Positions 1 through 64,000 of a stretch of 64,000 nt of DNA are shown piece after piece. The translations under genes and the position numbers were made by a program. The first letter of the stretch is position 1. Every line of letters begins with the position of its first letter. The notes under the pieces were generated by a model. The model was not told the origin of the DNA. It made no database searches and saw only the letters and a program-made list of their open reading frames with translations. Origin of the DNA: Anaerolineae bacterium. Lineage in GTDB: Bacteria; Chloroflexota; Anaerolineae; JAADDB01. The stretch spans positions 3,955 to 67,954 of the forward strand of contig WFQU01000129.1 of assembly GCA_015486845.1 (NCBI GenBank). The letters run 5' to 3'.

Positions 1-690
1 GCCAGACCAGATAATGGCCGGATCGCCGCCTAAGGAAACTGCCACTGGCAGGCGCTCGGTACCGCTTTCCAACGCTTTGCGCTGATGCTCGGCCCCCCCC
101 TTGTGCAACTGCCAATGCATGCCCAACGTGCGGCGGTCGTGCTGTTGCAACCGATACATGCCCACATTGCGCACGCCGCTAACCGGATCCCGGGTGATGA
201 CCGTGGGCAACGTGATAAAGCGCCCACCATCCTGTGGCCAGCACTGCAGAATCGGCACTCTGTCCAAATCAATTTCGTCACCGGTATAAACGATTCCCTG
301 CACCGGCGCCCTGCGCACCATTTTCGGCTTCAGTCCCACGCTGCGCAGCGCCCCGAAAAGTTCCAGCGCTTTGCCGACCGTCGGGCCCAGCCCTTTCGGC
401 AGTTCCGGTGTGATCAGTTTGGCCAAATTGCGGTTGAGATCGTCCAGTGCTTTGACGTTGAGTGCCAGCGCCATCCTTTTTTCGTTGCCGAACATATTGG
501 TGAGCACCGGTATGTCGCCGCCGTCCACATTCTCGAACAGAAGCGCTTTATTCCGCGCTGCCGGCCCTTTGCTCACCCGGTCAGTGATGGCACTAATTTC
601 GAGCATGCTGCTGACCGGCGTCTTGACCCGAACCAACTCGCCTTCTTTTTCCAACCGACGCACGAACGCGCCCAAATTAGCGAACGCCAT
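1..690 (-). CDS. UbiD-family (4-hydroxybenzoate/prenylated-aromatic) decarboxylase, N-terminal 230 codons. The C-terminus runs off the left edge of the window.
   Basis: Reverse-complement translation from the ATG at 690..688 gives MAFANLGAFVRRLEKEGELVRV...GGRFITLPTVITRDPVSGVRNVGMYRLQ..., which carries the UbiD hallmark (GRxITLP...NxGMYR). The plus-strand ORFs 85..696 and 371..1132 in the track are its antisense shadows. The frame is open all the way to position 1. Confidence 0.7.
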   Translation of the reverse strand, partial: MAFANLGAFVRRLEKEGELVRVKTPVSSMLEISAITDRVSKGPAARNKALLFENVDGGDIPVLTNMFGNEKRMALALNVKALDDLNRNLAKLITPELPKGLGPTVGKALELFGALRSVGLKPKMVRRAPVQGIVYTGDEIDLDRVPILQCWPQDGGRFITLPTVITRDPVSGVRNVGMYRLQQHDRRTLGMHWQLHKGGAEHQRKALESGTERLPVAVSLGGDPAIIWSG

Positions 691-706
691 AGTTGATTCC
701 TTTCCG

Positions 707-2104
707 TCAGATAGCGAACCGGGTCGCGTTGGCACGGGCTTTTTCGATCTCTTGCCGGCGCTTTTCATAGCCGGAGCGCCCCAACAGCGCGTAGGTAGCG
801 ATTTTCCCCGCTTCTACCCCGGGTTGATCGAACGCGTCGATATCGTAAAGCTCGCCGCTGTATGCCGTAGCCACTTCCAGTGTGAAGAGAAGCTGTCCCA
901 AAGTATGGGCGTTCAGCTCCGGCAGGATAAAAGAGCCGTTGGCGCGCCTCGCTTCTGTCAACACAAGAGCGGTGGCGTCCCCTTCCGCCTGGAAAAGCTC
1001 GTTAAAACTGTGTTCGCCCAAATAATCGACGCCGCTTTGTCCCGTGGTCCAGCGAGGCATGGAAAGCTCATGGGCGAAACGTTCCACCCGCAGGAAAGTG
1101 ATCACTTTGTCGTACGGCCCTTCAATATATAACTGCACTTGAGAATGCTGGTCGGTGACGCCAAGCGCTTTCACCGGCGTCGGCCCGGCGAAAATCTCCT
1201 GGCCGGTGCGGTTCAGCCGCTTGCCCAACGATTCCGCCCACAATTGCCGGTACCAATCCGCCACGTCCCGCAACGCCTGGCTGTACGGCATCATCACGCT
1301 GATCGGCTTGCCCCGGCGGTAGCTGAGCCATTGCGATACCGCATAGAGCAGTGCCCGATTCTGCCAGATGTCCTCGGCTTGCGTCTCGGCGTCCGCTTGC
1401 GCCGCGCCGGCAAGTAGTGCGTCAATATCAATGCCGGCTACCGCAGCGGGGAAAAGCCCCACCGACGAAAGCACCGAAAAGCGCCCCCCGACCCCATCCG
1501 GCACGACGAAGCTGGAATAACCTTCCTGTTGTACCAGCGGCCGCAAGCTGCCTTTTCCCGCGTCGGTGGTGATCACCATCCGCTGGACGTAGCTATCTCC
1601 CAGCCGCTCTTGCAACGCATCGCGGAAAAGCAGAAATTGGCTCATGGTCTCGGCGGTGCTGCCGGATTTAGAAATGACGTTAAAGCAACTATCTTCCAGG
1701 TCAATGATGTCAAAGAAACCGGCCAACCAATCCGGGTCCACGTTGTCCAGCACGAAAAGCCGCGGCCCCGGTCGTTTTTCATCCGGCAACGTATTATGCC
1801 ACGGGTGCAGCAAGGCCGAGCGCAACGCAATACTGCCCAAAGCGCTACCGCCGATACCCAGGACAATGCAATTATGATAACGGCTGGCCATTTCCACTGC
1901 CAACTGTTTGATAGCGCCAACATTTTCCTGCTGGTATGGCAGGCCGAACCAGCGCAACCAGCCACTGCCCCGTTTGCGCTGCACATTGCGCACGGCAGAA
2001 CGCGCCCGTTCCGCCACGGCGTCGATTTCTTCCCGACGAATACCTTGTTCCTGGCCCAACTGCTCGGCCATCATATTGCTAAAATCATAAACGATACTTT
2101 TCAT
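707..2104 (-). CDS. pgi: Glucose-6-phosphate isomerase
   Basis: 465-aa ORF with the PGI family pattern (...GGRFSVLSSVGL..., sugar-isomerase domains). Confidence 0.85.
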   Translation of the reverse strand: MKSIVYDFSNMMAEQLGQEQGIRREEIDAVAERARSAVRNVQRKRGSGWLRWFGLPYQQENVGAIKQLAVEMASRYHNCIVLGIGGSALGSIALRSALLHPWHNTLPDEKRPGPRLFVLDNVDPDWLAGFFDIIDLEDSCFNVISKSGSTAETMSQFLLFRDALQERLGDSYVQRMVITTDAGKGSLRPLVQQEGYSSFVVPDGVGGRFSVLSSVGLFPAAVAGIDIDALLAGAAQADAETQAEDIWQNRALLYAVSQWLSYRRGKPISVMMPYSQALRDVADWYRQLWAESLGKRLNRTGQEIFAGPTPVKALGVTDQHSQVQLYIEGPYDKVITFLRVERFAHELSMPRWTTGQSGVDYLGEHSFNELFQAEGDATALVLTEARRANGSFILPELNAHTLGQLLFTLEVATAYSGELYDIDAFDQPGVEAGKIATYALLGRSGYEKRRQEIEKARANATRFAI

Positions 2105-2127
2105 GATCGGCTCCTCGAAATAATATA

Positions 2128-2503
2128 GAACGCTGATATCGCTGATGCATGCTGTTTCGACCGGCGATTAAAATCGCTGCTACGATTGCGAAACCTGCCT
2201 GCGCAGGTTATCTTTTAATCGCCGTAGGGCGATTTCGCAGGTGTTGCCCGCGACTTCCAATTGAACGCTGATATCGCTGATGCACGCTGTTTCGACCGGC
2301 GATTAAAATCGCTGCTACGATTGCGAGACCTGCCTGCGCAGGTTATCTTTCAATCGCCGTAGGGCGATTTCGCAGGTGTTGCCCGCGACTTCCAATTGAA
2401 CGCTGATATCGCTGATGCACGCTGTTTCGACCGGCGATTAAAATCGCTGCTACGATTGCAAAACCTGCCTGCGCAGGTTATCTTTCAATCGCCTTGGAAA
2501 AGG
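2128..2503. repeat. Tandem array of a 135-bp unit (two full copies plus about 0.8 of a third, near-identical) belonging to dispersed repeat family R1
   Basis: The unit gaacgctgatatcgctgatgcaYgctgtttcgaccggcgattaaaatcgctgctacgattgcgaRacctgcctgcgcaggttatctttYaatcgccgtagggcgatttcgcaggtgttgcccgcgacttccaatt recurs at 2128, 2263 and 2398. Each unit contains three short palindromes: gcgattaaaatcgc, acctgcctgcgcaggt and aatcgccGTAGggcgatt. Confidence 0.9.
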
Positions 2504-2509
2504 GTTCCA

Positions 2510-3463
2510 TCACGGCTTGAGCGTCGTGGCCACAATTACTTTATAGTCCAAGGGCTGGCTGATGAGTTTTTTGCTCAGCATCCAGGCGCTCACGTCTTTG
2601 ACCTCAGCCTCCGTAGGCAGTAAATTCACCGGGTAAGCCGGCACCTGATATTCCTTTTCGATGAAACCCGGCACCCGGCCTTTTTTCACCAGCAAAGGTT
2701 TGTATTTGTCGGGATGAGCATTGATCTCCGCGGATGCTTTGTACCACGCTTGCATAAATTTGGCTATATTGTGCGGCTTGGCGGCCAACGATTCAGTTCG
2801 AACAGCGAGCACAGATTGGGAAAACTGCGGATACTGGCTATCGTCCACAATCAGCTTCGCGCCTTTGGCGATAGCGCCGCTGGCCAGCGGCTCCGGCAAA
2901 GTCGCTGCAGCCACTTTGCCTTGCATCAAGAGCTCGAAACGCACCGGAATTTGCGTCACTTCGGTAATGCGAATATCCTTCGATGTCAACCCTTTCGCTT
3001 CCAACAGACGATCGGTAACATATTCGATGATAGTGTGCTGGGAAATAGCCACCGGCACGCCTTTCATAGCAGCCGGGCCGATGATATGGCCGCCGGGCGC
3101 GGCTAATATCCTGAACTGCGGCATTTTAGCCGTAGCGTGCATGAGCGTGCCGACAACTTTCAGCTTAGCTGTATCCTTATCAAACAGCCCCACGCTAATC
3201 AAATCCGTCAAAGCTCCGTCAACTTGCCCGGTCTGCAAAAGCGTGTCGCGTTCCTGGGCGCTTTTGACAAAAATCGCTTGCACTTGCAGTCCCTCGGCAG
3301 CAAAATAACCCTTATCTTGAGCCACGTAATAGGGCAGCGCGTCCATAATGGGCAATAACGCCACTTTAATGGATGTGTCTTCCTGCTTTTGACAAGCCAC
3401 CGTAGCCGGCAACAACATGGCTATAACGAGCAATAACAGCATCGAACGTTTCACGAAATACAC
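2510..3463 (-). CDS. ABC transporter periplasmic substrate-binding lipoprotein, NMT1/SsuA/TauA-like (nitrate/sulfonate/bicarbonate family)
   Basis: Signal peptide plus lipobox (LPATVAC) and an SsuA-like fold pattern. 317 aa. Confidence 0.65.
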   Translation of the reverse strand: MYFVKRSMLLLLVIAMLLPATVACQKQEDTSIKVALLPIMDALPYYVAQDKGYFAAEGLQVQAIFVKSAQERDTLLQTGQVDGALTDLISVGLFDKDTAKLKVVGTLMHATAKMPQFRILAAPGGHIIGPAAMKGVPVAISQHTIIEYVTDRLLEAKGLTSKDIRITEVTQIPVRFELLMQGKVAAATLPEPLASGAIAKGAKLIVDDSQYPQFSQSVLAVRTESLAAKPHNIAKFMQAWYKASAEINAHPDKYKPLLVKKGRVPGFIEKEYQVPAYPVNLLPTEAEVKDVSAWMLSKKLISQPLDYKVIVATTLKP

Positions 3464-3491
3464 CTTTCCTTTACAGATGCAGGCCCAAGTG

Positions 3492-4055
3492 TCACTTTCC
3501 CACCGTCACAACCAACGTGCCCTGGCTAACCTGGACTTCTTTCACTTTGAGTTCTTCGCCGCTGCCGGAAGCCAGCGCAGAGTTTAGCGCATCGGTCAAC
3601 GCCGAGCGAATCTGTGACGGGAGAGGCAGCGAGCCCAAATACGCTTCTTCGATTCTCACTTGCAAATGACCATCCTTCACAAACGGGGACAGTTTGGTGA
3701 CGACAGTGCCGTGCAAAGCGGTATTTTCCAGTTGGATATCACCCCGCAAATAAATGGCATCTGCCTCGAACCAAACGGTCGCGTTGGCCATGGGCAGATT
3801 TTTACCCGAGAGTTTGTGATGAAAATAAGAGGTCACCTCGGACTCCGTGACGGTCAGCCGGTAACTGTTGGCGCCGACTTTGTTCCAGGACTGTAGCTTT
3901 TTCTCCATGCTGGCAGCCGCTTTCTTGCTAATGGTGACTTTGCGGGCCGGGACAGTGGCTTTCGGTTTGGAACCGATAAGGCTGCACCCGGCGAAAATGA
4001 CCAGGAGTGACGCGAGAGTGACGATGACAGGGACAAAACGTTTGTGTAATCGCAT
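3492..4055 (-). CDS. Hypothetical secreted lipoprotein
   Basis: Internal start MRLHKRFVPVIVTLASLLVIFAGC (lipobox) preceded by an AAGGAG ribosome-binding site. No recognisable family. Confidence 0.45.
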   Translation of the reverse strand: MRLHKRFVPVIVTLASLLVIFAGCSLIGSKPKATVPARKVTISKKAAASMEKKLQSWNKVGANSYRLTVTESEVTSYFHHKLSGKNLPMANATVWFEADAIYLRGDIQLENTALHGTVVTKLSPFVKDGHLQVRIEEAYLGSLPLPSQIRSALTDALNSALASGSGEELKVKEVQVSQGTLVVTVGK

Positions 4056-4084
4056 GGCATGCTCCTTTTCTCTTGCCTCAGCGG

Positions 4085-4612
4085 CTACGAATGGCCGGCC
4101 GAGTCCGGTGCCCACTGTCCAATGGGCGGAAATTTATCCTCTTCGACCATCTGGATAAGTGATTGTAAACTATGCCGGGCGGCCTTGGCTAATGGCGGCG
4201 TAATCCACTTTTCGGCAATGGCTTCCTCGAATTCATCTTCATCCAAAATGTAGTAAGTGTGCCGATCCTGGCGCACCCACAAGTCCAGCTTCAAGTCGGT
4301 CACACAAAGCCGGTTCCCGCAGAAAATAGCTGGTGTGGCGATATCACAATAAAAACCGGTTAACGTTCTCTCTTTGTTATAAGTCTCGGTGATCGCGTAC
4401 CAATGATCCAGAAAGTAATAAGCCCGGCCATAATAAATATCTCCTGCTTGCGCTAACTGGATACCGTGATATTCACGCCCTGTACTTTGGTTGTGGTGTG
4501 GATAAGTCCACTCCACAACCACGTAATTGTCCTTTATCTCGATAGACGTATGGTTGCGGTAGACAACAATAATGCCAGGTAACCGGGTGTATTGAATAAA
4601 CAGATCATCCAT
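4085..4612 (-). CDS. DUF402-family protein (FomD/YgaC-like, RNase G/E-associated). The assignment is tentative.
   Basis: 175 aa. The size and aromatic-rich pattern (DHWYAITE...DLWV) recall DUF402. Confidence 0.4.
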   Translation of the reverse strand: MDDLFIQYTRLPGIIVVYRNHTSIEIKDNYVVVEWTYPHHNQSTGREYHGIQLAQAGDIYYGRAYYFLDHWYAITETYNKERTLTGFYCDIATPAIFCGNRLCVTDLKLDLWVRQDRHTYYILDEDEFEEAIAEKWITPPLAKAARHSLQSLIQMVEEDKFPPIGQWAPDSAGHS

Positions 4613-4739
4613 CTCTCTTCATTGCTCCTTGTCTGCTATCATTTTGCGCTTAGTAAATCATAAATCGGCATAAATGTCCAACACGGAGCATTTCCCCTTT
4701 AGCTATTCAACGCCTGCGAGGAGGTGCACTTCTAAACAG

Positions 4740-5016
4740 GGAGTTATCATGAGCCTATGGCACACCACAGCGGCTGAAAACGAAGCGGCTGGTGTCAAGC
4801 CTTTAGGTGGGTTGGTGGGTCTACCACCGGCTAAAGCCTCGATGCCGGTACGGTGGCGGGGTACGTCAAAGTTGCGTCCGCTGCCAAAAGGCTGCTCAAC
4901 ACTAGCCCCCTTTCAGGGGGCTTCTTGGCGACGTAGCACGGGGATTTGACCCCCGTGCGCTCGGGCGGAGAACGCTGTCGATTAGAAGTTCAACTTCTCG
5001 CAGAAGTTGAACTTCT
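4740..5016 (+). repeat. Composite dispersed repeat made of module S (gagttatcATGagcctRYggcRcaccacagcggMtgaaaa), the 200-bp module R2 and the terminal palindromic hairpin H
   Basis: About 85 to 90 percent identical to the copies at 22210..22400 and 50211..50471, and to the inverted copy at 16014..16200. It ends with GAAGTTCAACTTCTcgcAGAAGTTGAACTTC at 4985..5015. The track ORF 4674..4949 lies inside this repeat and is probably spurious. Confidence 0.85.
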
Positions 5017-5059
5017 TAAAGATACTCTGCGCCTTTGCGCCGCTGCGTCAACTGATTTT

Positions 5060-5150
5060 CAAGGGAGTTATCATGAGCCTACGGCGCACCACAGCGGATG
5101 AAAATTAAGATCAGCGTGCATCAGCGTTAATCTGCGTTCTATTTTCAGAG
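5060..5150 (+). repeat. Second, shorter repeat block: module S followed by leader module L' (gatcagcgtgcatcagcgttaatctgcgttctattttcagaggag)
   Basis: Same motif set as 50527..50590, 25390..25435 and 45308..45335. Confidence 0.8.
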
Positions 5151-5190
5151 GAGATAATTCTTGGATGCTTACCAAGACAGTTTTGGGCCG

Positions 5191-5490
5191 TTATAGCATC
5201 TCAATCTGTGTATTCACGATTTCCGCATCTACGCGCCATGCTTCCAGCGCGTTCAGTGCCTTTTGGAGTAAGCCCTCGGCGTAGCGGTGATCATTGCTAA
5301 TGCAAACTAAACCTAAAAGTGCTTGCTGAGGACGATCCAAATAGCCCACTTCGGCAGCAGCCAGGTTAAATTGGTTGTGCAGCCGGGTTAGCACCGATTT
5401 TACCAGACGCCGTTTTGTCTTCAGGGAATGGCTATAAGCGATATAAAGTTCCACGGTGGCCAAGCCAATGACTATTTGTGTGCCGTCCAT
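5191..5490 (-). CDS. DUF503-family protein (YlxP-like)
   Basis: 99 aa with the typical DUF503 pattern (LELYIAYSHSLKTKRRLVKSV...). Confidence 0.6.
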   Translation of the reverse strand: MDGTQIVIGLATVELYIAYSHSLKTKRRLVKSVLTRLHNQFNLAAAEVGYLDRPQQALLGLVCISNDHRYAEGLLQKALNALEAWRVDAEIVNTQIEML

Positions 5491-6287
5491 GCCTCATTCC
5501 CGTAGCGTTGTTCCTGAATTTCCCGGGCTAGAGCAATTTCAGGCTCACTTAATGCCTCCTGGTGCAGTTGGATATCCAGGGCTCGCTTGAAACCATCGGC
5601 CAGCGCAGCTGTGGCTTTTGTCCAACTAACAGGCCGGCCCAAAGTTTCTCGCAAAGTGGTTGCCCGGTGCAATAACCGGCGTCGCAGCATTTCCCGTTCT
5701 GCCGCGGGGAGCGCCAAATAACGAGTCAGCCGGGTGACGTCGCCACGCAGCGGCAAAGCACCGTGCTGCAATACCCAGTCCCGGCGCCTGGTCTGGGCGC
5801 TGCCGATGAGCTTGCGTCCCTGTGCGTCGATGATCTCGTAAGCAGAAGGCACCTCGAAACAGACAGCGCTCACATCGGACGGTGTGCGGCTCTCCCCCGG
5901 GGCCTCTTCCACCGACACGCCCAACTGCCGTAGCCCCAACAACAAACCCTGGCTGATCTGCAGGTAGACATCCAGCACATTGCCCTGCAGCAGAGGGTGA
6001 CCAGTCGGTCCGGCCACGCTGTAAGTCAGTTCGTCCGTGTGCAAAATGGCCCGGCCGCCAGTGGGCCGACGCACCACATCGATCCCATCGCGCCGGCAAG
6101 CCGCCCTATCGATTTCCGCCACCGGCTGGTGCCGCCCCAACGAAACGCATGCCGGCCGCCAGGCATAGAAACGAAGGGTCGGCGGCACAGCACCGGAAGC
6201 CGTCTGCTGAGCAATAGCTTCATCGACCGCCATGTTCCAACTTCCGCTCTGCGGATTAGATTGTATGATTAACCGCCATCTGTCCAT
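5472..6287 (-). CDS. Lipoate-protein ligase / octanoyltransferase family protein (BPL/LPL catalytic domain)
   Basis: LplA/LipB-like catalytic-domain pattern (RRPTGGRAILH...). It overlaps the DUF503 gene by 19 nt. The true start may be the internal Met at about 6233. Confidence 0.65.
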   Translation of the reverse strand: MDRWRLIIQSNPQSGSWNMAVDEAIAQQTASGAVPPTLRFYAWRPACVSLGRHQPVAEIDRAACRRDGIDVVRRPTGGRAILHTDELTYSVAGPTGHPLLQGNVLDVYLQISQGLLLGLRQLGVSVEEAPGESRTPSDVSAVCFEVPSAYEIIDAQGRKLIGSAQTRRRDWVLQHGALPLRGDVTRLTRYLALPAAEREMLRRRLLHRATTLRETLGRPVSWTKATAALADGFKRALDIQLHQEALSEPEIALAREIQEQRYGNEAWTAHK

Positions 6288-6389
6288 TGCTCTTCACCCG
6301 AAATGCATAACTGTAGTATAATCCAACATGTTTCGCTCGACGTCGAGCGCTTTGTCCTGTTTCCCCCATAGACATTCACCTGAGCACGA

Positions 6390-7562
6390 ATGGAGGTTAC
6401 CATGACACGCAGTCGCTTGGAATTAGAAGAATACGAGCAACGTTCCTTAGCTCCTTATGCCATGAAAAGCAGCGAAAGTCAAGGACGGCGCTATCCGGAC
6501 GACGAAGACGCCTTCCGGTCACGCTTCCAGAAGGATCGCGATCGTATCATTCACACCACCGCTTTCCGCCGGCTGGCGTACAAAACACAAGTGTTTGTCT
6601 ATTACGAAGGCGATCACTACCGCACTCGCCTAACCCATTCCATTGAAGTCGCCCAAATCGGGACCTCACTGGCCCGCGCTTTACGCTGCAATGAGGATTT
6701 AACGGAAGCGATCTGCCTGGCCCACGATTTAGGCCATCCGCCTTTCGGGCACACCGGGGAAGGGGCGCTAAACGAGCTGATGGCCGGCCATGGCGGCTTC
6801 GATCACCAGCGGCAGACCATGCGCATCCTGGAAAAACTGGAAGTCGCCTACCCTGACTTTCCCGGCCTAAATCTGACCTACGAAGTGCGGGAAGGCTTGG
6901 TCAAGCACGATACGGATTACGATGTGACCAATGCCCATGGCTACGAACCGGACAAAGCCGGCACCTTGGAATGTCAGTTGGCTAATTTAGCGGACGAAAT
7001 TGCTTACAACACGAGCGATTTAGACGATGGTCTGCGCAGCGATGTATTGCATTTAGAAGAAGTCGCTCAGCTCACACTTTGGCAGGATGCACTACGATCT
7101 TTGGGCATGTCGGAAATCACGCATTTGAATCACTTGCTGCGGGCGCGCATCATCCGTCGTCTGGTAAGTTTCGAGATTAACGATGCGATTCAGGCTACGG
7201 CAGCAGCGCTGACCCACTATGATATCCATTCGTTGGCAGACTTGCGCAACCAGAAAGAAAATACAGCCCGGTTCTCCGGGCCCATGGAGAGCAAAAACCG
7301 CCAGCTCAAAGCATTCTTGATGGAAAAATTCTACCACCACTATCGCGTCATGCGCATGGCCACCAAAGCGCAGCGGGTGCTGAATGATCTTTTCAACGCG
7401 TATGTGAGCGACCCACGACAGCTGCCGCCAGAAACACAAGCCAAGTTCGCCTGTGAGCCCGGCGGCGTAGAAAGAGTGATCTGCGATTACATTGCCGGTA
7501 TGACTGATCGTTACGCTTTGGAGGAACACCAGAAACTATTCGATCCTACAGTGCGCGTGTGA
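6390..7562 (+). CDS. dgt: dGTP triphosphohydrolase-like HD-domain protein
   Basis: HD motif (HSIEVAQIG...HDLGHPPFGH) with the typical dGTPase N- and C-terminal regions. 390 aa. Confidence 0.8.
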   Translation: MEVTMTRSRLELEEYEQRSLAPYAMKSSESQGRRYPDDEDAFRSRFQKDRDRIIHTTAFRRLAYKTQVFVYYEGDHYRTRLTHSIEVAQIGTSLARALRCNEDLTEAICLAHDLGHPPFGHTGEGALNELMAGHGGFDHQRQTMRILEKLEVAYPDFPGLNLTYEVREGLVKHDTDYDVTNAHGYEPDKAGTLECQLANLADEIAYNTSDLDDGLRSDVLHLEEVAQLTLWQDALRSLGMSEITHLNHLLRARIIRRLVSFEINDAIQATAAALTHYDIHSLADLRNQKENTARFSGPMESKNRQLKAFLMEKFYHHYRVMRMATKAQRVLNDLFNAYVSDPRQLPPETQAKFACEPGGVERVICDYIAGMTDRYALEEHQKLFDPTVRV

Positions 7563-7677
7563 TGCGTGTTACGCAGAGAGGGCTTTAGGAAATAAGCCAT
7601 GTTGTAACCTTTATGCGCTTTTTGCATCACATTAAAAGATGTACCCTATGTTCTTTTACGTGGGGAGAGATATATGT

Positions 7678-7709
7678 CATGCGGGAAAGAGATACACCTT
7701 TCCCGCATG
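7678..7709. other. Perfect 12-bp-stem hairpin (CATGCGGGAAAG agatacac CTTTCCCGCATG) in the dgt-trxB spacer
   Basis: Seen directly in the sequence. There is no T-tract after it, so it is more likely regulatory or structural than an intrinsic terminator. Confidence 0.4.
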
Positions 7710-7811
7710 GTACGTCTTGGCAACATAAAAATGTAGATGAGGGAAATAGCTGTGGAATTTTCACTGTTTGGTACAACAGAAGAAACTAACCAGGATGTAA
7801 AACCGACGGAA

Positions 7812-8756
7812 ATGAAGCCGGAGCCGGATATTCGCAATGTCATTGTCATCGGGTCGGGGCCGGCCGGTTTGGCTGCCGGCTTATATACCGCCCGTGCACA
7901 TTTAGAGCCCCTTTTACTAACAGGCAACGATATTGGCGGCCAAGTCTCGCTGACCTCGGAAGTCGAGAACTATCCCGGCTTCCCGGCAAGCATCACGGGG
8001 CCAGAACTCGTGCAAAAGATGCAAGAGCAAGCAGAGAAATTCGGTGTTGATGTGCGCATCGACACCGTAACAGATGCCAATTTGGACGTCTATCCATTTG
8101 AATTAACAACTTATGAAGGCACTTACAAAACAAAAGCTTTGGTAATTGCCACCGGTGCTACGCCACGTAAACTCGACGTTCCCGGCGAGGAACGGTTAAT
8201 CGGTCGTGGCGTTTCTTACTGTGCGACGTGCGACGGCTGGTTTTTCAACGGCAAAGAGGTCGTGGTGGTCGGAGGCGGGGATAGTGCGTTAGAAGAAGGT
8301 CTTTTTCTGACCCGATTCGCCTCTAAAGTTACCATCATTCACCGACGAGACAAACTGCGGGCCGGCAAAACACTGCAAAAGCGCGCCTTCAATAATGATA
8401 AGATCGCATTCATCTGGAACTCAGTCGTGGAAGAAATTATCGGCGACGAAAAAGTATCCGGCGTGCGGCTGCACAACAAGGTCACCGGGGAAGATTCTGT
8501 GTTCTCCACGGATGGCGTTTTCATTTTCATTGGGCACACGCCGAATTCGCAGCTTTTCCAGGAACAATTAGAGGTCGATGAACACGGATACTTAGTTGTC
8601 GATAGACATTACAGCACCAGTAAGGAAGGGGTCTGGGCCGCCGGCGAAATTGCTGATTCGACTTTCCGGCAGGTGGTCACCTCGGCCGGCATGGGTGCTT
8701 CGGCTGCGATCATGGTAGAACGCTGGTTGGGCGAGAAAGCGGCTGAAGAAGCATAA
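7812..8756 (+). CDS. trxB: Thioredoxin-disulfide reductase
   Basis: FAD-binding GSGPAG motif, redox-active CATCDG, and an NADPH-binding motif. The start was chosen at MKPEPDIRNVIVIGSGPAG. The annotated upstream ATG at 7737 or a GTG at 7752 are also possible. Confidence 0.85.
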   Translation: MKPEPDIRNVIVIGSGPAGLAAGLYTARAHLEPLLLTGNDIGGQVSLTSEVENYPGFPASITGPELVQKMQEQAEKFGVDVRIDTVTDANLDVYPFELTTYEGTYKTKALVIATGATPRKLDVPGEERLIGRGVSYCATCDGWFFNGKEVVVVGGGDSALEEGLFLTRFASKVTIIHRRDKLRAGKTLQKRAFNNDKIAFIWNSVVEEIIGDEKVSGVRLHNKVTGEDSVFSTDGVFIFIGHTPNSQLFQEQLEVDEHGYLVVDRHYSTSKEGVWAAGEIADSTFRQVVTSAGMGASAAIMVERWLGEKAAEEA

Positions 8757-8784
8757 AGCCGCTTTTCTATAGCCGCTACACCAA

Positions 8785-8822
8785 AAAGAGGCAGGTCTCC
8801 GTCGACGGAGACCTGCCTCTTT
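8785..8822. terminator. Perfect 38-bp palindrome (AAAGAGGCAGGTCTCCGTCGACGGAGACCTGCCTCTTT), a likely bidirectional terminator between the convergent genes trxB (+) and kbl-like (-)
   Basis: The palindrome is seen directly. It is flanked by A and T runs on both sides, as expected for convergent transcripts. Confidence 0.6.
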
Positions 8823-8847
8823 CAGTTAGAAATTCAACTTCTGAGCA

Positions 8848-10032
8848 CTAAATCACGCCCAGCGCCTGGCCAACCTGCTGGAAAGTCGCCAACAAACGAT
8901 CGATCTGCTCATCCGTGTGGGTAGCCATGTAACTGGTGCGCAATAATGACATATTGGGCGGCACACCTGGTGGAATGACCGGATTGACAAAGACGCCGGC
9001 ATCCAGCAGCGCTTGCCAGAAAGCAAAAGTCTTCATTTCATCGCCGATGATAACCGGAATGATTGGCGTCTGCGTGTTGCTAATGTTGAAACCCATGGCG
9101 CGGAAACTTTTGTGCAAGTGGTGGGTAAGATCCCACAAATGCTGATTCCGTTCCGGTTCGTCGCGCATCACGTGTAGGGAAGCCAAAGCAGCAGCAGCGT
9201 TAGGCGGTGTCATGCTGGCGCTGAAAATCAACGAACGGGCATTGTGTTTGATGTACTCGATGACCACCCGATTGCCGGCAATGAATCCGCCCAACGAAGC
9301 GAAAGCCTTGCTGAAAGTGCCCATTACCAAGTCAATCCCCTCCGAGATGCCATAATAAGCCGCCGTGCCCCGGCCGCCACCCAGGACGCCAATACTGTGT
9401 GCATCATCCACCATGAGGCGAGCGCCATAGCGCTGGCAGACTTCGATCATCTCCGGCAAAGGCGCAATATCGCCACCCATGCTGAAAACGCCGTCGACAA
9501 CGACTAAGCTGCCGGCACCAGCAGGAATTTTCTGCAATGTTTGCGCCAAAGAGTCCATATCATTGTGTCGAAAGCGCGCCATTCTGCCATAACTCATTTT
9601 AGCGCCATCAATGATACTGGCGTGATCATCTTTGTCGGTCACCACGAAATCGCCTTTTTGCACTAACGAGGAAATCGTTCCTAAATTCGTCTGGTAGCCG
9701 GTGCTGAAAACTAAAGCGGCTTCCATTCCAACCCAGTCGGCTAATTCCCGCTCCAACTGTTCGTGTAAGGCTAAATTACCGTTGAGAAAACGCGAGCCGG
9801 TACAACTTGTGCCATATCGGTGCACGGCATCGATGGCAGCCTGGCGCACTTTAGGATGGGTCGTCAATCCCAAATAGTTGTTAGAACCGGCCATGATCAC
9901 GCGTTGGCCGCGCACCACCGCTTCCGGCCCTTCCGATTCATCTAAAGGAATGAAATAAGGATAATAACCTTCCCGCACAGCTTCTTCAACACGCTCGATG
10001 CCTGCTTGACACTTCTCGAATAAGTCCATCAA
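8848..10032 (-). CDS. PLP-dependent 2-amino-3-ketobutyrate CoA ligase / 8-amino-7-oxononanoate synthase family acyltransferase
   Basis: Class II aminotransferase fold with the lysine motif region (...FSKAFASLGGF...). 394 aa. Kbl versus BioF cannot be resolved without more analysis. Confidence 0.8.
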   Translation of the reverse strand: MMDLFEKCQAGIERVEEAVREGYYPYFIPLDESEGPEAVVRGQRVIMAGSNNYLGLTTHPKVRQAAIDAVHRYGTSCTGSRFLNGNLALHEQLERELADWVGMEAALVFSTGYQTNLGTISSLVQKGDFVVTDKDDHASIIDGAKMSYGRMARFRHNDMDSLAQTLQKIPAGAGSLVVVDGVFSMGGDIAPLPEMIEVCQRYGARLMVDDAHSIGVLGGGRGTAAYYGISEGIDLVMGTFSKAFASLGGFIAGNRVVIEYIKHNARSLIFSASMTPPNAAAALASLHVMRDEPERNQHLWDLTHHLHKSFRAMGFNISNTQTPIIPVIIGDEMKTFAFWQALLDAGVFVNPVIPPGVPPNMSLLRTSYMATHTDEQIDRLLATFQQVGQALGVI

Positions 10033-10326
10033 TTTGTTCCTTTCTCATGACATGGCACTTTGCCTATTTACTGCTCATAAATACCGATAAAGATTTCAAA
10101 GGCACAAACCCCGTTGCAATCCCATTATTTCCCTCCTTGCGCACTCCGCGTTCTCGGCGGTAAAAGTCTTTTAGTAAAGCCATCCTTTTATCCTGATAGG
10201 TATTCTCAATTTTTTAGGGGTATTTTCCCACCTGACGACGTTGTCAGGCGCGTTTTCGATGTCGCCAGCAATATAAACCACACGGGGAATTTCGTCAAGT
10301 GATGCGTAAAAACGCGGCGTAATCGG

Positions 10327-11613
10327 CTAATCAATCGCCGGATCACACGGGAATTGCCGGCCCAAGAGCATAACCTGGACAATGGCGCCCGGCTCCACTT
10401 TGTCCCACGATTCGGGGATGACAGCTAAGCCGTCCGCCAAAACCATGGAACGCAAAATGCCAGAGCCCTGGTCACCGGTAAGAAAAGCTTGCCAGGCACC
10501 ATTATCGCGTTGCAGGCGTACCCGTAAATAGTGACGGCGGTGGTCTTTGCGCTTAATGCGGTTCATAAAGTGAGCATCGATGACTTGTCGGCGCCAATCG
10601 TGTCGATTCTGCATCTTAGCCATGGCTGGACGGGCAAATAGCTCGAAGGTAATCATCGCAGAAACCGGATTTCCCGGCAAGCCCAGCAGCGGAATGCCGC
10701 TGATTTGCCCCATGGCGGCCGGCTTCCCCGGCTTCATCTGGACGCGCCAGAAATGGATCTCGCCTTCTGCGGCCAATACATCTTTTACGACGTCGAAATC
10801 TCCCAACGAGACGCCGCCGGACGTGAGAATAAGATCAGCTTTGGCGTCCACGGCTTGGTGCAATTTCTCGGTGAGCGCGACGATGTTGTCTTTGGCAATG
10901 CCTAACGAGATTGGCAGGCCGCCCATGCGCAATACCTGTGCGGCATTGGCGTAACTGTTCGCGTTGCGAATCTGTCCCGGCCCCGGCGTCTCTTCCACAT
11001 CCACCAATTCATCCCCCGTGGCTAAAATCGCCACCCGCGGCCGGCCGACAACGGCAGTACGCCGGTAGCCTAACGCCGCCAGCATGCCGATTTCCTGCGG
11101 GCGCAACGTTGTTCCCGCCGGCAAAATGACTTCACCTCGTTGCACATCTTCACCGGCGGCGCGCACATTGCGTCCCGGCTTGACTGCCTTGAAAATAGTA
11201 ACCCAATCGCCGTCTCGCTCTGTTTGCTCGAACGGGACCACCGCTTCCGTTCCCGGCGGCACCGGTGCACCGGTCATGATGCGCACCGCCGTGCCCGGCG
11301 CCACAGGCTGGGTGCGCACGTAGCCCGCAGCCAAATTGCCGGCAATACGCAGTCGCACCGGCCGCTCAGCCGTTGCGGCACTAATATCAGCCATGCACAC
11401 AGCATAACCATCCATAGCGCTATTAGCCAAAGGGGGAATATCGTTTATCGCTACGATGTCACGGGCTAAAACGCGATCCAGGCCATCCGAAATGTCGATT
11501 TCTTCGGCCGGCAGAACAGTGAACAGACGCAAAAAACGCTCAATAGCGCCTTCCACCGAAAGCCATGGATACGATTCCACCATTTCTTGTTCATGTCGTT
11601 TTTTCTCCGGCAT
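10327..11613 (-). CDS. moeA: Molybdopterin molybdotransferase
   Basis: MoeA N-terminal pattern (DIPPLANSAMDGYAV) and the MoCF-binding domain (ILTSGGVSLGDFD). The start was moved to MPEKK at 11613. Confidence 0.85.
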   Translation of the reverse strand: MPEKKRHEQEMVESYPWLSVEGAIERFLRLFTVLPAEEIDISDGLDRVLARDIVAINDIPPLANSAMDGYAVCMADISAATAERPVRLRIAGNLAAGYVRTQPVAPGTAVRIMTGAPVPPGTEAVVPFEQTERDGDWVTIFKAVKPGRNVRAAGEDVQRGEVILPAGTTLRPQEIGMLAALGYRRTAVVGRPRVAILATGDELVDVEETPGPGQIRNANSYANAAQVLRMGGLPISLGIAKDNIVALTEKLHQAVDAKADLILTSGGVSLGDFDVVKDVLAAEGEIHFWRVQMKPGKPAAMGQISGIPLLGLPGNPVSAMITFELFARPAMAKMQNRHDWRRQVIDAHFMNRIKRKDHRRHYLRVRLQRDNGAWQAFLTGDQGSGILRSMVLADGLAVIPESWDKVEPGAIVQVMLLGRQFPCDPAID

Positions 11614-11944
11614 TGTTTTGTTATACCCCCTAACCTGTACAAGCCAGAACCAAAAACTCAACGCAGAGACGCAAAGATTCTTTGATTCTCTTTTTGCCCG
11701 TTTTCTCCGGTTTATACCGTCACTTTTGCCAAATCCTATTCATTCAGTTTAGATTAGTCCATTCCGCTAAACACGCATCATTTCATGTGCCACCATTTTA
11801 CGGTAATATGCCTCATCTTGCCAAGCCATGGCTACATTCTCTTGTCGCGGTCCGTCGAGGAATGGATGCTATTTCCAACAGAAACGGGAAACCGATGTAG
11901 AGACATTTCAGGCTGCCAAGACCTGGAACGTCTCTATGCGACGA

Positions 11945-14900
11945 TCAATTTTTGGGTAGCTGGAACGCTTGCACCCGGCAAGTAGCGCTATCCACCACTA
12001 CGATCCGGTTGCCGCGCAGGCTGTCGATACCCAACGGCAGGGTGAACAGGTTCGCACCGCCGAACTGGCCATACGGCGTGCCGTCCGCTTCGTAAATCTG
12101 CACGCTCTTCGTCGTCGGGACGGTCACGGCAATCCGATCAGGCGGCAAGACAGCCAAATGCGGCGCATCCACGCTGTTGTGCTGGCCAACAAACCAGTTT
12201 CGCAAGACATTTCCTTGTGCGTCGAAAGCCCAGATTCGACCGGAAGCCGATTCGGCAGCGAAAATCAGCCCGGAAGGGATAACTGCTACGTCCACAGGCT
12301 GCCCCGGCCCAAACAGTTGCTTTTTACCACCGATCTGTGCCAAGGTGTGACCTTGTTGATCCATCTTGACAACCCGCACACCGCCGGTATCAGCCACGTA
12401 CAGATTGCCGCCCGGCCCGGTCGTTAGGCCACGCGGACGATACCATGGGCTTTCCGGCCGCACTATAGCAATGAGCTTGCCGTCCGGCGTGAAATGTTTG
12501 AGCAATTGCAACACGGAATCCAAAACCCAGACTGTGCCATCTGGCGCCACGGCCACATCGAACGGTTCCTCGAACTGATCAGGGCCACTCCCGGCGCTGC
12601 CCCAAGCGGTAATGAACTTCCCATCTGCGTCCAGTTTGACAATGCGACGGTTGCCACTATCGGCAACGTAAATCTGGCCACAGCGACAAACGGCCACCCC
12701 GCGTGGCTTGGCGAATTCGCCGTCACCGCTGCCACAATGGCCCGTTTGCCACAATTTTTGCACGGCCAACGCGGGCAAAGATTGCCGTTTAGCAGGGAAA
12801 CTCGCGGCGGGTTTTCCGGCTGGTGGCGTATTGGGCTGGGGCGTCTGCCCTGATAATGACGCAGGCGGCATTACAGCCAACGGCGGTGGCGGCAAGTGCA
12901 ACGTTTCTGGAATTTGATCGCCAACAATGGGAAACAAATAAGTGAGCGGTATCACTGATTGCCCCGCGCCGGGCGGCGTCCACGACAGCGTCAGCGCCCG
13001 GCCACCGCCGTTCTGGAAATAGTCTAAACGAATTTTGTGGAATCCGGCATCCAGATGAATAGCGCCTGCTTTAAACATGGCACCGTGGCTGCCGCCGTTA
13101 TCCACCACCAGTTTGTCGTCGATCCAGAGCATGGAACCGTCATCAGAACGGGTGGCGAAGCCGTAACGGCCGCTCTTCGGCGCGGCGATGTAGCCCACCC
13201 AGCGGATGCTGAACGGTTCCCGCAAAATATTATTGGGCATGATGAACAGGTCTCGCCGCACCACCGCCGGCATGCCTTGCCAATTATTGTTGGGATAATA
13301 ATAGCCTACCAAGCCATTGTCACCGATATTCAGTGTGTATAGCGCCCCTCGCCCAACCGTTGCCGAGGGCATGCCTTCCCCGGCCCAGGAGAGACGCAAC
13401 CGCCCCGGCGTTCCGCCGCTATAATATGACAGCGTGAACGGGTAAAACCCAGCTACCAAGAATTTTGTAACTTGCTGGTCGCCGTGATTGGCCGCAATGA
13501 GCACGTCCTGGCCCAAATGCAGCATCGTGCGCCCCGAAGTGGACAGTTTAAACGTGTAATGGCCGAACTTCGGCACCAACAGCGTGCCGTGCAATTTCAG
13601 GGTGAAAGCCCCTTGCAGCGGCGCTTTCTGGCTGAAGTCGAAGTCCACGGCTGCTACTTTCTGATGCAACAAAGGTCGGCCAGACGCCTTATCACCGGCG
13701 TAGAAATCTGCGGTTAAACCACCTGCTTCGTGCAAAGCAGCCACTGGCACCCGATAGCTGAGGAAAAGTGTGCCGCCGAAAGGATCACGATGTTCCCGGA
13801 AGGCGCCATCCGGGTAAAGCTGTTGAAGAAGTGGAATGACCTGCCGGTCGGCCGTGTTGAGAATGTAAACGACATCGCCTTGCACTGGCCGGCGCAGTGG
13901 CACATCGCGCGTCAAATCCAACGATTGGACCTTTTTTTGCCCGATAAGCTTCACGGCGGAGTGATGGCTGTAATCAGGATCCACTAAAATAGTTGTAGTC
14001 GAGGGAAGGCCATGGATAAACTGGCCGATGGCGGATTCTTGCGGGCTGAACGCTAAGACGACGCTGGGGTTATGGACCTGAACGACAAAATAGTCGTGTA
14101 AACCGGCTTTAGCGCCAAACAGGGCAATGAGCAGTAATAACGCGTAGAGCCAGCCCCGCCCTGTTCTCCCCCAAGCGTGTTGCCAGGCGTCGGCGCCTTG
14201 CTGCAAAATCTCTCCGGCCAACAGAAACGCTAACGGCAAGATCATGACTACCCGCCGGGCATTAGGTGCTTCATGCACTACAGTGAAAATGGCCGTGCTG
14301 ATGCCTACCAGGAACCAGGTCGTGTAGAGAAAGCCCAGCGGCTTCCAAAAATAGCGCAGTGCGTAGAAAAGTCCCACTAGCGCCAGGGCGCCGACGATGG
14401 GGCCCAACATGGGTGCGCCGGGCAGGTTGTTCAGCGCGGCTAAGTCGCCCCGGAAATTGAACATTAACAATACTTTGCGGGCATTATCCACCACCGGCTG
14501 GTAGCTGCCGGCCCGGGCGACATCGCCGAGCACGGAAATATGTTGGGTGCGGCTGAGGAAGATATGCCAATGCCGGCTGACATACGCCAAGAGCGGCAAA
14601 CTTCCCAACGCCGCGGAGAGGGTGAAAAGCACCATCCCTTGCAAATCAGTGCGCCAGCGTGACGATTTTTGCACGCCCAGTCGGATTAACCAGTAAATAA
14701 AATAAAGCATGATCCAGGCCGGTACAACCCGAAAAGCCGTGTAGCTATTCAGTCCCAGGGCCAACATCAACCCACCCCACAGCCAGTGGCTGCGTTTGCC
14801 GCTTTCCTGTGCTTTGAGGATGAAATAGACCAACAACGAAAGGAAGAGCGGCACCAAGATCAGTTCATACACGATGCGGCTGATGGTGATGTGCCAGCGG

Positions 14901-15655
14901 GCCACGGCAAACAGCGCTGTGATGGTCAACGCCACCGGTGGCTTGAAGCGCAGCCGGGCTAACGGGTAAAAAGCAGCCATAGTGAGCGTGCCTACGACCG
15001 CCGAGAGCAAGCGCATAGAGACCACGGAGACACCGAAAAGCTGGAAAAAGAGCGCAATCAGATAGGTGAATAGTGTCGCCTGCCCTTCATTCGTTTCGGC
15101 ATAAGGAATGTAAGGGGCACCATGTAGCCATTTGAGTGCATCCAGGCCATTGTTGCCTTCGTCGGACTGACAACCAAAGGGAAAGGAAGCGATATGCCAA
15201 ACGCGCACCACAAACGCTACCATGATGATTAAAAACAGAACGAGCAATTCCCAACGATGCCTGCGGAACCAGGTTTTGCACCGCTCTAAGAACGGCCGCC
15301 GACCAGGCAACACGCCTTCGAAATAACCACTGATCAAGAAGATAAATATACCGATCAACCATAACCAGAATGGCCAGCCGTCGTAGCGATTCGCCCGTTG
15401 CCAAAAGCCGAAGAGGGCACTAAGGCCCAAAAGCAGGCCCGCGCCGGCTAACAATTCTCCTAAGTGCCACCAGGGACGTGCCGCTATCGCCCCATCGGGC
15501 CAAGAGGGTAGCGGTTTAGCTTGCCAAAGGAAAATAACAATGGCCATCGCGAAAAGGATAAAGCCATCCAGGGGGATGGGTTTGGGCACATGCCAGAAAT
15601 GTTCTGCCCACAGAGCAATCAGCACAGCGATGGAAAGCCAGGTAAAACGTTTCAT
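11945..15655 (-). CDS. Large multidomain protein of 1236 aa. The N-terminal half is a polytopic GT-C-fold glycosyltransferase (ArnT/PMT-like, GT39/GT83 type, with a DE motif in the first loop). The C-terminal half has two PA14 domains, a proline-rich linker and a six-bladed NHL-repeat beta-propeller.
   Basis: The true start is MKRFTWLSIAVLIALW at 15655, with an AGGGAG ribosome-binding site supplied by a repeat module. There are more than ten predicted transmembrane segments, and the loop motif FPFGCQSDEGNNGLDALKW fits the DE loop. Two PA14-like segments are present (...FTLKLHGTLLVPKFGHYTFKLSTSGRTMLHL... and ...FSIRWVGYIAAPKSGRYGFATRSDDGSMLWIDDKLVVDNGG...). NHL repeats follow (...PRGVAVCRCGQIYVADSGNRRIVKLDADGKFI... 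repeated). Confidence 0.75.
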   Translation of the reverse strand: MKRFTWLSIAVLIALWAEHFWHVPKPIPLDGFILFAMAIVIFLWQAKPLPSWPDGAIAARPWWHLGELLAGAGLLLGLSALFGFWQRANRYDGWPFWLWLIGIFIFLISGYFEGVLPGRRPFLERCKTWFRRHRWELLVLFLIIMVAFVVRVWHIASFPFGCQSDEGNNGLDALKWLHGAPYIPYAETNEGQATLFTYLIALFFQLFGVSVVSMRLLSAVVGTLTMAAFYPLARLRFKPPVALTITALFAVARWHITISRIVYELILVPLFLSLLVYFILKAQESGKRSHWLWGGLMLALGLNSYTAFRVVPAWIMLYFIYWLIRLGVQKSSRWRTDLQGMVLFTLSAALGSLPLLAYVSRHWHIFLSRTQHISVLGDVARAGSYQPVVDNARKVLLMFNFRGDLAALNNLPGAPMLGPIVGALALVGLFYALRYFWKPLGFLYTTWFLVGISTAIFTVVHEAPNARRVVMILPLAFLLAGEILQQGADAWQHAWGRTGRGWLYALLLLIALFGAKAGLHDYFVVQVHNPSVVLAFSPQESAIGQFIHGLPSTTTILVDPDYSHHSAVKLIGQKKVQSLDLTRDVPLRRPVQGDVVYILNTADRQVIPLLQQLYPDGAFREHRDPFGGTLFLSYRVPVAALHEAGGLTADFYAGDKASGRPLLHQKVAAVDFDFSQKAPLQGAFTLKLHGTLLVPKFGHYTFKLSTSGRTMLHLGQDVLIAANHGDQQVTKFLVAGFYPFTLSYYSGGTPGRLRLSWAGEGMPSATVGRGALYTLNIGDNGLVGYYYPNNNWQGMPAVVRRDLFIMPNNILREPFSIRWVGYIAAPKSGRYGFATRSDDGSMLWIDDKLVVDNGGSHGAMFKAGAIHLDAGFHKIRLDYFQNGGGRALTLSWTPPGAGQSVIPLTYLFPIVGDQIPETLHLPPPPLAVMPPASLSGQTPQPNTPPAGKPAASFPAKRQSLPALAVQKLWQTGHCGSGDGEFAKPRGVAVCRCGQIYVADSGNRRIVKLDADGKFITAWGSAGSGPDQFEEPFDVAVAPDGTVWVLDSVLQLLKHFTPDGKLIAIVRPESPWYRPRGLTTGPGGNLYVADTGGVRVVKMDQQGHTLAQIGGKKQLFGPGQPVDVAVIPSGLIFAAESASGRIWAFDAQGNVLRNWFVGQHNSVDAPHLAVLPPDRIAVTVPTTKSVQIYEADGTPYGQFGGANLFTLPLGIDSLRGNRIVVVDSATCRVQAFQLPKN

Positions 15656-15690
15656 GCGCACACTCCCTTGAAAATAAACTTCTCTGGAGG

Positions 15691-15725
15691 GTAGCCGAGG
15701 GCAATGCCTTCGGCTACCCTCTGTA
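15691..15725 (-). promoter_or_regulatory. Perfect 13-bp-stem hairpin (GAGGGTAGCCGAgggcaatgccTTCGGCTACCCTC) in the 5' leader of the giant GT-C/PA14/NHL gene. A GC-only hairpin (CCCCTCCCCgtatcGGGGAGGGG) lies further upstream at 15785..15807.
   Basis: Seen directly. It lies between the presumed promoter and the AGGGAG Shine-Dalgarno sequence. Confidence 0.35.
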
Positions 15726-16013
15726 CCGTCTTTGAAAAAAAGACCTCTCCCCTGGCTTGCCGCCCAAAGGGGCGGCAAGCCTCCCCCTCCCCGTATCGGG
15801 GAGGGGGAAAAGCTAAGCGCAGCGCCTTCAAATTAGTCGTGTCATTGCGAGCGAAGCGACAGTGTGATCCTCTTTTTGGTCAAGCAATCTCCAATGATAG
15901 TGAGAGAGAGTGCCACGGCCCTGCCGGGCCTCGCAATGACAAACTTCTCTGAAAATAAGTTGATGCAGCAGCGCCAAGGCACAGGGCGTCTAAAAAAATC
16001 AGGCCTCCTTTTA

Positions 16014-16200
16014 GAGGTTCAACTTCTTCAAGAAGTTGAACCTCTCCGGCGTTTTCCGCCCGAGCGCACGGGGGTCAAATCCCCGTGCTACGTCGCCAAG
16101 AAGCCCCCTGAAAGGGGGCTGGCGTTGAGCAGCCCGTTTGCAGCGGATGCTGCCTTGACGTACCCCGCCGCCGCACCGGAATCGGAACCGCATATCCTCA
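16014..16200 (-). repeat. Inverted-orientation partial copy of the composite repeat (hairpin H plus module R2)
   Basis: GAGGTTCAACTTCTtcaAGAAGTTGAACCTC at 16014..16044, followed by the reverse complement of the R2 core (ccgcccgagcgcacgggggtcaaatccccgtgctacgtcgccaagaagccccctgaaagggggct...). Confidence 0.8.
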
Positions 16201-16350
16201 TTGGGTTTCATGTGTTTCTATTATAGCATCAAAAGGCAACGCAGGGGAATGGCACAAAACGCCAGCCGGCGCGTCGCATGCCGGGCGCTGACAGGGGATG
16301 GATACAATGACTCGCTGAACTTTCGCGCCCTGTTGAACATTTGTCGCATT

Positions 16351-16379
16351 TTGGCCTTTCCCCGCCTTTGCGCTATAAT
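16351..16379 (+). promoter_or_regulatory. Putative sigma-70-type promoter (TTGGCC, 17 nt spacer, TATAAT) for the small downstream ORF
   Basis: TATAAT sits at 16374..16379. The -35 element is weak (TTGGCC). Confidence 0.35.
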
Positions 16380-16444
16380 GTAAATGAACAAAAACGCTAA
16401 CTCTAATCCGTTATGCAGTATCTCGACAGGAGACATATCTCAGC

Positions 16445-16615
16445 ATGAGCGAGATTCGCTCTGATTTGCTGTTGCCAACACAGAGAGCAAAATATCACGG
16501 CATCGACGAACATTTGTTGTTAGCCGGTGCCGGCACCTTCCGCATGTGCGTGGGTGTCGGCACCCACTCTGTCTTGCCCGGGATGGTTCTCATTAAGAAT
16601 AGCCATACGCTATAG
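16445..16615 (+). CDS. Small ORF of 56 aa (MSEIRSDLLLPTQRAKYHGIDEHLLLAGAGTFRMCVGVGTHSVLPGMVLIKNSHTL). It has its own ribosome-binding site, promoter and terminator. Function unknown. It is absent from the 60-aa-or-longer ORF track.
   Basis: AGGAG lies 7 nt upstream of the ATG. An intrinsic terminator follows immediately after the stop codon. It sits just upstream of the 2-oxoacid dehydrogenase operon. Confidence 0.35.
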   Translation: MSEIRSDLLLPTQRAKYHGIDEHLLLAGAGTFRMCVGVGTHSVLPGMVLIKNSHTL

Positions 16616-16618
16616 CCA

Positions 16619-16650
16619 CGACCAGCCGCTGAGCTGGTCGTTCTTTATTT
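16619..16650 (+). terminator. Intrinsic terminator (CGACCAGC cgctga GCTGGTCG followed by TTCTTTATTT)
   Basis: Perfect 8-bp GC-rich stem followed by a T-tract. Confidence 0.6.
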
Positions 16651-16690
16651 AGACAGCGTTACATCTATCACAATAAGGAGGTTTTCCATC

Positions 16691-17698
16691 ATGACTGCAT
16701 ATCAACAACCGTTACCGCCAGCAGCAGAACTTGAAGATAGTGTTCTGCTGCAAATGTACTACCAGATGTTGCGAGCGCGGCGTCTCGATGAGCGGATGTG
16801 GGTGTTACACCGCCAAGGAAAAGTCGCTTTTCACATTTCCGGCATTGGACAAGAAGGCACACAGATCGGCGCTGCTTTCGCCCTGCGCAAAGGATATGAT
16901 TGGGTCTATCCCTACTATCGCGATATTTCATTAGTACTCACTTTGGGCATGACGCCGAGAATGCTCATGTTGGGTCTTTTCGGCAAAAAGGAAGCAGTCA
17001 GCAGCGGCGGCCGGCAAATGCCGGAGCACTTCAGCTACCGTCCTTCCAAACTGGTAACGATTTCCAGCCCCGTAGGCACACAAATCGCCCAGGCGCCGGG
17101 CACCGCCTTCGCCTCCAAGATTAAAGGCAGCGACGAGGTCACCGTAGTTTGTTTTGGCGAAGGCACGACCAGCCAGGGCGATTTCCACGAAGGATTGAAC
17201 TGGGCCAGCATTCACAAGTTGCCGGTCATTTTCCTCTGTCAAAACAACCAATATGCCATTTCGGAACCAATGAGCGTGGAAATGGCGGTGAAAAGCGTGG
17301 CGGATCGAGCTAAAGGATATAACATGGTTGGCGTCAAAGTGGATGGCAACGATGTTTTGGCTGTCTATGATGTCATGCGCGAAGCTGTAGCCCGGGCGCG
17401 AAAAGGGGAAGGGCCCACATTAGTCGAAGGTTTCACCTACAGGCCGGTACCCCATTCCAGTGATGACGACGATCGCACTTATCGCAGTCGCGAAGAGGTG
17501 GAATCTTGGAAGAAAAAAGATCCCATTTTGCGTTTCGAAAAGCTGCTATATGAGCGCAAGCTTTTAGACGATGCTAAGAAAACCGAAATCGAGGCCGGCA
17601 TCATGGATGAAGTCAATGATGCCACCGATTACGCAATGAGAGCGCCTTATCCGGCGGCCGAAGAGTGTCTTTATCCCGTTTACGGGCCGTTGCCTTAG
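16691..17698 (+). CDS. 2-oxoacid (branched-chain keto acid / pyruvate) dehydrogenase E1 component, alpha subunit (TPP-binding)
   Basis: E1-alpha family pattern, GDG...N TPP motif region, 335 aa, first gene of an E1a-E1b-E2-E3 operon. Confidence 0.9.
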   Translation: MTAYQQPLPPAAELEDSVLLQMYYQMLRARRLDERMWVLHRQGKVAFHISGIGQEGTQIGAAFALRKGYDWVYPYYRDISLVLTLGMTPRMLMLGLFGKKEAVSSGGRQMPEHFSYRPSKLVTISSPVGTQIAQAPGTAFASKIKGSDEVTVVCFGEGTTSQGDFHEGLNWASIHKLPVIFLCQNNQYAISEPMSVEMAVKSVADRAKGYNMVGVKVDGNDVLAVYDVMREAVARARKGEGPTLVEGFTYRPVPHSSDDDDRTYRSREEVESWKKKDPILRFEKLLYERKLLDDAKKTEIEAGIMDEVNDATDYAMRAPYPAAEECLYPVYGPLP

Positions 17699-17801
17699 TA
17701 AGCCGGACGAAGCGGAACTAAAAAGCTAACGCGAGGCCACAAGGGCTTTATTCTTCCTTGTACAAGAATCTCATTGCTAAGATACCAATGAGCAAAGGAG
17801 C

Positions 17802-18791
17802 ATGATCATGACAGTGAAATCCATCATTGAAGCGATACATGATACGATATTAGAAGAAATGCGCCGGGATCCGACCATTATCATTACCGGCGAAGACATT
17901 GGCAAGCGGGGCGGTGTTTTCCGAGCGACCCAAGGCCTTTACGATGAGTTCGGCCCCATGCGGGTCATCGACAGCCCGCTTTCGGAACTTTCCATCATTG
18001 GCACGGGCATTGGCATGGCGATCAACGGCCTGCATCCAATTTGCGAAATCCAGTTCGCGGATTTCATTTTCCCCGCTTTCAACCAGATCGTCAACGAAGC
18101 GGCCCGTATCCGTTACCGATCAAACGGTGCCTATACTTGCCCCATGGTGATCCGGGCGCCGTACGGCGGCGGTATTGGCGGGGGCTTGTACCATTCCCAA
18201 TCCGTAGAAGCGTATTTTGCCCACGTGCCGGGGCTCTACGTTTTAGCACCTTCTACCCCTTACGACGCCAAAGGTCTGTTGCGCACGGCATTGCGCACGC
18301 CAGATCCGGTTCTCTTCCTAGAACACAAAAAGACGTATAGGCTGGTCAAAGGGGAAGTGCCGGATGAAGACTATCTCGTTCCCATTGGCAAAGCAAATGT
18401 TGTTCGGGCCGGCGATGATCTGACCGTCATTAGCTACGGTTTGATGTTGCATGAAACATTGAAAGCGGCAGAGATCGTCGGCCGAGAGGGGATTAGCGTA
18501 GAAGTAATCGATTTGCGCACTTTGCATCCGTTGGACAAAGAGACGATTCTGGCTTCGGTAGCAAAAACGAGCAAAGTGCTCACCGTACACGAGGATAATT
18601 TGACCGGCGGTTTAGGTGCGGAGATCAGTGCCATTATTGCTTCTGAAGGATTCGAGGATTTAGACGCACCAATTCGCCGCTACGCCGGCCCAGATATTCC
18701 GGGGGTGCCGTTTAGCCCGCCCATGCAGGATTTCTTCATGCCTAACGCGGCAAAGATCGCCAACCAAATCCGTGACTTAGCCGCTTATTGA
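17802..18791 (+). CDS. 2-oxoacid dehydrogenase E1 component, beta subunit
   Basis: Transketolase-like pyrimidine-binding and C-terminal domains. 329 aa. Confidence 0.9.
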   Translation: MIMTVKSIIEAIHDTILEEMRRDPTIIITGEDIGKRGGVFRATQGLYDEFGPMRVIDSPLSELSIIGTGIGMAINGLHPICEIQFADFIFPAFNQIVNEAARIRYRSNGAYTCPMVIRAPYGGGIGGGLYHSQSVEAYFAHVPGLYVLAPSTPYDAKGLLRTALRTPDPVLFLEHKKTYRLVKGEVPDEDYLVPIGKANVVRAGDDLTVISYGLMLHETLKAAEIVGREGISVEVIDLRTLHPLDKETILASVAKTSKVLTVHEDNLTGGLGAEISAIIASEGFEDLDAPIRRYAGPDIPGVPFSPPMQDFFMPNAAKIANQIRDLAAY

Positions 18792-18870
18792 CGCTTTTTG
18801 CGTCTCTGCACTGAGTTCTTTGGGTTCTGGTTCGTCCAGGGTAGAAATATAGCGCTAAAAGGAGACAAAA

Positions 18871-20352
18871 TTGGCTGAATATATCGTTATGCCCCAATTA
18901 GGGGAGAGCATTGTTGAAGGAACGGTCAGCAAGTGGCTGGTAAAAGAAGGCGATCCGGTTAAACGCTACGACCCCGTTTTGGAAGTTGGCAGTGACAAGG
19001 TGGACACCGAGGTGACTTCCACAGCGGACGGGGCCATTCTGCGCATCGTGGTACCGGAGGGCAAGACGGTGAAAGCCGGCACGATTTTAGCTGTGGTCGG
19101 CCAGCCTGGCGAGGCAATTGGCGAGATTCCCGCAGCCATCGCGTTGCACGCTGCCGAAACAACCCCCGCGGAAGCAGCCCCACCATCACCACCGGCTATC
19201 ACGCCGGTTGTGGCCCGCATGGCTGCGGAACACAACCTGGATCTAATGAAAATCAAAGGTAGCGGCGCCGGGGGGCGGATCACCAAAAAAGACGTGCTGG
19301 ACTATTTAGCGCAACGCCAGGCAGCAGAGAAAGTGATCGAATTGCCGCCGTGGGAACAGCCCGGCAGCGGCGATCTCTTCAAGCCAACCGATCAATTCGT
19401 GAAAGAGGTCGTTTCAGCGAAGCCAGAACCGAGGGTTCCACCTCAGCCAGGCCAAAAAGCGCTGGCCATCAGTCCTGTGGTGGCTCGTTTGGCAGCACAA
19501 CACGGGGTGGATCTCAATGCCGTGCGCGGTAGTGGTGCCGGAGGGCGGATCACCAAAAAGGATATTTTGGCTTTCGTGGAAGGGCGTAAAACAGCGCCGG
19601 CCGCTCAGCCTGTGCCGCTCGCCACACCTGTTCCGCCGCCATCATTCATCGCGCCGGCGCCGGCGGCGGGTGAAGATGAAGTAGTTGTGCCGCTGACCCG
19701 CATGCGCCGGCTCATTGCGGAGCACATGGTGCTGAGTAAGCACACCGCACCCCATGCTACCAGTGTCATGGAAGCAAATTTGAGCAAAGTAGTAGCGCAC
19801 CGGGCCGCAAACAAAGACGCTTTTGCCGCCAAAGGTGTACGACTTACTTTCATGCCCTATTTCGTGCAGGCCACGGTGACCGCGTTAAAAGCCGTGCCGG
19901 AAATGAACAGCATTTTCCGGGAAGACGCGTTAGTACTGAAGCGGCGCATTCATATTGGCATGGCGGTGGCTATCCCCGACGGGCTGATGGTGCCGGTCCT
20001 TCGCGACGCGGATGAAAAGAACTTGTTAGGCTTGGCCCGGACGGTCAACGATTTGGCAGAACGGGCTCGTTTGGGTAAGCTATCCCCGGGTGAATTGGGA
20101 GGCAGCACATTTTCAATCACCAATCATGGCACTGGCGGCAGTCTTTTTGCGGCGCCAGTCATCAACCAGCCCAACGTGGGCATTTTGGGGATCGGCATTA
20201 TCCAGAAACGGGTTGTGGTAATCGACGATGCCATCGCCATCCGGCCGATGGTTTATTTGAGCTTGTCTTTTGACCACAGAGCCGTAGACGGCGCCGGGGC
20301 GGACCGGTTTTTGTTAGTCGTTAAAGAGACGTTGGAGAATTGGACAGCATAA
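18871..20352 (+). CDS. Dihydrolipoamide acyltransferase (E2) with one lipoyl domain, two peripheral-subunit-binding domains and the catalytic domain
   Basis: Lipoyl-lysine motif (VGSDKVDTEV). Two PSBD copies are present (PVVARMAAEHNLDLMKIKGSGAGGRITKKDVLDYL and PVVARLAAQHGVDLNAVRGSGAGGRITKKDILAFV). The catalytic DHRAVDGA motif is present. Confidence 0.9.
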   Translation: MAEYIVMPQLGESIVEGTVSKWLVKEGDPVKRYDPVLEVGSDKVDTEVTSTADGAILRIVVPEGKTVKAGTILAVVGQPGEAIGEIPAAIALHAAETTPAEAAPPSPPAITPVVARMAAEHNLDLMKIKGSGAGGRITKKDVLDYLAQRQAAEKVIELPPWEQPGSGDLFKPTDQFVKEVVSAKPEPRVPPQPGQKALAISPVVARLAAQHGVDLNAVRGSGAGGRITKKDILAFVEGRKTAPAAQPVPLATPVPPPSFIAPAPAAGEDEVVVPLTRMRRLIAEHMVLSKHTAPHATSVMEANLSKVVAHRAANKDAFAAKGVRLTFMPYFVQATVTALKAVPEMNSIFREDALVLKRRIHIGMAVAIPDGLMVPVLRDADEKNLLGLARTVNDLAERARLGKLSPGELGGSTFSITNHGTGGSLFAAPVINQPNVGILGIGIIQKRVVVIDDAIAIRPMVYLSLSFDHRAVDGAGADRFLLVVKETLENWTA

Positions 20353-20463
20353 CTTTTACACGCTACGGGCTATGCCGTATGGGGTACGACGCCCCGGCAT
20401 AGTCCGTAGCAAAGGTCATTTTTCCGCTCGCACAGTAATAGTAGAATGGAGGGGAAGAGAAAC

Positions 20464-21870
20464 ATGCGCGAAGAAAAAGTTTACGATGTGATTATTTTAG
20501 GCGGTGGGCCGGGCGGCTATGTGGCTGCGATTCGAGCTGCTCAATTGGGCTTACAAACGGCCATTGTCGAACGTGAGGCATTGGGCGGCATCTGTCTGAA
20601 CTGGGGGTGTGTGCCCACCAAAGCGTTGTTGCGCAACGCAGAATTAATGCACACCTTGCAGCATCGACAGCAAGAATTCGGTTTTAGCTTCGATAATTTC
20701 CAGGCTGATTACGGCGTGGCCATGGCGCGCAGCCGCCAGGTGTCGCAGCGGCTGGTCAAAGGGGTAGGCTTTTTAATGCGCAAGAACAATGTGGACGTTT
20801 TTTACGGCAGAGGGAAACTCCTTTCGCCTACACAGATTGCCATTACTGACGACAAAAATGTGACCCAAGTGCTAACCACCCGCCATATTATCGTGGCCAC
20901 AGGCGCCCGGCCGCGAGCTATCCCCGGCATGGAGGTAGACGGCAAAACGGTGGTCACGTACCGACAGGCCATTGTACAAAAAGATCTGCCCAAAGCGGCT
21001 ATTATCATCGGCGCCGGCGCTATCGGTGTCGAATTCGGCTATGTCTGGCACAATTACGGCGTGGACGTGACCATCGTGGAGATGCTGCCCCGGGTTGTGC
21101 CGTTGGAAGATGAGGAAGTCAGCAAAGAATTGGCCCGCGCTTTCCGCAAGCTGAAAATCAAAACGCTCACCAACAGCAAAGTGACCGATTTGCAGACGGA
21201 CGAGAAAGGCGCCCAGGTAACCATCAGTGGGGCGGATGGGAAGACAGAGACATTGATGGCAGATGAAGTGTTGGTTTCCATCGGCGTGCAGCCCAATTCC
21301 GATGACATCGGCTTAGAGGCGTTAGGCGTACATACGGAACGAGGCTATATCGTTATCGACGATAAAATGCGCACCAACGTGCCGGGCATTTACGCCGTAG
21401 GGGACGTGACCGGCAAGGTGATGTTGGCTCATGTGGCGCAAGCGCAAGGAATTGTGGCGGCGGAGAGTATTGCAGGGGCACAGAGCATCGTCCTGGATTA
21501 CACCATGATGCCGCACGCCACGTATACCCAGCCGCAGATCGCCAGTTTCGGTCTCACGGAAGCACAAGCCAAAGAACATGGCTACGAGATTAACGTGGGC
21601 AAGTTCCCGTTCCAAGCCAACGGCAAAGCGCTTGGTTTGGGCGACTATCAAGGTTTCGTGAAGATTATCACCGACAAACGCTACGGCGAAATTTTAGGTG
21701 CCCATATGATCGGCCCAGAAGTGACCGAATTATTGCCAGAACTGACCTTGGCTCGTACCTGGGAATTGACGGCTAATGAGATTGCCCGCAATGTACACGC
21801 TCACCCGACCCTTTCCGAAGCGTTGATGGAAGCAGCACACGCAGTGGAAGGGAAAGCTATCCATATATGA
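20464..21870 (+). CDS. lpdA: Dihydrolipoyl dehydrogenase (E3)
   Basis: GGGPGGY FAD motif, redox-active CLNWGCVPTK, and the C-terminal HAHPTLSE dimerisation motif. The start was moved to MREEK. Confidence 0.9.
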   Translation: MREEKVYDVIILGGGPGGYVAAIRAAQLGLQTAIVEREALGGICLNWGCVPTKALLRNAELMHTLQHRQQEFGFSFDNFQADYGVAMARSRQVSQRLVKGVGFLMRKNNVDVFYGRGKLLSPTQIAITDDKNVTQVLTTRHIIVATGARPRAIPGMEVDGKTVVTYRQAIVQKDLPKAAIIIGAGAIGVEFGYVWHNYGVDVTIVEMLPRVVPLEDEEVSKELARAFRKLKIKTLTNSKVTDLQTDEKGAQVTISGADGKTETLMADEVLVSIGVQPNSDDIGLEALGVHTERGYIVIDDKMRTNVPGIYAVGDVTGKVMLAHVAQAQGIVAAESIAGAQSIVLDYTMMPHATYTQPQIASFGLTEAQAKEHGYEINVGKFPFQANGKALGLGDYQGFVKIITDKRYGEILGAHMIGPEVTELLPELTLARTWELTANEIARNVHAHPTLSEALMEAAHAVEGKAIHI

Positions 21871-22055
21871 GATCGATTCCGCAGGACAGCGACCGGCTGG
21901 TCTAAGCAGCGACCAATGACCTGTTTAATTCGTTTGACCATCTTAGCTGGGGGAACGCTTTTCGGAAGAGTTGGAGGGGAACCGTACGGTTCCCCTGCTG
22001 GGAGCTCGAGGGTAGAGCCCTCGAAAAAGAAAAAGGGAGGCGAGATCATCTTTGA

Positions 22056-22400
22056 CTAGAAGTTCAACTTCTTCAAGAAGTTGAACTTCTAGAACGGCAA
22101 CATCTGCAAAATCGCCCTACGGCGATTAGCATGCAACCTGCGTAGGCAAGTTTCGCAGCTGTGGCAGCGATTTCTAATCGCAGGGCGAAGCAGCCTGTGT
22201 TGACCTACGTCCCATTCCGGTGGGCCGGCCCCTTGCCGCCGCGGCGGCGGGGTACGTCGGTCCGCTGCCAAGAGGCTGCTCAACACCAGCCCCCTTTTAG
22301 GGGGCTTCTTGGCGACGTAGTACGGGGATTTGACCCCCGTGCGCTCGGGCGGAGAACGCTGTCGATTGGAAGTTCAACTTCTCGCAGAAGTTGAACTTCT
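22056..22400. repeat. Repeat cluster made of hairpin H (22056..22093), an inverted R1-family copy (22089..22200), an R2 copy (22210..22365) and a second hairpin H (22369..22399)
   Basis: The sequence ctaGAAGTTCAACTTCTtcaAGAAGTTGAACTTCtag is followed by acatctgcaaaatcgccctacggcgatt..., then the R2 core and GAAGTTCAACTTCTcgcAGAAGTTGAACTTC. The track ORFs 22089..22286, 22161..22394 and 22280..22494 lie inside the repeats. Confidence 0.85.
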
Positions 22401-22514
22401 TTAAAAAATTGACCACGCATGTTGTTGTTGCCTGGAACGTTGTCGGCGTTGGGGATAGTTTTGCGCCAATCAGCCATGACATAACGGAGTCCATTTTTGA
22501 CTATTGTTTTTTTA

Positions 22515-22566
22515 TCTGCGTGCGCAGCCTGCGTTAATCTGCGTCCTATTTTTATTTTCAGAGGAG
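22515..22566 (+). repeat. Leader module L (ttatctgcgtgcgcagcctgcgttaatctgcgtcctatttttattttcagaggag), positioned 75 nt upstream of the fabD start
   Basis: Near-identical blocks occur at 50715..50782 (where it supplies the secG Shine-Dalgarno) and at 59135..59203. Confidence 0.8.
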
Positions 22567-22641
22567 ATTGATTTTAATCTCTGCACCTTAGCGGCTCCGC
22601 GTCGAGCTTTTAGTTCCGGCCTGTCCCGGTTAGGAGAATTC

Positions 22642-23592
22642 ATGAAAAAAGCAGCTTTTATTTTTCCAGGCCAGGGCTCACAATTCGTGGGCATGGGGAA
22701 ATCATTAGCCGAAAAATATCCGTTGGCCCGGCAAACTTTCGCCGAGGCGGACGAATTATTAGGCTTTCCGCTGAGCGAACTCTGTTTTGACGGCCCGGCG
22801 GAGCAATTGAACGATACCATCAACACCCAACCTGCCCTTTTCGTGGTCAGCATGGCCGCGTTTCGAGTCTTGCAAGCGGAACTGCCGGCATGGCAACCAT
22901 CAGCCGTGGCCGGGCACAGTTTAGGCGAGTACTCAGCCTTGACGGCAGCCGGCGCGCTTTCTTTTGCCGATGGCCTCCGTTTGGTACGAGAACGCGGCCG
23001 GCTGATGAAACAAGCCGGCGAAGTGTCCCCCGGCGGCATGGCCGCGGTCTTAGGACTGACAGCGGAACAAGTGGCAGCAATCTGCCGGGAAGCCAGCGAC
23101 GGGCAAACAGCGGTACAAATTGCCAATGACAATTGTCCCGGGCAGATCGTGATTTCCGGCCACAAAGAGGCGGTAGAACGGGCTTTGCCGCTTGCTCAGG
23201 CAATGGGCGCACGCCGGGTCGTGCCGTTAGCCGTGAGCATCGCTGCCCATTCGCCATTAATGGCGCCCATCGCCGCTGATTTTGCGGCTGCTATCGAGGC
23301 AACGCCGCTACACTTACCCACACTGCCGGTGGTGGCCAACGCCAGCGCCGCGCCGGTGCACAATCTAACCGAAATGAAGCAGCTTCTGGCCGCCCAATTA
23401 ACCTCGCAGGTGCGTTGGACTACATCGGTGCGCTATTTGCTAAATGAGGGCATCGACACGTTCATCGAAGTTGGCCCGGGCAACGTTTTAATCGGCCTGG
23501 TTAAACGCATTGACCGCAAAACAGAACGTTTAGCCATCGGCACAGCCGCAGAAATAGAGAAACATAAAGCGAAAACGGAGAAACAAGCATGA
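22642..23592 (+). CDS. fabD: Malonyl CoA-ACP transacylase
   Basis: The start MKKAAFIFPGQGSQ lies after an AGGAG ribosome-binding site. The GHSLGE active-site motif is present. Confidence 0.9.
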   Translation: MKKAAFIFPGQGSQFVGMGKSLAEKYPLARQTFAEADELLGFPLSELCFDGPAEQLNDTINTQPALFVVSMAAFRVLQAELPAWQPSAVAGHSLGEYSALTAAGALSFADGLRLVRERGRLMKQAGEVSPGGMAAVLGLTAEQVAAICREASDGQTAVQIANDNCPGQIVISGHKEAVERALPLAQAMGARRVVPLAVSIAAHSPLMAPIAADFAAAIEATPLHLPTLPVVANASAAPVHNLTEMKQLLAAQLTSQVRWTTSVRYLLNEGIDTFIEVGPGNVLIGLVKRIDRKTERLAIGTAAEIEKHKAKTEKQA

Positions 23593-24338
23593 ACGGTTTA
23601 CAAGATAAAATTGCTGTGGTAACCGGCGCCTCCCGAGGCATTGGCCGAGGTATTGCACAGCGCTTGGCCGCTGAAGGAGTAACCGTCATCATCAATTACC
23701 ATCACAGCGCCGAGGCGGCAGCGGAAGTTGTGGCAGAGATCGAAGCCGCCGGCGGCCAGGCAGTGGCTATGCAGGCTGATGTGAGCCAGTTTGCCGAGGC
23801 CCAAGCGTTGATCAAACAAGTGAAAAAGCAGTTCGGCCGCATCGATATTTTAGTCAACAACGCCGGCACCACCCGTGATAATCTCATCCTCTTAATGAAA
23901 GAAGCGGAATGGGACACGGTTATTGAGACAAATCTGAAAAGCGTGTATAATTGCAGTAAGGCAGCCGTCCGTTTTATGATCAAACAACGCAGCGGCCGCA
24001 TCATCAACATTACTTCGGTAGTAGGCCTTTCGGGGCAGGCCGGGCAGACCAATTATGCCGCATCGAAAGCGGGTATCATCGGCTTCACCAAGAGTTTGGC
24101 CAAAGAAGTCGGTTCACGTCACGTGACGGTGAATGCCATTGCGCCAGGCTTTGTGCTCACAGCTTTGACCGAGGTGTTGCCAGAAGAAATGCAAGCGCAG
24201 ATTATTGCTGCCACGCCTTTGGGGCGCATGGGAAACGCCGAGGATATTGCCGGCACGGTAGCTTTTCTGGCTTCCGATGACGCTTCTTTCATCACTGGCC
24301 AAGTGATCTCGGTCGATGGTGGATTAGTAATGCAATAG
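23589..24338 (+). CDS. fabG: 3-oxoacyl-ACP reductase
   Basis: Short-chain dehydrogenase/reductase: TGASRGIG, NNAG, and YAASKAG catalytic motif. Its start overlaps the fabD stop (ATGA). Confidence 0.9.
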   Translation: MNGLQDKIAVVTGASRGIGRGIAQRLAAEGVTVIINYHHSAEAAAEVVAEIEAAGGQAVAMQADVSQFAEAQALIKQVKKQFGRIDILVNNAGTTRDNLILLMKEAEWDTVIETNLKSVYNCSKAAVRFMIKQRSGRIINITSVVGLSGQAGQTNYAASKAGIIGFTKSLAKEVGSRHVTVNAIAPGFVLTALTEVLPEEMQAQIIAATPLGRMGNAEDIAGTVAFLASDDASFITGQVISVDGGLVMQ

Positions 24339-24344
24339 AACTCA

Positions 24345-24740
24345 GTGGGGGAGGAGATATACAATATGGACGACGCACCAGGTCGCATTACCATTGCGCC
24401 AGATGTCCTATTGACCATTATCCGGCGTTCTGTCTTAAATCAGCCGGGCGTTGTAGAATTAGTCGGGAAACCGACACATTTGACCGAAGAAAGACGTCAT
24501 GCCCAAAAAGCGAAAGCGGAAGGCATTCGTATTATCATCGATGATAGCGGCGTCGGCATTGGTCTGCGGCTCATCGCGCGCAAAGAAAAAGGAATCTCCG
24601 TGCACATGTTAGCTACGAAAATTCAGAAAGATGTGGCTCGTTCCATTGAAACGATCACCGGTTTATCAGTGCATACAGTGGATGTACACATCGAGGCTAT
24701 CAAACAATCCGAAAACAATGCCGAGTCCGATGCACGCTAA
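24345..24740 (+). CDS. Asp23/Gls24-family alkaline-shock/envelope-stress protein
   Basis: Asp23 pattern (RITIAPDVLLTIIRRSVLNQPGVVEL...). Confidence 0.7.
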   Translation: MGEEIYNMDDAPGRITIAPDVLLTIIRRSVLNQPGVVELVGKPTHLTEERRHAQKAKAEGIRIIIDDSGVGIGLRLIARKEKGISVHMLATKIQKDVARSIETITGLSVHTVDVHIEAIKQSENNAESDAR

Positions 24741-25212
24741 AGGGAAAGATCGCCACAAGGCACGTATCTTAGCCTTGCAGGCACTGTTCGAGTTAGACAT
24801 GACCCAGCACACGCCACAACAAGTCATTACCGAGCGTTTGGACGGAGATAAATTAGGTCCCAAGGGCACAGCGTTTTTTCAAGACTTATTAAATGGCGCT
24901 TTAGCGCACCGTGAGGAACTGGATCGGTACATTCAGGAATTGGCGCCAGAGCGGCCGGTGTCGCAATTAGCGGCCATTGATCGCAATATCTTGCGCTTAG
25001 CGATCTGGGAAATTTCTTCCGCTAAAATGCACACCCCTTATCGTGTCGCGATTAATGAGGCGATAGAGTTAGCCAAGACTTTTGGATCGAAAAGCACACC
25101 CCGGTTTGTAAACGGCGTTCTGGGCGGCATGGTTAATAAACATCCTGAATCTGTAGTGACGTTGTTAGATATAGCAAAGGGGGAAAAAAGAAGTTCTGCA
25201 CGTAATACATAA
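24718..25212 (+). CDS. nusB: Transcription antitermination factor NusB
   Basis: NusB pattern (ARILALQALFELD...). The start overlaps the asp23 end and is ambiguous between 24718 and 24730. Confidence 0.8.
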   Translation: MPSPMHAKGKDRHKARILALQALFELDMTQHTPQQVITERLDGDKLGPKGTAFFQDLLNGALAHREELDRYIQELAPERPVSQLAAIDRNILRLAIWEISSAKMHTPYRVAINEAIELAKTFGSKSTPRFVNGVLGGMVNKHPESVVTLLDIAKGEKRSSARNT

Positions 25213-25284
25213 CGTGTTGCCGGAGGCTACATAACGGCTCAGCCCAGGTCAAATGGAACGCTGATGGGCCCAGCGACAAAAGTC

Positions 25285-25435
25285 ACGGCAACAATCTGCA
25301 AAATCGCCCTACGGCGATTAGCTTGCAGCCTGCGCAGGCAGGTTTCGCAGCTGTGGCAGCGATTTCTAATCGCCGGACAAGGCAGACTGCGTTAATCAGC
25401 GTTCTATTTTCCAGAGCATTCTATTTTCAAAGGAG
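25285..25435. repeat. Inverted R1-family copy (caacaatctgcaaaatcgccctacggcgattagcttgcagcctgcgcaggcaggtttcgcagctgtggcagcgatttctaatcgcc...) fused to leader module L' (gcgttaatcagcgttctattttccagagcattctattttcaaaggag), which ends 10 nt before the next start codon
   Basis: Direct comparison with 2128..2503 (reverse complement) and with 22089..22200. Confidence 0.8.
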
Positions 25436-25444
25436 ATTGTTTCA

Positions 25445-26767
25445 ATGGAGAAACAGCGGGTTTTAATTATGGGTGCTGCGGGACGTGATTTCCACAATTT
25501 CAACGTTTATCTTCGCGGCAACGAACATTATGAAGTGGTCGCCTTCACGGCGACACAAATTCCCAACATCGAGGGACGAGTTTATCCCTCCGAATTGGCC
25601 GGTCCCGGCTATTCAGAAGGAATTCCCATTTATCCGGAGGCGGAATTGGACCGCCTCATCAAAGAACTACACGTGCAGCAAGTCCTCTTCTCCTATTCTG
25701 ATGTGCCTTACGAATATGTGATGGGCCGGGCAGCCATTGTCCAGGCAGCCGGTGCAGATTTTCGTCTACTAGGGCCAAATAACACTATGTTGAATTCCAG
25801 CAAGCCGGTCATTGCCATTTGTGCCGTGCGCACGGGTTGCGGCAAAAGCCAAACCACCCGGCGCGTTGCTGAAATTCTCCGGCGCATAGGCAAGAAGGTC
25901 GTGGCAGTGCGGCATCCCATGCCCTACGGCAACCTGGTCGAACAGGCCGTGCAGCGGTTTGCCACTTACGAAGACTTAGATCGCTATCATTGCACCATTG
26001 AAGAGCGTGAAGAATACGAGCCGCATTTAGACCGCGGTGTGATTGTTTACGCCGGCGTGGACTACGAAGCGATTTTGCGTCAAGCAGAGCAGGAAGCAGA
26101 TGTAATCCTCTGGGATGGCGGCAATAATGATCTGCCGTTTTATCGTCCCAATTTGCACATCGTCGTGGTAGATCCACTGCGGCCGGGGCACGAGTTGCGC
26201 TATTACCCCGGCGAAACGAACCTACGCATGGCGGATATTGTCGTGGTAAACAAAGTGGACAGCGCCGACGAAGCAGCGGTTCGCCAGGTTATAGATAATG
26301 CCCGCCAGGTCAATCCGACAGCCACGATTCTGACCGCTGCATCGCCGATTTTTGTGGAAAACCCGGACGCCATCGCAGGCAAAAAGGTGCTGGTCATCGA
26401 GGATGGCCCGACGCTGACCCATGGTAGCATGTCCATTGGCGCCGGCTGGGTAGCTGCCCGCCGTTACGGTGCCGCCGAGATCGTCGACCCGCGTCCTTAC
26501 GCCGTTGGCTCCATCAAAGCAACGTACGCGAAATACCCCAACACCGGTAATGTGTTGCCGGCCATGGGCTATGGCGAAGAAATGATCCACGAACTGGAAG
26601 AAACGGTCAATGCTGCGCCGGTGGATTTGGTCATCGTGGGCACGCCCATCGACCTGCGCCGGGTGATGCATATCAAACATCCCGCGGATCGGGTGCGCTA
26701 TGAACTGCAAGTCATCGGCCGGCCCACACTGGAAGACATTTTGCAGCGCTGGCTGGAGAAGAAGTAG
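25445..26767 (+). CDS. P-loop NTPase resembling cyclic 2,3-diphosphoglycerate synthetase (cDPGS/DUF1611-related family). The assignment is tentative.
   Basis: 440 aa with an N-terminal Rossmann-like region (RVLIMGAAGRDFHNFN...EHYEVVAF) and a Walker A-like motif (AVRTGCGKSQTT). The family was recalled from memory and not verified. Confidence 0.4.
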   Translation: MEKQRVLIMGAAGRDFHNFNVYLRGNEHYEVVAFTATQIPNIEGRVYPSELAGPGYSEGIPIYPEAELDRLIKELHVQQVLFSYSDVPYEYVMGRAAIVQAAGADFRLLGPNNTMLNSSKPVIAICAVRTGCGKSQTTRRVAEILRRIGKKVVAVRHPMPYGNLVEQAVQRFATYEDLDRYHCTIEEREEYEPHLDRGVIVYAGVDYEAILRQAEQEADVILWDGGNNDLPFYRPNLHIVVVDPLRPGHELRYYPGETNLRMADIVVVNKVDSADEAAVRQVIDNARQVNPTATILTAASPIFVENPDAIAGKKVLVIEDGPTLTHGSMSIGAGWVAARRYGAAEIVDPRPYAVGSIKATYAKYPNTGNVLPAMGYGEEMIHELEETVNAAPVDLVIVGTPIDLRRVMHIKHPADRVRYELQVIGRPTLEDILQRWLEKK

Positions 26768-26999
26768 GAACAGCCGCGGCAAGACAAGTGGCTCAGAGTA
26801 AACATTCAAGCCACACCGTGGTTTGGTGTAAGCTATTCAAATCCTCAACATGAGGACGCTGAGGACCGCAGATAAAGCAGAAAAGATCAGCGAAAATCAG
26901 CGTCATCAGCGTTCCATTTGATCTTAGCTGAGCACGAACGATCCTGTTTCTAAATATGTCCGTTCAATCAATATCTCACAAGCAAAAAGGAGGTTATTC

Positions 27000-28358
27000 A
27001 TGCGTGCCGTTTATGCTGTTTCCGGTGGGGTAAGCAAGTTTGCCAAGGCTCGCCCGGACAAAACGTTTCCGGCCTTGGTCAAAGAAGCGTACGATTACAT
27101 GCTGGCCGACGTCGGCCTGGAACATCCGCAGTTCTATGAACTGGTGGACGGATCGGTCGTCTCCTACTTTTCCGATCATTTCGCCCGCCAGTTGATGGCC
27201 GGTATCATGGTGCAGGACTATTTAGGGTTGCTACCTAAACCATCGCATCGAGTAGAAGGCGGCGGTGCTACCGGCGGCATCTGTTTCCAGGAGGCGTACA
27301 AATCGGTGGCTTCCGGCGACATGGATGTGGCGCTGGCCATGGGTTTCGAGAGTATGTCTCACGTGAATACCTGGAAAGGCAACGAGTTTATCGCCTTGGC
27401 GTCGGACACCAGCTTTGATTATCCAGTAGGGGGCTTTTATTCTGGTTATTACGCCATGATGGTTACCCGACACATGAAAGAATTTGGCACTACGGTGGAA
27501 CAATTGGCCCACGTGTCGGTGAAAAATCACATGAACGCTTATTACAATCCCTATTCCCAGAAACGCCGCAAATTGACCATCCAAGACGTGCGCGATGCGC
27601 CCATGGTGGCTTGGCCGCTGACCCGTCTGGATATTTGTGTGATGAGCGACGGGGCGGCGGTGGTGCTTTTGGCCAGCGAGGACGGGTTGGCCAAATTGGA
27701 GAAGGCAGCCGGTCGACGCTTGCCCCACGTGAAAGTGGCAGCCATTGGCCGGGGCACCGATGCCATGCGCATGGCCGATCGTCCCCATCAGTCGTATGAC
27801 GATTTTTACCGCTACAACGCTCTGCCCAACGAAATGGACGCCGATTCCAAAGCGTATTACAAAGCGTTGTGGGAAAAAGGGTTCCGCTATCCCGGCGTGC
27901 ATTCATTCCGGGCAGGACGCATGGCCTCCAAGCAAGCCTACCAGCGCGCCGGCATCACCAGGCCGGCCCAAGAGATCGATTTCGTCGAGTTGCACGATGC
28001 TTATACCAGCTCCGAAATTCAAACCTATGAAGACATGGGGCTCTGCCGTTATGGTGAAGGTGGCCCATTTGCTGCTTCCGGCAAAGCGTTTCTGCCTAAT
28101 GTGGATTACGGCTTGGATTTGCCGGAACCATCGCAAGTGCCGGTCAATCCCTCCGGCGGGTTGATTGCTTGCGGCCATCCGGTGGGGGCTACAGGCCTAA
28201 TGCAAGCGGTCTTTGCCATCTGGCAACTACAACATCGCATTAAAGACCATTTCGGTAACGATACGCTGCAAGTGCCTCATGCTAAGCGGGGTGCGATTCA
28301 TTCCCACGCCGGCACCGGCACTTACGTTACAGTCAGTATCCTTGAGCGCGAAGCATAA
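27000..28358 (+). CDS. Thiolase-like protein (SCP-x/archaeal-type acetyl-CoA C-acyltransferase family)
   Basis: 452 aa with the thiolase fold pattern and the C-terminal GHPVGATG motif. It pairs with a downstream DUF35 gene, as is typical for this family. Confidence 0.75.
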   Translation: MRAVYAVSGGVSKFAKARPDKTFPALVKEAYDYMLADVGLEHPQFYELVDGSVVSYFSDHFARQLMAGIMVQDYLGLLPKPSHRVEGGGATGGICFQEAYKSVASGDMDVALAMGFESMSHVNTWKGNEFIALASDTSFDYPVGGFYSGYYAMMVTRHMKEFGTTVEQLAHVSVKNHMNAYYNPYSQKRRKLTIQDVRDAPMVAWPLTRLDICVMSDGAAVVLLASEDGLAKLEKAAGRRLPHVKVAAIGRGTDAMRMADRPHQSYDDFYRYNALPNEMDADSKAYYKALWEKGFRYPGVHSFRAGRMASKQAYQRAGITRPAQEIDFVELHDAYTSSEIQTYEDMGLCRYGEGGPFAASGKAFLPNVDYGLDLPEPSQVPVNPSGGLIACGHPVGATGLMQAVFAIWQLQHRIKDHFGNDTLQVPHAKRGAIHSHAGTGTYVTVSILEREA

Positions 28359-28371
28359 AAAGGAGGTTTCC

Positions 28372-28932
28372 ATGACCGAGAATAAGAAAACGATCAAAAC
28401 GAAAATGGAAGAAACCGAGGACGGCAGCGTTCTTTTTAATGTGCCCTTTCCCACGGAATTAACGGAGGAAACGTTAGCCAGCCTCAAGAAAATGGGCCCG
28501 ATACTGGTCAAAGATCCTTATGCCATCACCTATTTGCATTCCTATGGGCAGGACTCGCCCTGGTTCGCCGGATTGAGCAACAAAGTGCTTTTAGGCTCCC
28601 GAGATCCGGAAACAGGCTACACCTATGCGACGCCGCGCGGCCATGCTATGCACACAGGTCAAGAAACGGATTGGATCGTACTGCCTCAAGAAGGGAAGAT
28701 TCACACATTTACCGTCTGTCATTTCGGCTCGGAGACCTTTTTGCCGGAAACCCCTTACATCCTGGTACAAGTGGAATTTGAGGGCGCTGACACATTGCTG
28801 TTAGGGCGTCTCATCGGCCTGGATCCGAACGAAGCCAGTTTAGACTGGATTGGCATGAAAGTGCAAGCGAAGTTCCGCCGCTTGAGTAAGTTCAAGCCGA
28901 CGGATGTCTATTTTGTGCCAACCGAAGGGTAG
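28372..28932 (+). CDS. DUF35 OB-fold protein, the usual partner of SCP-x-type thiolases
   Basis: The start MTENKK follows an AGGAGG ribosome-binding site. The size and OB-fold pattern match DUF35, but the N-terminal rubredoxin-like Cys4 motif is not apparent. Confidence 0.6.
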   Translation: MTENKKTIKTKMEETEDGSVLFNVPFPTELTEETLASLKKMGPILVKDPYAITYLHSYGQDSPWFAGLSNKVLLGSRDPETGYTYATPRGHAMHTGQETDWIVLPQEGKIHTFTVCHFGSETFLPETPYILVQVEFEGADTLLLGRLIGLDPNEASLDWIGMKVQAKFRRLSKFKPTDVYFVPTEG

Positions 28933-29202
28933 TAATCGACAAAGCAGCTAAACGCTCTAAAATGGGTGCCGCAACGCCATGGATGGCGATAGTTTTATAC
29001 GATTGAAGCAATAAGTTCTATTGAAAGAGCCTTTACCGCAGAGAACGCAAGTGCACAGAGACGAAGGCAATAGGGTTGCAACAGGATTTTTCTCTATACC
29101 CCTTACTTTTTCTCAGCTTTCTCAGCGATCCCTGCGGTTTAACGGCTTTTTTAGGGGGCTACAAGAACTTTCCGCACAGATTTGCGAGATGATACGCGCA
29201 AT

Positions 29203-29231
29203 TTGACATAATTTCGAAATGTTGCTAAAGT
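29203..29231 (+). promoter_or_regulatory. Sigma-70-type promoter (TTGACA, 17 nt spacer, TAAAGT) driving cspA with a leader of about 110 nt
   Basis: Perfect -35 hexamer. The long 5'UTR is typical of cold-shock genes. Confidence 0.5.
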
Positions 29232-29340
29232 GTAAGCGTTGGCAGTAGTCGTTCTTTATTCAGCAAGACAGCAATTATTGCAGCACTGGTATCAGAACGC
29301 CCTGTCTTAACGTACTTTCGAGGAAAGGAGGATATTCACC

Positions 29341-29553
29341 ATGGGAGAACGCGAAACCGGAACCGTTAAGTGGTTTAATGCGACTAAAGGTTATGGCTTC
29401 ATCGCTCGCGATGACGAGTCGGACATCTTTGTCCATTACAGCGCCATTCAGGGCTCAGGATACCGCTCATTAGAGGAAGGCCAAAAGGTCGAATTTACGG
29501 TTGCTCAAGGCCCCAAAGGTCTACAGGCACAGGACGTTGTTGTTGTTGGCTAA
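29341..29553 (+). CDS. cspA: Cold-shock protein (CspA family)
   Basis: RNP1/RNP2 motifs (KGYGFI, VFVHY). 70 aa. Confidence 0.9.
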
Positions 29554-29663
29554 ATAGTTTTCATAGAAAAAGCAAGGTCACATTTCCTAACGTTGTATAG
29601 GATTTTCTACCTCGCCAAATAGGGCGGCACTAAACTTTGTTTGGTAACGCCAATTTGTAATAA

Positions 29664-29712
29664 GCCGCCGACAGCGCCACTGCACGTCTGTCGGCGGTTA
29701 TGTTTTCTCTGC
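29664..29712 (+). terminator. Intrinsic terminator (GCCGCCGACAG...CTGTCGGCGG followed by TTATGTTTTCTCT)
   Basis: Stem of about 11 bp followed by a T-rich tract, after cspA. Confidence 0.6.
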
Positions 29713-29727
29713 GGAGAACCATGCCAA

Positions 29728-30894
29728 TTATACAACGTTAAACTCTGCCGTTAAATCTTCCCCAGTCAAAAATCGATCATAACGAAATGGATCGATACCC
29801 ACCGTGTGCGCCTGTCCATCCAAAATTTCCTCGGCCATGAGTAGACCGATAACTGGCCCGTGCATAAAGCCGTGGCCGCTAAATCCCGCCGCGGTGTAAA
29901 ATCCAGCCACGCCGGGAATCGCTCCCATAATGGCTTGGGCGTCCGGTGTGACTTCGTACAGTCCGGCCCAATGCGCCAGCAAGCCGGCTTGTTCCAACAA
30001 CGGTAGCCGGTAAATCGCCTCTTCCATGTGCCGCAACTCCCAATCTTCGTCCACTTTGAGCTTGAAGCCGGGGGTTTCGTCGTGATTCGATTTGCCCGTC
30101 AAAATTCCTTTCCCTTCCGGGTGGAAATAAAGTGCCTCTTTGAAGAAAAGCACGAAAGGAAAGTCGGGGCGCAAGGAGGGCAACGGCGTTGTGACCACAA
30201 TTTGTCGCCGGATGGGTTGGATCGGCAACTGGACCTCCACCATGGCAGCAATTTGTGGTGCCCAGGCGCCACAAGCATTGACGACAATTGGTGTGGCAAT
30301 GCGGCCCTGATTCGTTTGCACGGCAGTGATAGCGCCTTGATTTCGCTCAATGCCGGTGACTTCCACATTGTTGAGCAGTTTTGCGCCCAGCCGCCGGGCA
30401 TTCTTCGCGTAGCCCGCCACCACGCTGGACGGATCGGCCAGGCCATCGCCGTCATAAAATGTGCCGGCCAACGCCCCATCCACATTGACCTGAGGCACTA
30501 ACGCTTTAATCTCTGCCGGCTCCAGCCACTGTGTCATGATGCCATGGCGATGCTGTAAACGTACATTCTCTCGAAATGGCTCGATATCGGCTGGATCAGT
30601 AAGCACAAAAAGATAACCGACCCAACGCAAGTCGATCTCCTGATCCATCTCTTCCGCAAACCGATCCAACATCTGCAAACTGACTTTAGAAAGCTCAATA
30701 TTGATAGCGGAAGAAAACTGATGGCGGATACCACCAGCACATTGCCCAGTGGACATGCTACCTAAAAAGGGTTCTTTCTCCAATAGAACGACATCTTTCA
30801 CACCCCGCTGCGCTAAGTGATAAGCAATGCTGCACCCCATCACGCCACCGCCGATCACAACGACATCTGCTGTCTTGGGCAATTCGGAACTCAT
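29728..30894 (-). CDS. FAD-dependent oxidoreductase (DadA/glycine-oxidase/sarcosine-oxidase-beta family)
   Basis: Start MSSELPKTADVVVIGGGVMGCSIAYHLA (GxGxxG). Its start overlaps the stop of the upstream ornithine cyclodeaminase-like gene by 4 nt. Confidence 0.8.
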   Translation of the reverse strand: MSSELPKTADVVVIGGGVMGCSIAYHLAQRGVKDVVLLEKEPFLGSMSTGQCAGGIRHQFSSAINIELSKVSLQMLDRFAEEMDQEIDLRWVGYLFVLTDPADIEPFRENVRLQHRHGIMTQWLEPAEIKALVPQVNVDGALAGTFYDGDGLADPSSVVAGYAKNARRLGAKLLNNVEVTGIERNQGAITAVQTNQGRIATPIVVNACGAWAPQIAAMVEVQLPIQPIRRQIVVTTPLPSLRPDFPFVLFFKEALYFHPEGKGILTGKSNHDETPGFKLKVDEDWELRHMEEAIYRLPLLEQAGLLAHWAGLYEVTPDAQAIMGAIPGVAGFYTAAGFSGHGFMHGPVIGLLMAEEILDGQAHTVGIDPFRYDRFLTGEDLTAEFNVV

Positions 30895-31868
30895 AACCTG
30901 AATACCTCCCCTTTCCCTTCTGCTAATGCTCCTTGATAAGCCAACTGTGCCGTAACGACATCTTGCGCTGCCACACCGACGGACTTGAAGAAAGTAATTT
31001 CCGTCGGCGAACGCCGTCCAGGGGAAGTTCCTGCCACAACGGCGCCGATTTCTGTCCACAACGATTGATCCGTAGCGCCGGCCGCCGCGGCTTGAATGAG
31101 GTCGCCGGCCTCAGCTAACGCCGCCGACACAGAATCCACGAAAACGCGGGCGTCCGATAGTCCCGGCAGATCGATTTCACACATCGCAGGCGTATACGCG
31201 CCAATGCCATTGATATGTGCGCCGGGCTTGACCGCCGCGGCCGGGAAAACCGGCCGTGTGGAAGTTGTAACAGTTGTAATCACGTCCGCACCGGCCACGG
31301 CCTGGGCTGGTGTTTGAGCAGCCACAAAACACACCGCGGGGAATTGGGAAGCCATGCGGTCTACTAATTTGGGGGCGGCATCAGGTCGTAAATCGAAGAT
31401 GCGCACTTCGCGGAGGGGACGCACGGTCAGCACAGCCCGAATCTGTTGTTCCGATTGCCCTCCAGCGCCGAAAATAGCCAAAATGGAGGCCTCCGGTCGA
31501 GCCAAATAGTGTGTAGCCACGCCACTGGCTGCACCAGTGCGTACAGCGGTGAGGAAGCCGCCTTCCATGAGCGCCAACGGCCGACCGCTGTCCGCTTCCA
31601 CGAGAATCACTAAAGCGTGAATCGTTGGCAAGTGCTTAGCCGCGTTGCCGCTAAAGACAGAAACGAGCTTGACGGCCAACGCGTCGCTTTCTACTAAATA
31701 ACCCGGCATGATTAAGAAATCGCCGCCATTGGCCGGCAAATTCAGTCGCTGCGGTAGTCGAGCTTTACCCTGACTGACCTGCCGGTAAGCAGCGGCCACA
31801 GCCGGGATGACCTTCTCCATGGGTAACAATTCTTGCAATGACTGGCGATTCAGCAACAACAGCTCCAC
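30891..31868 (-). CDS. Ornithine cyclodeaminase / mu-crystallin family protein
   Basis: 325 aa with the OCD/mu-crystallin Rossmann pattern (ILAIFGAGGQSEQQIRAV...). Confidence 0.8.
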   Translation of the reverse strand: MELLLLNRQSLQELLPMEKVIPAVAAAYRQVSQGKARLPQRLNLPANGGDFLIMPGYLVESDALAVKLVSVFSGNAAKHLPTIHALVILVEADSGRPLALMEGGFLTAVRTGAASGVATHYLARPEASILAIFGAGGQSEQQIRAVLTVRPLREVRIFDLRPDAAPKLVDRMASQFPAVCFVAAQTPAQAVAGADVITTVTTSTRPVFPAAAVKPGAHINGIGAYTPAMCEIDLPGLSDARVFVDSVSAALAEAGDLIQAAAAGATDQSLWTEIGAVVAGTSPGRRSPTEITFFKSVGVAAQDVVTAQLAYQGALAEGKGEVFRL

Positions 31869-32190
31869 TTCTCGCCTCCTTCGAAAATAGAACCCTGATG
31901 TGCGCTGATCCTATTCATTCGCAGCGCTGTGCCGACCTACGTTGCCGTTTTAGTGACCACACAGGTAGTCGCTTGGCGGTGAGCGCAGCGAGCCGTCCTT
32001 TCGGCATGGCTTTAGCCGACATGCCCGGGGCCAAAAGCCGCCGGGCTACATCAAGTTCAAGCCCGCTCAAGCGGGCTGCTTCACCCCAGCCCCCTTCAGG
32101 AGGCACCTCATCATGTAGCACGGAGCTTTGAGCTCCGTGTGCGCCCCGAAAAACAGCTTCATAGAACTGCGTAGTTTGACGCTGACAATT

Positions 32191-33186
32191 TTACCTCTTA
32201 GCTTTGCCTCGCCGCAAATCACGAAGCTCTTGGAAAAGCTTTCTCTCAGCCGGCGTTAGTTTATCAGGCAATTGTACGTTGACTGTAACCAGCAAGTCGC
32301 CGTGTTTCTTCGGATCATGCAGGTCCGGCATGCCCTTGCCGCGCAGTCGGAACACCTTACCATTATTAGTGCCCGGCGGGATAGAAAGCATAATCGGCTT
32401 TTCCATGGTGGGCACTTGCACCTCGCCGCCTAAAATGACGGTGTAGAGGTCTACCGGCACGCTGGTATGCAGGTTGTTGCCATGTCTGCTGAACCGAGGG
32501 TGAGGCCGCACCCGGATTTTCAGGTACAAATCGCCGGCAGGTCCTCCTGCCCTGCCCGGCACGCCTTCGCCGCGAATGCGCACTTTAGAGCCAGTTCTCA
32601 CGCCAGGAGGGATATTGACCATAACGCTACTGCCATTAGCCCGGCGTAATTGCCGTGTAGTGCCCCGATAGGCCTCCTCCAACATAATCTCCACAGGTTG
32701 TTCGATATCGCGCCCTTTCACAGGGCGTTGAGCATAACGAACGCCACCGGGCCCCGGTCGGGCGCCCGACCGTGCCCCGGGTCGTGTTCCTCCCATATTG
32801 CCAAAAATTGTCTGGAAGAAATCAGAAAAGCCCCCGCTGCCACCAAACAGATCGCCAATATCGCCGATATTGCCGTATTCCACGTGCACGCCGCCCGGCC
32901 GGCCAGGTTGACCACTGGCCCATTGGCCCCAATCGAATCCGCCGGGGGCGCCACTCTGTTGATATTGTTTCCACTGGGCACCCAATGTGTCGTACTTCTT
33001 CCGCTTTTCAGTATCGGAGAGCACTTCATGCGCTTCGTTGATCTCTTTGAATTTCCTCTCCGCGTCCGGGCTTTTGTTCACATCAGGGTGATATTTGCGG
33101 GCTAAACGACGAAACGCCTGCTTAATTTCTTCTTGTGAGGCGGTGCGTTTGACCCCTAATATTTTATAATAGTCTTTATACTCCAT
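32191..33186 (-). CDS. DnaJ-class co-chaperone without a zinc finger (CbpA-like): J domain, G/F-rich region and C-terminal substrate-binding domains
   Basis: [12 protein letters not shown]...HPDVNK J-domain with HPD. 331 aa. No Cys-rich region. Confidence 0.85.
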
Positions 33187-33497
33187 TATCGTCGTTCTCC
33201 TTTATCCTTTGCCTTTTATAGTTTACCCCCATAATAGCTAAAACGCAATCAAAAATATATCGGAAATTTATCTGTTTTCTGTCTGAAATAGTGATCCGGC
33301 CGGCGTTAAGGCTGGTGCTGGGATGAGGAGAAGTTCATAGCGGAATCATCTATCGGAGCTTCTGAGGCGCAAAGCCTCGGTCTGTGTGTTAACAAGCCCC
33401 CCGAGGTGGGCTGGCATTGTTCCGAATTGTGGACTGTTTTTTCTCCGCGTTCTTACGTCTCCGCGTCGAAATTTGTGGCGTCTGGAAGTCACGCTGC

Positions 33498-34688
33498 TCA
33501 GCCGGCCACATCCATGATAATTTGGGCATATGCGTGTACTGCTTGTACGACATCGCTGAGATGGACATGTTCACGTACTGTATAAATTAGTTCCTCTTTG
33601 CCGGGCCCAAATCCCACCGTCGGGATGCCTCTTTCCCCCACCAAATACGTGCCGTCCGTGGAATAAGCCCAGGTGCGCAACTGTGGCCGGTATCCTAAAG
33701 CGCGTTCCACGCTGTGCATGACACGCCGCAAAAAAGGATCTTCTTTAGGGAGAAGCCAGGCTGGATAACTACTACGACCACCGGTCCTATAGCCGGTATA
33801 AGTCGTCATCTGGTATTCGTGCACTTTGATTTCCGCTCCTACCTGCTCGCGCAGCAACATGCCTTCCAGCTCAGAAATAGCCCGGGCTTCTGTTTCACCT
33901 ATCGTCAAGCGGCGGTCTACGATCAACGTACAACGGTCCGGGATTGCGTTACGGCTGGGGGTGTGCACCATCAAATCAGTAACGGTAATGCCACCGGCAC
34001 CTAAAACGGAATCAGAGGGCAAAGAGGTAGCTAATAACTCTATACCAAAAATGGCCCGGGCCGCCGCAGAAAGCGCGTTAACCCCCGTTTGCGGGCTCGC
34101 CGCATGTGCGGATTGCCCTTTCGTGGTAACATGCAACTCTAACCGCCCCCGATGGCCCCGATGAACCTGCAAATTCGTGGGATTGCCCAACAAGACCATA
34201 TCCGGCTGCAAATTCGCGTCGGCTAACGCTGCTTGAATGCCTTTTCCTTCATGTTTACCCCCGTCCACGACAGCAATGAGATACAAATCACCTTTTATCT
34301 TCCCTAAAAGGCCTTGTTGTTGCAATAATGCCACGGCGTAGACCATAGCTGCTAAGCCGCTTTTGCAATTCGCGCTGCCCCAGCCGTAAATTTTGTCGTT
34401 GTTGATCGTGCCGGGAGAAAACATCTCATGTTGTGTGCCGCTTTCCAAGCCATTGCCGATGGCGTCCATGTGAGCATCGAAAACGAGAAACGGACCATGT
34501 CCTTGGCCTATGTGTCCTATGACATTTCCAGCAACATCTTGCCAAACTTGCAAAAATCCGGCAGCATGCATTTCGGTCATCAACCGTTTTGCCAGCGCAC
34601 CTTCCTGCCCGGGCGGGGACGGAATGCGTATCAACTCTTGTAAGAATCCGATCAGTTTGTGCTCTTGTTGTCGAGTCAACTGCGACAC
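33498..34688 (-). CDS. M20-family metallopeptidase (ArgE/DapE/acetylornithine deacetylase-like)
   Basis: M20 pattern (DAHMDAIGNG..., DGGKHEGKG). 396 aa. Confidence 0.8.
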   Translation of the reverse strand: MSQLTRQQEHKLIGFLQELIRIPSPPGQEGALAKRLMTEMHAAGFLQVWQDVAGNVIGHIGQGHGPFLVFDAHMDAIGNGLESGTQHEMFSPGTINNDKIYGWGSANCKSGLAAMVYAVALLQQQGLLGKIKGDLYLIAVVDGGKHEGKGIQAALADANLQPDMVLLGNPTNLQVHRGHRGRLELHVTTKGQSAHAASPQTGVNALSAAARAIFGIELLATSLPSDSVLGAGGITVTDLMVHTPSRNAIPDRCTLIVDRRLTIGETEARAISELEGMLLREQVGAEIKVHEYQMTTYTGYRTGGRSSYPAWLLPKEDPFLRRVMHSVERALGYRPQLRTWAYSTDGTYLVGERGIPTVGFGPGKEELIYTVREHVHLSDVVQAVHAYAQIIMDVAG

Positions 34689-34852
34689 GACTCGCCTCCA
34701 TCTCTATCGATCAGAACATTTAGCGGCTGAATGCGCAGGAACCTCTGCGACATAAATCTCCATCAGTTCAATCTTGCGTCAGCCCGCGTCGACTTCGCAA
34801 AAGTTAGCACGCCTTAACGGCCGGCCGCAGGCCGTCTCAGCAGATTATCCCT

Positions 34853-36295
34853 TCAATATGCGCCTTCGCCCACAATCACCTTGGGGATCGTGCGCAGCAA
34901 AATAGAGATATCCAGCCCCACAGACCAATTCTCGGCGTAATAAATATCCAGCAAAACCATTTCGTCGAAAGTCAAATGGCTGCGCCCACTCACCTGCCAG
35001 AGACCGGTTAGGCCGGGAAGCACGTCCAGCCGTTTACGATGCCAATCGCTATACGCTTCCACCTCACGCGGCAGGGCAGGACGAGGTCCCACCAAGCTCA
35101 TATTGCCCTGTATAACGTTGATCAATTGGGGCAGCTCATCCAAGCTCAACCGGCGCAAAATCTTGCCCACCCGTGTAATACGCGGGTCATCACGCATTTT
35201 GAAAAGGGGCCCATCCGCTTCGTTATAACGTTCTAAGTCCGGCAATTGTTCCTCAGCATCGTCGACCATGGAACGGAATTTCCAAACTGCGAAAGGTATT
35301 CCTCCTTTGCCGATACGCTCTTGGCGAAACAATGCCGGGCCGCGGCTATCCAATTTGATGGATAAAACAATAAGCAGCCACAACGGGGCCAGCAGAATAA
35401 GCATGAACATACCTAATAGCAAATCCATAGTTCTCTTGACCGTCAAATTCCAGCCGGCAATGCGTATTTCTTTCATGCCAATGATCGGTAGCCCGTTTAG
35501 TTGTTCAATCATAACATTTGTCAGGCGCAGTTGAAAGAAATCGGGCACGATATAAGCGCGTACCCCGGCGTGCTGGCTCTGGGCCAAGACGCGCATGATT
35601 TGGCGATGGTATTGCCACGGCAAAGTAATAATGACCGAATCGACTAAATTCGCATCAAGAATGCCAGGTAGACAGGCAATATCTCCCATACCCTGAAAAG
35701 GTCCGATGTGTTGGTTCCCTCGCTGCGGATTGTCGTCGATAAAGCCAACAATCTGATAGCCGAGATCCGGGGCTGCTAAAATATTGCGAATCACCGCCCG
35801 CCCCACCTCACCAGCGCCTACCACCACCACGCGTTCCACACCAATGCCGCGATGGCGCAAGTAGCGCAAATACAAGTCTAATAGTATTCGAAAAATCGTC
35901 AAAAAGAGAATAATGAGGAATGCTGCATAAAAGAAAATCAATCGAGAATAAACCAGGGGACGGAAGATGAAAACAATCACCATGCTCAACACGATGCCTG
36001 TCGTTGTGCCGTGTAGTATTACGCGAAAATTATCGGTAGCATGCCGCCCTCGTCGCGGTCGATAAGCGCCATCAGCATAATAACTGAGCATCAAAATGAT
36101 AGTCAGCAAAAAGGCAAACGGGATGTAAGCGCTAAAATGCGAGTAATAGGCAGGATCCAAGGCGCGGAACCACTGATATTCATAGCGTATTTTATAGGAG
36201 AGAAAAAAAGCCAGGTTGATGAGCAAAATATCTCCCAATGCTGTCAACCAAGGCAAAGACGGTAAATACTTTGATGTAGGCGTTTGCGACGTCAT
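34853..36295 (-). CDS. Undecaprenyl-phosphate sugar phosphotransferase (WbaP/exopolysaccharide priming glycosyltransferase)
   Basis: Bacterial sugar-transferase C-terminal domain (KRTMDLLLG...DELPQLINVIQGNMSLVGPRP). Confidence 0.85.
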   Translation of the reverse strand: MTSQTPTSKYLPSLPWLTALGDILLINLAFFLSYKIRYEYQWFRALDPAYYSHFSAYIPFAFLLTIILMLSYYADGAYRPRRGRHATDNFRVILHGTTTGIVLSMVIVFIFRPLVYSRLIFFYAAFLIILFLTIFRILLDLYLRYLRHRGIGVERVVVVGAGEVGRAVIRNILAAPDLGYQIVGFIDDNPQRGNQHIGPFQGMGDIACLPGILDANLVDSVIITLPWQYHRQIMRVLAQSQHAGVRAYIVPDFFQLRLTNVMIEQLNGLPIIGMKEIRIAGWNLTVKRTMDLLLGMFMLILLAPLWLLIVLSIKLDSRGPALFRQERIGKGGIPFAVWKFRSMVDDAEEQLPDLERYNEADGPLFKMRDDPRITRVGKILRRLSLDELPQLINVIQGNMSLVGPRPALPREVEAYSDWHRKRLDVLPGLTGLWQVSGRSHLTFDEMVLLDIYYAENWSVGLDISILLRTIPKVIVGEGAY

Positions 36296-37458
36296 CCCAA
36301 GATCTGCCTGTACACACCGATCGTCTCATGAACTGTGCGCACCCAGGTAAAAGAGAGGCTCTTCTGCCGCCCGGCGTGCGCTAAATGCGCCGCCAACTCA
36401 CGATCGTCCAACAACTGTTGCAATCCGTCGGTCCAAGCATCGGCATCCCGTGGTGGGAGCAAAAGGCCTGCGTCGCCGACAACTTCCGGCAAAGCGGAAG
36501 CATCAGCCGCGACAACCGGCGTACCGCAAGCCATCGCTTCGGCTACTGGCAGCCCAAAGCCTTCATACAAGGACGGATAGGCGAAAAGCGTGGCAGCATT
36601 ATACCAATAAGGAAGTTCCTCATCCGGCAAGAAGCCGGTAAAACGGACTACATTCCCCAGATTCAGCGTCGCCACCAAAGATAAAAGCGCTTTATATCCC
36701 CAACCTTGGGCGCCGGCAAGAATGAGCGGCACATCCTGCACGCCGCTCTGTTGTCGCCATTGTGCATATGCTTTAATCAACGTGGTCACATTTTTGCGCG
36801 GCTGCAACGTGCCCAAATAGAAAATGAAACGTGTCGGCAATCCTTTCTGCCGGCGCCACGTTTCGATTTCTGTTGCTGGCAACGGCTTGAAACGGTCGCT
36901 AATGCCGTTGTAAATAGCGTGAACACGTTCCTCCGGCACACCTAGTAATCGCACGACATCTTGCTTACTGCTTTCCGAAACTGTGATGATAGCGGCGGCC
37001 CGTTGCGCTGATTCTTGTGTGATCCAGCTTAAATAACGGCGTTTCCAGGGTGAAAAGGTCTCCGGGTAGCGCAGGAAACTCAGGTCGTGGATCGTGATGA
37101 CCGTCGGCACTTTGGCGGCTACGGGTGCGGCGAAAGCCAAGCCGTGGTATAAGTCACCTTGCAGTTTCTGGATCACGTGGGTTTGCAAAGTTTGTTCCCA
37201 TAGAATGCGTGGCACAGGATGACGGGTGATCTGAGGCGGGCGGTGCAGTAATATGCCCGGCGGGGGTTGATAAGCCGGATCACTGACGAATGCCCAGAAG
37301 AGCATACCTTTTGCCTCGTGACAAAAGGCTGGCAACAGCGCTAATAATGAGCGGCTGTAACCGCTTATGCCCGCGTTACGATATGTTTTCCCCGATGTCA
37401 ACAAAAGTGCGTTGATAAAAACGCGCTTTCCGATTAATTTTTCGCGTACGTTTACCAT
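36292..37458 (-). CDS. Glycosyltransferase family 4 (GT-B, glycosyl transferase group 1)
   Basis: GT4 C-terminal EGFGLPVAEAMACGTPVV motif. Its start overlaps the stop of the gene at 37569..38570, and it overlaps the downstream gene by 4 nt. Confidence 0.8.
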   Translation of the reverse strand: MVNVREKLIGKRVFINALLLTSGKTYRNAGISGYSRSLLALLPAFCHEAKGMLFWAFVSDPAYQPPPGILLHRPPQITRHPVPRILWEQTLQTHVIQKLQGDLYHGLAFAAPVAAKVPTVITIHDLSFLRYPETFSPWKRRYLSWITQESAQRAAAIITVSESSKQDVVRLLGVPEERVHAIYNGISDRFKPLPATEIETWRRQKGLPTRFIFYLGTLQPRKNVTTLIKAYAQWRQQSGVQDVPLILAGAQGWGYKALLSLVATLNLGNVVRFTGFLPDEELPYWYNAATLFAYPSLYEGFGLPVAEAMACGTPVVAADASALPEVVGDAGLLLPPRDADAWTDGLQQLLDDRELAAHLAHAGRQKSLSFTWVRTVHETIGVYRQILG

Positions 37459-37568
37459 AGTGTTCCCATTATAGCACAAAATTTGTGCGTCCAAAGATTC
37501 AGATGGGTCAAGCATTTGGCGGAGAAGGAAAAGTGGAAATTCGTGCCCCCGAGTGCGGCACCGCGGCG

Positions 37569-38570
37569 CTACAGCATTGCATTTCCCCGAGCGATAACAC
37601 GCCGGTAGACCTCGCTAACCCGATGGGCGCTTGTTGATAATGCATAAACCTGCATGCGCTGCCGGCCATCGGTGCGCCGGCCAAAAGCCAGCGCCAACTT
37701 CAATTTGGCGGCTGTGTCTTCTGCCGAACGGTCGCAAATGTAGCAGCCTGCTGTATCCCCAATGACCGTCTTCGCATCTCCTAAATCACCGCTAACGATG
37801 GGCAGATTGCACGCCATGGCTTCTTTGATCACCATAGGCGAACCTTCGTAATCGGAAATCAGCACCAGCGCGTCGGCAGCATTCATATAAACAGGCACTT
37901 TCTCGTGGGGCTGCCCGCTGGCGATGAGTAGATTCACCCGCATGCCACCGTTCTGTAATATTTGTACGGCCTGCCGAATAACCGGCACCCGTTTGTCCGG
38001 GCGCATTTGCCCGGCAAACAACACATACTTATCATGAGGTGACAAACTCAGCCCCAGTGCCTCGCGCGCCGCTGTCTGCGCTAGAGGACGGAAACGTTGC
38101 AGGTTGATGCCCGGCGGAATCACCACCGCTGACGGCCAGGCCAATGTTTCTTGCACCCAGCGGCTAGTAACGATAACCGCAGCGGCATGGCGAGCTAACA
38201 AGCGGGAAAGGGGCGCCGTCAGACCAATTTTGACCTCGCTACCGTGGAAAGTTATCACGGACGGAAGCCGCCGCTGCGCCATCGCGATGAGCCCGGAAAG
38301 CGCGTAATGGGCATGGACTAGCTGGTAGGGCCTACCCTTCAATTGCCGCCAAAAAGGCGGGTAAGCGCGCAAATAGTTAGTCTTGCTGGCTTTGCCGTTG
38401 ACAAAAAACACATCCACACCCACGCCTAAATCCCGTAATGCCTCGACTTCATCGCGAACAAAAGTGCCGAAATCGGGAGCGCCGGGGTGCGGGTATAAAT
38501 TTGCCACCACTAGCACCCGTAGCGATGCTTCTTCCAGGTTGGGGTCGGCAAACAGTTGGATTACACTCAT
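37569..38570 (-). CDS. Glycosyltransferase family 4
   Basis: Start MSVIQLF at 38570. GT-B pattern with the EGSPMVIKEAMAC motif. Confidence 0.75.
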   Translation of the reverse strand: MSVIQLFADPNLEEASLRVLVVANLYPHPGAPDFGTFVRDEVEALRDLGVGVDVFFVNGKASKTNYLRAYPPFWRQLKGRPYQLVHAHYALSGLIAMAQRRLPSVITFHGSEVKIGLTAPLSRLLARHAAAVIVTSRWVQETLAWPSAVVIPPGINLQRFRPLAQTAAREALGLSLSPHDKYVLFAGQMRPDKRVPVIRQAVQILQNGGMRVNLLIASGQPHEKVPVYMNAADALVLISDYEGSPMVIKEAMACNLPIVSGDLGDAKTVIGDTAGCYICDRSAEDTAAKLKLALAFGRRTDGRQRMQVYALSTSAHRVSEVYRRVIARGNAML

Positions 38571-39595
38571 ACTTTCTTCCTGGCAACGATGCGAAACGCG
38601 TTGGCCAGCCAGATAGTCAACCGCGTAGGCACTTTGTGCGTGAGCCAATTGTTGACTTTGGCAATTCTGTTGCTCCGGGAACCACCAAAATAGGCATAGG
38701 CCTGGACATCGAACCCGTAATACGCCATCTCGTCTCGCAATTTCAGCGGGTTGAAAAGGAGCGTTGCATACTGATTGGTCACCGGATCGATGGGACATGT
38801 ACCGTGCTGATAAAAGTGTTGTGGCTTAGCGCCGGTATCCGTGAAATAGTGCACCACGGCCAAGGTCTCGCCTCTACTCAGTCCCGAAGTGCCCCGCGCT
38901 AAACTATCTACGACGTCCTGGTTCAAAAACGGGAAAGCCTCACTAATAATTTCCCGGCGCTGTTGCAAGAAAGACTTGGCGATGGGACGATGATGCCCGC
39001 TGCCTTCTCGACCGTTCTCGAGCATCGCCCATCGCCGCCGCATCCGTTTCACCTGCCATGGATTGGCACCGTTATGAGAATCCGCCACGATGAGCACGCC
39101 GCCGGGGCGCAACACGCGGCACGTCTCTTTGAAAAACCCGGTTATATCTCGGCAATGTGATATGGCGTCCATGGTAAGAATCACGTCGAAGCTATTATCT
39201 TCATATGGCATCGCGGCGGCATCACCCTGGCGGACGAAGACCGGCAGGTCCGCCGGGAAAATAGCGCGAAAAGCGTCGAATGTGTCCACATAATTTTGCT
39301 CGGGTTCCAAGCTATGCGCGGTTTTGGCGCCAGCTAAGGCGAGAAAAATGGATGGAAGGCCGAAATCAGCACCACAATCCAAGATATCCTGGCCGGCGAT
39401 CGGCACCATGGCCAGAGCCAATAGCGATTCTACATGGCGCCTGTAACGGCGCAAAAAACGTTTTTTGCGCAAATGGCCAAATTGTTGCCATAGTTGCGGA
39501 TCATACTGTTGGCGTCGTTCCGGTGCAAAAAGCTCGCCCATGAGCTGAGCTACATCGTATTGTTGCCCTTGCCACTGAAATGTTGTGCTTTTCAT
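38567..39595 (-). CDS. Class I SAM-dependent methyltransferase
   Basis: Motif I (ILDCGADFGLPSIFLA) and the post-I acidic residue. Its stop overlaps the start of the downstream GT4 gene by 4 nt. Confidence 0.75.
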   Translation of the reverse strand: MKSTTFQWQGQQYDVAQLMGELFAPERRQQYDPQLWQQFGHLRKKRFLRRYRRHVESLLALAMVPIAGQDILDCGADFGLPSIFLALAGAKTAHSLEPEQNYVDTFDAFRAIFPADLPVFVRQGDAAAMPYEDNSFDVILTMDAISHCRDITGFFKETCRVLRPGGVLIVADSHNGANPWQVKRMRRRWAMLENGREGSGHHRPIAKSFLQQRREIISEAFPFLNQDVVDSLARGTSGLSRGETLAVVHYFTDTGAKPQHFYQHGTCPIDPVTNQYATLLFNPLKLRDEMAYYGFDVQAYAYFGGSRSNRIAKVNNWLTHKVPTRLTIWLANAFRIVARKKV

Positions 39596-39638
39596 CTAAG
39601 CCCTTCCTGCGGCGTAACGTCTCTACGTCAGTTTTTTC

Positions 39639-40847
39639 TCACGGCACGAAATCCCCATTTTCCACACTCCGCTTTTCATTCTCCACACGCCAGGCTCTAT
39701 TTCCCTGCCCCGCAATGATTTCGCGGTACATGGTCAAATGCTTGGCAGCGACAATATCAGGGTGAAAACGTTTGGCTGCTTCCTGCCGTGCTGCCGCGCC
39801 CCGGCGCAATGTTTCCGCCTGATTCGCTAACGCTTGTGTCATAGCTCGCCGCAAAGCTGTTTGATCTCCCCATGGCACAATCCAGCCAGTGCGTCCGTGT
39901 TCGATCATGTATCGATGGCCGCCCACATCATTGGCGATGACAGCACGACCAGACGCCATGGCTTCGGTGATGACGACAGGAGCCGTTTCCTGTTGGGAGT
40001 TTAACACAAAAACAGTAGCTTGGCGATACGCGCCCAATAACGCAGAACGATCCAGAGCCCCCAAGAAATGGATACGCCCTGCCAAACCTAATTGCTGCAC
40101 CCGGGTCCGGCAGGCCTGGGCGTAGTTCGGGAAAGCATCCATTTCACCGGCGATGCGCAAATGTGCCGCCGGAAAATCTGATGCTATGCCAGCAAACGCG
40201 TCAATAAGCGGCAAGATCCCTTTGCGTGGAATGACCCTGGCCACGGTCAATAAGGCTCCCGGCTCTGCTTCCCCATCGGCAGCAAAGAAACACGGATCTA
40301 CCGGATTTTCGATAGCGAACAGCCGCGCCCGTAGCCAGGGATAAGCCTGGGTCACGTATGGCGAAATAGCCACAACGTTCCGCGCCTGAGGCAACAACCA
40401 GCGCTCAAACCAACGATCGATTTCCCGCGCCACCCGCTTTTTCCTCCCCCAGACGGTATGCGCTTCAGCGAACATAACGCCATGGATGGTAACCACATGC
40501 GGCCATCGACTCCGGATCGCCGCGGCGGCGTAAAGATCAGAACCGTGCCCGTGGACGATATCCGGTTGGATGGTCGAGAGCAGAGCGTGCAACCGGTGCA
40601 TTGCCAGCCCGTGCCAGGTCAAACGGCCAAAACGAGGCTGGGGCGCCACGTGTACAAACAAACGGCCAATCTGGCGGGTGGTCGGTACGGTAATATCGTT
40701 GCGCAGCGTCACCACATGCACTTCGACACCGTTCATGTGGCTGAGTGCTCCAGCCAAAAGCTGCGTCACAGCCTCCACGCCACCAACAACCGGGCCGTCT
40801 TGCACCGGGAAAAGTCCTAATATGGCTACGCGTAACGGTTTAGACAT
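39639..40847 (-). CDS. Glycosyltransferase family 4
   Basis: GT4 pattern (ETAPVVITEAMASGRAVIAN). Confidence 0.8.
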   Translation of the reverse strand: MSKPLRVAILGLFPVQDGPVVGGVEAVTQLLAGALSHMNGVEVHVVTLRNDITVPTTRQIGRLFVHVAPQPRFGRLTWHGLAMHRLHALLSTIQPDIVHGHGSDLYAAAAIRSRWPHVVTIHGVMFAEAHTVWGRKKRVAREIDRWFERWLLPQARNVVAISPYVTQAYPWLRARLFAIENPVDPCFFAADGEAEPGALLTVARVIPRKGILPLIDAFAGIASDFPAAHLRIAGEMDAFPNYAQACRTRVQQLGLAGRIHFLGALDRSALLGAYRQATVFVLNSQQETAPVVITEAMASGRAVIANDVGGHRYMIEHGRTGWIVPWGDQTALRRAMTQALANQAETLRRGAAARQEAAKRFHPDIVAAKHLTMYREIIAGQGNRAWRVENEKRSVENGDFVP

Positions 40848-42309
40848 CGTCTTGTCTCTTCCCCCAAGCGATCATCTGCCGCCGTCTTGCCTCGGCTGCT
40901 TGGAGATAAGCGAAAAGGACGCCCAACAGATAGAAATAGACAATATTGCCGAATTGGTTAGGGCCGGTATCCAGCGTGGCGATAATGCTCATGTAAGCTA
41001 ATGTGGCGGCCACGACAATGCCCCATAAAGCGCGTTCGCCCGGCAAATGCTGGTTGAACCAACGGCAGCCGGCGATGATTTTTCGCCAAAGGGTGATCCA
41101 GAAGCCTAACAACGGGAGAAAGCCCAACAACCCTGCCGAGAGCAGAATATCTAAATAGGTATCATGCGGCATGGGCATCCAGTGCGGCGCATATTGGTAC
41201 CACAAGCCGGCGGCTAAGCTTCGATAGCCAAAATTGGCATAGCCAATACCCCAGAGGGGCGAGGAGAGAAAGTAGCCAATACCGATATCGAACGCTTTGC
41301 CACGATAGCCCACCGTTTCGCCTTGGGCCAGCCGTTCTTTGAACAACGCCGATCGACTGAGCGGGCCCCATAAGAGCAGCACACTAAGCCCAGCTAACGC
41401 CATAAAAGTGAAAAACGGCCGGCGAAAGCGCGGTTCAATGATGGACCAAACGACGAACACGATGAGCAATCCCATATAGCCGGCTCGCGTGTACAGCAGA
41501 CCGACGGCCACACTCATCAAAACGATATATGTGCCGTAAAACCATTTTTGCCCGGCCCGAGTGGCTTGGAAATAACGATACAGAAAATAGGGCATAAGCA
41601 CGTCTAAAATCGTAGCGTGGTAGGCGGGATCGCCCAACAAACCGGTCATACGGTGAAGGTGGGCGGTATACTGAGCAGCTCTTCCCCAGGGATAAAACCA
41701 GATTACCCCGGTAGTCTGTTCGTGCAGGACAAGCACGACAAGATAGCCAGCGATAAGGGGCAAAATGCTCAGTGCCCGGCGCAACTGTTCCCGGCTGTTC
41801 ACATAGAAGCGCACCAGGAAGAAAAGCGAAAGGGGCAGAACCCAGATGTCGAAGAAGGATTGACCGGCCTCTATGAGGCCTTTAACCGAAAGTCGGATGG
41901 ACAGGCCATAGCCGATGAGAAAGAGCAGCAGCCAGCCGGCCAGCCAGGTAAAGTGTGGCCAGGGGCGGCGGCCAGTAGCCCATTGCAAGAAAAGGATGAG
42001 CGCCAAAAGGACAAAGACTAACCGATTATAACCTAAATCCGGCACGCCAGCACCTAAGCTCAAATTCAGATGCCAGAATGGCGCAAAGGGTGAAACGACC
42101 ATCCAGGTGAGCAGGCCGAGGAATGGATCCATTATGGTGAGCACGGCCTGGAAGAAAAGACCAATGGGCGAAAAAAGCCGCTCCGGATGGGGCTGCAAGG
42201 TGCCCCGGATCAGGAAGAAGGCGGCTGCGATGGCAATGCCGCTCTGGGCGCCGATGTTCAGCACGCCACGCCAAAGTCCTCCGGACTGTTTATGGGCAGC
42301 TACTGACAT
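40840..42309 (-). CDS. O-antigen ligase/polymerase-like (Wzy/WaaL family) polytopic membrane protein
   Basis: About 490 aa with 10 to 12 transmembrane segments and a large periplasmic loop, typical of Wzy_C. The start was moved to MSVAAHK at 42309. Confidence 0.65.
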   Translation of the reverse strand: MSVAAHKQSGGLWRGVLNIGAQSGIAIAAAFFLIRGTLQPHPERLFSPIGLFFQAVLTIMDPFLGLLTWMVVSPFAPFWHLNLSLGAGVPDLGYNRLVFVLLALILFLQWATGRRPWPHFTWLAGWLLLFLIGYGLSIRLSVKGLIEAGQSFFDIWVLPLSLFFLVRFYVNSREQLRRALSILPLIAGYLVVLVLHEQTTGVIWFYPWGRAAQYTAHLHRMTGLLGDPAYHATILDVLMPYFLYRYFQATRAGQKWFYGTYIVLMSVAVGLLYTRAGYMGLLIVFVVWSIIEPRFRRPFFTFMALAGLSVLLLWGPLSRSALFKERLAQGETVGYRGKAFDIGIGYFLSSPLWGIGYANFGYRSLAAGLWYQYAPHWMPMPHDTYLDILLSAGLLGFLPLLGFWITLWRKIIAGCRWFNQHLPGERALWGIVVAATLAYMSIIATLDTGPNQFGNIVYFYLLGVLFAYLQAAEARRRQMIAWGKRQDDV

Positions 42310-42316
42310 AATCCGT

Positions 42317-43546
42317 TCATCCTTGTCCCAGAATATCGGCGTAGACCGCTTCGACGCCGCGCACAGTTTGGGCAGCGCTGAAATGTTGCCGCACATGCTC
42401 TCGCCCCGCCTGCCCCAAAGCAACCGCTTGGGCCGGATAGGATAACAGCCGTTCAATGGCAGATGCCATGGCCATGGCATCTCCTGGCGGTACCAGTAGA
42501 CCGGTTTGACCCGCTTGCACGATTTCAGGCACCGCCCCGGCGTCGGTGGCTATCACCGGCAACTGTGCGGCCATCCCTTCGATAAGCACCCGGCCGAACG
42601 GCTCCGGCTCCACCGAGGCGTGCACCAATAGATCCAGCGACGGTAACAAGCCCGGAATATCTTCCTGGTGTCCCAAGAAATGGATACGCTGAGCAATGCC
42701 GGAAGATTCGGCCAAATGGTGCAAAGTCTGTGCATAGCTTTCTGCGCCGACTTCCGGCTCGCCAACAATCCAAGCGTGAAAAGCTGGGTTTTTACGTGCA
42801 ATTTGCGCCACGGCTTGCAAAAAAATGTGTTGTCCTTTCCATGGCACAATGCGCCCGACCAGGCCCGCCAAAGGCCCGTCCGGCGGTGTTTGCCACGCCT
42901 GCCGCAGTGCGGGATCGGCAACAGTGGAAAAATCCTCCACGTCCAAGCCGTTGTAGACAACGGTCAAACGCCTTTGCAACACGCCTAAGGTCGCCATCTG
43001 ATCAGCAACGGCGCCGGAAATGCAAAGATAACGAGCGACGCTCTGGTCCAGCCAGCGATCAAAAATAGTCCAGCTATCCCAGCCGCGCACATGGCAGACC
43101 AATGGCAGCCGGTTCATTTTAGCAGCCCAAATAGCGCCTCGGTTAACAGTAAGCCGATCGTTGACATGTACTAGATCCGGCTGGACTTGGGCCATCACGC
43201 GTGCTAACCTTTTTGCCTGGGGATAAAAGCGGCGGGCAATACGTCCCATGAAGCCAATGCCGTGCCAAATGGGACGCAAAAATGTTTGCCGGCGCATGAA
43301 ATCCCCTACATACCCTTGCCGAGCCCGATCTACGCTTGCACCGTATTGCACCGGCTGTCCCTGGCTGGAGGGAAAGTCGATGACCTCAACACCCAAATCG
43401 ACAAACCGTTGCCGGCGCCGCTGCCCAGCCGCTAAAATCAACGTGGGGCGGTAATGATTGGGCAGCTTGCGGAGGAGATATTCTAAACTGGCCAACGATC
43501 CGGCCGCCCGGGGGGCCAGATCGACGTACAAAATGCGTTTCTCCAT
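42317..43546 (-). CDS. Glycosyltransferase family 4
   Basis: Start MEKRILYV at 43546. GT4 C-terminal EPFGRVLIEGMAAQLPVIAT motif. Confidence 0.8.
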   Translation of the reverse strand: MEKRILYVDLAPRAAGSLASLEYLLRKLPNHYRPTLILAAGQRRRQRFVDLGVEVIDFPSSQGQPVQYGASVDRARQGYVGDFMRRQTFLRPIWHGIGFMGRIARRFYPQAKRLARVMAQVQPDLVHVNDRLTVNRGAIWAAKMNRLPLVCHVRGWDSWTIFDRWLDQSVARYLCISGAVADQMATLGVLQRRLTVVYNGLDVEDFSTVADPALRQAWQTPPDGPLAGLVGRIVPWKGQHIFLQAVAQIARKNPAFHAWIVGEPEVGAESYAQTLHHLAESSGIAQRIHFLGHQEDIPGLLPSLDLLVHASVEPEPFGRVLIEGMAAQLPVIATDAGAVPEIVQAGQTGLLVPPGDAMAMASAIERLLSYPAQAVALGQAGREHVRQHFSAAQTVRGVEAVYADILGQG

Positions 43547-43550
43547 GATT

Positions 43551-44765
43551 TTACGGCTGTTTGCGTTGAACAGAACGGCGCCGCCAGGTACGATCGATGC
43601 CTTCCAAGAGAAAAGCGAGCAATAGACCAACCAGTAGAGAAGCCCCAAACGCAACGGTCAAGTACCGTCCCATTTGAGTCGGTGCACGCTGGGCCGGGGT
43701 TTTGTTGCCTTTGTCCAACCAGACTAAATAGCCGGCGTGCAGCGCCTGGTTCTCTTTGATCTTCGCTTCATTGAGCTTGTTGAGCAAGAAGCTGTATTGT
43801 TGACGGGCATTAGCCACGTTATCCGAGAGCGTTTGATATTGCCCTTCAATGCCCACCAATTCGGCCAACCGGCTACCTTGTTGGGTGGCCAGCAAATCAT
43901 AGCGTTGTTGGGCGGCTTCCTGCCCGGCGACGAGCGCCTCTTGTTGGGACGCGTTGGTAAAATTGGATTGTGCTAAGCCACGATAAAAGTCAGCCGTGGC
44001 GGTTGCCTGCCGAGCTTCGGCCTCGCTGCTCATTTTGAGGGCTGATTCTGCTTGCTGGCGGTAACTTGCCGCCAATGCTTTGGCTTGATCCGCTTTGACG
44101 GTTGCCATTTGTTGGCTGTTACGGTAGGCCCGTATGGTGGCTTGCACAGCCTCGGCCTCCGCTTGCACTGAATTGATGTTGTAACGCAAACGAAAGGTTG
44201 TCAAGGCGGATTGGGCCGCCGCCAGACGCTTTTCCTGGGCGTGAACCTGCTCTTCGATGAACTGCCGGGACTGAATAACCGGCAGAGAGCGCTCCTGGCG
44301 AAATGCTTCCAACGCGTTGGCCACATGCGTGTCGACGACAGTGCGGGCCAAAGTCGCCGTTGGCTCATAGAAAATCACGACAACGTCAGCCTCATCCGGG
44401 ATGGGCCACATTTCGTAATTGATGTCTGCCGGCGTTTTGTGCAAGTGTAAGTCTTTGATGGTCTTCCAGGCGACTGAGTTCTCCCGCAATGTCTTGATGA
44501 AAGCGTCCCGTGTGGCTCGGGCCGACTCGCTGGCCCCCACAGAACGGTAGGAGCCGTAAATCGCGACATTATCTGCCTGGGTAGGCAAAGCTTGCAAGCG
44601 CACGGTGGCCTGATACCGGGGGGGCTTACGAGCCTGATAATAATACACTCCGCCGACGGTTACGACGACCAAAAGGGTAATCAGCCACCAGCGCCGCCAA
44701 ATGACGTTCAAATAAGCTTGTATGTCGTTCAAGTTTCTTTTGACCTCTTTCGAGACAGGCTCCAT
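43551..44765 (-). CDS. Polysaccharide chain-length determinant (Wzz/GumC-like co-polymerase) without a kinase domain
   Basis: N-terminal transmembrane helix, a long coiled-coil periplasmic region, and a C-terminal transmembrane helix (LLVGLLLAFLL). About 404 aa. Confidence 0.65.
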   Translation of the reverse strand: MEPVSKEVKRNLNDIQAYLNVIWRRWWLITLLVVVTVGGVYYYQARKPPRYQATVRLQALPTQADNVAIYGSYRSVGASESARATRDAFIKTLRENSVAWKTIKDLHLHKTPADINYEMWPIPDEADVVVIFYEPTATLARTVVDTHVANALEAFRQERSLPVIQSRQFIEEQVHAQEKRLAAAQSALTTFRLRYNINSVQAEAEAVQATIRAYRNSQQMATVKADQAKALAASYRQQAESALKMSSEAEARQATATADFYRGLAQSNFTNASQQEALVAGQEAAQQRYDLLATQQGSRLAELVGIEGQYQTLSDNVANARQQYSFLLNKLNEAKIKENQALHAGYLVWLDKGNKTPAQRAPTQMGRYLTVAFGASLLVGLLLAFLLEGIDRTWRRRSVQRKQP

Positions 44766-45363
44766 CTCTATTTTATTGAGACATGGGCACAAAAGTATAG
44801 CATAGCAAAACGTTTTCTCAAAAGCGTAGTTGCTAATAACCTCGGGCTATTGGTATAGCCAGTCGTGACTCATCCGAAAACAGGCTCACCGCGGAATACG
44901 CAACGTGCGCCGCGGTCAAATTAGTGTGATTTTAGCAACTATTTGCTTCCGAAACTGTAACTGCTCGTTTCTGATAAAACAGTGGCGCCGGCACGGGCCG
45001 GCGGCCGGCCTGTGCCGGCACGCAGACAGGCGCACCATAGCGGCTGAAAACGCCCCCTATCCCCCAACCTTGGGGGGAGCAACATGCCCCAGCCCTCCGA
45101 AAAAGGGTCTTGGCTACGCCGGATCTGGTTCGTTGCGGGCAGCACTCCCTCTCGCCACGCTGCGGTCTGCCGCTATCCTGTTGGCAACGAGCGCATAGCC
45201 CGTGTTGTCGTCGTGCGTTGGTATGCGCTTAATCGTGGCTAATCGTATGAGCCGGGTCTGATAACATGAATTTTCGTGTTGCTGGCGTAATATATTTGAG
45301 ATCAGCGTTGATCAGCGTTCTATTTTCAAATGAAACAAAATTGCTGGTCGCAAGCAGCTTTGT

Positions 45364-45392
45364 TTGACCAACACAGACTGATAGCGTATAAT
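45364..45392 (+). promoter_or_regulatory. Strong sigma-70-type promoter (TTGACC, 17 nt spacer, TATAAT)
   Basis: -35 at 45364..45369 and -10 at 45387..45392. It lies immediately downstream of a leader-type repeat module (45308..45335). Confidence 0.5.
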
Positions 45393-45399
45393 TTTTTCA

Positions 45400-45620
45400 T
45401 TCAGCTATACTGTCAAGTTCGCGTAAATTCGAGTTCTATAGACCATAAAGGCGTGGCAGTCGTGGACGTTTTCAGCAGGCAAGGTTTTTTATGTCAAGCT
45501 TGGTACAACAAACAAAAACCAAGTGGGCCAAAAGCATTCACGGGCAGGAAAATTGTAAGTTGTGGTAGAGCCAGGAAACTTAGCCAGAAACAAGGCAGTT
45601 CTTGGCTGTTTTTATTTTAA
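45400..45620 (+). ncRNA. Candidate small noncoding transcript of about 220 nt, bounded by the promoter above and an intrinsic terminator. Only a 26-codon ORF with a weak ribosome-binding site lies within it. Identity unknown.
   Basis: Terminator-like hairpin AGCCAGAAacaaggcagTTCTTGGCT followed by GTTTTTATTTT at 45583..45620. The unit sits upstream of the korA leader. It was not matched to a known RNA family by eye. Confidence 0.25.
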
Positions 45621-45744
45621 GTATAGGCTCTCTTGCAGGTGGGTGAGCGCATGCACTGGGATAAGGAAGCTAGTCAAGAGGTCGTTTATCTCAATGTGCT
45701 ATGAAAAAGGGAGACTTAATTACTAATGAGGAAGGCTATTCGCT

Positions 45745-47478
45745 ATGGGTGCAAATGATCTGGTAATTCGTATTGGTGGTGAATCGGGAGACGGTTACGT
45801 TAGCACCGGTGACATTTTAGGGCGCATTGCTGCCAGTTCCGGTTATGACGTTTATACTTTTCGAACTTTTCCTGCTGAGATTTTAGGTGGCCATGTCATG
45901 TTCCAATTGCGTATCGACGTGGAAAAAGTTACGTCACGCGGGGACATGTTGGATGTTTTAGTGGCGACCAATCAGGAAGGTTACGAAAAACATCACAAAG
46001 ACTTACACGAAACTGGTCTAATTGTCTACGATAGCAACTCGGCCGAGATCCCCGCCGAGAACACGCGGGAGAAATTAGGTATCCCGGTGGTAGATATTGC
46101 CCGCAAGCTCAAGTATCCCCGCGGGAAAAATGCCGTGCTGTTAGGCGCTGTCGTGCAATTGATCGGCTTGGAAGTCGAAGAGGCAGAAACGATGATTATG
46201 CGTCGTTGGGGACGCAAGTCGGCAGCCATCGGTGAGCAAAATATCGCCGCCATGCGAGCTGGCATGGCCTACGCCGCTGAAAACTGGCCGACGGAGCGCC
46301 AATTCAGGTTGGAAAAGCCACATGATACAGAATCAGAACGGCTGGTCATAGACGGCAACCAGGCCATTTCTATGGGCGCCTTGGCTGCCGGCTGCCGGTT
46401 CTATGCCGGTTATCCTATCACGCCTGCTTCCAGTGTGATGGAGTTCATGGCCAAAGAATTGCCCAAATTCGGTGGCGTGATGATCCAGGCTGAAGATGAA
46501 ATTGCGGCCATCAACATGGTTGTCGGCGGCTCTTTTGCTGGCAAACGCTCTATGACGGCTACCTCCGGCCCCGGCGTGGCTTTGATGTCCGAAACATTAG
46601 GCATGGCCTCCATGGCCGAAATTCCCCTCGTCCTGGTGGACGTGCAACGAGTCGGCCCCAGCACCGGCATGCCAACAAAAACGGATCAAGGCGATCTAAA
46701 CCTGGCCATTTACGGCATGGCCGGCGAAGGCCCGAAAGTGGTTCTGGCTGCGGACAATGTGGAAGATTGTTTCTACGTGATGAGCGCAGCGTTCAATGCA
46801 GCCGAGCGGTTCCAATTGCCCGTTCTCGTGCTCAGCGATCAAGACCTTTCCAACCGCATTCAAACGGTACCGCTATTCGATATGAGCCGGATGCAGCAAA
46901 TTCCTCGTGTGTTACCGGAAATCAAAGAAGGCGAGAAATATCTCCGTTACACTGTGACTGAAAACGGCATCTCGCCCATGAGCATTCCCGGCATGCCCGG
47001 CGGCAATTACACGGCGGAAAGCCTGGAACACAAGCCAATGGGTGCACCCAGTCACGAGCCGGATAACCGTATCACACAGATGAATAAACGTTTCCGCAAG
47101 ATGGAAACTGTGGCCAAAGAAATGGCCGACTGGAACCTATTCAAATATCACGGTGAGCGCAAGCCGAATATTGCCATTTTAGGATGGGGAACGTCGGAAG
47201 GCGCCGTCACCGAGGCGGTCAGCCGTTGTCAGGCCAAAGGAATCAGCGTGGGTGCTTTCTACACGAATTTACTCCTACCGCTACCGGTGGATGTCATTGC
47301 TGAATTCGTGAAAGACGCTAAAGTCGTGTTTGTGCCCGAGTTGAACTATACGGGACAATACGCCAATTGGCTGCGGTCCCAAATGGGGTTAGAAAGTGTC
47401 GGTTATTACCGCTATGACGGATTACCGTTCACAGCCGGCGAAATTGAAGCAGAAATCGAGAAATTAGCCGCTTCCTAA
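45745..47478 (+). CDS. korA: 2-oxoacid:ferredoxin oxidoreductase, alpha subunit (KorA-type, gamma-alpha fusion)
   Basis: Pyruvate/2-oxoglutarate:ferredoxin oxidoreductase domains. 577 aa. Followed by the TPP-binding beta subunit. Confidence 0.85.
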   Translation: MGANDLVIRIGGESGDGYVSTGDILGRIAASSGYDVYTFRTFPAEILGGHVMFQLRIDVEKVTSRGDMLDVLVATNQEGYEKHHKDLHETGLIVYDSNSAEIPAENTREKLGIPVVDIARKLKYPRGKNAVLLGAVVQLIGLEVEEAETMIMRRWGRKSAAIGEQNIAAMRAGMAYAAENWPTERQFRLEKPHDTESERLVIDGNQAISMGALAAGCRFYAGYPITPASSVMEFMAKELPKFGGVMIQAEDEIAAINMVVGGSFAGKRSMTATSGPGVALMSETLGMASMAEIPLVLVDVQRVGPSTGMPTKTDQGDLNLAIYGMAGEGPKVVLAADNVEDCFYVMSAAFNAAERFQLPVLVLSDQDLSNRIQTVPLFDMSRMQQIPRVLPEIKEGEKYLRYTVTENGISPMSIPGMPGGNYTAESLEHKPMGAPSHEPDNRITQMNKRFRKMETVAKEMADWNLFKYHGERKPNIAILGWGTSEGAVTEAVSRCQAKGISVGAFYTNLLLPLPVDVIAEFVKDAKVVFVPELNYTGQYANWLRSQMGLESVGYYRYDGLPFTAGEIEAEIEKLAAS

Positions 47479-47506
47479 AGCGGGGAAGGCATAAAAGGAG
47501 ATCATC

Positions 47507-48358
47507 ATGGCTGAACAAGCTAAACTAACACCTAACGATTATAAAAGTGGCGTCAAGCCGATTTGGTGCCCTGGTTGTGGCGATTATGCTGTCTTCAACG
47601 GCGTTTTGACCGCACTGTCCACATTGCAAATTCCGTTTCATCAAATTTCCATTGGCTCAGGGATCGGCTGCTCCGGGCGTTTCCCGGCTTTCGTGAAATC
47701 TTTCGGCTTCCACGGCGTACACGGCCGCGCTTTGCCGCTCTCCACCGGCATGAAAATGGCCAACCCGGACTTGACCGTTTTGACCGTCGGCGGCGATGGG
47801 GACGCATTCTCCATTGGCGGCGGTCACATTGCGCATGCCGCCCGCCGCAATGTCGATGTAACCTACATCGTCATGGATAACGAGATATATGGTTTGACCA
47901 AAGGGCAGCCTTCACCCACCAGCCCATTAGGTTTGGTGCGCAAAGCCTCGCCCTACGGCACAGTGGAACAGCCATTGAATCCGTTGCCCATGGTTTTAGC
48001 AACTAACGCTTCCTTCGTCGCCCGTGGCTTTTCTTCCCGGCCCAAGGATTTAGCTGCTTTAATTCAGAAGGGGATCGAGCACAAAGGCTTTTCTTTCATT
48101 CAGGTGATGAGCCCATGCGTTAGCTTCCACAATACCTACAAGCATTTCCGTTCCGTGACAAAGCCGCTACCGGAAGATCACGATTCATCCGATATGAATA
48201 GCGCTATGAAATACGCATTGGACCAAGAAACGGTTTGGTTGGGCATTTTCTTCGAGCGCCAGGCGCCATCTTACGACGAACTGCAGCGAGGCGTGCAGGA
48301 AAAGGTGCACAAAGAGGGCTACGACGTAGAAACACTGGTGCGAGGCTTCTTGCGCTAA
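47507..48358 (+). CDS. korB: 2-oxoacid:ferredoxin oxidoreductase, beta subunit (TPP-binding)
   Basis: GDG...N TPP motif region (TVGGDGDAFSIGGGH) and CPGCGD. Confidence 0.85.
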   Translation: MAEQAKLTPNDYKSGVKPIWCPGCGDYAVFNGVLTALSTLQIPFHQISIGSGIGCSGRFPAFVKSFGFHGVHGRALPLSTGMKMANPDLTVLTVGGDGDAFSIGGGHIAHAARRNVDVTYIVMDNEIYGLTKGQPSPTSPLGLVRKASPYGTVEQPLNPLPMVLATNASFVARGFSSRPKDLAALIQKGIEHKGFSFIQVMSPCVSFHNTYKHFRSVTKPLPEDHDSSDMNSAMKYALDQETVWLGIFFERQAPSYDELQRGVQEKVHKEGYDVETLVRGFLR

Positions 48359-48454
48359 GCGCTGATCAGCCAACAGGAGTGAACCGCGTCCTGTTTTGTT
48401 AGTCATTGGCGTTGCCCTCCAGCAATGTGCTGGGGGGCGATTTTTTGCCGGGGA

Positions 48455-48556
48455 GTTATCATAAGCCCGACAAGGTGGAGAAGTTCAACTTCTGTCAGAA
48501 GTTGAACTTCTCCACCGGAAAGTTTTCTTGACGCTTTGCGTCGGCTATTTTCAAGG
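48455..48556 (+). repeat. Repeat block made of a partial module S, hairpin H (48479..48510) and leader module T (ttttcttgacgctttgcgtcggctattttcaagggacagc), ending 6 nt before the birA ATG
   Basis: GAAGTTCAACTTCTgtcAGAAGTTGAACTTC. The T module also occurs at 52955..53020 upstream of the PBP gene. Confidence 0.8.
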
Positions 48557-48562
48557 GACAGC

Positions 48563-49342
48563 ATGGAAGAACGAATACCGCCGTTGACGGACGCCATTGC
48601 TTGGCGTTGGCGACGGCTGGACAAAGTTACATCCACGCAGGATATTGTCCGGCGTGAGGCGGAAGCCGGCGCGGCAGCGGGGCTAATTTTGTGTGCTAAT
48701 TGGCAATCCGCCGGCCGGGGGCGTTTGCAGCGCCGTTGGGAAAGCGCCCCCGGCGCCGCGCTGCTCTGTTCACTGTTGGTGCGGCCAATAGCGTTGCCCG
48801 CTCAGCAGGCCGCCCATTTGACCATGATCACAGCGTTAGCACTGGCGGATGCCGTTGCCGAGACGGCCGGCGTGCAGCCGGATATCAAATGGCCCAACGA
48901 TCTATACCTGCAAGGACGCAAATTAGCCGGCATCCTGACAGAAACGCAGATAGACGCTAATAATGTGCAATGGGCAGTCATCGGCTTCGGGCTGAACTTG
49001 CGGCGCAGTTTTCCAGAAGGGCATCCCTTGGCCCGGCAGAGTATTGCTTTAGCCGAAGTCTGTGGGGCCGTGCCGGAACGAGAAACTTTGTTGCGGGCCG
49101 TCGTGTTGCATTTAGCCGCATCTTGTCGCCGCCGGCGCGCGGGCTGGTCTCCGCACAGAGCATGGCAGCAGCGATTGCTGACACTGGGCCGCGAGGTAAC
49201 CGTCACAGCGGGGGCTAAACGATGGCACGGCACCGCCGTGGGAACGACCTCCGCCGGCGCGCTGCAACTGCGTCTGCAAAATGGGTCGTTACGAGAAATA
49301 TGGGCAGGTGAGGTCACGCTAAGTGCCTCGATAGGAGATTAA
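48563..49342 (+). CDS. birA: Biotin-[acetyl-CoA-carboxylase] ligase (catalytic and C-terminal domains, no N-terminal HTH)
   Basis: BPL motif (QSAGRGRLQRRWESAPGAALLCSL), KWPND. Confidence 0.8.
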   Translation: MEERIPPLTDAIAWRWRRLDKVTSTQDIVRREAEAGAAAGLILCANWQSAGRGRLQRRWESAPGAALLCSLLVRPIALPAQQAAHLTMITALALADAVAETAGVQPDIKWPNDLYLQGRKLAGILTETQIDANNVQWAVIGFGLNLRRSFPEGHPLARQSIALAEVCGAVPERETLLRAVVLHLAASCRRRRAGWSPHRAWQQRLLTLGREVTVTAGAKRWHGTAVGTTSAGALQLRLQNGSLREIWAGEVTLSASIGD

Positions 49343-49470
49343 ACCAGCCGCTATTTGTCTCCGCCACGGGCAATATTTGACAGGCACGCTGCCTTATCAT
49401 AGGATTGTGGATGAAATGCTATAGTGTTACGGTAATGTAATTTTCAAGAGAGTAAAGGGGTAAGAAGTTA

Positions 49471-50028
49471 ATGATTGGTGTTCATAATTTACGTAAAGGT
49501 GTAACTTTTGAATTAGACGGCGAGTTATATCGTGTCATGGATTTTCACCACCACAAACCAGGACGGGGCACGGCGGTTATCCGCACACGGCTGCGCAATT
49601 TGCGCACTGGCGCAACGATTGATCGCACATTTACCTCTGGCGGCAAAGTACAAGACATCCGCCTCGACCATGCCACCGTGCAATATCTCTATAATGATGG
49701 CCAGATGTACTATTTCATGGACTCGGAAACATTCGAACAGGTGGCTTTGCCGGCAAATGTGCTGGGCGACATGGTCAATTATTTGGTAGATAGCATTAAC
49801 GTCGAGCTGGAAACGTATAACCACGAGCCAATTAGCATTGAACTACCAACAACGGTGGATATGAAAGTAATCAAAACAGATCCGGGCTGGGCCGGTGATA
49901 CAGCGCAAAATGCCACCAAAGCATGTGTCGTGGAAACTGGATTGACCATACAAGTACCTTTATTTGTCAACGAAAACGATGTCATTCGGGTAGATTCGCG
50001 CACGGGCACTTATGTGACACGGGTTTAG
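49471..50028 (+). CDS. efp: Elongation factor P
   Basis: 185 aa with the KPGKG loop (HHHKPGRGTA), KOW-like and OB domains. Confidence 0.9.
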   Translation: MIGVHNLRKGVTFELDGELYRVMDFHHHKPGRGTAVIRTRLRNLRTGATIDRTFTSGGKVQDIRLDHATVQYLYNDGQMYYFMDSETFEQVALPANVLGDMVNYLVDSINVELETYNHEPISIELPTTVDMKVIKTDPGWAGDTAQNATKACVVETGLTIQVPLFVNENDVIRVDSRTGTYVTRV

Positions 50029-50210
50029 GGACCTTTGCGGGTAACGAGATAGCAAGTTTTTTTGACGACGTGCTAATTCTATGTGGGTAGTGCTTGCAAG
50101 GGTACCCTTTCTCTGTGTATAATGTTCTTTCACGCGTTAAGCGGATACGTAGACACGGCGATTTATTTACAGCCGGCTTAAGCGAGGAGAAACGGTCGTT
50201 ATTGAGGAAA

Positions 50211-50782
50211 TTGTCACAAGCCCGCCACAGCGGCTGAAAAACTGCGGCTGGTGTAAGCCTTTAGGTGGGTTGGTGAGTCTATTACCGACTAAAGCTTCGA
50301 TTCCGGTACGGCGGCGGGGTACGTCAAGGTAGCGTCTGTTGCCAAGAGGCGACTCAACACCAGCCCCCTTTCTGGTGGCTTCTTGGCGACGTAGCACGGG
50401 CCTTTGACCTCCGTGCGCTTGGGCAGGGAACGCCGTCGATTAAAGTTCAACTTTTTGAAAAAGTTGAACTTCTTAAAGGAGACCTGATTTTGAAGGGACT
50501 GTTTCCGTATTGCCTGCGTAATATATTTGAGATCAGCGTTAATCAGCGTTCTATTTTCAAGGGAGTTATCATGGGCCTGCGGCACACCACAGCGGATGAA
50601 AACCTATGGCTGGACTCGAGCCTTTAGGCGGTTTTGTAGCGTTACCCCCGGCTAAAGCCTCGAGTCCGGCGCAATGGGAGCTATTTTCAGGGGAGAATCT
50701 GTTACTAATTTCTTGACCATTGTTTTTTATCTGCGTGCGCAGCCTGCGTTGATCTGCGTCCCATTTTTATTTTCAGAGGAGG
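50211..50782 (+). repeat. Largest repeat cluster in the window. It contains module S with the R2 copy (50211..50440), hairpin H (50443..50471), a second S with leader L' block (50510..50610), and leader module L (50715..50782), whose AGGAGG is the secG Shine-Dalgarno sequence.
   Basis: Direct alignment with the copies at 4740..5150 and 22160..22566. The upstream part of track ORF 50674..51012 is repeat sequence. Confidence 0.85.
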
Positions 50783-50790
50783 TTTTGAGA

Positions 50791-51012
50791 TTGACAACAT
50801 ATCTTTATATCATTCAAATGATCTTAGCCGTTGCTTTAATCATCATCGTCATGGTAGGATCGAAAGGTTCCGGTGTAGGTAGTGTATTCGGTGGCGATTC
50901 GGCCGTTTATAACACCCGTCGCGGGGTAGACAAGCTTTTGTTTCAAATCACCATTGGTCTCTCTTTCGTTTTCTTCCTGATATCGCTGCTCTCGGTGATG
51001 ATCGGCGGCTAA
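50791..51012 (+). CDS. secG: Preprotein translocase subunit SecG (TTG start)
   Basis: TTG start 8 nt after AGGAGG. 73 aa with two transmembrane helices and a glycine-rich loop (GSKGSGVGSVFGG), typical of SecG. Confidence 0.65.
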   Translation: MTTYLYIIQMILAVALIIIVMVGSKGSGVGSVFGGDSAVYNTRRGVDKLLFQITIGLSFVFFLISLLSVMIGG

Positions 51013-51027
51013 TTTGGTCTTATCGCG

Positions 51028-52683
51028 GTGAAACGACATCTTTATTGGCAAACGCTTGTTGCATTGGTGGGCATCGTGTTAGTCGTCGGTGTTTTGGGTA
51101 CGGCTTCTCACCGTTATACGACCACGGTCATTGCTGAAAACGGCGGGGTCTTCCGAGAAGGCATGACCGGTGCACCACACTATCTGAATCCGCTCTTGTC
51201 GGCATTCAACCAGACAGATCAAGACTTAACACCCCTAATTTTCGATGGTTTGGTCAAAGTCGACGTGCGCGGCGTGTACCATCCCGACTTAGCTAAAAAA
51301 TGGTGGATCGATACCACCGGCATGACCTATACCGTTGCGCTGCGACCGGACGTGCGTTGGCACGACGGCCAGCTCTTTACCGCCGATGATGTTCTGTACA
51401 CGATCCAGGTCATGCAGTCACCGAATTTCCCCGGTTTACCAAGTTTGCACGATTTTTGGAGCAATGTCCGGGTCAAGAAGATCACGGACTATGTGGTTCA
51501 ATTTCGACTGGCAGAGCCGCTCTCTTCTTTCTTAGATGCGTTGACCATTGGCATTCTGCCGGCCCATCTCTGGAAAAACATTCCGGTTGACGTGCTTGAT
51601 AAGTCCGATTTGAATCTCAACCCGGTTGGGACCGGTCCTTTCAAATTCCAGGCACTCTATCGAGATCACTTAGCTTTAGTACCCAATCCTTTTCAGCACG
51701 GCGGGCAACCTTATTTACAAAGCGTGGATTTTTACTTCTATCCGAACCCATTCGCTATGTTGAACGCTTATCAAAAGGGCAACTTGGATGGAATGTCCGA
51801 TATCCCGCCCGATTTACTTCCAGAAGCTAAACAGCTTGACGATTTGCAACTTTTCTTCGGTGCCCGACCTGCTTATGTGGCCATTCTCCTGAATTTGCAA
51901 AATGCTGATGTGCCTTATTTGCAGGATGTGCGAGTGCGCCGGGCGTTGCTTATGGCCATCGACCGGCAAAAACTCATCGATAAGGTACTGAACGGTGCCG
52001 GCGTGATCGCAGAAACGCCTTTCCTGCCCGATAGCTGGGCTTACACAAACGACATTCATCATTACACTTACGACCCAGGCGCAGCAAAGCAGTTGCTCAC
52101 CGCCGCCGGCTGGCAACGGCAGGGCGATAGTTTTCGCAGCAAGGCAGGGAAACCGTTGACTTTGACCCTTTATTGCGACGACAGGTCGGTTCACATTGCG
52201 CTCGGCCAAGCTATCGTGCAGGCATGGCGAGCCATTGGGGTCGACGCTCAGTTGAAAACAGCCTCCTTTGCCGACATTGTGAATGACCAGTTACGGCCAC
52301 ATAAATTCCAGGCTGCATTAGTCCGTTGGGATTTGCATGGAGATCCTGATCCTTATCCTTTGTGGCATTCAACGCAAATGGAACACGGGCAAAATTACGG
52401 CGGTTGGCAAAATCGCCATGCTGATGAGGCGATGGAACAAGGCCGACGAGCTATCACGATGACTGATCGCATCACGGCCTATCATGCATTCCAACAGATT
52501 TTTGCCGATCAGGTGCCGGCGCTGTTGTTATACGCTTCCATGTTCACCTGCGGTGTGCGTGACAATATACACGGCGTGCGCATGGGCAGTGTGACCCGCC
52601 CGGCCGATTGTTTTCGCTATTTCTCGGCATGGTACATAGCCGAGAAGCGTGTACCCGTTTATCCGGCAGCCGACCAGCCATGA
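51028..52683 (+). CDS. ABC transporter substrate-binding protein, family 5 (oligopeptide/nickel type)
   Basis: N-terminal signal/anchor, SBP_bac_5-like length (551 aa) and pattern. Confidence 0.75.
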   Translation: MKRHLYWQTLVALVGIVLVVGVLGTASHRYTTTVIAENGGVFREGMTGAPHYLNPLLSAFNQTDQDLTPLIFDGLVKVDVRGVYHPDLAKKWWIDTTGMTYTVALRPDVRWHDGQLFTADDVLYTIQVMQSPNFPGLPSLHDFWSNVRVKKITDYVVQFRLAEPLSSFLDALTIGILPAHLWKNIPVDVLDKSDLNLNPVGTGPFKFQALYRDHLALVPNPFQHGGQPYLQSVDFYFYPNPFAMLNAYQKGNLDGMSDIPPDLLPEAKQLDDLQLFFGARPAYVAILLNLQNADVPYLQDVRVRRALLMAIDRQKLIDKVLNGAGVIAETPFLPDSWAYTNDIHHYTYDPGAAKQLLTAAGWQRQGDSFRSKAGKPLTLTLYCDDRSVHIALGQAIVQAWRAIGVDAQLKTASFADIVNDQLRPHKFQAALVRWDLHGDPDPYPLWHSTQMEHGQNYGGWQNRHADEAMEQGRRAITMTDRITAYHAFQQIFADQVPALLLYASMFTCGVRDNIHGVRMGSVTRPADCFRYFSAWYIAEKRVPVYPAADQP

Positions 52684-52701
52684 ACACGGTAACATTGGTG
52701 A

Positions 52702-52733
52702 GACGTTCAACTTCTCAAAGAAGTTGAACGTCT
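52702..52733. repeat. Hairpin H variant with compensatory outer-stem changes (GACGTTCAACTTCTcaaAGAAGTTGAACGTC)
   Basis: Same invariant core as the other copies. The outer base pair has switched from A:T to C:G. Confidence 0.85.
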
Positions 52734-52954
52734 TCACCGGAAAGCTCCGTGCTACGTTAATGGGAAGCCCCCTTCAGGGGGCTGAAGTCACGCAGCCCGC
52801 TTCAGCGGGCTTGGACTTGCTGTAGCCCGGCGGCTTTAGCCCCGGGCAGGTTTGCGGTGCGGCTTCAATTGCGGTTGTGATCAGCGGCAATGAATTAGGT
52901 GCCCCTGATGCGGCAGATTTAATCCTGAGACGGCAGGTCACGGACCTGCCTGGA

Positions 52955-53020
52955 ACGCGGCAAAAAGCTTTTTTGACGCTCGGCGTCTTTGCGGCTCAGC
53001 GTCGGCTATTTGCAAAGGGA
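52955..53020 (+). repeat. Leader module T (ttttttgacgctcggcgtctttgcggctcagcgtcggctatttgcaaagggag), ending 13 nt before the PBP1A start
   Basis: Homologous to 48521..48556. It supplies the GGGAG Shine-Dalgarno sequence. Confidence 0.75.
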
Positions 53021-53033
53021 GTCATAGAACGTT

Positions 53034-56000
53034 ATGCAAAATATTGATCTTGTCCGTATCATCCGGCGCCGCCGGGGACGTCGTGTCCGGCACCAATCCA
53101 TTAGCGTGCCCGGCTGGACATGGCGCCTGACCATTGCCAATATTGCCGTGGTCATAGCAGTTGTTGTTTCGCTGCTCATGGTCAGCGGCGGCACGGCGAC
53201 GGCCGTTTATTTGCATTTTGCCCGCCAATTGCCGGACCCAAGCGCTATCGAAACCAAACAAGAGAAATTCGAGACGGTTCGTATTTACGACCGAACGGGC
53301 AAACATCTCCTTTACGAAGCCATCGATCCCCGACCTTACCGCGGTGATCGCACCTATGAACCACTGCGCGACATTTCACCCTGGCTACAAAAGGCAACTA
53401 TCGCGTTAGAAGACCGCAGCTTTTATACCAATCCCGGCGTTAATGTGCGCGGCATCGCACGCGCTTTTTTTGCTAATTTACAGGGCCAATCCGTACAGGG
53501 CGGTAGTTCTATCACCCAGCAACTCATCAAAAGCGTTCTCTTCAGCTATCACGAGCGCGTGTCTCGCAGCTTTACCCGCAAAATCAAAGAAGTCATCATG
53601 GCGGTGGAAATCACACGCCGCTATCCCAAGAACAAAATCTTGGAATGGTATCTGAACTATAACTTTTACGGCAATGCAGCTTATGGTATCGAAGCAGCGT
53701 CTCGCATTTATTTCGACAAGCCGGCTAAGGACTTAGACCTGGCGGAAGCAGCCATGTTAGCCCATTTGCCGCAATACCCGGCGCTGAATCCCATCAATAA
53801 CCCGATCGATGCCAAACGCCGCCAGAAAAAAGTCTTGCAGGCTATGGTGAGTGCCGGCTACATCACGCAGGCACAAGCTGATGCGGCGTTTGCCGAGCCG
53901 TTGGATGTACGTAAGTCCGCTGCCGAACGGTATCATATCAATGATGCCCCACATTTCGCCCTGTACGTGCTCCACGAATTAGACCATCGCTACAACACGC
54001 CCCAAGATCCTTTCCGTATTTGGAAGGAAGGGCTTGTGGTTTACACAACACTGGATTACGATTTGCAAAAACAGGCCGAGAAAATTGCCCGCGAGCACAT
54101 TAAAGCGCTGGAAGCGGATAAAAAGGTAGACCGCAACGCACACAATGCAGCGGTTGTCGTCCTACGTCCCTCCACCGGTGAGGTCTTAGCCATGGTTGGC
54201 AGCTTAGACTTCTACAACAACGCCATCAACGGCCAGGTGAACATGGTCACGGCGAACCGGCAGCCCGGCTCCAGCTTCAAGCCGTTCACGTACATGACCG
54301 GCTTTGCGGGGAAATTCTCGCCGGCATCTATGGTTTTGGACGTCCGGACTGTCTTCCCAGACCCGCAGACCGGCGTTTATGTGCCGGAAAACTACTCTCG
54401 CACTTATCATGGCCCACAGAGCTTGCGCCAGGCCTTGCAACGGTCGCTCAATATCCCCGCGGTCTGGCTCATGAGCCAGGTCGGCGTGCGCAATGTACTG
54501 AAAACAGCCCATAAAATGGGCATCACGACGCTGAACCAGGATTATTATGGCCTCAGTTTGACGCTGGGCGGCGGCGAGGTCAAATTGATTGATATGGCTT
54601 ACGCTTTTGGTGTCATGGCGAATAACGGCTACATGGCCGGCAAACCGGTGCCAGTGGACCAACAGCGCCTTGGTTACCGTGTTCTCAATCCTGTTTCCAT
54701 TCTATTAGTCAAAGATAAAGACGGCAAAGTGATCGATCAGTTCACCAAACCGGAGATTACCCAGGTCATCACGCCGCAACTGGCCTATATGATGAACAAT
54801 GTTTTGTCCGACCCTAAGCCGCGGCCTATGACATTTGGCCGATTCGCCAAATATCTACAATTGCCGGATGGCCGGCCGGTGGCCGCCAAAACCGGCACAA
54901 CCAACGATTTCCGCGATGCGTGGACCATCGGCTACACGCCCCAGATCGTCACCGGCGTCTGGGTCGGCAATGCCAACAACGATGCCATGAATCATATCTC
55001 CGGCGCGGTGGGTGCAGCGCCTATTTGGCAGGATGTAATGAAGTACGCATTGCGTGATACCAAACCGATGAGCTTCACCGAGCCGCCGGGCATTGTGCAC
55101 ATGGATATATGCTGGCCTTCCGGCCTATTAGTAACCGATGCCTGTAAACAAGTTCACGCGGTGCAAAAAGACATTTTTCTGCCCAAGAATGTGCCCACGA
55201 AACCGGATAATGTTTGGCAAGTGTTCCGCATCAACCGACAGAACGGTAAATTGGCGACGCCATATACGCCACCGGAGCTGATCGACGAGAAAATATTCGA
55301 GATCCTTCCACCTCATGCGGATGACTGGATCCGCCAGGCACACGTTCCGCAGCCACCGAGGCAGTACGATGATACCTACGCAAATGTCGTGCTCAATGGC
55401 GACACGGTGATCGCTCAGCCCCGGCCCTACGCTTATGTGCATGAAATGGTGGAGATACGCGGCAACGCTCGCGCCGGCCGTGGTTATCATATTTTATTAG
55501 GCCAGGGCCTCGCACCGAAGACATGGCAACAGATTGGCCCAGACCATTGGAACCACGTCAGCAACAACGTGTTAGAATACCTGGATACCCGCACTTTCCC
55601 GGATGGCGTTTATACTTTACGCTTAGCTGTTTTGAATGGCAGCGGCGAAGTCAATGATATTCCCATCGTAATCGATAATACGCCCCCCAAAGTGGAAATC
55701 ACCTCACCCACTTACGACGAACTTTTCGTCAAAGAAGATGACGAGTGGGTCATGGTGCAAGTGAATGCCACCGATCAATGGGCAATGGACAAGGTAATCT
55801 TTTCCATTGATGGCACCGATTTTGCCACCAGCACGGTGCCGCCGTACAACCAGCGCTGGAACATTGTCATTTCCGATACAAAAGTGTACACAGAGACCCG
55901 CTGGCTGACCGTCAAAGCTTTCGACAAAGCCGGCAATGAAACGGATAGCGATCCGTTACCCATTCGCGTTATTTCCAAGAAGAAAAAATTGCCGGCTGAG

Positions 56001-56165
56001 GGGGGAGCTGGGAGTAATCCCAGCGGAACCCGGCTACCAGTCGGCCCCATTTGGTCCTATCGCCGACCACAACAGCAACCAGTAGCTACCCTGCCAGGCG
56101 CCCGTCCGCCCGAGCTGTGGGCTGAGGGCCAGGCCCGAGAGCGTCAAGGGCCAAGAAAGACATGA
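53034..56165 (+). CDS. Class A penicillin-binding protein (transglycosylase plus transpeptidase) with a C-terminal extension of about 300 aa, beta-rich and probably Ig/Fn-like
   Basis: GT51 motifs (EDRSFYTNPGVN, GGSSITQQL) and transpeptidase motifs SxxK (GSSFKP), SxN and KTG (AKTGTTND). 1043 aa. Confidence 0.9.
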   Translation: MQNIDLVRIIRRRRGRRVRHQSISVPGWTWRLTIANIAVVIAVVVSLLMVSGGTATAVYLHFARQLPDPSAIETKQEKFETVRIYDRTGKHLLYEAIDPRPYRGDRTYEPLRDISPWLQKATIALEDRSFYTNPGVNVRGIARAFFANLQGQSVQGGSSITQQLIKSVLFSYHERVSRSFTRKIKEVIMAVEITRRYPKNKILEWYLNYNFYGNAAYGIEAASRIYFDKPAKDLDLAEAAMLAHLPQYPALNPINNPIDAKRRQKKVLQAMVSAGYITQAQADAAFAEPLDVRKSAAERYHINDAPHFALYVLHELDHRYNTPQDPFRIWKEGLVVYTTLDYDLQKQAEKIAREHIKALEADKKVDRNAHNAAVVVLRPSTGEVLAMVGSLDFYNNAINGQVNMVTANRQPGSSFKPFTYMTGFAGKFSPASMVLDVRTVFPDPQTGVYVPENYSRTYHGPQSLRQALQRSLNIPAVWLMSQVGVRNVLKTAHKMGITTLNQDYYGLSLTLGGGEVKLIDMAYAFGVMANNGYMAGKPVPVDQQRLGYRVLNPVSILLVKDKDGKVIDQFTKPEITQVITPQLAYMMNNVLSDPKPRPMTFGRFAKYLQLPDGRPVAAKTGTTNDFRDAWTIGYTPQIVTGVWVGNANNDAMNHISGAVGAAPIWQDVMKYALRDTKPMSFTEPPGIVHMDICWPSGLLVTDACKQVHAVQKDIFLPKNVPTKPDNVWQVFRINRQNGKLATPYTPPELIDEKIFEILPPHADDWIRQAHVPQPPRQYDDTYANVVLNGDTVIAQPRPYAYVHEMVEIRGNARAGRGYHILLGQGLAPKTWQQIGPDHWNHVSNNVLEYLDTRTFPDGVYTLRLAVLNGSGEVNDIPIVIDNTPPKVEITSPTYDELFVKEDDEWVMVQVNATDQWAMDKVIFSIDGTDFATSTVPPYNQRWNIVISDTKVYTETRWLTVKAFDKAGNETDSDPLPIRVISKKKKLPAEGGAGSNPSGTRLPVGPIWSYRRPQQQPVATLPGARPPELWAEGQARERQGPRKT

Positions 56166-56169
56166 TAAT

Positions 56170-56967
56170 ATGCGTTTACCTTTAATTTTACTGACCAACG
56201 ATGACGGCGTGGACGCGCCGGGATTGCTGGCGCTCCGCCAGGCGCTTGTCGATATCGCCGAAGTGGTTGTTTTTGCGCCCAGCCACAATTGGTCCGCGGC
56301 CGGACACACGAAAACGATGCATAAGCCGATGCGGGCTTATCCGGTCACGCTGGCCGATGGCTCGCCGGCTACGGCGACCACCGGCGCGCCTTCGGATTGT
56401 GTGGCGTTGGCGCTGCTGGGATTATTGGACCGCAAGCCGGATTTGGTCATTTCCGGCATCAACCTGGGCGCTAATTTAGGTTTCGATATTACATATTCCG
56501 GCACAGTGGCCGGTGCCATGGAAGGGGTCGTGGCCGGCATTCCCGGCATCGCTTGTTCCCAGGAATTCGACAAAGACAGCACTCGGCCCGATTTTGGGTT
56601 GGCCGCGCAAGCGTGCCGTGAGGTGATTCATCGTGTATTGTTACACGGATTGCCCGACAAGATTTTTCTGAACGTTAATGTTCCATTGCACTCGGCTATC
56701 CAGCCACGCATCCGCATTAGCCGCTTGGGGAAACGGGTCTACCGGGACAAATTAATCGTCCGGGAAGACCCGCGTGGGCAGCCTTACTATTGGATCGGCG
56801 GTGAAGCGCCCACCGGTGTTTATCAATCGGGAACCGATGTCGCTATTCTACAGGAAGGTGATATTTCCGTAACCCCCCTTTCTTTGGACCTGACGGCTAT
56901 GGAACTCATGGATGTGCTGAAAAGTTGGCGCTGGAAACGAAATCTATCTAGTATCAAAAATCATTGA
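56170..56967 (+). CDS. surE: 5'/3'-nucleotidase SurE
   Basis: SurE N-terminal motif (ILLTNDDGVDAPGL). 265 aa. Confidence 0.9.
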   Translation: MRLPLILLTNDDGVDAPGLLALRQALVDIAEVVVFAPSHNWSAAGHTKTMHKPMRAYPVTLADGSPATATTGAPSDCVALALLGLLDRKPDLVISGINLGANLGFDITYSGTVAGAMEGVVAGIPGIACSQEFDKDSTRPDFGLAAQACREVIHRVLLHGLPDKIFLNVNVPLHSAIQPRIRISRLGKRVYRDKLIVREDPRGQPYYWIGGEAPTGVYQSGTDVAILQEGDISVTPLSLDLTAMELMDVLKSWRWKRNLSSIKNH

Positions 56968-57860
56968 CGGTATATGGAGGCCTACACGTGCACAGATCGG
57001 CTGCTGGGGTGATTTTGCCCGCTGCTAAAACGGATGTAGCCCAAGAAGGATTATTGCTGGCTTTTGGGAGCTTCGTCGCCGGCATACTAATATTAATGCT
57101 TGTGATCAAGCGTCCGTGGGGTATCGTTTCTTACCTCTTACTGCTGATCGCCATTCTCGTTACGGCTGTGGCCGCACGCTTGGCATACCGCAGTTACGCA
57201 CTGATGCGGTTGCGGTATCAAATCAATCGCGATGCGGTTTTCATTTATTGGGGGTGGAGCCGGTACACACTGCCGCTACCGAACATCGAGGGCATCAGAG
57301 CACAGCGCACGCCAGAAATAGAGCCACCGCTTTCCCGCTGGCAGGCTATTTGGCGTTGGCCGGCGGCGTTTGTCGGTCGTACCTTAACGGCAAACGGCCC
57401 TGTGTTCGTTTTAGCCAGCCAGCCCACGCCCCAGCAGTTGCTCCTGGAAGTGAATCGGGGCATACCTTGCGCCCTTTCCCCGGCCGATCCGGAAGCATTC
57501 CTGCAAACACTGTCCATTCGCCATCACCTGGGCCCTAATCGGCGCCTGGAAGCCGGGTTCTCAGCGCCGGTTTTATGGCGGGCGCCTTTGCTGCACGACC
57601 GCTTAGCGCTCTCTCTCCTTCTGACCGGATGGCTGCTACTTTTTGGATTACTAACCTACTTGACCTGGCATTGGCCGGCAGCGCAGTGGAGCCAGGAGCA
57701 GAGAGCACTATTGCTAATAGCGGCTATCATTTCGTTGGTGAATAGTGTGGCCGGTCTTTTGCTCTACGCGTTACAACGTTGGGAAAGTTATTTACTCTGG
57801 AGCGCCACTGTGCTAATCAACGGCATTGCGTTCATGGCACTCTTTTTAATTCCGGGCTAA
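56964..57860 (+). CDS. Hypothetical polytopic membrane protein, possibly of the bacterial PH-domain (YdbS/YdbT-like) type
   Basis: Multiple transmembrane helices and no strong family motif. The start is uncertain. Confidence 0.45.
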   Translation: MTVYGGLHVHRSAAGVILPAAKTDVAQEGLLLAFGSFVAGILILMLVIKRPWGIVSYLLLLIAILVTAVAARLAYRSYALMRLRYQINRDAVFIYWGWSRYTLPLPNIEGIRAQRTPEIEPPLSRWQAIWRWPAAFVGRTLTANGPVFVLASQPTPQQLLLEVNRGIPCALSPADPEAFLQTLSIRHHLGPNRRLEAGFSAPVLWRAPLLHDRLALSLLLTGWLLLFGLLTYLTWHWPAAQWSQEQRALLLIAAIISLVNSVAGLLLYALQRWESYLLWSATVLINGIAFMALFLIPG

Positions 57861-57861
57861 A

Positions 57862-58692
57862 ATGTGGCGCTCTCCGTGGTGCGTGGGTGCGTTCATCAGC
57901 AGTTGCATCGTAAGTGCGGCGTACTGGCGGCGTGATCTTTCCCTTAGCGGCCTGTTCGCAGCGTTCCTTTTGGGATTATTCGTTTATGTCGCCGGCGGCG
58001 TCGTGTGGAGCATTGTTTTGGTCGCATTCTTCCTTTCCGCCTCGGCGCTCTCACATGTGCAAACGGCCAACAAACGGAGCGTGATGATCGCATTTGCCAA
58101 AGGCGGGCAGCGGGATGCGGCACAGGTATTAGCTAACGGTAGTATCGCACTGTTAGCGGCATTGTTTGTGCTCTGGTCAGGCCGGTGCGGTCTGGGCAGC
58201 AACACAGCCTGGCTAATTTTCTTGGCTTCTCTTGCCGGGGCCACAGCGGACACCTGGGCCACAGAAATTGGCACGCTTCGGCCGGGAGAGCCCCGTTTGT
58301 TGACGACCTTGCAATCCGTGCCGGCCGGTCGTTCCGGCGGCGTGACCTGGCTGGGCTCGCTTGCGGCGCTCGGCGGAGCAAGCTTCATCACTTTGACGGC
58401 GTGGGGCGCACTGCTATTGTGGCCGGGGCCGTGGCGATTTTCCGCCGAGCTGGCTATATGGGGCATTCTCGCCGGCCTGGTCGGCTCCTTTGTGGATAGT
58501 CTCCTCGGCGCCACCCTGCAAGCCCAGTATTTCTGCCCCCGTTGCGCAAAAATCACCGAAGCCCGCGTGCATCATTGCGGCACGCCGACCATTTACCGGA
58601 GCGGTTGGCGCTGGCTGAACAACGATTGGGTGAACTTCTTCAGTCTGTGTGCCGCTGCCGTCGTGGTCATCTTCGGCTCCCTGCTTTTCTGA
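57862..58692 (+). CDS. DUF92/TMEM19-like integral membrane protein. The assignment is tentative.
   Basis: About 270 aa with 6 to 7 transmembrane helices and a KGGQRDAAQVLANG motif, consistent with DUF92. Confidence 0.5.
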   Translation: MWRSPWCVGAFISSCIVSAAYWRRDLSLSGLFAAFLLGLFVYVAGGVVWSIVLVAFFLSASALSHVQTANKRSVMIAFAKGGQRDAAQVLANGSIALLAALFVLWSGRCGLGSNTAWLIFLASLAGATADTWATEIGTLRPGEPRLLTTLQSVPAGRSGGVTWLGSLAALGGASFITLTAWGALLLWPGPWRFSAELAIWGILAGLVGSFVDSLLGATLQAQYFCPRCAKITEARVHHCGTPTIYRSGWRWLNNDWVNFFSLCAAAVVVIFGSLLF

Positions 58693-58704
58693 GAAGACAT
58701 CATG

Positions 58705-59205
58705 AGACTACGGCCTGCCTTGTGCGCTGCGCGCGGACAGGCACACCATAGCGGATGAAAGTCGGCCGATAGCCGGTAGGCGTTCGCCGTTAGCAAATAT
58801 ATAAGCGGACGTTGCTGGAGCATTAATCGTGGGGAGCTGAAGCCGCACCGAAAGTGCCTGCAGCCAGGCGACCACCTACGTGGTCGCGACGACGCCAACG
58901 CACAAGAGCGAGACATTCAACTTCTGAGAGAAATTGAATGTCTGCACTGCGGTTGAAACCGCGGCACAGGAAACCGGCAAAGCAGTTCGCCCGTGCGTAG
59001 TGCAGTTTTGGCTGCTGGCAGCTGGAGCTTAGCCTTTTGGCAGCCTGGAAGCGTCGACACCGGCTAAAGCCTCGACTCCAGTGCTGGGGAAAGTGTCGCA
59101 CTTTTTTCGCGACGACATCTTCGGGATCGTTTTTTGACCGTTGTTTTTTTATCTGCGTGCGCAGCCTGCGTTTATCTGCGTCCCATTTCATTTTCAAGGG
59201 AGGGC
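58705..59205. repeat. Repeat cluster made of an S-like module (58705..58760), hairpin H variant GACATTCAACTTCTgagAGAAATTGAATGTC (58912..58942) and leader module L (59135..59203)
   Basis: Alignment with the other copies. It marks the boundary of an islet that looks lower in GC. Confidence 0.8.
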
Positions 59206-59555
59206 GGTGGCCGTCATCCCGTGCCAGGAACTGCGAGAGAGCGTGTTTAAGCAAGTACGGTAGAGACATAGCAAATAATCATCCAATGTGGTAAAATATA
59301 GGTGATAATTCATAAAGATTTTGCTGAACGACGAGTCCGAATCAACAGTATTGATCGCTCGTTCGATCTGGAATTTCGGAGTAAACAAACACACCAGGCG
59401 CGTTTTGACGTAGCCTGGACATTGGCCACTCATGCAAACAGGGTCAAGGGGTTAGCTGTTCGTCAACTCCGACTTCACCAACCCATTGAGGTTTTTCGAC
59501 GTTTACAGCGTTAAATACCTTGTGATCGTGAGTATATTATTCAAGGAGTCAAGTC

Positions 59556-59786
59556 ATGCCTTCAACAGCCATCGCGACGGTGGAGAGGATGTTAGAGCCT
59601 TTGCCGGAAGAAGCGCAAGAGCGAGTCGTAGAACACCTGCGAGAGTATATTTTAGACCTGGAGGATGAACTTCTGTGGGACGATCAATTCAGAAGCACGC
59701 AGGACAAGCTTATCATGGCAGCCCGCCGTGCCAAGAAAGAGATTGCTGCTGGCAAAGCGGAACCCATGGACTTTGAACGACTATGA
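59556..59786 (+). CDS. Type II toxin-antitoxin system antitoxin, partner of a RelE/ParE-family toxin
   Basis: 76 aa, acidic N-terminus and a C-terminal ...AARRAKKEIAAGKAEPMDFERL tail, typical of antitoxins that pair with this toxin clade. Its stop overlaps the toxin start (ATGA). Confidence 0.55.
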   Translation: MPSTAIATVERMLEPLPEEAQERVVEHLREYILDLEDELLWDDQFRSTQDKLIMAARRAKKEIAAGKAEPMDFERL

Positions 59787-60063
59787 AGTCGGCCACGTTA
59801 CCCTCCTTCTGGGAAGCCTATGCCTCCCTTGGCGAAGACGTCAGACGCCAGGCGAGGAAAGCCTTCGATTTATGGATTCAGAACCCATTTCTCATCCATC
59901 TCTGCACTTCAAGTGCATCAATTGCGAGGAAGATATTTGGTCTGTCCGGATAACCCGACAATATCGTGCAGTAGGTGTCTGAGAAGTAGGTGTCTGAGAA
60001 GGAGATGTCGTCACCTGGTTTTGGATTGGTCACCATGACCATTACCAACGCTTCTTTTCGTGA
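59783..60063 (+). pseudogene. RelE/ParE-superfamily toxin gene disrupted by a 1-bp deletion (frameshift at about 59888..59892) and a 15-bp tandem duplication (59971..60000) that introduces in-frame TGA codons
   Basis: Frame 1 reads MKSATLPSFWEAYASLGEDVRRQARKAFDLWIQNPF. Frame 2 reads HPSLHFKCINCEEDIWSVRITRQYRAVGV*EVGV*EGDVVTWFWIGHHDHYQRFFS*. Together these rebuild a canonical toxin of about 90 aa (...NP..LH.K......WSVRI...YRA.......WFWIGSH..Y). Confidence 0.6.
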
Positions 60064-60408
60064 TCGAGTCCGTTTATCGCTCCGAAATGTCAAAGACAAG
60101 CCATCGCACTTGCCGCTGTTCTCGTATTTAGGCCAGTTTGTCATCCAGACCCATGGTTTCGTCGCCGAGAAGGAACATGGTAAGATGGGCCCAGCAGCCA
60201 GCAGCAGCCGGGTTATGATCCTGGATTCTTTGTCAAACTCGAGAAACTGGAACATGCCATGTCAGACAAGTATCCGTACTATCTCTTGGCACGTCATTTT
60301 CAGATCGTTGCAACTAAGCCTGGAAATGATGTAGGTCTTTAGGCAACACAATCAATGGTCAATGTCATGTCAAACTGAATTAGGCCGCCGCTGGCGAGAA
60401 AGTGAACA

Positions 60409-60981
60409 TTGCAAATGACTTCTATCTCTGAGAATCAGAAAGCTCGAATAATTTCTTTGCTCCAGGAAAGGCAACTCGGCCGCGAAGAGATCGCAGCGAA
60501 AGTCGGCGTTTCTCCCGGAACGGTCAGCGCAATCAAGGCGCATGTGACGATGGGTACTTACGGGACGGCCTCTAATCCCGAAACAGAAACCGACGAGCTT
60601 ATCGATGCTGCCGAAACAACATTTGGACTTGAACGTGATTTACAGCTTGCGTTGCGATCGAACATCCAGCAACTCGAAGATGGGCTCACTATCATTGATG
60701 GTGGCAAGGAATGCGTTACCGACGCAGGCAGAATCGATATTCTTGCCCGAGCCCTAGATGATTCGATTGTTGTGATTGAATTGAAGGCGGGGATGGCTTC
60801 CCCGGCAGCTTTGACCCAACTCTTAGCCTATATGGGAACCATCAACGAGCAGGGCAAGGCAGTGCGAGGAGTTTTAGTAGCAGGCGACTTTCATCCACGC
60901 GTTGTATTCGCGGTGAGAGCTGTGCCCCGTGTGAGGTTGTACCGATATCGTTTCAAATTCAATTTTGAGTCAGTGGAGTAA
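60409..60981 (+). CDS. N-terminal HTH domain fused to a DUF91/NucS-C-type PD-(D/E)xK nuclease domain
   Basis: HTH (EEIAAKVGVSPGTVSAI). C-terminal ...GRIDILARALDDSIVVIELKAGMASPAALTQLLAYM...VRGVLVA... matches the D...(D/E)xK core of NucS/DUF91-like nucleases. Confidence 0.5.
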   Translation: MQMTSISENQKARIISLLQERQLGREEIAAKVGVSPGTVSAIKAHVTMGTYGTASNPETETDELIDAAETTFGLERDLQLALRSNIQQLEDGLTIIDGGKECVTDAGRIDILARALDDSIVVIELKAGMASPAALTQLLAYMGTINEQGKAVRGVLVAGDFHPRVVFAVRAVPRVRLYRYRFKFNFESVE

Positions 60982-61117
60982 GTTCCAGGCTACAAGAGAT
61001 CTCATTACAGCTGCTTCCGCTCGACCGCGATTGCACTGGCATTCAAGCAGCCGTCCGAACCTGATCACAAGCTCGCCCACCGCCAAACCTATTAAGGACA
61101 TAAGACAGAGAGAAAAA

Positions 61118-61810
61118 GTGAAAACACTCATCGTCATGCCGCTGCCGGAAGAAATGGCACCATTCATGGAGCTTTGTGCGGCTAAGTCCATTCGGTTAGA
61201 GGCTGCTACGATAGGAAAACTTGATGTAACACACTGTCCAGATTTAGACCTGACGGTGGCTAACGGCGGTCTCGGCAAAACGCAGTTCGCGATACAGGTG
61301 CAGCACTTGCTGGATTTTTCTCCAGATTTCGATCTGGTTATTTGTGCAGGGGCGGCCGGGGCGTTAGATGATCCTCTCACCATCGGGGATGTGGTGATCG
61401 CAACGGAGACAGTGGAATACGACATTTACAACGGATTCGCAACACCGTTGCTGCCCCGGTACCCCAGCGACGAAAGCGTTCGTAACTCGTTTAGAGAAAT
61501 ACCGTTTGGAGAAAATGCTTTTCGGGTGCATTTTGGGCCCATTGCCAGCGGGGACGAGGATATTGTCGGTATCGAGCGAAAAAAGGAGATTCAAAGAAAA
61601 ACAGGTGGGCTGGCGGTAGCCTGGGAAGGGGCCGGAGGTGCCCGTGCTTGCCAGTTCAACCGGGTACCCTACCTGGAAATTCGAGGTGTGACGGACGATG
61701 CCGATGGAACTGCTTTGACGGATTTCAAGAAGAATCTGCCGGCAGCCATGCGTAATGTAGCGGCGGTGATTTTAGCCTGGGCTGAGAGACAGAAGGCGGC
61801 ATCATCATAG
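61118..61810 (+). CDS. MTA/SAH nucleosidase family protein (PNP_UDP_1 fold; an MtnN-like or MqnB-like futalosine hydrolase)
   Basis: GTG start. The pattern TLIVMPLPEEMAP...ICAGAAGAL...IGDVV...GDEDIV...AVAWEGAGGARACQFNRVPYLEIRGVTDDAD parallels the MtnN catalytic core. Confidence 0.6.
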   Translation: MKTLIVMPLPEEMAPFMELCAAKSIRLEAATIGKLDVTHCPDLDLTVANGGLGKTQFAIQVQHLLDFSPDFDLVICAGAAGALDDPLTIGDVVIATETVEYDIYNGFATPLLPRYPSDESVRNSFREIPFGENAFRVHFGPIASGDEDIVGIERKKEIQRKTGGLAVAWEGAGGARACQFNRVPYLEIRGVTDDADGTALTDFKKNLPAAMRNVAAVILAWAERQKAASS

Positions 61811-61856
61811 CCTGCAGCCACCACAGCGGATGCAACTGCATCCAAAGGAGCAACAG

Positions 61857-62282
61857 ATGACCAACAAAGATGACGATTTCAGGATAGAACGGGATTCCAC
61901 GGGCGAAATCGCTGGGCCGGGCGGCGCACTTTATGGCGCCGAGACCTAACGCTCTGTAGAGCTCAGCGGTTAGTTGAAGCGGGTGGTGGCGTCGTTGCGA
62001 AAAATCGCCCAGGATTTGTGCTGGATGAACTCAGTGCCCGTTTCCGGCCTGGCCGAGATCCAGTTGCCGGCGTTGCAGCCCGGTTCGTCCATCATGCCGG
62101 GCAAAATCAACCCGGTCATCCCGGAAGCGGTCATTCAGGGGACAACGCAAGTCATGGGGCAAGACCTGATCGTGACGGTGAGCGGGGCCATGGGCAATTT
62201 TCAACTCAATGTCATGTTGTCCGTCATAGCAAATGGCGATTGTTCTACTATAATTGATCTACATTGCAATTACCGGCAGTGA
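61857..62282 (+). pseudogene. Remnant of a class II fumarate hydratase / aspartate ammonia-lyase gene. The N-terminal 30 codons are intact, followed by stop codons and an in-frame internal deletion of about 250 codons, then a fragment carrying the [11 protein letters not shown] signature that is C-terminally truncated.
   Basis: MTNKDDDFRIERDSTGEIAGPGGALYGAET* matches the FumC/AspA N-terminus. 61974..62282 encodes ...[20 protein letters not shown]...GNFQLNVM..., the fumarase/aspartase signature region. Confidence 0.65.
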
Positions 62283-62392
62283 CGCGAACAAGTATCAAAA
62301 GGTCTGAGTTATCACTGTTTCTCATTGAGCAGTCAAATGCCAGGGACTCCCCTGGGCCACAGCATTCAGTTGATTTCATGAAGGAGGGAAGT

Positions 62393-63271
62393 ATGAACGT
62401 ACCCAATTTGACCGAACACTTTTTGGAGTTGATCCGGCGTTCTTCCACCGACTTGCCGGCGGACGTCGAAGCCGCTTTGCGACGGGGCCGGGATCAGGAA
62501 GAAGAGGGATCGGCGGCGCAGGCGGCATTAGACACCATTTTGCAGAACGTGCAAATGGCGCGCGAGCTCTCCACGCCGATCTGCCAAGATACTGGCACGC
62601 CTATTTTTTACGTCTGGTATCCCACAGGCTGGAGCACCCTGCCGTTGAAAGCCCAGTTATTAGAAGCTACGCAGCAGGCCACGCGGAAATACTATTTGCG
62701 CCCCAATGCAGTGGATTCGCTAACGGGCCGAAATTCCGGTGACAACACTGGCATTGATTTTCCCACGATGCATTTCATCGAGTGGGAAGCAGATTACTTA
62801 CAGGTCAAATTGGTGCAAAAAGGTGGCGGCAGCGAGAATGTTTCCCGGCAATACACCATTCCCAGCGCCGAATTCGCAGCCAGCCGTGACCTGAAAGGGG
62901 TGCGCAAAGCGATTTTGGATGTTGTTTGGCGAGCACAAGGAAAAGGTTGTGCACCGGCAGCCGCCATTGGCGTGGGCATCGGCGGCGACCGCGCTTCTGG
63001 CATGATGAAAGCCAAAGAACAACTTTTCCGCAAGCTGGATGATATCAACCCAGTGCCGGAACTGGCCCAATTCGAGCAAGAAATGTACGAAGAACTGAAT
63101 CAACTGGGCATTGGCCCCATGGGTTTCGGCGGCAAAACCACCGTTTTGGGCGTGAAAGTGGGCACAGCACACCGTTTGCCGGCGTGTTATTTCGTTTCTA
63201 TTGCCTACATGTGCTGGGCAGACCGGCGTCGGACACTGACCTATCGTGACGGTCAGGTTACCATCGAATAA
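62393..63271 (+). CDS. Class I (Fe-S) fumarate hydratase / L(+)-tartrate dehydratase, alpha (N-terminal domain) subunit
   Basis: The start MNVPNLTEHF follows an AAGGAGGG ribosome-binding site. Fe-S hydro-lyase alpha pattern (CQDTGTPIFYV...). Confidence 0.85.
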   Translation: MNVPNLTEHFLELIRRSSTDLPADVEAALRRGRDQEEEGSAAQAALDTILQNVQMARELSTPICQDTGTPIFYVWYPTGWSTLPLKAQLLEATQQATRKYYLRPNAVDSLTGRNSGDNTGIDFPTMHFIEWEADYLQVKLVQKGGGSENVSRQYTIPSAEFAASRDLKGVRKAILDVVWRAQGKGCAPAAAIGVGIGGDRASGMMKAKEQLFRKLDDINPVPELAQFEQEMYEELNQLGIGPMGFGGKTTVLGVKVGTAHRLPACYFVSIAYMCWADRRRTLTYRDGQVTIE

Positions 63272-63282
63272 GGAGGGGCAAA

Positions 63283-63903
63283 ATGGCTGTTTACAAACTG
63301 ACTGTGCCGATTAGTGAAGAACAAATTCGTGCCCTCAAAGTGGGGGACCAGGTGCTGCTGAGCGGTGTTATTACCACCGGCCGTGATGCTGCACACAAAT
63401 ATATGATCGAGAATTTCATTCATAGCGACGCCGTACCGCCGGAAGAAGAAGCGCTCTATCACCGCCTGCAAGAGATATTGCACGAGGGCGTAATCTACCA
63501 CTGCGGCCCGGTGGTGGGTCAGCGAGAGGACGGCAGCTACTACTTCGTGGCCGCCGGCCCTACCACCAGCATTCGCGAGGAGCCGTACGAAGGGGAAGTC
63601 ATCGGCCATTTCGGCATGCGGGCTGTGATCGGTAAAGGCGGTATGGGACCCAAAACGCTGGCGGCGTTGCAAAAGAACGGCGCTGTGTATCTACACGCTG
63701 TGGGCGGCGCCGCGACCCTCATCGCTCAGTCTGTCAAGGAAGTCGTCGAAGTGCACAAAATGGAGTTCGGCGTGCCGGAAGCTTTTTGGGTAATCCGGGT
63801 GGAAGATTTTCCCACCGTTGTGACCATGGATTCCCACGGCAACAGCATCCACGAAAAGATAGAAGAAGCGTCTAAAGTTCAATTAGAGAAGTTGCTGGCG
63901 TAA
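63283..63903 (+). CDS. Class I fumarate hydratase / tartrate dehydratase, beta (C-terminal domain) subunit
   Basis: Fe-S hydro-lyase beta pattern (GDQVLLSGVITTGRDAAHK...GKGGMGPKT). 206 aa. Confidence 0.85.
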   Translation: MAVYKLTVPISEEQIRALKVGDQVLLSGVITTGRDAAHKYMIENFIHSDAVPPEEEALYHRLQEILHEGVIYHCGPVVGQREDGSYYFVAAGPTTSIREEPYEGEVIGHFGMRAVIGKGGMGPKTLAALQKNGAVYLHAVGGAATLIAQSVKEVVEVHKMEFGVPEAFWVIRVEDFPTVVTMDSHGNSIHEKIEEASKVQLEKLLA

Positions 63904-64000
63904 CGCAGGCTATTCTGTGAAACATTGTGCACACGTCAGGCCAAGGCGCCTCCCTGCTATCGCGCTCGGGAGGCGTCCTGCGCGCTGCCGCACAACGCGA

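Follow-up and report, generated by a model that had tools for sequence, protein, structure and literature searches.

The closest described counterparts of the repeats reported here are the REP/RAYT systems of Proteobacteria, in which many copies of a dispersed extragenic palindrome accompany a transposase (TnpA-REP; RayT/YafM of E. coli). In REPtrons, the single-copy Y1/HUH transposase gene is bracketed by copies of the palindrome. REPs have been described as species-specific, and those of E. coli have known secondary roles at the RNA level (PMC6006769). In E. coli BIMEs, a few recurring arrangements combine REPs with conserved non-REP motifs, between genes of housekeeping operons. TnpA-Y1 subclass 2.6 and class 3 are associated with atypical REP-like structures in Bacteroidetes, Acidobacteria and others (Quentin et al. 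2018, PMC6006769). Neisseria Correia elements and the pneumococcal BOX and RUP likewise are modular, hairpin-rich intergenic repeats in the 5' or 3' UTRs of housekeeping genes, as are the repeats described below; Correia and RUP, which rely on DDE-type transposition, possess defined terminal inverted repeats as well as target duplications, neither of which was detected in the present repeats.

Extent of the repeats

The window analysed is a 64-kb stretch of a chromosomal contig from a MAG of an uncultured Anaerolineae-type Chloroflexota. Self-BLAST revealed about 3.0 kb of repeated DNA, nearly all intergenic, which we consider to be probably a REP/BIME-type system of an Anaerolineae-lineage genome. 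All ten sites named in the initial annotation contain modules, as do about four others (copies not named there are marked new below), and repeat pairs show the varied order and orientation that it had described. The 135-bp length that it gave for module R1 recurs as a tandem array of 3 x 135 bp at 2125-2529. Its estimate that nearly every intergenic gap is occupied was too high: by crude ORF calls, modules lie in 11 of the 37 gaps of at least 60 nt, about one third, and the 33-44 kb stretch has none. Pairwise identities span 70-97% rather than 85-95%. Placement between same-strand genes is not universal: 15995-16184 and 45002-45329 are in divergent regions, and the composite at 4701-5156 is antisense to both flanking genes. 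By fold z-scores, the modules H, D4 and R2 are hairpin-rich as claimed; R1 is weakly so and the leaders L, T and L'' are not. The observation is thus partly confirmed, and its interpretation partly supported.

The hairpin H and its transposase

The module H is a 33-34-nt hairpin of consensus AGAAGTTCAACTTCT-N3/4-AGAAGTTGAACTTCT, with a 15-bp stem and a loop of 3-4 nt. Eight full copies are present in the window, listed here with partial and degenerate ones (no strand assigned):

4701-4733: degenerate H, 65% identity, left edge of an S-D4-R2-H composite (new)
4984-5016: perfect H, joined to the 3' end of R2
8828-8842: single H arm beside a bidirectional terminator (new)
16013-16045: H in which one pair is compensated (A>G / T>C); R2 follows in reverse
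22058-22090: perfect H, left boundary of an H-R1-R2-H composite
22368-22400: H, right boundary of the H-R1-R2-H composite
48479-48511: perfect H, 3' of a canonical intrinsic terminator (48411-48450), before a birA-like gene
50441-50473: variant H with a CTTTT/AAAAG loop-proximal pair, joined to R2
52701-52733: H in which one pair is compensated (A>C / T>G), 18 nt past a stop codon; reversed R2b follows
58911-58943: diverged H with 5 substitutions; two stem positions altered on both sides, one pair broken (fold)

The 15-nt arm, with up to two mismatches, matches the window 15 times, against 0.05 expected from shuffles. As DNA, the 4984-5016 copy folds with -14.3 kcal/mol (z -7.9). Across copies, 95.4% of the stem cells are paired and 10 of the 15 pairs have changed on both sides; none of 500 shuffles reached this covariation score or paired fraction. 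Each arm is a 15-bp palindrome in itself, and the arms invariably come in the order C, G. Variant copies (for example AGACGTTC.../...GAACGTCT) keep the pairing at the hairpin level and break the symmetry at the arm level. The feet read TTAG in 19% and GTAG in 3% of cases; the 5' GT[AG]G foot of canonical REPs is absent, as is a T run 3' of H.

H is a real and widespread family. In a one-genome-per-species collection, it was found in at least 98 loci, all in Chloroflexota MAGs (labelled Anaerolineales, Ardenticatenales/-aceae, Promineifilales/Promineifilaceae and Ca. Leptofilum), and R1, L and S recur elsewhere in close relatives, so that the modules extend beyond this locus. About 0.9 Mb of fetched DNA contains 190 copies of H, and shuffled DNA none. 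In other genomes, H mostly stands alone as a 33-mer amid unrelated sequence, and its flanks show no conservation between genomes. Crude ORF calls place 71 copies between tandem, 12 between convergent and 8 between divergent genes, with 9 apparently inside ORFs; H follows the upstream stop codon at a median distance of about 22 nt. The window has about 1 copy per 8 kb, and other genomes about 1 additional site every 36 kb; the hundreds of copies initially proposed are only an extrapolation.

The 64-kb window contains no transposase gene, RAYT or other, in agreement with the earlier remark that no transposase is nearby. The search for a cognate RAYT that had been suggested was successful in related genomes, where a RAYT-like Y1 transposase gene is directly flanked by H in seven of the nine independent contexts examined. 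In L004, this gene is frameshifted and has two H copies either side (38 bits to Pfam Y1_Tnp, 73.6 bits to the NCBIfam REP-associated tyrosine transposase). Intact 187-aa homologues with flanking H are encoded in L105, L106/L107, L108/L109, L112/L113 and L122/L123, with 10 and 9 tandem copies as flanks in L106/L107. The 59% identical RAYT of L110/L111 is flanked not by H but by AGAAACCAGGTTTTT-N3-AAAAACCTGGTTTCT, a hairpin built like H, and single AGAAGCCTGGCTTCT palindromes lie alongside the L120 RAYT. These RAYTs score 71-78 bits, slightly below the 80-bit NCBIfam cut-off, and are usually located inside restriction-modification-type operons. No other protein family is enriched near H. The BIME/REP analogy of the initial annotation therefore holds: H brackets RAYT, and beside a diverged RAYT the hairpin has diverged as well. 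Because it brackets RAYT genes in related bacteria, H is a REP element, atypical in its palindromic arms and missing GTAG foot; its cognate enzymes are a clade of RAYT-like Y1 (HUH) transposases. The window organism presumably has a cognate RAYT of its own.

Accessory modules and their turnover

Around H, the window contains the modules R1, R2, D4 and S:

2125-2529, minus: R1, three tandem 135-nt units, each an R1 body with an L-like end (ATCAGCGATATCAGCGTTC), upstream of pgi
22096-22173, plus: partial R1 body
25280-25438, plus: R1 body and L, ending at the Shine-Dalgarno sequence of a 440-aa gene
4840-4982, plus: R2, multi-hairpin
16047-16184, minus: R2
22240-22367, plus: R2, 5' end truncated
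50298-50440, plus: R2
32019-32142, plus: R2b (R2 subfamily), no H adjoining
31880-32142: L (reverse complement) with this R2b (new)
52734-52851, minus: R2b adjoining H
4787-4848, plus: D4, a 62-nt long hairpin; other copies at 50245-50306, 50608-50669 and 59020-59081
5055-5104, plus: S (GGGAGTTATCATGAGCC..CACCACAGCGGATGAAAA); other full copies at 4731-4780 and 50553-50602, partial copies at 45026-45050, 48453-48478, 50216-50240 and 58737-58761
45002-45100: part of S (new)

Fold z-scores are -4.2/-5.2 for D4, -2.4/-3.1 for R2 and a weak -1.6 for R1. Covariation in these three modules, with 4-6 copies each, is minimal; in the D4 copies, G-U wobbles on the forward strand preserve the pairing. An S-D4-R2-H composite of about 290 nt occupies 4731-5016 and recurs at 50216-50473 with only the 3' end of S. 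R2 is fused to H in a fixed register, with the junction CGTCGATTAG common to the window and L013 and the near-identical CGTCAATTAG in L071. Relative to the genes, R2 with H is co-oriented in two cases, antisense in three and in a divergent region in one, a lack of bias that speaks against R2 and H having a strand-specific role as RNA. Copies of R1, L, T, S and D4 are also found apart from H (e.g. 2125-2529, 25280-25438 and 45271-45329), and no direct link of these five to RAYT activity was found.

R1, R2, D4 and S were found in close relatives only, at non-orthologous sites, and are missing from the orthologous gaps of sister genomes. A copy of S in L006 is 98% identical. The E3-to-fabD gap measures 772 nt with its modules in the window versus 76 nt in L102, and the gap from nusB to the next gene 233 nt versus 75 nt in L101. 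Compared with the orthologous L101 gap, 25280-25438 forms an insertion of about 158 nt. L102 has an R1 copy within a gap that is empty in the window, and the public contigs L115 and L116, from the same population, stop within the R2b at 32019-32142 or just before it. Judged from these gap comparisons, the modules are insertions that differ among sister genomes; no empty and filled sites were close enough to define junctions or target duplications. The accessory modules are younger, lineage-specific pieces added around H, with quick turnover.

Leader modules

The leaders L, T and L'' consist of tandem ATCWGCGTT 10-mers and an AU-rich CTATTTTCA tract:

50502-50568, plus: L (ATCAGCGTT x2 + CTATTTTCAAGGGAG)
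5105-5156, 45271-45329 and 26880-26925, plus: other copies of L, the last a small L-like copy (new)
31880-31910, 2110-2150 and about 15660-15690, minus: other copies of L, the last a short leader motif (new)
50709-50784, plus: T, ending at the secG Shine-Dalgarno sequence
22494-22569 and 59130-59203: other copies of T
48528-48568, plus: L'', before the birA-like gene
52989-53029: second copy of L'', before the PBP1 gene

They share the orientation of the downstream gene, end at its Shine-Dalgarno sequence and are no more stably folded than shuffled sequences (z -0.9 to +1.2; T, +0.6 to +1.2). The 64 kb contain 10 occurrences of the leader motif CTATTTTCARRGGAG; about 0.83 Mb from other genomes has only about 3 at gene starts. 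In the window, the motif lies immediately 5' of the start codon in pgi, the PA14/PMT gene, the 440-aa gene, the OCD gene, birA, secG and the PBP1 gene. In several genera, AATCWGCG repeats in tandem, at a period of about 10 nt, are found upstream of genes. The leaders form an unstructured class of their own, which the REP model leaves unexplained; the most likely reading is a portable, unstructured 5' leader, or a cassette for protein binding, spreading together with the other modules or beside them.

Alternative explanations

It is unlikely that the modules are mainly cis-acting RNA elements under selection rather than mobile DNA, with H, R2 and D4 as intercistronic mRNA stabilisers, processing sites or terminators and L and T as 5'-UTR translation leaders. 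H usually lies shortly past a stop codon and near the next start codon, the leaders are co-oriented, abut the Shine-Dalgarno sequence and are as unstructured as a translation initiation region should be, and wobble pairs preserve D4 on the forward strand. A sigma-70-like promoter at 50094-50123 would transcribe the entire 50216-50784 array as a secG leader, and secondary roles of this type are known for E. coli REPs (PMC6006769). However, R2 with H is unbiased in orientation, the 4701-5156 composite is antisense to both neighbours, and the modules are absent at the orthologous genes of sister genomes. Canonical hairpin-plus-T terminators are separate, one of them just upstream of an H, whereas H itself has no T run; no Rfam family matches, and the tight bracketing of RAYT genes would be left unexplained.

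Variable presence among sister genomes would also suit MITEs, that is, non-autonomous, Correia-like derivatives of a classical DDE-transposase IS with H as terminal inverted repeat, and H does stand at both ends of two composites (22058-22400 and 4701-5016, the left H of the latter degenerate). We nevertheless consider this very improbable: H is elsewhere mostly solitary, the H copies themselves are the only terminal inverted repeats found, and no DDE transposase lies in the window or recurs near H, where the sole recurrent enzyme is the Y1/HUH transposase. H and/or the ATCWGCG repeats might instead be double-stranded DNA sites for a conserved host protein (nucleoid or regulatory, or an uptake-signal-like sequence), with the RAYT association secondary. 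Palindromic 15-bp arms are typical of protein-dimer sites, nested symmetry is retained in the variant hairpin H' and the single palindromes by the L120 RAYT, H is nearly identical across orders, and the tandem AATCWGCG repeats have their regular period in several genera. This, too, is quite unlikely, since H variants keep stem pairing while losing arm symmetry, the arm order is invariable, no candidate binding protein is known or was found, and RAYT alone is enriched near H.

A probable REP/BIME-type system in Chloroflexota

The reading as a REP/BIME-type system is in line with several properties of proteobacterial REP/RAYT: a dispersed palindrome of about 33 nt in many copies, compensatory changes that maintain the stem, REPtron-like bracketing of a single-copy Y1/HUH transposase gene (here sometimes with arrays of 9-10 copies), a diverged palindrome beside a diverged transposase, and copy positions that vary among related genomes. 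Unlike proteobacterial REPs, H has no 5' GT[AG]G guide tetranucleotide, and its perfect, bulge-free 15-bp stem is made of individually palindromic arms. Its nearly constant sequence in genomes labelled as three orders is unusual for REPs (PMC6006769), and the H-linked RAYT differs from its proteobacterial counterparts in falling just under the NCBIfam equivalog cut-off and in its usual restriction-modification-type setting. As in BIMEs, few orders recur between genes of housekeeping operons, here S-D4-R2-H and then L, and the accessory modules are comparable to the extra-PU motifs of E. coli. However, they are far longer (60-190 nt, with several hairpins inside), H shows no regular alternation of orientation, and R1, L and T sometimes occur without any REP. 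Y1 genes with non-GTAG hairpin flanks that are high-copy elsewhere in the genome also recall TnpA-Y1 subclass 2.6 and class 3 (PMC6006769).

By analogy with the biochemistry of E. coli TnpA-REP and of IS200/IS605, the H hairpin would be bound, in single-stranded DNA at replication forks, by a RAYT whose gene lies elsewhere in the genome. Cutting and rejoining at H could disperse it, along with adjacent DNA, into intergenic sites, where tandem duplication may then expand the modules. The repeats of the window extend a known kind of bacterial repeat, with lineage-specific modules added to a REP-like H core.

The hairpin repeat H

The repeat H is a hairpin of 33–34 nt with the sequence AGAAGTTCAACTTCT-N3-AGAAGTTGAACTTCT, in which a stem of 15 bp encloses a loop of 3–4 nt; it is palindromic and falls in the size range of a REP (about 20–40 nt). 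The window contains eight full copies in 64 kb, and matches to a single arm (up to 2 mismatches) number 15, against 0.05 expected. Folded as single-stranded DNA, H reaches –14.3 kcal/mol with a z of –7.9. We aligned stems picked as distinct, among them three sequences of the variant hairpin H′ described below. In this alignment, 95.4% of cells are paired and both sides have changed in 10 of the 15 pairs. Covariation score and paired fraction were matched by none of 500 shuffles, and shifting the partner columns drops pairing to 37–60%. The stem of H is kept by compensatory change.

The initial annotation expected the repeats to extend well beyond this locus, and when a single genome of each species was scanned, the H core was indeed present at 98 loci or more. 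All hosts among the matches listed are Chloroflexota MAGs, labelled Anaerolineales, Anaerolineae, Ardenticatenales/-aceae, Promineifilaceae or Ca. Leptofilum, and NCBI taxonomy places the H-bearing MAGs among these matches in two classes. The sequences flanking H differ between genomes and are unrelated, which indicates that conservation is confined to the 33-mer. The order of the arms is invariably C then G, at a spacing of 18 nt (110 cases) or 19 nt (6 cases). Under a relaxed search, ~0.9 Mb of fetched DNA contained 190 copies and shuffled DNA contained none. In other genomes, extra sites occur at about 1 per 36 kb. H typically lies ~22 nt past a stop codon and a short distance before the next start codon; by crude ORF calls, H is mostly intergenic, and the flanking genes are in tandem in 71 cases, convergent in 12 and divergent in 8. 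Across the at least 98 loci listed, no enrichment of any protein family was seen next to H, and a scan of viral contigs gave one match.

The two arms of H are palindromes in their own right, each 15 bp long (AGAAGTT-C/G-AACTTCT), as seen at 4984–5016 and in all H copies. Variant H copies retain the pairing of the hairpin only, not the arm symmetry. In the MAG BC3.16 (L007, L009, L028, L029 and L064), a larger, imperfect palindrome encloses H (GGGTTCGTTCGTTAATAACTTGGGATTT-H-GGAACTGCAAAGTTATTTTTGATTGAACCC). This extension is lineage-specific, and its flank motif AAGTTAT is common to the start of the window's module S.

H brackets genes for a RAYT-like transposase

In agreement with the initial annotation, no transposase was found among the window genes, and a search of the window for a gene encoding a RAYT (REP-associated Y1 (HUH) tyrosine transposase) found none. 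The annotation had also proposed looking for a RAYT elsewhere, and Y1 transposase genes bracketed by H are present in related genomes. A phmmer probe with E. coli RayT returned a sole, weak match (E = 0.032), later confirmed, in L004, a locus where H occurs four times. The Y1 transposase gene of this locus has a pair of H-like hairpins on either side, and its stop codon sits within an H. The gene carries two frameshifts, which may be assembly errors in this MAG sequence. The repaired protein scores 38 bits against Pfam Y1_Tnp (cut-off 23) and 73.6 bits against the NCBIfam REP-associated tyrosine transposase model (cut-off 80). Across the family, scores against this model (REP_Tyr_transpos) are 71–78 bits, below the 80-bit cut-off, with the full model length aligned. 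Y1 transposases are marked by HUH and catalytic Tyr motifs; the sequences show NHYHLL and GRYK/GRFK. Comparison with solved structures by sequence gave no match, and PADLOC has no model for H-family RAYTs. A database search returned thousands of homologues (roughly 8000) of ~187 aa, several of them named RayT by JGI or derived from Anaerolineae or Ca. Leptofilum.

We fetched eight RAYT contexts beyond L004. On the complete Ca. Leptofilum chromosome (L105), H lies 19 nt before the RAYT start and 3 nt past its stop. The RAYT gene of L106/L107 has 10 tandem H copies upstream and 9 downstream:

Tandem H arrays at the L106/L107 RAYT gene, with periods of 52 nt (10 copies) and 62 nt (9 copies)
L106:9476–9975
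L106:10580–11109
L107:1–346

The upstream and downstream arrays differ from each other in H subtype, one carrying AGACGTTC.../...GAACGTCT and the other the consensus. Direct bracketing by H was also found in L108/L109, L112/L113 and L122/L123. RAYTs accompanied by H share 66–89% identity with the L004 query. In a single variant case, L110/L111, the RAYT (P0223) is 59% identical to the query and is bracketed by H′ (AGAAACCAGGTTTTT-N3-AAAAACCTGGTTTCT), which matches the design of H (15-3-15, foot AGAA...TTCT). Beside the L120 RAYT, each flank carries only single AGAAGCCTGGCTTCT palindromes. The nested arm symmetry also occurs in H′ (L110:4967–4999) and in the L120 single palindromes (7975–7989, 8628–8642).

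REP systems are defined by the REPtron layout, a RAYT gene bracketed by its REPs, and by co-variation of REP and RAYT (PMC2817692, PMC6006769). The bracketing of RAYT by H is a REPtron layout, and REP/RAYT co-variation is present. H is shown to be a dispersed, hairpin-forming family whose copies occur together, and co-vary, with a RAYT-like gene.

In eight of the nine lineages examined, the H-family RAYT lies within a restriction-modification-type cluster, on the same strand as those genes:

RAYT genes within restriction-modification-type clusters
L112:6829–15122
L120:5064–13918
L110:1558–9826
L106:6291–14198
L108:3870–12189
L109:39–5192
L122:2504–9278
L004:1–7032

Three layouts were seen: hsdM/hsdS on one side and hsdR on the other; an SNF2/PLD helicase on one side and an MmeI/Eco57I-type methylase on the other; or an SNF2 helicase plus an SMC-like ATPase, then RAYT, then an N6_N4 methylase. 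In L120, the RAYT start and the hsdS stop overlap by 4 nt. The only lineage without such a neighbour is L105.

Distribution of repeats in the window

The window genes are ordinary housekeeping genes, including pgi, those for pyruvate dehydrogenase E1/E2/E3, fabD/fabG, nusB, moeA, POR, birA, efp, secG, PBP1 and dnaJ. The best named relatives of the dihydrolipoyl dehydrogenase (E3) are from Anaerolineaceae (~65% identity). The protein is identical to one on contig JALTDV010000395.1 of MAG GCA_027008065.1, from which the locus L100 aligns to window 10464–31870 with 2 mismatches.

A repeat finder recovered every module that the initial annotation had described at its ten sites. Sensitive self-BLAST puts the repeated DNA at ~3.0 kb of 64 kb (~5% of the window), nearly all intergenic, and further sites emerged:

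Additional repeat sites in the window
31880–32142, repeat site
26880–26925, repeat site
45002–45100, repeat site
~15660–15690, repeat site
8828–8842, single H arm
4701–4733, degenerate H

The statement that modules fill nearly every intergenic gap was too strong, as by crude ORF calls they occupy 11 of the 37 gaps of at least 60 nt; likewise, identity among repeats ranges from 70 to 97%, more widely than the 85–95% given. Placement between same-strand genes was also overstated: two sites fall between divergent genes, and one composite runs antisense to its neighbours on both sides. The description of all modules as hairpin-rich holds for R2, its subfamily R2b and D4 (z –2.4 to –5.2 against shuffles), weakly for R1 (z –1.6), and not for the leader modules L, T and L′′. 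The suggested Rfam search gave no window match at gathering score and nothing relevant at an E-value threshold. The window contains no tRNA or tmRNA genes.

Two other features of the window were noted. A perfect 17-bp inverted repeat at 8785–8822, flanked by A and T runs between convergent genes, looks like a bidirectional intrinsic terminator; Rfam returned only a spurious microRNA match to it. Within the E2 gene, a direct repeat (GGTAGCGGCGCCGGGGGGCGGATCACCAAAAAAGA; 19258–19292 and 19528–19562, 270 nt apart, 89% identical) probably reflects duplicated E3-binding or linker domains and probably has no connection with the repeats between genes.

Accessory modules are lineage-specific insertions

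Window modules other than H match close relatives only. L, S and the sequence following S are present in L006 at 90–98% identity, one R1 copy occurs in L102, and short L-like stretches are found in L058, L026 and L099. We compared orthologous gaps with the sister genomes L101 and L102, whose E3 is 91% and 84% identical, respectively. The E3-to-fabD gap measures 772 nt and is filled with modules in the window, measures 76 nt in L102 and contains a PHP-domain gene in L101. The gap following nusB measures 233 nt with R1 and L in the window and 75 nt without them in L101. Conversely, the E2-to-E3 gap carries an R1 copy in L102 and is empty in the window. Since module-bearing gaps differ between sister genomes, the modules are recent insertions. 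They are specific to the lineage, and their positions differ between related genomes.

The composite S-D4-R2-H occurs twice, at 4731–5016 and at 50216–50473, the second copy retaining just the 3′ end of S. The register of the R2-H junction is fixed (CGTCGATTAG-AAGTTC); it recurs in L013 and is near-identical in L071. With 4–6 copies each, R2, D4 and R1 offer almost no testable covariation. R2 has no preferred orientation with respect to genes.

Coding and CRISPR explanations for these modules were considered. A small peptide encoded by S (MSLRHTTADEN) was rejected: all differences between copies are non-synonymous, the ends of the frame vary, and the copy at 48453 has ATA in place of the ATG. 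A 110-aa ORF called over H and R2 returned only itself in a protein database search. The R1 array gave only sub-threshold CRISPR-DR28 matches, and since these fall inside identical 135-nt tandem units without spacers, R1 is not a CRISPR array. Among viral contigs, no R2 was detected, and two matches to the S pattern, both inside phage coding sequence, are probably chance.

Leader modules

L, T and L′′ are built from two or three ATCWGCGTT-like 10-mers followed by CTATTTTCA and then GGAG, and their folds are no more stable than those of shuffled sequences (z –0.9 to +1.2). They are oriented towards the downstream gene at 9–10 of 11 sites and end at the Shine-Dalgarno of a real gene in at least seven cases (pgi, PA14/PMT gene, 440-aa gene, OCD gene, birA, secG and PBP1 gene). 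In the 64-kb window the end motif appears 10 times; across ~0.83 Mb from other genomes, it was seen at gene starts only ~3 times. Scanning metagenomes for the L pattern turned up one locus, L099, where an L-like stretch precedes an ATG in a different organism. A role as sigma-70 promoters is unconvincing, given the spacing of the TTGAC-like and TATTTT boxes (12, 19, 28 or ~50 nt); a consensus scan called none of the box pairs a promoter, and canonical promoters and terminators are found elsewhere in the window. We favour leader modules being a portable unstructured leader or protein-binding cassette.

Tandem AATC[AT]GCG repeats with a period of 9–10 nt were observed upstream of genes in several other Anaerolineae/Ardenticatenales MAGs:

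AATC[AT]GCG arrays
L025:1547
L090:115
L090:102, reverse strand
L094:391, reverse strand
L026:197
L058:2744

The short motif also builds the window leaders, and these may be binding-site arrays. Such clusters before genes extend to a few other genera.

Discussion

The initial annotation likened the repeats to BIME/REP mosaics or Correia elements. The system works like the REP/BIME type, and the recurring S-D4-R2-H mosaic resembles a BIME in combining a REP with other conserved motifs. Canonical REPs carry a 5′ GT[AG]G tetranucleotide at the hairpin foot (PMC3733652, PMC6006769). H, in contrast, lacks this foot (TTAG 19%, GAAG 13%, GTAG 3%), the only conserved foot bases being the AG that belongs to the stem. 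Its RAYTs score just under the NCBIfam cut-off. The H system is further unusual in its arms, which are nested palindromes, in being conserved across orders and in its leader-type partners.

Other element types were compared. A MITE or Correia element has terminal inverted repeats and target-site duplications. The repeat finder detected no terminal inverted repeats on the window modules besides the H copies; empty sites in the sister genomes are too diverged to score target duplications. A REPIN consists of paired inverted REPs with a short spacer that fold into one longer hairpin and move as a unit, whereas most H copies are solitary, and the two H-bounded composites have 280-nt spacers with no end-to-end pairing. 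As a canonical intrinsic terminator, H would be followed by a T run; there is none, and real hairpin-plus-T terminators are separate.

For the REP-type system, we infer a mechanism by analogy with IS200/IS605 and the TnpA-REP of E. coli. A RAYT whose gene lies elsewhere in this genome would act on single-stranded H hairpins and so spread H, and tandem duplication and recombination would then build the module mosaics. A further, rather unlikely reading is that H and RAYT form an old, vertically inherited and domesticated Anaerolineae/Ardenticatenia system, with a host function linked to restriction-modification/defence loci or single-stranded DNA processing; the window's lineage would also have spawned portable leader cassettes, now before housekeeping genes. 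What points this way is a 33-nt sequence nearly unchanged across genomes labelled as three orders, the conserved nested palindrome in each arm, and RAYT inside restriction-modification-type operons in most lineages.

The repeats also appear to break short-read metagenome assemblies of this group. Two contigs from the same population break off at R2b (L115 at window 32106, L116 at window 32010), as expected of multi-copy repeats, and the L013 contig ends 12 nt past an H. A model of H would aid annotation of these repeats in such assemblies. Modules lie directly before the start codons of pgi, secG, birA and the PBP1 gene and could therefore affect expression.

The searched literature contained no description of the H sequence or of RAYT/REP with Anaerolineae; one paper notes GTAG repeats in a Chloroflexi species. 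To our knowledge, REP/RAYT systems have been studied almost exclusively in Proteobacteria. Proteobacterial REP sequences are species-specific; H retains what is essentially a single sequence throughout a large and mostly uncultured radiation of Chloroflexota. It offers a deep-time case to test REP-RAYT pairs as long-lived, vertically inherited host partners, and the window's lineage shows a REP core growing into a BIME-like mosaic.

Follow-up and report, generated by a model that had tools for sequence, protein, structure and literature searches.

R1, a palindromic repeat of probable REPIN/MITE-like nature, dispersed in intergenic spacers of an Anaerolineae clade and locally amplified

The spacer upstream of the glucose-6-phosphate isomerase (PGI) gene of an Anaerolineae bacterium is occupied by a tandem array of a palindromic repeat, here named R1. 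With moderate confidence, R1 can be described as a non-coding, non-autonomous, REPIN/MITE-like palindromic repeat which has been locally amplified at 2128-2493. It occurs at scattered intergenic sites in an Anaerolineae clade (Chloroflexota) for which metagenomes are the only source, and it is an undescribed family of the ordinary, REPIN/MITE-like kind of bacterial junk or regulatory DNA. The taxonomic assignment is based in part on homologues annotated as Anaerolineae/Anaerolineales. The analysis covered 64 kb of this genome, hereafter the window, together with 4-13-kb pieces of relatives. The resulting sample comprises about 13 R1 copies from 4 lineages, which makes for a shallow alignment, and the percentages attached to relatives (85-92% for the closest) are protein identities.

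The tandem array and its surroundings

Tandem Repeats Finder (TRF) delimited the array at 2128..2493, with a period of 135 bp, 2.7 copies, 97% matches, no indels and a score of 704 (Table 1). An earlier note, made from the sequence alone, had described a 135-bp triplet reaching 2503. The period was recovered as such, while the 2.7 copies correspond to two full units and one 96-nt partial unit, and similarity ends at 2493. The first base of the partial unit coincides exactly with the start of the 3' arm of hairpin 1 (GGCGATT); the loop and 5' arm of this hairpin are missing from it, as is helix P0. Unit 1 differs from unit 2 by 3 substitutions and unit 2 from the partial unit by 2, in agreement with the 2 to 3 that had been counted.

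Table 1. Coordinates of the array, its structural elements, the bordering genes and the dispersed R1 copies in the window
Feature	Position	Strand	Remarks
PGI gene	707..2104	-	downstream of array; PF00342, E = 6.5e-35
TATATTATTTCGAGGAGCCGATC, AT-rich tail and Shine-Dalgarno	2105..2127	-	abuts PGI ATG at 2104
R1 unit 1 (full, nearest PGI)	2128..2262	-	135 nt; TRF; covariance model 125 bits
R1 unit 2 (full)	2263..2397	-	135 nt; TRF; covariance model 121 bits
Partial R1 unit (farthest from PGI)	2398..2493	-	96 nt
Direct heptamer pair, ATCAGCG-AT-ATCAGCG(TTC)	2131..2146	-	3' end of unit, gene sense; also 2266-2281, 2401-2416
Long-range 12-bp inverted repeat, CGGCGATTAAAA / TTTTAATCGCCG	2162..2224		arms 2162-2173 and 2213-2224
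Hairpin 3, GCGATT-AA-AATCGC	2164..2177		further copies 2299-2312, 2434-2447
Hairpin 2, AACCTGC-N4-GCAGGTT	2192..2209		CTGC loop at 2192-2209; further copies 2327-2344, 2462-2479
Hairpin 1, AATCGCC-GTAG-GGCGATT	2217..2234		CTAC on gene-sense strand; second copy 2352-2369
NMT1/THI5-like solute-binding protein gene	2510..3463	-	upstream of array; stop codon 16 nt before partial unit
Dispersed R1 copy	22073..22210	+	covariance model, 114 bits; lpdA-fabD gap
Full-length dispersed R1 copy	25256..25404	+	gap from nusB to cDPGS-like gene; covariance-model match 25270-25402

The array fills a spacer of 405 bp, and both bordering genes lie on the minus strand. The segment between the array and the PGI start codon, TATATTATTTCGAGGAGCCGATC, extends a heptamer / TATTTTCA / GGAG module which is also found upstream of other genes. 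The array is non-coding, as stop codons occur in all six frames of every unit; a coding array is also excluded by the 172-bp period of a second array, described below, which is not a multiple of 3. No sigma-70-like promoter was found inside the array on either strand, and terminator-like sites are limited to a single weak one on the strand antisense to the genes. No tRNA or tmRNA was found.

The array itself is confirmed. Two other assemblies (L001 and L002, with an identical PGI protein) contain the same 405-bp spacer with the tandem junction and the unit-specific substitutions, and a third (L003) breaks inside unit 1. An artefact of assembly, affecting either the array or its copy number, is very unlikely. 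It could be argued from the apparent origin of all assemblies with the array in one sample (SAMN12239303 / SRR10312495), from a Logan contig ending inside unit 1, and from a 135-bp period near the short-read length, at which identical units would collapse. However, the junction and the unit-specific substitutions recur in L001 and L002, de Bruijn assemblers collapse repeats rather than inventing them, and an independent R1 array of the same architecture is present in a different genome from a different study. Since the assemblies are probably from the same sample, the figure of 2.7 copies should be read as a lower limit.

Over the 80-nt core, the array units are 98% identical among themselves and 83-84% identical to the dispersed copies, and they are thus each other's closest relatives. 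Moreover, 3 of the 4 differences between an independent assembly and the window over 4.85 kb fall within the array, at unit-variable positions (p = 0.0016). Both observations bear out the suggestion of recent amplification or gene conversion. The array may have arisen by unequal recombination or replication slippage, and gene conversion may have homogenised its units.

Hairpins, closing stem and competing helix

R1 measures about 120-200 nt (135-200 nt in full copies) and includes a core of ~80 nt with three 14-18-nt palindromes. In a full-length copy, the terminal inverted repeat forms a closing stem around this core of three short hairpins and a competing long-range helix. The array unit can be read as an R1 which has lost its 5' part and is joined to the heptamer module ATCAGCG-N2-ATCAGCGTTC. 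This module ends the R1 copies in this genome, and the heptamer motif of the array units also serves as terminal inverted repeat of the copy at 25 kb. The three palindromes of the earlier note are all present; rather than being nested they stand side by side, though the long-range 12-bp pair encloses the middle one.

The stem of hairpin 1, composed of AATCGCC / GGCGATT half-sites, is invariant across the 12 aligned R1 copies, and in the copy of GCA_027008045.1 (L018), found later than this alignment, the 3' arm has degenerated to GGCGTTT. Hairpin 1 has a GTAG loop in the array units and a CTGC or CGGC loop in relatives. A further GTAG, 5' of hairpin 3, is restricted to the array units, being GTGG or GTTG elsewhere. 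In hairpin 2, compensatory changes were observed in the relatives from metagenome VFSW01, where the arms read AACCGAC / GTCGGTT. The long-range helix, CGGCGATTAAAA / TTTTAATCGCCG, encloses hairpin 2, and its formation precludes that of hairpins 1 and 3. Two of its pairs, adjoining the invariant heptamer, covary across lineages, with the states AA:TT, AG:CT, GG:CC and GA:TC, and in units 2 and 3 the helix includes a G.T wobble on the gene-sense strand.

The alignment of R1 copies indicates that hairpin pairing has been preserved through compensatory changes, which occur in helices P0 and P4 and in hairpin 2. Pairing is kept in 93% of cells, and in 18-41% once the partners are slid; both partners are altered in 6 pairs. 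As single-stranded DNA, complete R1 copies fold far better than shuffled sequences, with z-scores of -5.1 (the copy at 25256..25404), -3.6 and -3.8, and as RNA the z-scores are modest (-1.0 to -2.7). R1 shows no strand specificity, the covariance model also matching the reverse strand of every R1 copy, at 58-83 bits. Wobble pairs and A.C mismatches, tallied from the R1 pairing tables, are split about evenly between the strands.

Dispersed copies and insertion polymorphism

There are three R1 sites in the window. Outside the array, one copy is embedded among other repeats which form a 772-bp mosaic in the lpdA-fabD gap, and the other is delimited by a perfect 10-bp inverted repeat, GAACGCTGAT (25256-25265) and ATCAGCGTTC (25395-25404). 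They align with the array over 22096-22197 at 80% and over 25280-25404 at 76% identity, which matches the diverged copies of about 75% previously reported near 22 and 25 kb. These had been called inverted relatives; they do lie on the opposite DNA strand, but R1 has the same orientation relative to the downstream gene at all three sites, because the genes at the array are on the minus strand and those at the other copies on the plus strand.

Beyond this genome, the Anaerolineae MAG S014_12 carries 6 R1 copies at 4 loci, metagenome VFSW01 carries 2 and L018 carries 1. One locus of S014_12 (L004) is a second R1 array, with a period of 172 bp, ~2.6 copies and 95% identity, so that R1 indeed exists both as single units and as arrays, as had been proposed. 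In both arrays the first copy is truncated at the hairpin 1 3' arm. A search of 152.5 kb with nhmmer and the covariance model returned no R1 copies beyond those already known. Weak matches at L016:252-366 and window 52765-52812 were rejected, as they belong to a different GTAG-type repeat. The window also holds a repeat family other than R1 (e.g. at 4925-4960 and 16062-16097) whose unit is a canonical GTAG-plus-hairpin. R1 had no matches in viral or plasmid collections, and a phage or plasmid origin was discarded on these grounds.

Terminal inverted repeats of about 8-12 bp bound the full-length copies. They read CTACTCAGCC / GGCTGAGTAG in L018 (L018:465-606, perfect over 10 bp), TGTTTTRAAAT / ATTTGCAAAACA in L009 and L010 (11-12 bp) and GGCCCAGC / GCTGGGCC in L004. 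The termini of R1 differ between lineages, and its interior, the 80-nt core, is fixed. In the core, the window and L018 share 89% identity, against 78.5% for the cDPGS coding DNA of the same pair. A core better conserved than coding DNA suggests either that it is itself under selection or that it has been exchanged horizontally.

The sites occupied by R1 vary among relatives. The gap between nusB and the cDPGS gene measures 74 bp, without R1, in the 92% relative (L016/L017); in the 89% relative (L018) it is 282 bp long and unrelated in sequence. Between lpdA and fabD, L018 has a 75-bp gap, and L016 has a PHP gene followed by a 119-bp gap in which R1 is absent. Upstream of PGI, R1 is absent in the 85% relative, over the 124 nt covered, and in the 77% relative; in the former, a heptamer module precedes the orthologous gene. 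In turn, L018 has an R1 copy upstream of lpdA, at a site which is empty in the window and in L016. Given the absence of R1 at the examined orthologous sites and the one site filled in a relative and empty here, R1 is insertion-polymorphic between close relatives. Its absence at those orthologous sites also rules out a conserved cis-regulatory leader.

R1 is presumably mobile, and its copies may be moved in trans by a transposase which works on hairpins or single-stranded DNA. At the 5 filled sites considered (L005, L006, L007, L018 and the 25-kb copy) and in one filled/empty pair, no target-site duplication was seen; this would suit a Y1/HUH enzyme of the RAYT or IS200/IS605 type better than one of the DDE type. 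A Pfam scan of 30 window proteins, all housekeeping or unassigned, gave no transposase domain.

Comparison with known repeats and competing explanations

E. coli BIMEs, mosaics of REP-type repeats, are a comparison class for R1. Like REP and BIME elements, R1 lies near stop codons and in mosaics with other short repeats, and it is sometimes tandemly reiterated with flanking DNA. REPs mostly occupy spacers of unidirectional or convergent ORFs; R1 is placed between co-directional genes at 10 of 10 sites, at a baseline of 85% (P = 0.21). In REPs, the tag is unpaired and located at one end of the stem; GTAG repeats are known in Chloroflexi, and REP clusters tandemly reiterated with flanking DNA have been described, Chloroflexi included (Di Nocera 2013, PMC3733652). 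The earlier note had seen a REP-like hairpin in the GTAG palindrome of R1, a likeness which is not supported, as GTAG is here the loop and is replaced by CTGC or CGGC in relatives. R1 has no unpaired tag at a stem end, and its unit of 110-200 nt compares with 20-40 bp for REPs; a canonical REP is ruled out by unit size and tag position.

A REPIN/RAYT system consists of two inverted REPs folding into one long hairpin and of a cognate single-copy RAYT (Y1 transposase) gene, which usually has the repeats on either side. REPINs are REP doublets mobilised by RAYT tyrosine transposases, and P. fluorescens SBW25 has 16 ordered tandem clusters of nearly identical REPIN units with their flanks (Bertels & Rainey 2011, PMC3116915). 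R1 resembles REPINs in being short, non-coding, palindromic and extragenic, with arms that stay complementary and no visible target duplication. Furthermore, as in REPIN clusters, it forms ordered tandem arrays (2.7 x 135 bp at 97% here and ~2.6 x 172 bp at 95% in L004), whose units are more alike than the dispersed copies. It differs in that three different hairpins and a closing stem take the place of two inverted 20-40-bp REPs, in that the arms between the closing stem and the inner inverted repeat are not complementary, giving a multibranched fold, and in that GTAG, instead of tagging a stem on its 5' side, occupies a loop or the very 3' end of R1.

Bacterial MITEs include Correia/NEMIS, ERIC, RUP, Nezha and others. 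With these R1 shares a size below 300 bp, lack of coding capacity, perfect 10-bp terminal inverted repeats, presence/absence polymorphism between close relatives, and a position beside gene starts, where it appears to supply or replace sequence up to the Shine-Dalgarno. In contrast to MITEs, it has no target-site duplication at the sites examined, no parent IS with R1 ends was found in the window, the relatives' pieces, viral contigs or plasmids, and its termini are variable around a conserved interior, the reverse of the typical arrangement. The mycobacterial MIRU minisatellites, known as VNTR loci, carry short ORFs which overlap the stop and start codons on either side and couple the translation of flanking genes. 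A unit of roughly 50-135 bp, single or head-to-tail, placed at several loci in the spacers of co-directional genes, is common to MIRUs and R1, but R1 units have stops in every frame and are strongly palindromic.

A functional structured RNA, be it a small RNA gene or a cis-acting element, leader or intergenic, which switches between alternative pairings, is an unlikely alternative, for which the array would supply several copies per transcript. Core conservation exceeding that of coding DNA, the compensatory changes in P0, P4 and hairpin 2, and a covarying long-range helix exclusive of hairpins 1 and 3 would suit such a role. Each of the 10 R1 sites is flanked by co-directional genes, which makes transcription of the copies probable; yet 85% of adjacent gene pairs here are co-directional, a baseline at which 10 of 10 has P = 0.21, and 3 of the 10 copies are antisense to their flanking genes, with 7 co-oriented (p = 0.34). 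R1 is not kept at orthologous positions even at 85-92% protein identity, the genes downstream of it (PGI, fabD, the cDPGS-like gene and lpdA) share no function, and the unit comes without a sigma-70-like promoter, its lone weak terminator-like site being antisense. The even distribution of wobble pairs and A.C mismatches over both strands and the modest RNA folding scores also speak against an RNA. No Rfam family was found in the window at gathering score; in E-value mode, CRISPR-DR28 and DUF3577 gave sub-threshold matches to generic hairpins only, and a known RNA family was dismissed. It is similarly improbable that the ~80-nt core is more than selfish DNA, namely an undescribed structured module of RNA or single-stranded DNA bound by a dedicated protein, with two exclusive folds, one made of hairpins 1 and 3 and the other of the covarying long-range helix with a possible pseudoknot; closing stems and arrays would then present copies of the module in operon transcripts or at replication forks. 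In a variant of this proposal, a hairpin-loop nicking (HUH) enzyme would make the arrays, which would explain why both of them start with the copy truncated at the hairpin 1 3' arm.

It is highly doubtful that a regulator or nucleoid protein binds R1 and the heptamer module as double-stranded DNA, with the array as a multi-site platform controlling PGI. The half-site GGCGATT occurs 4 times per unit, ATCAGCG forms direct repeats, and the AATCGCC / GGCGATT half-sites are invariant in the aligned copies. In addition, ATCWGCG heptamers repeat at 9-11-bp spacing directly 5' of the Shine-Dalgarno of many genes, with 13 exact 10-mer matches against 0.57 expected, and a heptamer module precedes the orthologous PGI of the 85% relative. 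The two palindromes, however, arrange their half-sites oppositely (tail-to-tail and head-to-head), and a single dimer would not read both equivalently. Intrastrand pairing, rather than a fixed operator, would lead one to expect the compensatory changes seen in hairpin 2 and the pairs beside it. R1 sites also come and go between close relatives, the genes next to them have unrelated functions, and R1 has no linked regulator gene. A CRISPR-like array that is degenerate or devoid of spacers is effectively refuted, in line with the earlier note. Hairpin 2 does match Rfam CRISPR-DR28 (27-31 bits, E about 1e-3 in a 511-nt search), but this lies under the gathering threshold of 35 bits, and the model describes a GC hairpin of 24 nt, generic in kind. 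Unique spacers are lacking, since the stretches that separate the hairpin 2 copies also recur, with 97-98% identity. CRISPR arrays have repeats of 23-48 bp and nearby cas genes; here the period is 135 bp, and no Cas domain occurs among the 30 window proteins scanned.

The reading of R1 as a REPIN/MITE-like repeat leaves two features unexplained, namely a core more conserved than coding DNA between variable termini, and the covarying alternative pairings. Transcription of the array within the spacer from the binding-protein gene to PGI would place its hairpins where they could modulate mRNA stability or read-through, and by analogy with REP/BIME elements the array could affect PGI expression.

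We found no description of intergenic palindromic repeats in Anaerolineae in the literature, and few cases are known from Chloroflexi. As the window shows, palindromic repeats of at least five families form a dense mosaic in some Anaerolineae, and R1 is among them a clean case of presence/absence polymorphism combined with local tandem amplification. R1 is likely to cause contig breaks in metagenome assemblies: the Logan contig stops within the array, and one from JGI stops at 124 nt upstream of PGI. It could also serve as a VNTR marker for strain typing of uncultured Anaerolineae. If the core turned out to function as RNA or to be a target of protein recognition, a new class of motif would be defined; the present evidence is that of an ordinary element.

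Layout and unit anatomy of the array

The hairpin-rich intergenic repeat R1 forms an array at 2128..2493 (Tandem Repeats Finder: period 135, 2.7 copies, 97% matches, no indels, score 704), and takes up 366 bp of a 405-bp spacer. The genes on either side are both on the minus strand, the upstream one for an NMT1/THI5-like solute-binding protein and the downstream one for glucose-6-phosphate isomerase (PGI). Unit 2 differs from unit 1 at three positions, and the third copy comprises 96 nt that align to the start of unit 2 with two differences, similarity being lost at 2493. The earlier note had described a triplet at 2128-2503; the array stands, but with 2.7 copies instead of three and an end 10 nt earlier. 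In gene sense, the binding-protein stop codon is followed by 16 nt, the partial unit (whose first bases are exactly the 3' arm of hairpin 1, GGCGATT), unit 2, unit 1, TATATTATTTCGAGGAGCCGATC and the PGI ATG. All six frames are interrupted by stop codons in every array unit, no tRNA or tmRNA gene was found, and an Rfam search of the window returned no family at gathering score. The unit-to-unit junctions (2258-2263, 2393-2398) read GCGTTC followed by AATTG, giving a CAATTG palindrome; in isolate S014_12 (L007:274-279), AATTG also comes after the ATCAGCGTCC that ends a heptamer element unrelated to R1.

Each unit carries three short palindromes. These had been called nested, a term that does not hold, as they lie side by side; it is a long-range 12-bp perfect pair that surrounds the middle one, hairpin 2, and competes mutually with hairpins 1 and 3. 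The gene-sense end of each unit bears a direct heptamer pair, ATCAGCG-AT-ATCAGCGTTC. No sigma-70-like promoter was found on either strand of the unit, and its sole terminator-like site, hairpin 2 with a T-run, lies on the gene-antisense strand.

An assembly artefact was weighed against a genuine amplification. The identical PGI protein is recorded in three other assemblies: NCBI MAG GCA_027008065.1, with a 405-bp spacer identical to that of the window; ENA assembly ERZ23495671, whose spacer is also 405 bp, with 3 substitutions; and a Logan contig starting within unit 1. A contig start inside a repeat unit is a typical repeat branch of an assembly graph. Over 4,848 bp the ENA assembly and the window differ at 4 positions, 3 of them in the array at unit-distinguishing positions (binomial p = 0.0016), and these array substitutions render the ENA units more uniform; the pattern fits gene conversion, or else strain mixtures that the assemblers resolved in different ways. 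Judging by their names, these assemblies derive from one sample and are not independent for copy number. They do show the unit junction to be real, and 2.7 copies is a minimum. An artefact is also argued against by the R1 array of another genome, S014_12.

Two more R1 copies, and no others, were found in the window by blastn, nhmmer and a covariance model, upstream of fabD (22-kb copy) and of the cDPGS-like GTPase gene (25-kb copy). Both copies and both of these genes lie on the plus strand, and the genes flanking the array on the minus strand; all three sites are therefore co-oriented relative to the downstream gene, and the reported inversion of the dispersed copies exists in window coordinates only. 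The 25-kb copy is full length, and its two ends form a perfect 10-bp terminal inverted repeat (GAACGCTGAT...ATCAGCGTTC). Its fold as single-stranded DNA (z = -5.1) has four small hairpins inside the closing stem. Identity over the 80-nt core is 98% among array units, 83-84% between these and the dispersed copies, and 94% between the 22-kb and 25-kb copies, which points to local amplification and not to three separate insertions. On these comparisons, the array is a recent local amplification of a palindromic intergenic repeat; the original observation is thus confirmed with small corrections, and its interpretation partly supported.

Coordinates of R1 and of other repeats in the window and relatives
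Feature	Positions	Strand or reading	Remarks
NMT1/THI5-like solute-binding protein gene	2510..3463	minus	upstream of R1 array
PGI gene	707..2104	minus	downstream of R1 array
R1 unit 1	2128-2262		full, 135-bp period; direct comparison
R1 unit 2	2263-2397		full; direct comparison
Hairpin 3	2164-2177	plus-strand reading	GCGATT-AA-AATCGC
Hairpin 2	2192-2209	plus-strand reading	AACCTGC-CTGC-GCAGGTT
Hairpin 1	2217-2234	plus-strand reading	AATCGCC-GTAG-GGCGATT
Long-range 12-bp perfect pair	2162-2173 with 2213-2224		CGGCGATTAAAA / TTTTAATCGCCG
Dispersed R1 copy, 22 kb	22073-22210	plus	downstream gene fabD
Dispersed R1 copy, 25 kb	~25256-25404	plus	downstream gene cDPGS-like GTPase
Double palindrome	4983-5027, 16012-16056, 22057-22101, 22367-22411, 48478-48522, 50440-50484, 52700-52744, 58910-58954
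Heptamer module, window	2120-2146(-), 5110-5147, 22514-22554, 25395-25412, 26886-26914, 31882-31909(-), 45301-45328, 50532-50559, 50729-50762, 59151-59184
Heptamer module, relatives	L013:60-115; L016:1-60(-); L007:270-365
Mini-ORF-like module	4731-4780, 5055-5104, 50553-50602		compare 45018-45049, 58729-58760
62-nt hairpin repeat	4787-4848, 50245-50306, 50608-50669, 59020-59081

Occurrence in other genomes and at orthologous sites

Among 185,579 species-representative genomes searched by pattern, "MAG: Anaerolineae bacterium isolate S014_12" alone contained R1, which occupies four loci there. Three hold single, near-identical elements of ~200 nt (L005-L007; start AACTACTYAGCC, end ...CTTAGTAG). 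The fourth (L004:186-615, WFQT01000323.1) holds a tandem array (period ~172 bp, ~2.6 copies, 95% identity), the period consisting of the R1 core and a 60-nt linker that has a hairpin too; the initial copy of this array is truncated near the hairpin 1 3' arm, like that of the window array, and downstream lie an extended -10 promoter-like TGGTATAAT and the start of a co-oriented gene. A metagenome scan yielded two true relatives (L009, L010; VFSW01) and three chance matches in coding sequence, and viral and plasmid collections gave no match. Homologues of the cDPGS-like protein at ~75% identity are annotated Anaerolineae/Anaerolineales, which, together with the naming of S014_12, suggests that the window comes from an Anaerolineae organism.

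Syntenic contigs of the closest available relatives, named here by protein identity, were reached via PGI and cDPGS-like homologues. Between nusB and the cDPGS-like gene, the gap of the 92% relative (L016/L017) measures 74 bp and lacks R1, window similarity restarting exactly at the Shine-Dalgarno GGAG(G/A)TTGTTTCAATGGAG; in the 89% relative (L018) this gap consists of 282 bp of unrelated sequence. The lpdA-fabD spacer is 75 bp in L018; in L016 (6426-7351) it holds a PHP-domain gene and then a 119-bp gap, and in the window (21871-22642) a 772-bp mosaic of four repeat families including R1, where tblastn found no PHP gene remnant. In front of PGI, a heptamer module is present in the 85% relative (L013), which lacks R1 within the 124 nt covered; in the 77% relative PGI has another neighbour, oriented divergently, and R1 is absent. 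Conversely, a site upstream of lpdA that is empty in the window and L016 is occupied in L018 by an R1 copy whose ends form a perfect 10-bp inverted repeat (CTACTCAGCC...GGCTGAGTAG). No target-site duplication was found at any filled site. R1 is therefore insertion-polymorphic among close relatives, which argues against a conserved cis-regulatory leader, a candidate rejected on the absence of R1 from the orthologous sites examined. It favours a repeat that is mobile or that at least turns over rapidly.

Several other repeats were observed besides R1. A double palindrome (AGAAGTTCAACTTCT-N3-AGAAGTTGAACTTCT, a 15-bp perfect hairpin with each half palindromic too) has ~9 intergenic occurrences, two of which lie on either side of the 22-kb R1 copy, inverted relative to each other. 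A ~188-nt family of 70-90% identity (4797-4984, 22181-22368, 50255-50442; inverted at 16047-16184) includes a canonical GTAG-tagged REP-like unit, GTAG-CACGGGG-ATTTGA-CCCCGTG, and a related GTAG repeat occurs at 32035, 52741 and L016:252-366. In the heptamer module, ATCWGCG heptamers at 9-11-bp spacing are followed by TTCTATTTTCA and RRGGAG, most copies directly abutting a Shine-Dalgarno and start codon; exact ATCWGCGTYC matches number 13 (0.57 expected). The module precedes the orthologous PGI gene in L013, is insertion-polymorphic (upstream of a PA14 gene in L016, not in the window), and may be an end that several repeat families have in common, or else serve as an expression element; in S014_12 heptamers form inverted arrays. 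Also observed were a repeated module resembling a Shine-Dalgarno plus a mini-ORF, GGGAGTTATCATGAGCCTACGGCGCACCACAGCGGATGAAAA (one copy reads M-S-L-R-R-T-T-A-D-E-N-stop); a 62-nt hairpin repeat, GGCTGG..GCCTTTAGG...CCGGCTAAAGCCTCGA..CCGG, in four copies of 66-79% identity; two short tandem repeats reported by Tandem Repeats Finder, at 24950-24987 (19 bp x 2.0) and 59970-60009 (15 bp x 2.7, AGTAGGTGTCTGAGA); and, in S014_12, a two-copy repeat of ~150 nt (L006:839-991 and 4886-5051, 78-92% identity), one copy directly upstream of an R1 element.

Conservation of pairing

Twelve R1 copies representing the window genome, S014_12 and VFSW01 as three lineages were aligned over five helices: P0, P4 and hairpins 1-3. 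Paired cells amounted to 93%, against 18-41% with partners slid. In six pairs both partners had changed, compared with 0-2 pairs when partners were slid, and each of the six sets the VFSW01 copies apart from the others. The hairpin 1 stem is invariant in 12/12 copies, and that of hairpin 3 almost so. The long-range helix (CGGCGATTxx / yyAATCGCCG) covaries in two pairs adjoining the invariant heptamer: AA:TT in array unit 1, GA:TT with a G.T wobble in units 2 and 3, AG:CT in the 22-kb and 25-kb copies and L004c, GG:CC in L006, L007 and L018, and GA:TC in L009 and L010. Closing stems differ wholly in sequence between lineages and keep their complementarity, which shows intrastrand pairing to be under constraint.

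None of the data tie this constraint to one strand. R1 is co-oriented with flanking genes in seven cases and antisense in three (p = 0.34), wobble pairs and A.C mismatches were found across both strands in our tally of the helix tables, and the covariance model matches the reverse strand of every copy (58-83 bits). All ten R1 sites lie between co-directional genes, which is uninformative since adjacent genes of the window run in the same direction in 85% of pairs anyway (P = 0.21).

Classification and probable history

R1 is best placed with REPIN/REP/BIME-type and MITE-type elements, being small and non-coding, with terminal inverted repeats, complementary arms, presence/absence polymorphism, no target duplication, mosaics with other repeats and tandem clusters that include flanking sequence. 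REP clusters tandemly reiterated together with flanking DNA have been described across phyla, Chloroflexi among them (PMC3733652). The likeness of the GTAG hairpin to REP, previously proposed, fails on the defining features: the R1 unit measures 110-200 nt and REP 20-40 bp, and GTAG is a loop in R1, whereas in REP it is a terminal tag. A classical MITE differs in its target duplication. For these reasons R1, on its sequence a palindromic non-autonomous intergenic repeat, is assigned to no named family.

A functional motif is an improbable reading of the core, kept alive by three peculiarities; the ~13 copies from four lineages are a small sample for choosing between readings. Conservation is reversed relative to the usual MITE, R1 termini being variable and the core fixed: measured against the window, core identity is 93% in S014_12 and 89% in L018, whose cDPGS gene reaches 78.5%, so that the core is more conserved than coding DNA. 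Furthermore, the core has two mutually exclusive predicted pairings, both sequence-supported, and in both known arrays the first copy is truncated at a similar position in hairpin 1.

In the most likely history, an R1 copy would have inserted or recombined directly upstream of the PGI Shine-Dalgarno region, beside a heptamer module; this copy would then have been duplicated through unequal recombination or slippage, and the array units would now be undergoing homogenisation. The lack of target duplication and the hairpin-rich ends suggest that a single-strand or hairpin-specific (Y1/HUH-type) enzyme may move R1. R1 is an undescribed, yet conventional, kind of palindromic intergenic repeat, and by analogy with REP/BIME elements the array may act on PGI through mRNA stabilisation, partial termination or translational context.

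Follow-up and report, generated by a model that had tools for sequence, protein, structure and literature searches.

A compact palindrome, probably of the REP family, and a candidate RAYT partner in a Chloroflexota lineage

Introduction

The closest described relatives of the element studied here are REP sequences and their REP-associated tyrosine transposases (RAYTs). The REPs of E. coli stabilise mRNA and terminate transcription (PMC6006769). Bertels and Rainey (2011; PMC3116915) described REPINs and their RAYTs in Pseudomonas fluorescens SBW25, and Di Nocera et al. (2013; PMC3733652) surveyed REP families carrying a GTAG tag, among them GTAG-23 from Thermomicrobium roseum, a member of the Chloroflexi. 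In the classification of Quentin et al. (2018; PMC6006769), the tyrosine motif Y-x-x-x-N-P marks class 2 and TnpA_REP, as against Y-x-x-x-Q in IS200 TnpA; TnpA_Y1 subclass 2.6, from Bacteroidetes, and class 3, from Planctomycetes, Acidobacteria, and Proteobacteria, have "atypical secondary structures" on either side.

Here we describe a palindrome that recurs in a 64-kb stretch of DNA (the window, meaning the whole stretch that was analysed). We consider it, with a probability of about 85%, to be the REP family of a Chloroflexota lineage, probably a single order, in the form of a minimal REPIN-like doublet, together with its RAYT, because the palindrome brackets a RAYT-type gene in related genomes. 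So read, it is a known kind of putatively domesticated mobile DNA, in a lineage new for it and with a compactness and symmetry that are unusual.

Positions of the copies

The window was scanned with the pattern TTCAACTTCT-N3-AGAAGTTGAA, allowing up to two mismatches, which located cores at 4989, 16018, 22063, 22373, 48484, 50446, 52706, and 58916, a density of about one per 8 kb; none of 100 dinucleotide shuffles of the window yielded any match to this pattern. An earlier sequence-only reading had listed eight copies of AGAAGTTCAACTTCT-NNN-AGAAGTTGAACTTCT and a half-copy at 8825–8842; all are present, and the eight full copies are intergenic. Six of its eight 31-nt start positions were exact, and two were one nucleotide off (48479, correctly 48480, and 50443, correctly 50442). 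When checked against coding sequence, all eight window copies fall outside ORFs of at least 150 aa (P ~8e-6 if placed randomly), and no copy lies inside a credible coding region. It had also been suggested that most copies sit at the 3′ end of a repeat called R2 or just past a stop codon. The first part stands for four of the eight, which abut R2, but a stop codon comes within 20 nt of only one copy (52701), and for the others the nearest upstream stop is 120–497 nt away.

R2 is a structured module with a conserved core of about 150 nt. The R2 copy at 4797..4983 (plus strand) is fused at its 3′ end to the doublet at 4984..5016 (33 nt, AGAAGTTCAACTTCT cgc AGAAGTTGAACTTCT; like the other doublets, given no strand), which has a predicted RNA fold of −23.4 kcal/mol (z −5.6) and lies in an 859-nt spacer between minus-strand lipoate ligase-like and DUF402 genes. 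R2 at 22181..22367 (plus) ends in the doublet at 22368..22400, whose outermost pair is G.T, and R2 at 50255..50440 (plus) ends in that at 50441..50473, with efp on one side and secG on the other. The fourth, at 16046..16184, is in inverted orientation (minus) and is fused to the doublet at 16013..16045, which has a compensated outer pair (AGAGG...CCTCT) and occupies a divergent intergenic region. R2 is a larger species-specific repeat in this genome with the REP as its 3′ module, and part of the local spread of the REP is therefore as a composite.

The remaining four doublets do not abut R2. That at 22058..22090 has a perfect 17-bp stem and lies 187 nt beyond the stop codon of the gene for E3 (lipoamide dehydrogenase). 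At 48479..48511 the stem is lengthened to 20 bp (GGTGG...CCACC); this copy lies downstream of a canonical intrinsic terminator (48411–48441, followed by a T-run), and a BirA-like gene lies about 50 nt further on. The doublet at 52701..52733, with a compensated outer pair (AGACG...CGTCT), follows the stop of an SBP_5 gene by 17 nt. The most diverged of the eight is the copy at 58911..58943, in which the outer AGACA...TGTCT is compensated and the core contains one C.A mismatch. The half-copy, GTTAGAAATTCAACTTCT, comprises a solo left arm at 8826..8842 on the plus strand (TTAGAAATTCAACTTCT) with no right arm; it is probably a decayed singlet, and adjoins a perfect bidirectional terminator-like hairpin at 8782–8825.

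A doublet of palindromic arms

The paired stem is 15 bp long (AGAAG plus TTCAACTTCT), not 14 bp as first proposed, and positions outside it pair no more often than by chance (18–35%). The unit consists of two self-complementary 15-mers, AGAAGTT[C/G]AACTTCT, in inverted orientation with 3 or sometimes 4 nt between them. Because the arms are themselves perfect 7+1+7 palindromes, the element is a 3-nt-spaced inverted doublet of a 15-mer. The order is always C-centre then G-centre, with no G–C doublets among the copies examined. The loci contain 103 exact full copies as against 109 half-sites, and half-sites standing alone are rare (one in the window and about 6 of the 109 in the loci).

The covariation analysis covered 116 distinct copies, drawn from the window and from 33 further genomes. 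Paired bases occupy 99.0% of the cells, and 23 cells are doubly changed, compared with 1.5 ± 1.2 in shuffles, none of 500 shuffles reaching 23. Compensatory types occur at four of the 15 stem pairs; for most copies from outside the window the search pattern fixes the 10 inner pairs, and only the outer five are unbiased there. This large excess of compensatory changes bears out the earlier suggestion of selection on the hairpin. The individual outer substitutions cited for it (GAGG/CCTC, GACG/CGTC, and GACA/TGTC) are real, but they coexist with an A.C mismatch in copy 50442 and the G.T in copy 22368. The inner core, described as never changing, does change: copy 50446 has a compensated C:G to T:A replacement beside the loop, and copy 58916 an uncompensated G to A. 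Changes in the outer stem keep the long hairpin while breaking the 15-bp mini-palindromes within the arms.

The 5′ GT[AG]G tag that is canonical for classical REPs is absent: of 234 feet, 8 have GTAG and 57 have TTAG. The lack of a canonical GTAG tag and the palindromic arms are both unusual for a REP family.

A transposase gene between palindromes

In all eight related genomes examined, the palindrome lies on both sides of a gene for a Y1/HUH transposase of about 187 aa, 13–80 nt before the ATG and 3–75 nt after the stop. In locus L003 the gene (1935–2536; Pfam PF01797, E = 1.2e-10) has palindromes at 1868–1900, 2503, and 2542. Its seven homologues with palindromes at both flanks (P0006, P0002, P0011, P0019, P0026, P0014, and P0033; 63–82% identity) come from different genomes and different neighbourhoods. 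The palindrome forms 52- and 62-nt tandem arrays at the RAYT genes, and once, in locus L140, arrays of 10 and 9 copies lie at the two sides of the gene. Four more distant homologues (P0105, P0107, P0068, and P0116; 57–59% identity) have the same architecture with palindromes of the type AGAAACC..GGTTTCT; the flanking palindrome thus switches once the RAYT diverges further.

REP_Tyr_transpos was the sole NCBIfam match of the transposase (E about 1e-20), with scores of 71–80 bits, which reach or narrowly miss the curated cut-off of 80. The motifs NH[YF]H and YIHxNP (HxH and YxxxNP) are invariant in 33 homologues. A sequence search of the PDB gave 4ER8 as the sole match (profile E = 6e-6), an entry for E. 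coli TnpA_REP entitled "REP associated tyrosine transposase bound to a REP hairpin". The AlphaFold model (pLDDT 92.7) also had 4ER8 as its best fold match (E = 1.9e-8), ahead of the IS200/IS605 TnpAs. The sequence-only reading had put a REP-associated tyrosine transposase first among the proteins that might recognise the core, and this is the candidate that the bracketing favours. No RAYT homologue was found by tblastn inside the 64-kb window, and the REP–RAYT link for this genome is therefore by family rather than direct.

Distribution and alternative explanations

The exact core occurs in at least 90 stretches from at least 33 other species-representative genomes, all of them Chloroflexota; most of the source MAGs bear the label Ardenticatenales, Ardenticatenaceae, or Promineifilaceae. 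The repeat is abundant and lies almost entirely between genes. A comparison of the 33 species, a sparse sample with crude ORF calls, showed no orthologous genes or gene family next to the copies in more than one species. The sequence is thus kept across many species while its positions turn over.

In 90 loci from the other genomes the copies are mostly between co-directional genes, at a median of about 20–30 nt past the upstream stop. This would fit a hairpin that acts primarily in RNA, as a factor-dependent terminator, a stabiliser of mRNA 3′ ends, or an RNase site, with the RAYT link incidental. Such RNA hairpins would be very stable (−13 to −34 kcal/mol, z down to −8), and E. coli REPs have roles of this kind (PMC6006769). 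However, a U-tract follows none of the eight window copies, copy 48479 has a separate canonical terminator just upstream, and divergent regions hold 12 of the roughly 85 copies that could be classified. Transition mismatches have no bias towards G:U on the sense strand (three G:U against five A:C, a small sample). A purely RNA role also leaves unexplained the bracketing of the RAYT in eight of eight genomes, the tandem arrays, and the change of palindrome with RAYT divergence. We therefore regard a terminator or RNase site, which had been offered earlier, as unlikely to be the primary explanation. If the palindrome is a REP, the simplest account of the surplus of copies just past stop codons is that such sites tolerate them, and the copies may have a secondary role as hairpins at mRNA 3′ ends.

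Slightly less probable still is that the Y1 gene belongs to an ordinary active insertion sequence of the IS200/IS605 type, the genomic copies being its non-autonomous derivatives (PATE/MITE). The mechanism would be identical, the protein does match Pfam Y1_Tnp ("Transposase IS200 like"), and its gene neighbourhoods vary by genome and are often restriction-modification or defence clusters, as with mobile elements. Nevertheless, the tyrosine motif YIHRNP has the Y-x-x-x-N-P signature of class 2/TnpA_REP and not Y-x-x-x-Q, and REP_Tyr_transpos and 4ER8 outrank the IS608 and ISDra2 TnpAs as family and fold matches. The gene lacks distinct left and right ends: on either side is the same symmetric palindrome, which is often present several times or as arrays. 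The loci examined have no tnpB beside the transposase gene.

A dimeric transcription factor binding the palindrome as one operator, or as two adjacent 15-bp operators, for example of a lipoate, biotin, or fatty-acid regulon, is very improbable, even though the perfect 7+1+7 arms resemble dimer operators and the window neighbours include lipoate ligase, PDH E1/E3, FabD, and the BirA-like gene. The copies are far too dense and sit mostly just past stop codons in the 90 loci, the lone 15-mer is almost never found, and the outer-stem changes preserve the long hairpin at the expense of the mini-palindromes. The earlier suggestion of a dimeric regulator found no support, because the flanking genes differ between species; nor was a site at a fixed distance upstream of orthologous gene starts seen across the species compared. 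Equally improbable is a Neisseria-like DNA uptake sequence in inverted pairs, which would suit a short sequence conserved throughout a lineage and lying in inverted pairs 3′ of genes, but uptake sequences are mostly single and inside genes, whereas here solo half-sites are nearly absent and credible coding regions contain no copy.

Proposed mechanism

We return to the REP–RAYT interpretation, for which the steps are inferred from E. coli TnpA_REP and IS200/IS605 TnpA. By this analogy the RAYT would bind the hairpin when it is extruded in single-stranded DNA, such as the lagging-strand template, and would read the 10 invariant base pairs nearest the loop together with the AGAA/TTCT feet. Its catalytic tyrosine would cleave and rejoin at the foot of the hairpin, and this cleavage and rejoining would excise and re-insert the element and build tandem arrays. 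We propose that the covariation arises from selection for a hairpin that the enzyme can bind, and the frozen core from the specificity of the enzyme.

Comparison with known systems

The IS200/IS605 transposases (IS608, ISDra2) share the HUH/Y1 fold with the protein described here, and recognition of a hairpin in single-stranded DNA is presumed here too. They differ in the tyrosine motif (Q there, NP here), and here there is no tnpB, and repeated identical palindromes flank the gene in place of distinct left and right ends.

The GTAG-tagged REPs (PMC3733652) include a family from the same phylum (GTAG-23) and, as here, are mostly 3′ of coding regions, between unidirectional or convergent genes, and sometimes clustered. 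They have stems of 5–13 bp and an unpaired GTAG tag, in contrast to a 15-bp stem with at most a weak one-sided TTAG, of which the AG is within the stem. In subclass 2.6 and class 3 (PMC6006769), RAYT-like genes likewise lie between non-canonical hairpins that are also found elsewhere in the genome, although the host phyla differ, ours being Chloroflexota. The subclass 2.6 motifs NH[LIV]H and YIH[QN]NP resemble NHYH and YIHRNP here.

The E. coli REP/BIME system and its REPtron (TnpA_REP, the RAYT of 4ER8) also combine a short, high-copy extragenic palindrome with a transposase gene bracketed by its own REP, as in the related Chloroflexota genomes, and TnpA_REP likewise consists of one HUH/Y1 domain carrying HxH and YxxxNP, 4ER8 being the best sequence and fold match. 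The E. coli REP is imperfect and bulged, whereas here the 15-bp stem is perfect, lacks the GTAG tag, and has arms that are each palindromic; the proteins are about 18% identical, and the host belongs to the Chloroflexota and not the Proteobacteria.

As in the REPINs of P. fluorescens SBW25 (PMC3116915), an inverted doublet of a shorter repeat makes a single long hairpin with frequent compensatory changes, the few singlets look like decayed copies, and the elements, linked to a RAYT, are scattered randomly in extragenic space. The two 15-mers here differ in orientation at the central base only. The spacer is 3–4 nt, compared with about 70–110 nt in SBW25 (PMC3116915), and the entire REPIN here is therefore 33 nt long.

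Palindrome copies in the window and anatomy of the element

A pattern search of the 64-kb window found eight sites matching TTCAACTTCT-N3-AGAAGTTGAA with no more than two mismatches, compared with none in 100 dinucleotide-preserving shuffles. With the flanking bases included, the consensus is AGAAG-TTCAACTTCT-NNN-AGAAGTTGAA-CTTCT, with a stem of 15 bp. Single-strand folding gives a 15-bp hairpin for all window copies, with energies of −13 to −34 kcal/mol and z-scores down to −8. An earlier inspection of the sequence alone (the sequence-only reading) had described the inner 31 nt of this element; six of its start coordinates are correct, the other two differ by 1 nt, and the half-copy that it placed at 8825–8842 is present. 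It had also described the core as invariant, which is true of six copies: the copy at 50446 has a C:G to T:A change adjoining the loop, which is compensated, and the copy at 58916 has an uncompensated G to A change. The same reading placed most copies at the 3′ end of R2, a larger repeat of the window, or just past a stop codon. In fact R2 adjoins four of the eight copies, which is not most, and a stop codon lies within 20 nt for only one. The copies avoid coding sequence, all eight lying outside ORFs of at least 150 amino acids (P approximately 8e-6 under random placement).

Each arm is by itself a perfect palindrome (7+1+7, AGAAGTT-C-AACTTCT). Since the right arm is the reverse complement of the left, the element repeats one 15-mer in an orientation that is inverted and, at the same time, nearly direct. 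Pairing ends at 15 bp, and positions outside this pair at chance level. In all the sequence gathered there are 165 doublets in which a C-centred 15-mer is followed by a G-centred one across a gap of 3–4 nt, and none in the opposite order (G then C); solo 15-mers are few. The doublet of 15-mers fits the concept of a REPIN, in which two inverted repeats together form one hairpin, compensatory changes occur, and singlets decay (PMC3116915).

As expected for a REP, the element is a short palindromic repeat (within the 20–40 nt usual for REPs) that is extragenic and present in many copies (eight in the window against none expected, and 103 copies in 90 loci, which are overwhelmingly intergenic). 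The unpaired 5′ GT[AG]G found at one foot of a REP is not a feature of the family: of 234 feet, 8 have GTAG and 57 have TTAG, the commonest foot, in which the AG is paired. Neither is present in about half of the copies. A one-sided TTAG or GTAG foot in the other half gives the element a weak polarity, and this polarity stems in part from genome-specific subfamilies that carry their own longer flanks. Among the RAYT (REP-associated tyrosine transposase) flanks inspected, the TTAG foot has no consistent orientation relative to the gene.

Covariation of the stem

Covariation was analyzed in 116 distinct copies, drawn from the window and from 33 further genomes. In these, 99.0% of cells are paired, and 23 cells are doubly changed, compared with 1.5 ± 1.2 in shuffles, none of 500 shuffles reaching 23. 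Compensatory changes occur at 4 of the 15 pairs, and are of the types G:C to A:U, A:U to C:G, G:C or U:A, and C:G to U:A. When the partner was slid by 1–3 columns as a control, 32–55% of cells were paired. We note that the search pattern fixed the ten inner pairs in most of the non-window copies, and therefore only the outer five pairs are unbiased in most of these. The compensatory excess is in line with the proposal of the sequence-only reading that the hairpin is under selection.

The substitutions keep the long hairpin and disrupt the mini-palindrome within the arm, as in AGACGTT-C-AACTTCT, where nothing within the arm pairs with the substituted C. It is therefore the long hairpin that is maintained. 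Mismatches on the sense strand, counted as a test for selection at the RNA level, were uninformative (three G:U versus five A:C).

A transposase gene bracketed by the palindrome

In one locus from a related genome (L003, contig CAVVFA010000035.1), an ORF containing the motifs PNHYHLL and SRYIHRNPV lies between closely spaced palindromes, with one copy upstream of the gene (1868–1900) and two at its 3′ end (2503 and 2542). The gene (1935–2536) encodes a protein of approximately 200 residues when read across two frameshifts; the MAG is nanopore-derived, and the frameshifts may represent either homopolymer sequencing error or gene decay. The last 11 codons extend into the REP, where they read KKFNFSKKLNF.

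A homology search found 3,523 relatives of approximately 187 residues, several of which carry the JGI name “REP element-mobilizing transposase RayT.” Seven relatives with 63–82% identity, each from a different assembly (P0006, P0002, P0011, P0019, P0026, P0014, and P0033), have the palindrome on both sides of the gene, 13–80 nt before the ATG and 3–75 nt after the stop codon. The RAYT gene is thus flanked by its own REP in eight of eight related genomes (loci L003, L136, L137, L138, L140, L142, L147, and L150), which supports the leading interpretation of the sequence-only reading, a hairpin partnered by a RAYT. A tblastn search of the 64-kb window found no RAYT homologue, and two homologues with NCBI records proved to belong to assemblies other than that of the window.

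In L140 (GCA_037045275.1, contig JBAOHU010000032.1) the gene lies between two tandem REP arrays. The upstream array (1976–2475) has ten copies of an AGACG...CGTCT subtype with a period of 52 nt, and the downstream array (3080–3609) has nine copies of an AGAAG...CTTCT subtype with a period of 62 nt; the two differ from each other in a compensated stem variant.

We also observed that in the related genomes the RAYT gene is often located within restriction-modification or defence clusters. It lies between hsdM and hsdS in L142 (1–3564), between an SMC/AAA ATPase gene and an N6/N4 methyltransferase gene in L138 (113–3778), and after an SNF2-PLD gene in L140 (1–5564), with an Eco57I-type gene approximately 2 kb downstream. 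In L144 (1–3579) it adjoins Peptidase_C14/nSTAND genes. In L003 (1450–5652), where the translation was read by eye, an apparent type I restriction-modification HsdR-like gene lies downstream, with an ORF of unknown function between.

The transposase protein

The L003 protein matches the Pfam family Y1_Tnp (PF01797) with E = 1.2e-10 and 42 bits against a cut-off of 23. Residues H58, H60, Y118, N122, and P123 do not vary among 33 homologues, and form the motifs NH[YF]H and YIHxNP of a class 2 Y1 HUH protein; Y-x-x-x-N-P is the class 2 (TnpA_REP) signature, while the TnpA of IS200 has Y-x-x-x-Q (PMC6006769). In NCBIfam, the sole family matched is NF047646 (REP_Tyr_transpos, an equivalog), with E values of 1e-20 to 1e-22 and scores of 71.5–80.1 bits against a cut-off of 80, which one of six proteins passes.

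The sole match by sequence in the PDB is 4ER8, E. coli TnpA_REP (E = 0.059 with a single sequence and 6e-6 with a profile), the title of which is “REP associated tyrosine transposase bound to a REP hairpin.” The AlphaFold model of the RAYT has a pLDDT of 92.7, and the top Foldseek match of this model is again 4ER8_A (E = 1.9e-8, TM 0.62/0.69). The IS200/IS605 transposases ISDra2 and IS608 rank after it, with E values of at least 2e-5.

The RAYT gene is unlikely to be an active insertion sequence in itself. It departs from the IS200/IS605 group in three ways: the motif is YIHRNP rather than Y-x-x-x-Q, the gene has identical symmetric palindromes on both sides in place of distinct left-end and right-end hairpins, and there is no tnpB, often present in that group, among its neighbours.

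Sister palindromes of diverged transposases

The palindrome changes together with the transposase. RAYTs of at least 63% identity are associated with the AGAAGTTCAACTTCT type, and those of 57–59% identity with AGAAACC(A/G)(G/A)GTTT.. types. The latter comprise four relatives (P0105, P0107, P0068, and P0116, with flanks in loci L144, L146, L153, and L154), the palindromes of which are AGAAACCAGGTTTTT-TCTG-AAAAACCTGGTTTCT, AAACCGAGTTTT-TTCTTG-AAAACTCGGTTT, AGAAACCGAGTTTCT-TAG-AGAAACTCGGTTTCT, or separate AGAAACC[G/C]GGTTTCT 15-mers. In L154, these 15-mers are spaced by 13–17 nt and not by 3. The sister palindromes keep the AGAA...TTCT feet, with a different core and a loop of 3–6 nt, and their arms are self-complementary in 4–6 of 6–7 positions. 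The retention of both the feet and the self-complementary arms indicates that the nested symmetry is a design common to the clade.

Spread across Chloroflexota genomes

A scan of species-representative genomes found the exact 20-base core in at least 90 stretches from 33 genomes. Among the matches listed, all are Chloroflexota MAGs, assigned to Ardenticatenales, Ardenticatenaceae, Promineifilaceae, Ca. Leptofilum, or simply Anaerolineae or Chloroflexota. The palindrome marks the lineage of these MAGs. No exact match to the palindrome was found in viral contigs. By crude ORF calls, 63 copies are in co-directional, 12 in divergent, and 10 in convergent spacers, and in the loci from other genomes the median distance from the upstream stop codon is roughly 20–30 nt.

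No orthologous flanking genes are common to copies from different species, among approximately 110 copies from 33 species (a sparse sample, with crude ORF calls). On this evidence the sites do not make up a conserved regulon, and turnover of a mobile repeat would fit the pattern. An operator was rejected on the same ground, and because the sites are mostly after stop codons. No copies were found in 43 metagenome loci anchored on EF-P, the relatives there being no more than 70% identical and too distant for gain and loss to be followed.

An intrinsic terminator was also rejected, since the stems are A+T-rich and no window copy is followed by a T-run; a terminator scan of 45–60 kb picked up no palindrome copy and found a separate terminator at 48411–48441, adjoining the copy at 48479. 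We rejected an uptake sequence because half-sites almost never occur alone, and a known RNA family because neither the palindrome nor R2 matches Rfam 15 at the gathering score, with only chance-level miRNA and CRISPR-DR hairpins at E ≤ 10.

R2 and other features of the window

R2 has four copies in the window, at 4797–4983, 22181–22367, 50255–50440, and, inverted, 16046–16184, with 86–93% identity. Each is followed by a REP. Its conserved core, approximately 150 nt long, forms a closed structure of several stems, for which the consensus energy is −75 kcal/mol including the REP. No copy was found in approximately 1 Mb of loci from related genomes, and this strongly structured module is specific to the species. 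Contigs of GCA_027008065.1 and ERZ23495671 match the window with 99.9% identity, and both end at, or close to, R2/REP repeats; these repeats evidently break short-read assemblies of the organism.

Several other features of the window were observed. Upstream modules that recur, for example TTTTTTATCTGCGTGCGCAGCCTGCGTTAATCTGCGTCCTATTTTTATTTTCAGAGGAGATT and ...GCGTTCTATTTTCAAGGGAG, are located at 22508–22569, 50723–50784, and 59145–59206, and also at 5120–5156, 25385–25438, 45301–45337, and 50532–50568. At their ends, immediately ahead of gene starts (FabD-like, SecG, and others), they have a GGAG that resembles a Shine-Dalgarno sequence, and they look like shared leader or promoter cassettes. 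At 2125–2529 there are three tandem repeats of a 135-nt unit, with inverted relatives at 22096–22173 and 25280–25365 that carry AATCGCC-GTAG-GGCGATT hairpins and give weak CRISPR-DR28-like Rfam matches below threshold. The unit and its relatives may form a second repeat family, possibly of GTAG type.

At 8782–8825, in a convergent spacer of 91 nt, there is a perfect 18-bp G+C-rich palindrome (GAGGCAGGTCTCCGTCGACGGAGACCTGCCTC) with an A-run before it and a T-run after it. It resembles an intrinsic terminator for both directions, and is directly adjoined by the solo REP arm. A canonical intrinsic terminator with a 14-bp stem and TTTTTT (48411–48451) follows the gene for a 2-oxoacid:ferredoxin oxidoreductase beta subunit, upstream of the REP at 48479. 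On the minus strand, 11945–15778 encodes a 1,277-residue protein with a PMT_2 glycosyltransferase-like region, PA14/GLEYA domains, and NHL repeats. No tRNA or tmRNA was found in the window.

Proposed mechanism

The REP family and the RAYT gene go together across genomes, and the hairpin is kept by compensation. By analogy with E. coli TnpA_REP and the IS200/IS605 enzymes, we propose that the RAYT would bind the hairpin in single-stranded DNA, and that its tyrosine would cut and rejoin at the hairpin foot, so that elements are excised and re-inserted and arrays are formed. Recognition is likely to rest on the AGAA/TTCT feet and on the frozen 10 bp next to the loop, and the variable outer positions of the stem would need only to pair. 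The bias towards sites just past stop codons may reflect either tolerated insertion sites or a secondary role in the mRNA.

We think it rather unlikely that this is among the most compact and most deeply conserved REPIN–RAYT partnerships known, as a 33-nt inverted doublet of a self-complementary 15-mer, with a 23-nt core identical in at least 34 species-level genomes of one order-level Chloroflexota clade. If it were, the common design of the sister RAYTs would imply a mode of recognition unlike that of the GTAG-guided E. coli TnpA_REP, such as two-fold symmetric binding of the stem, and would suggest that the host has put the REP to use, both as a hairpin at operon ends and as the 3′ part of the structured R2.

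Comparison with known systems

To our knowledge, work on REP/RAYT systems has been almost entirely in Proteobacteria, with some in Cyanobacteria. The family described here extends them to filamentous Chloroflexota, which are abundant in wastewater and sediments. It provides a clean example of one REP sequence that is constant over many species together with its transposase, and a very small symmetric substrate for studying hairpin recognition by a Y1 enzyme in the absence of a GTAG guide. The general picture of REPs is unchanged. Our searches of the literature found no description of this palindrome family or its sequence, the sequence giving only unrelated primer-like matches. REPs have already been reported in Chloroflexi, namely GTAG-23 of Thermomicrobium roseum (PMC3733652).

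Among known systems, this one most resembles the REP/BIME–TnpA_REP REPtron of E. coli and the REPIN–RAYT systems of Pseudomonas. As in Proteobacteria, the RAYT is flanked by its own REP, and REP and RAYT vary together (PMC6006769, PMC3116915). In contrast, the spacer of the doublet is 3 nt here and about 70–110 nt in the REPINs of PMC3116915. The REP/RAYT pair belongs to a known class, with some unusual structural features.
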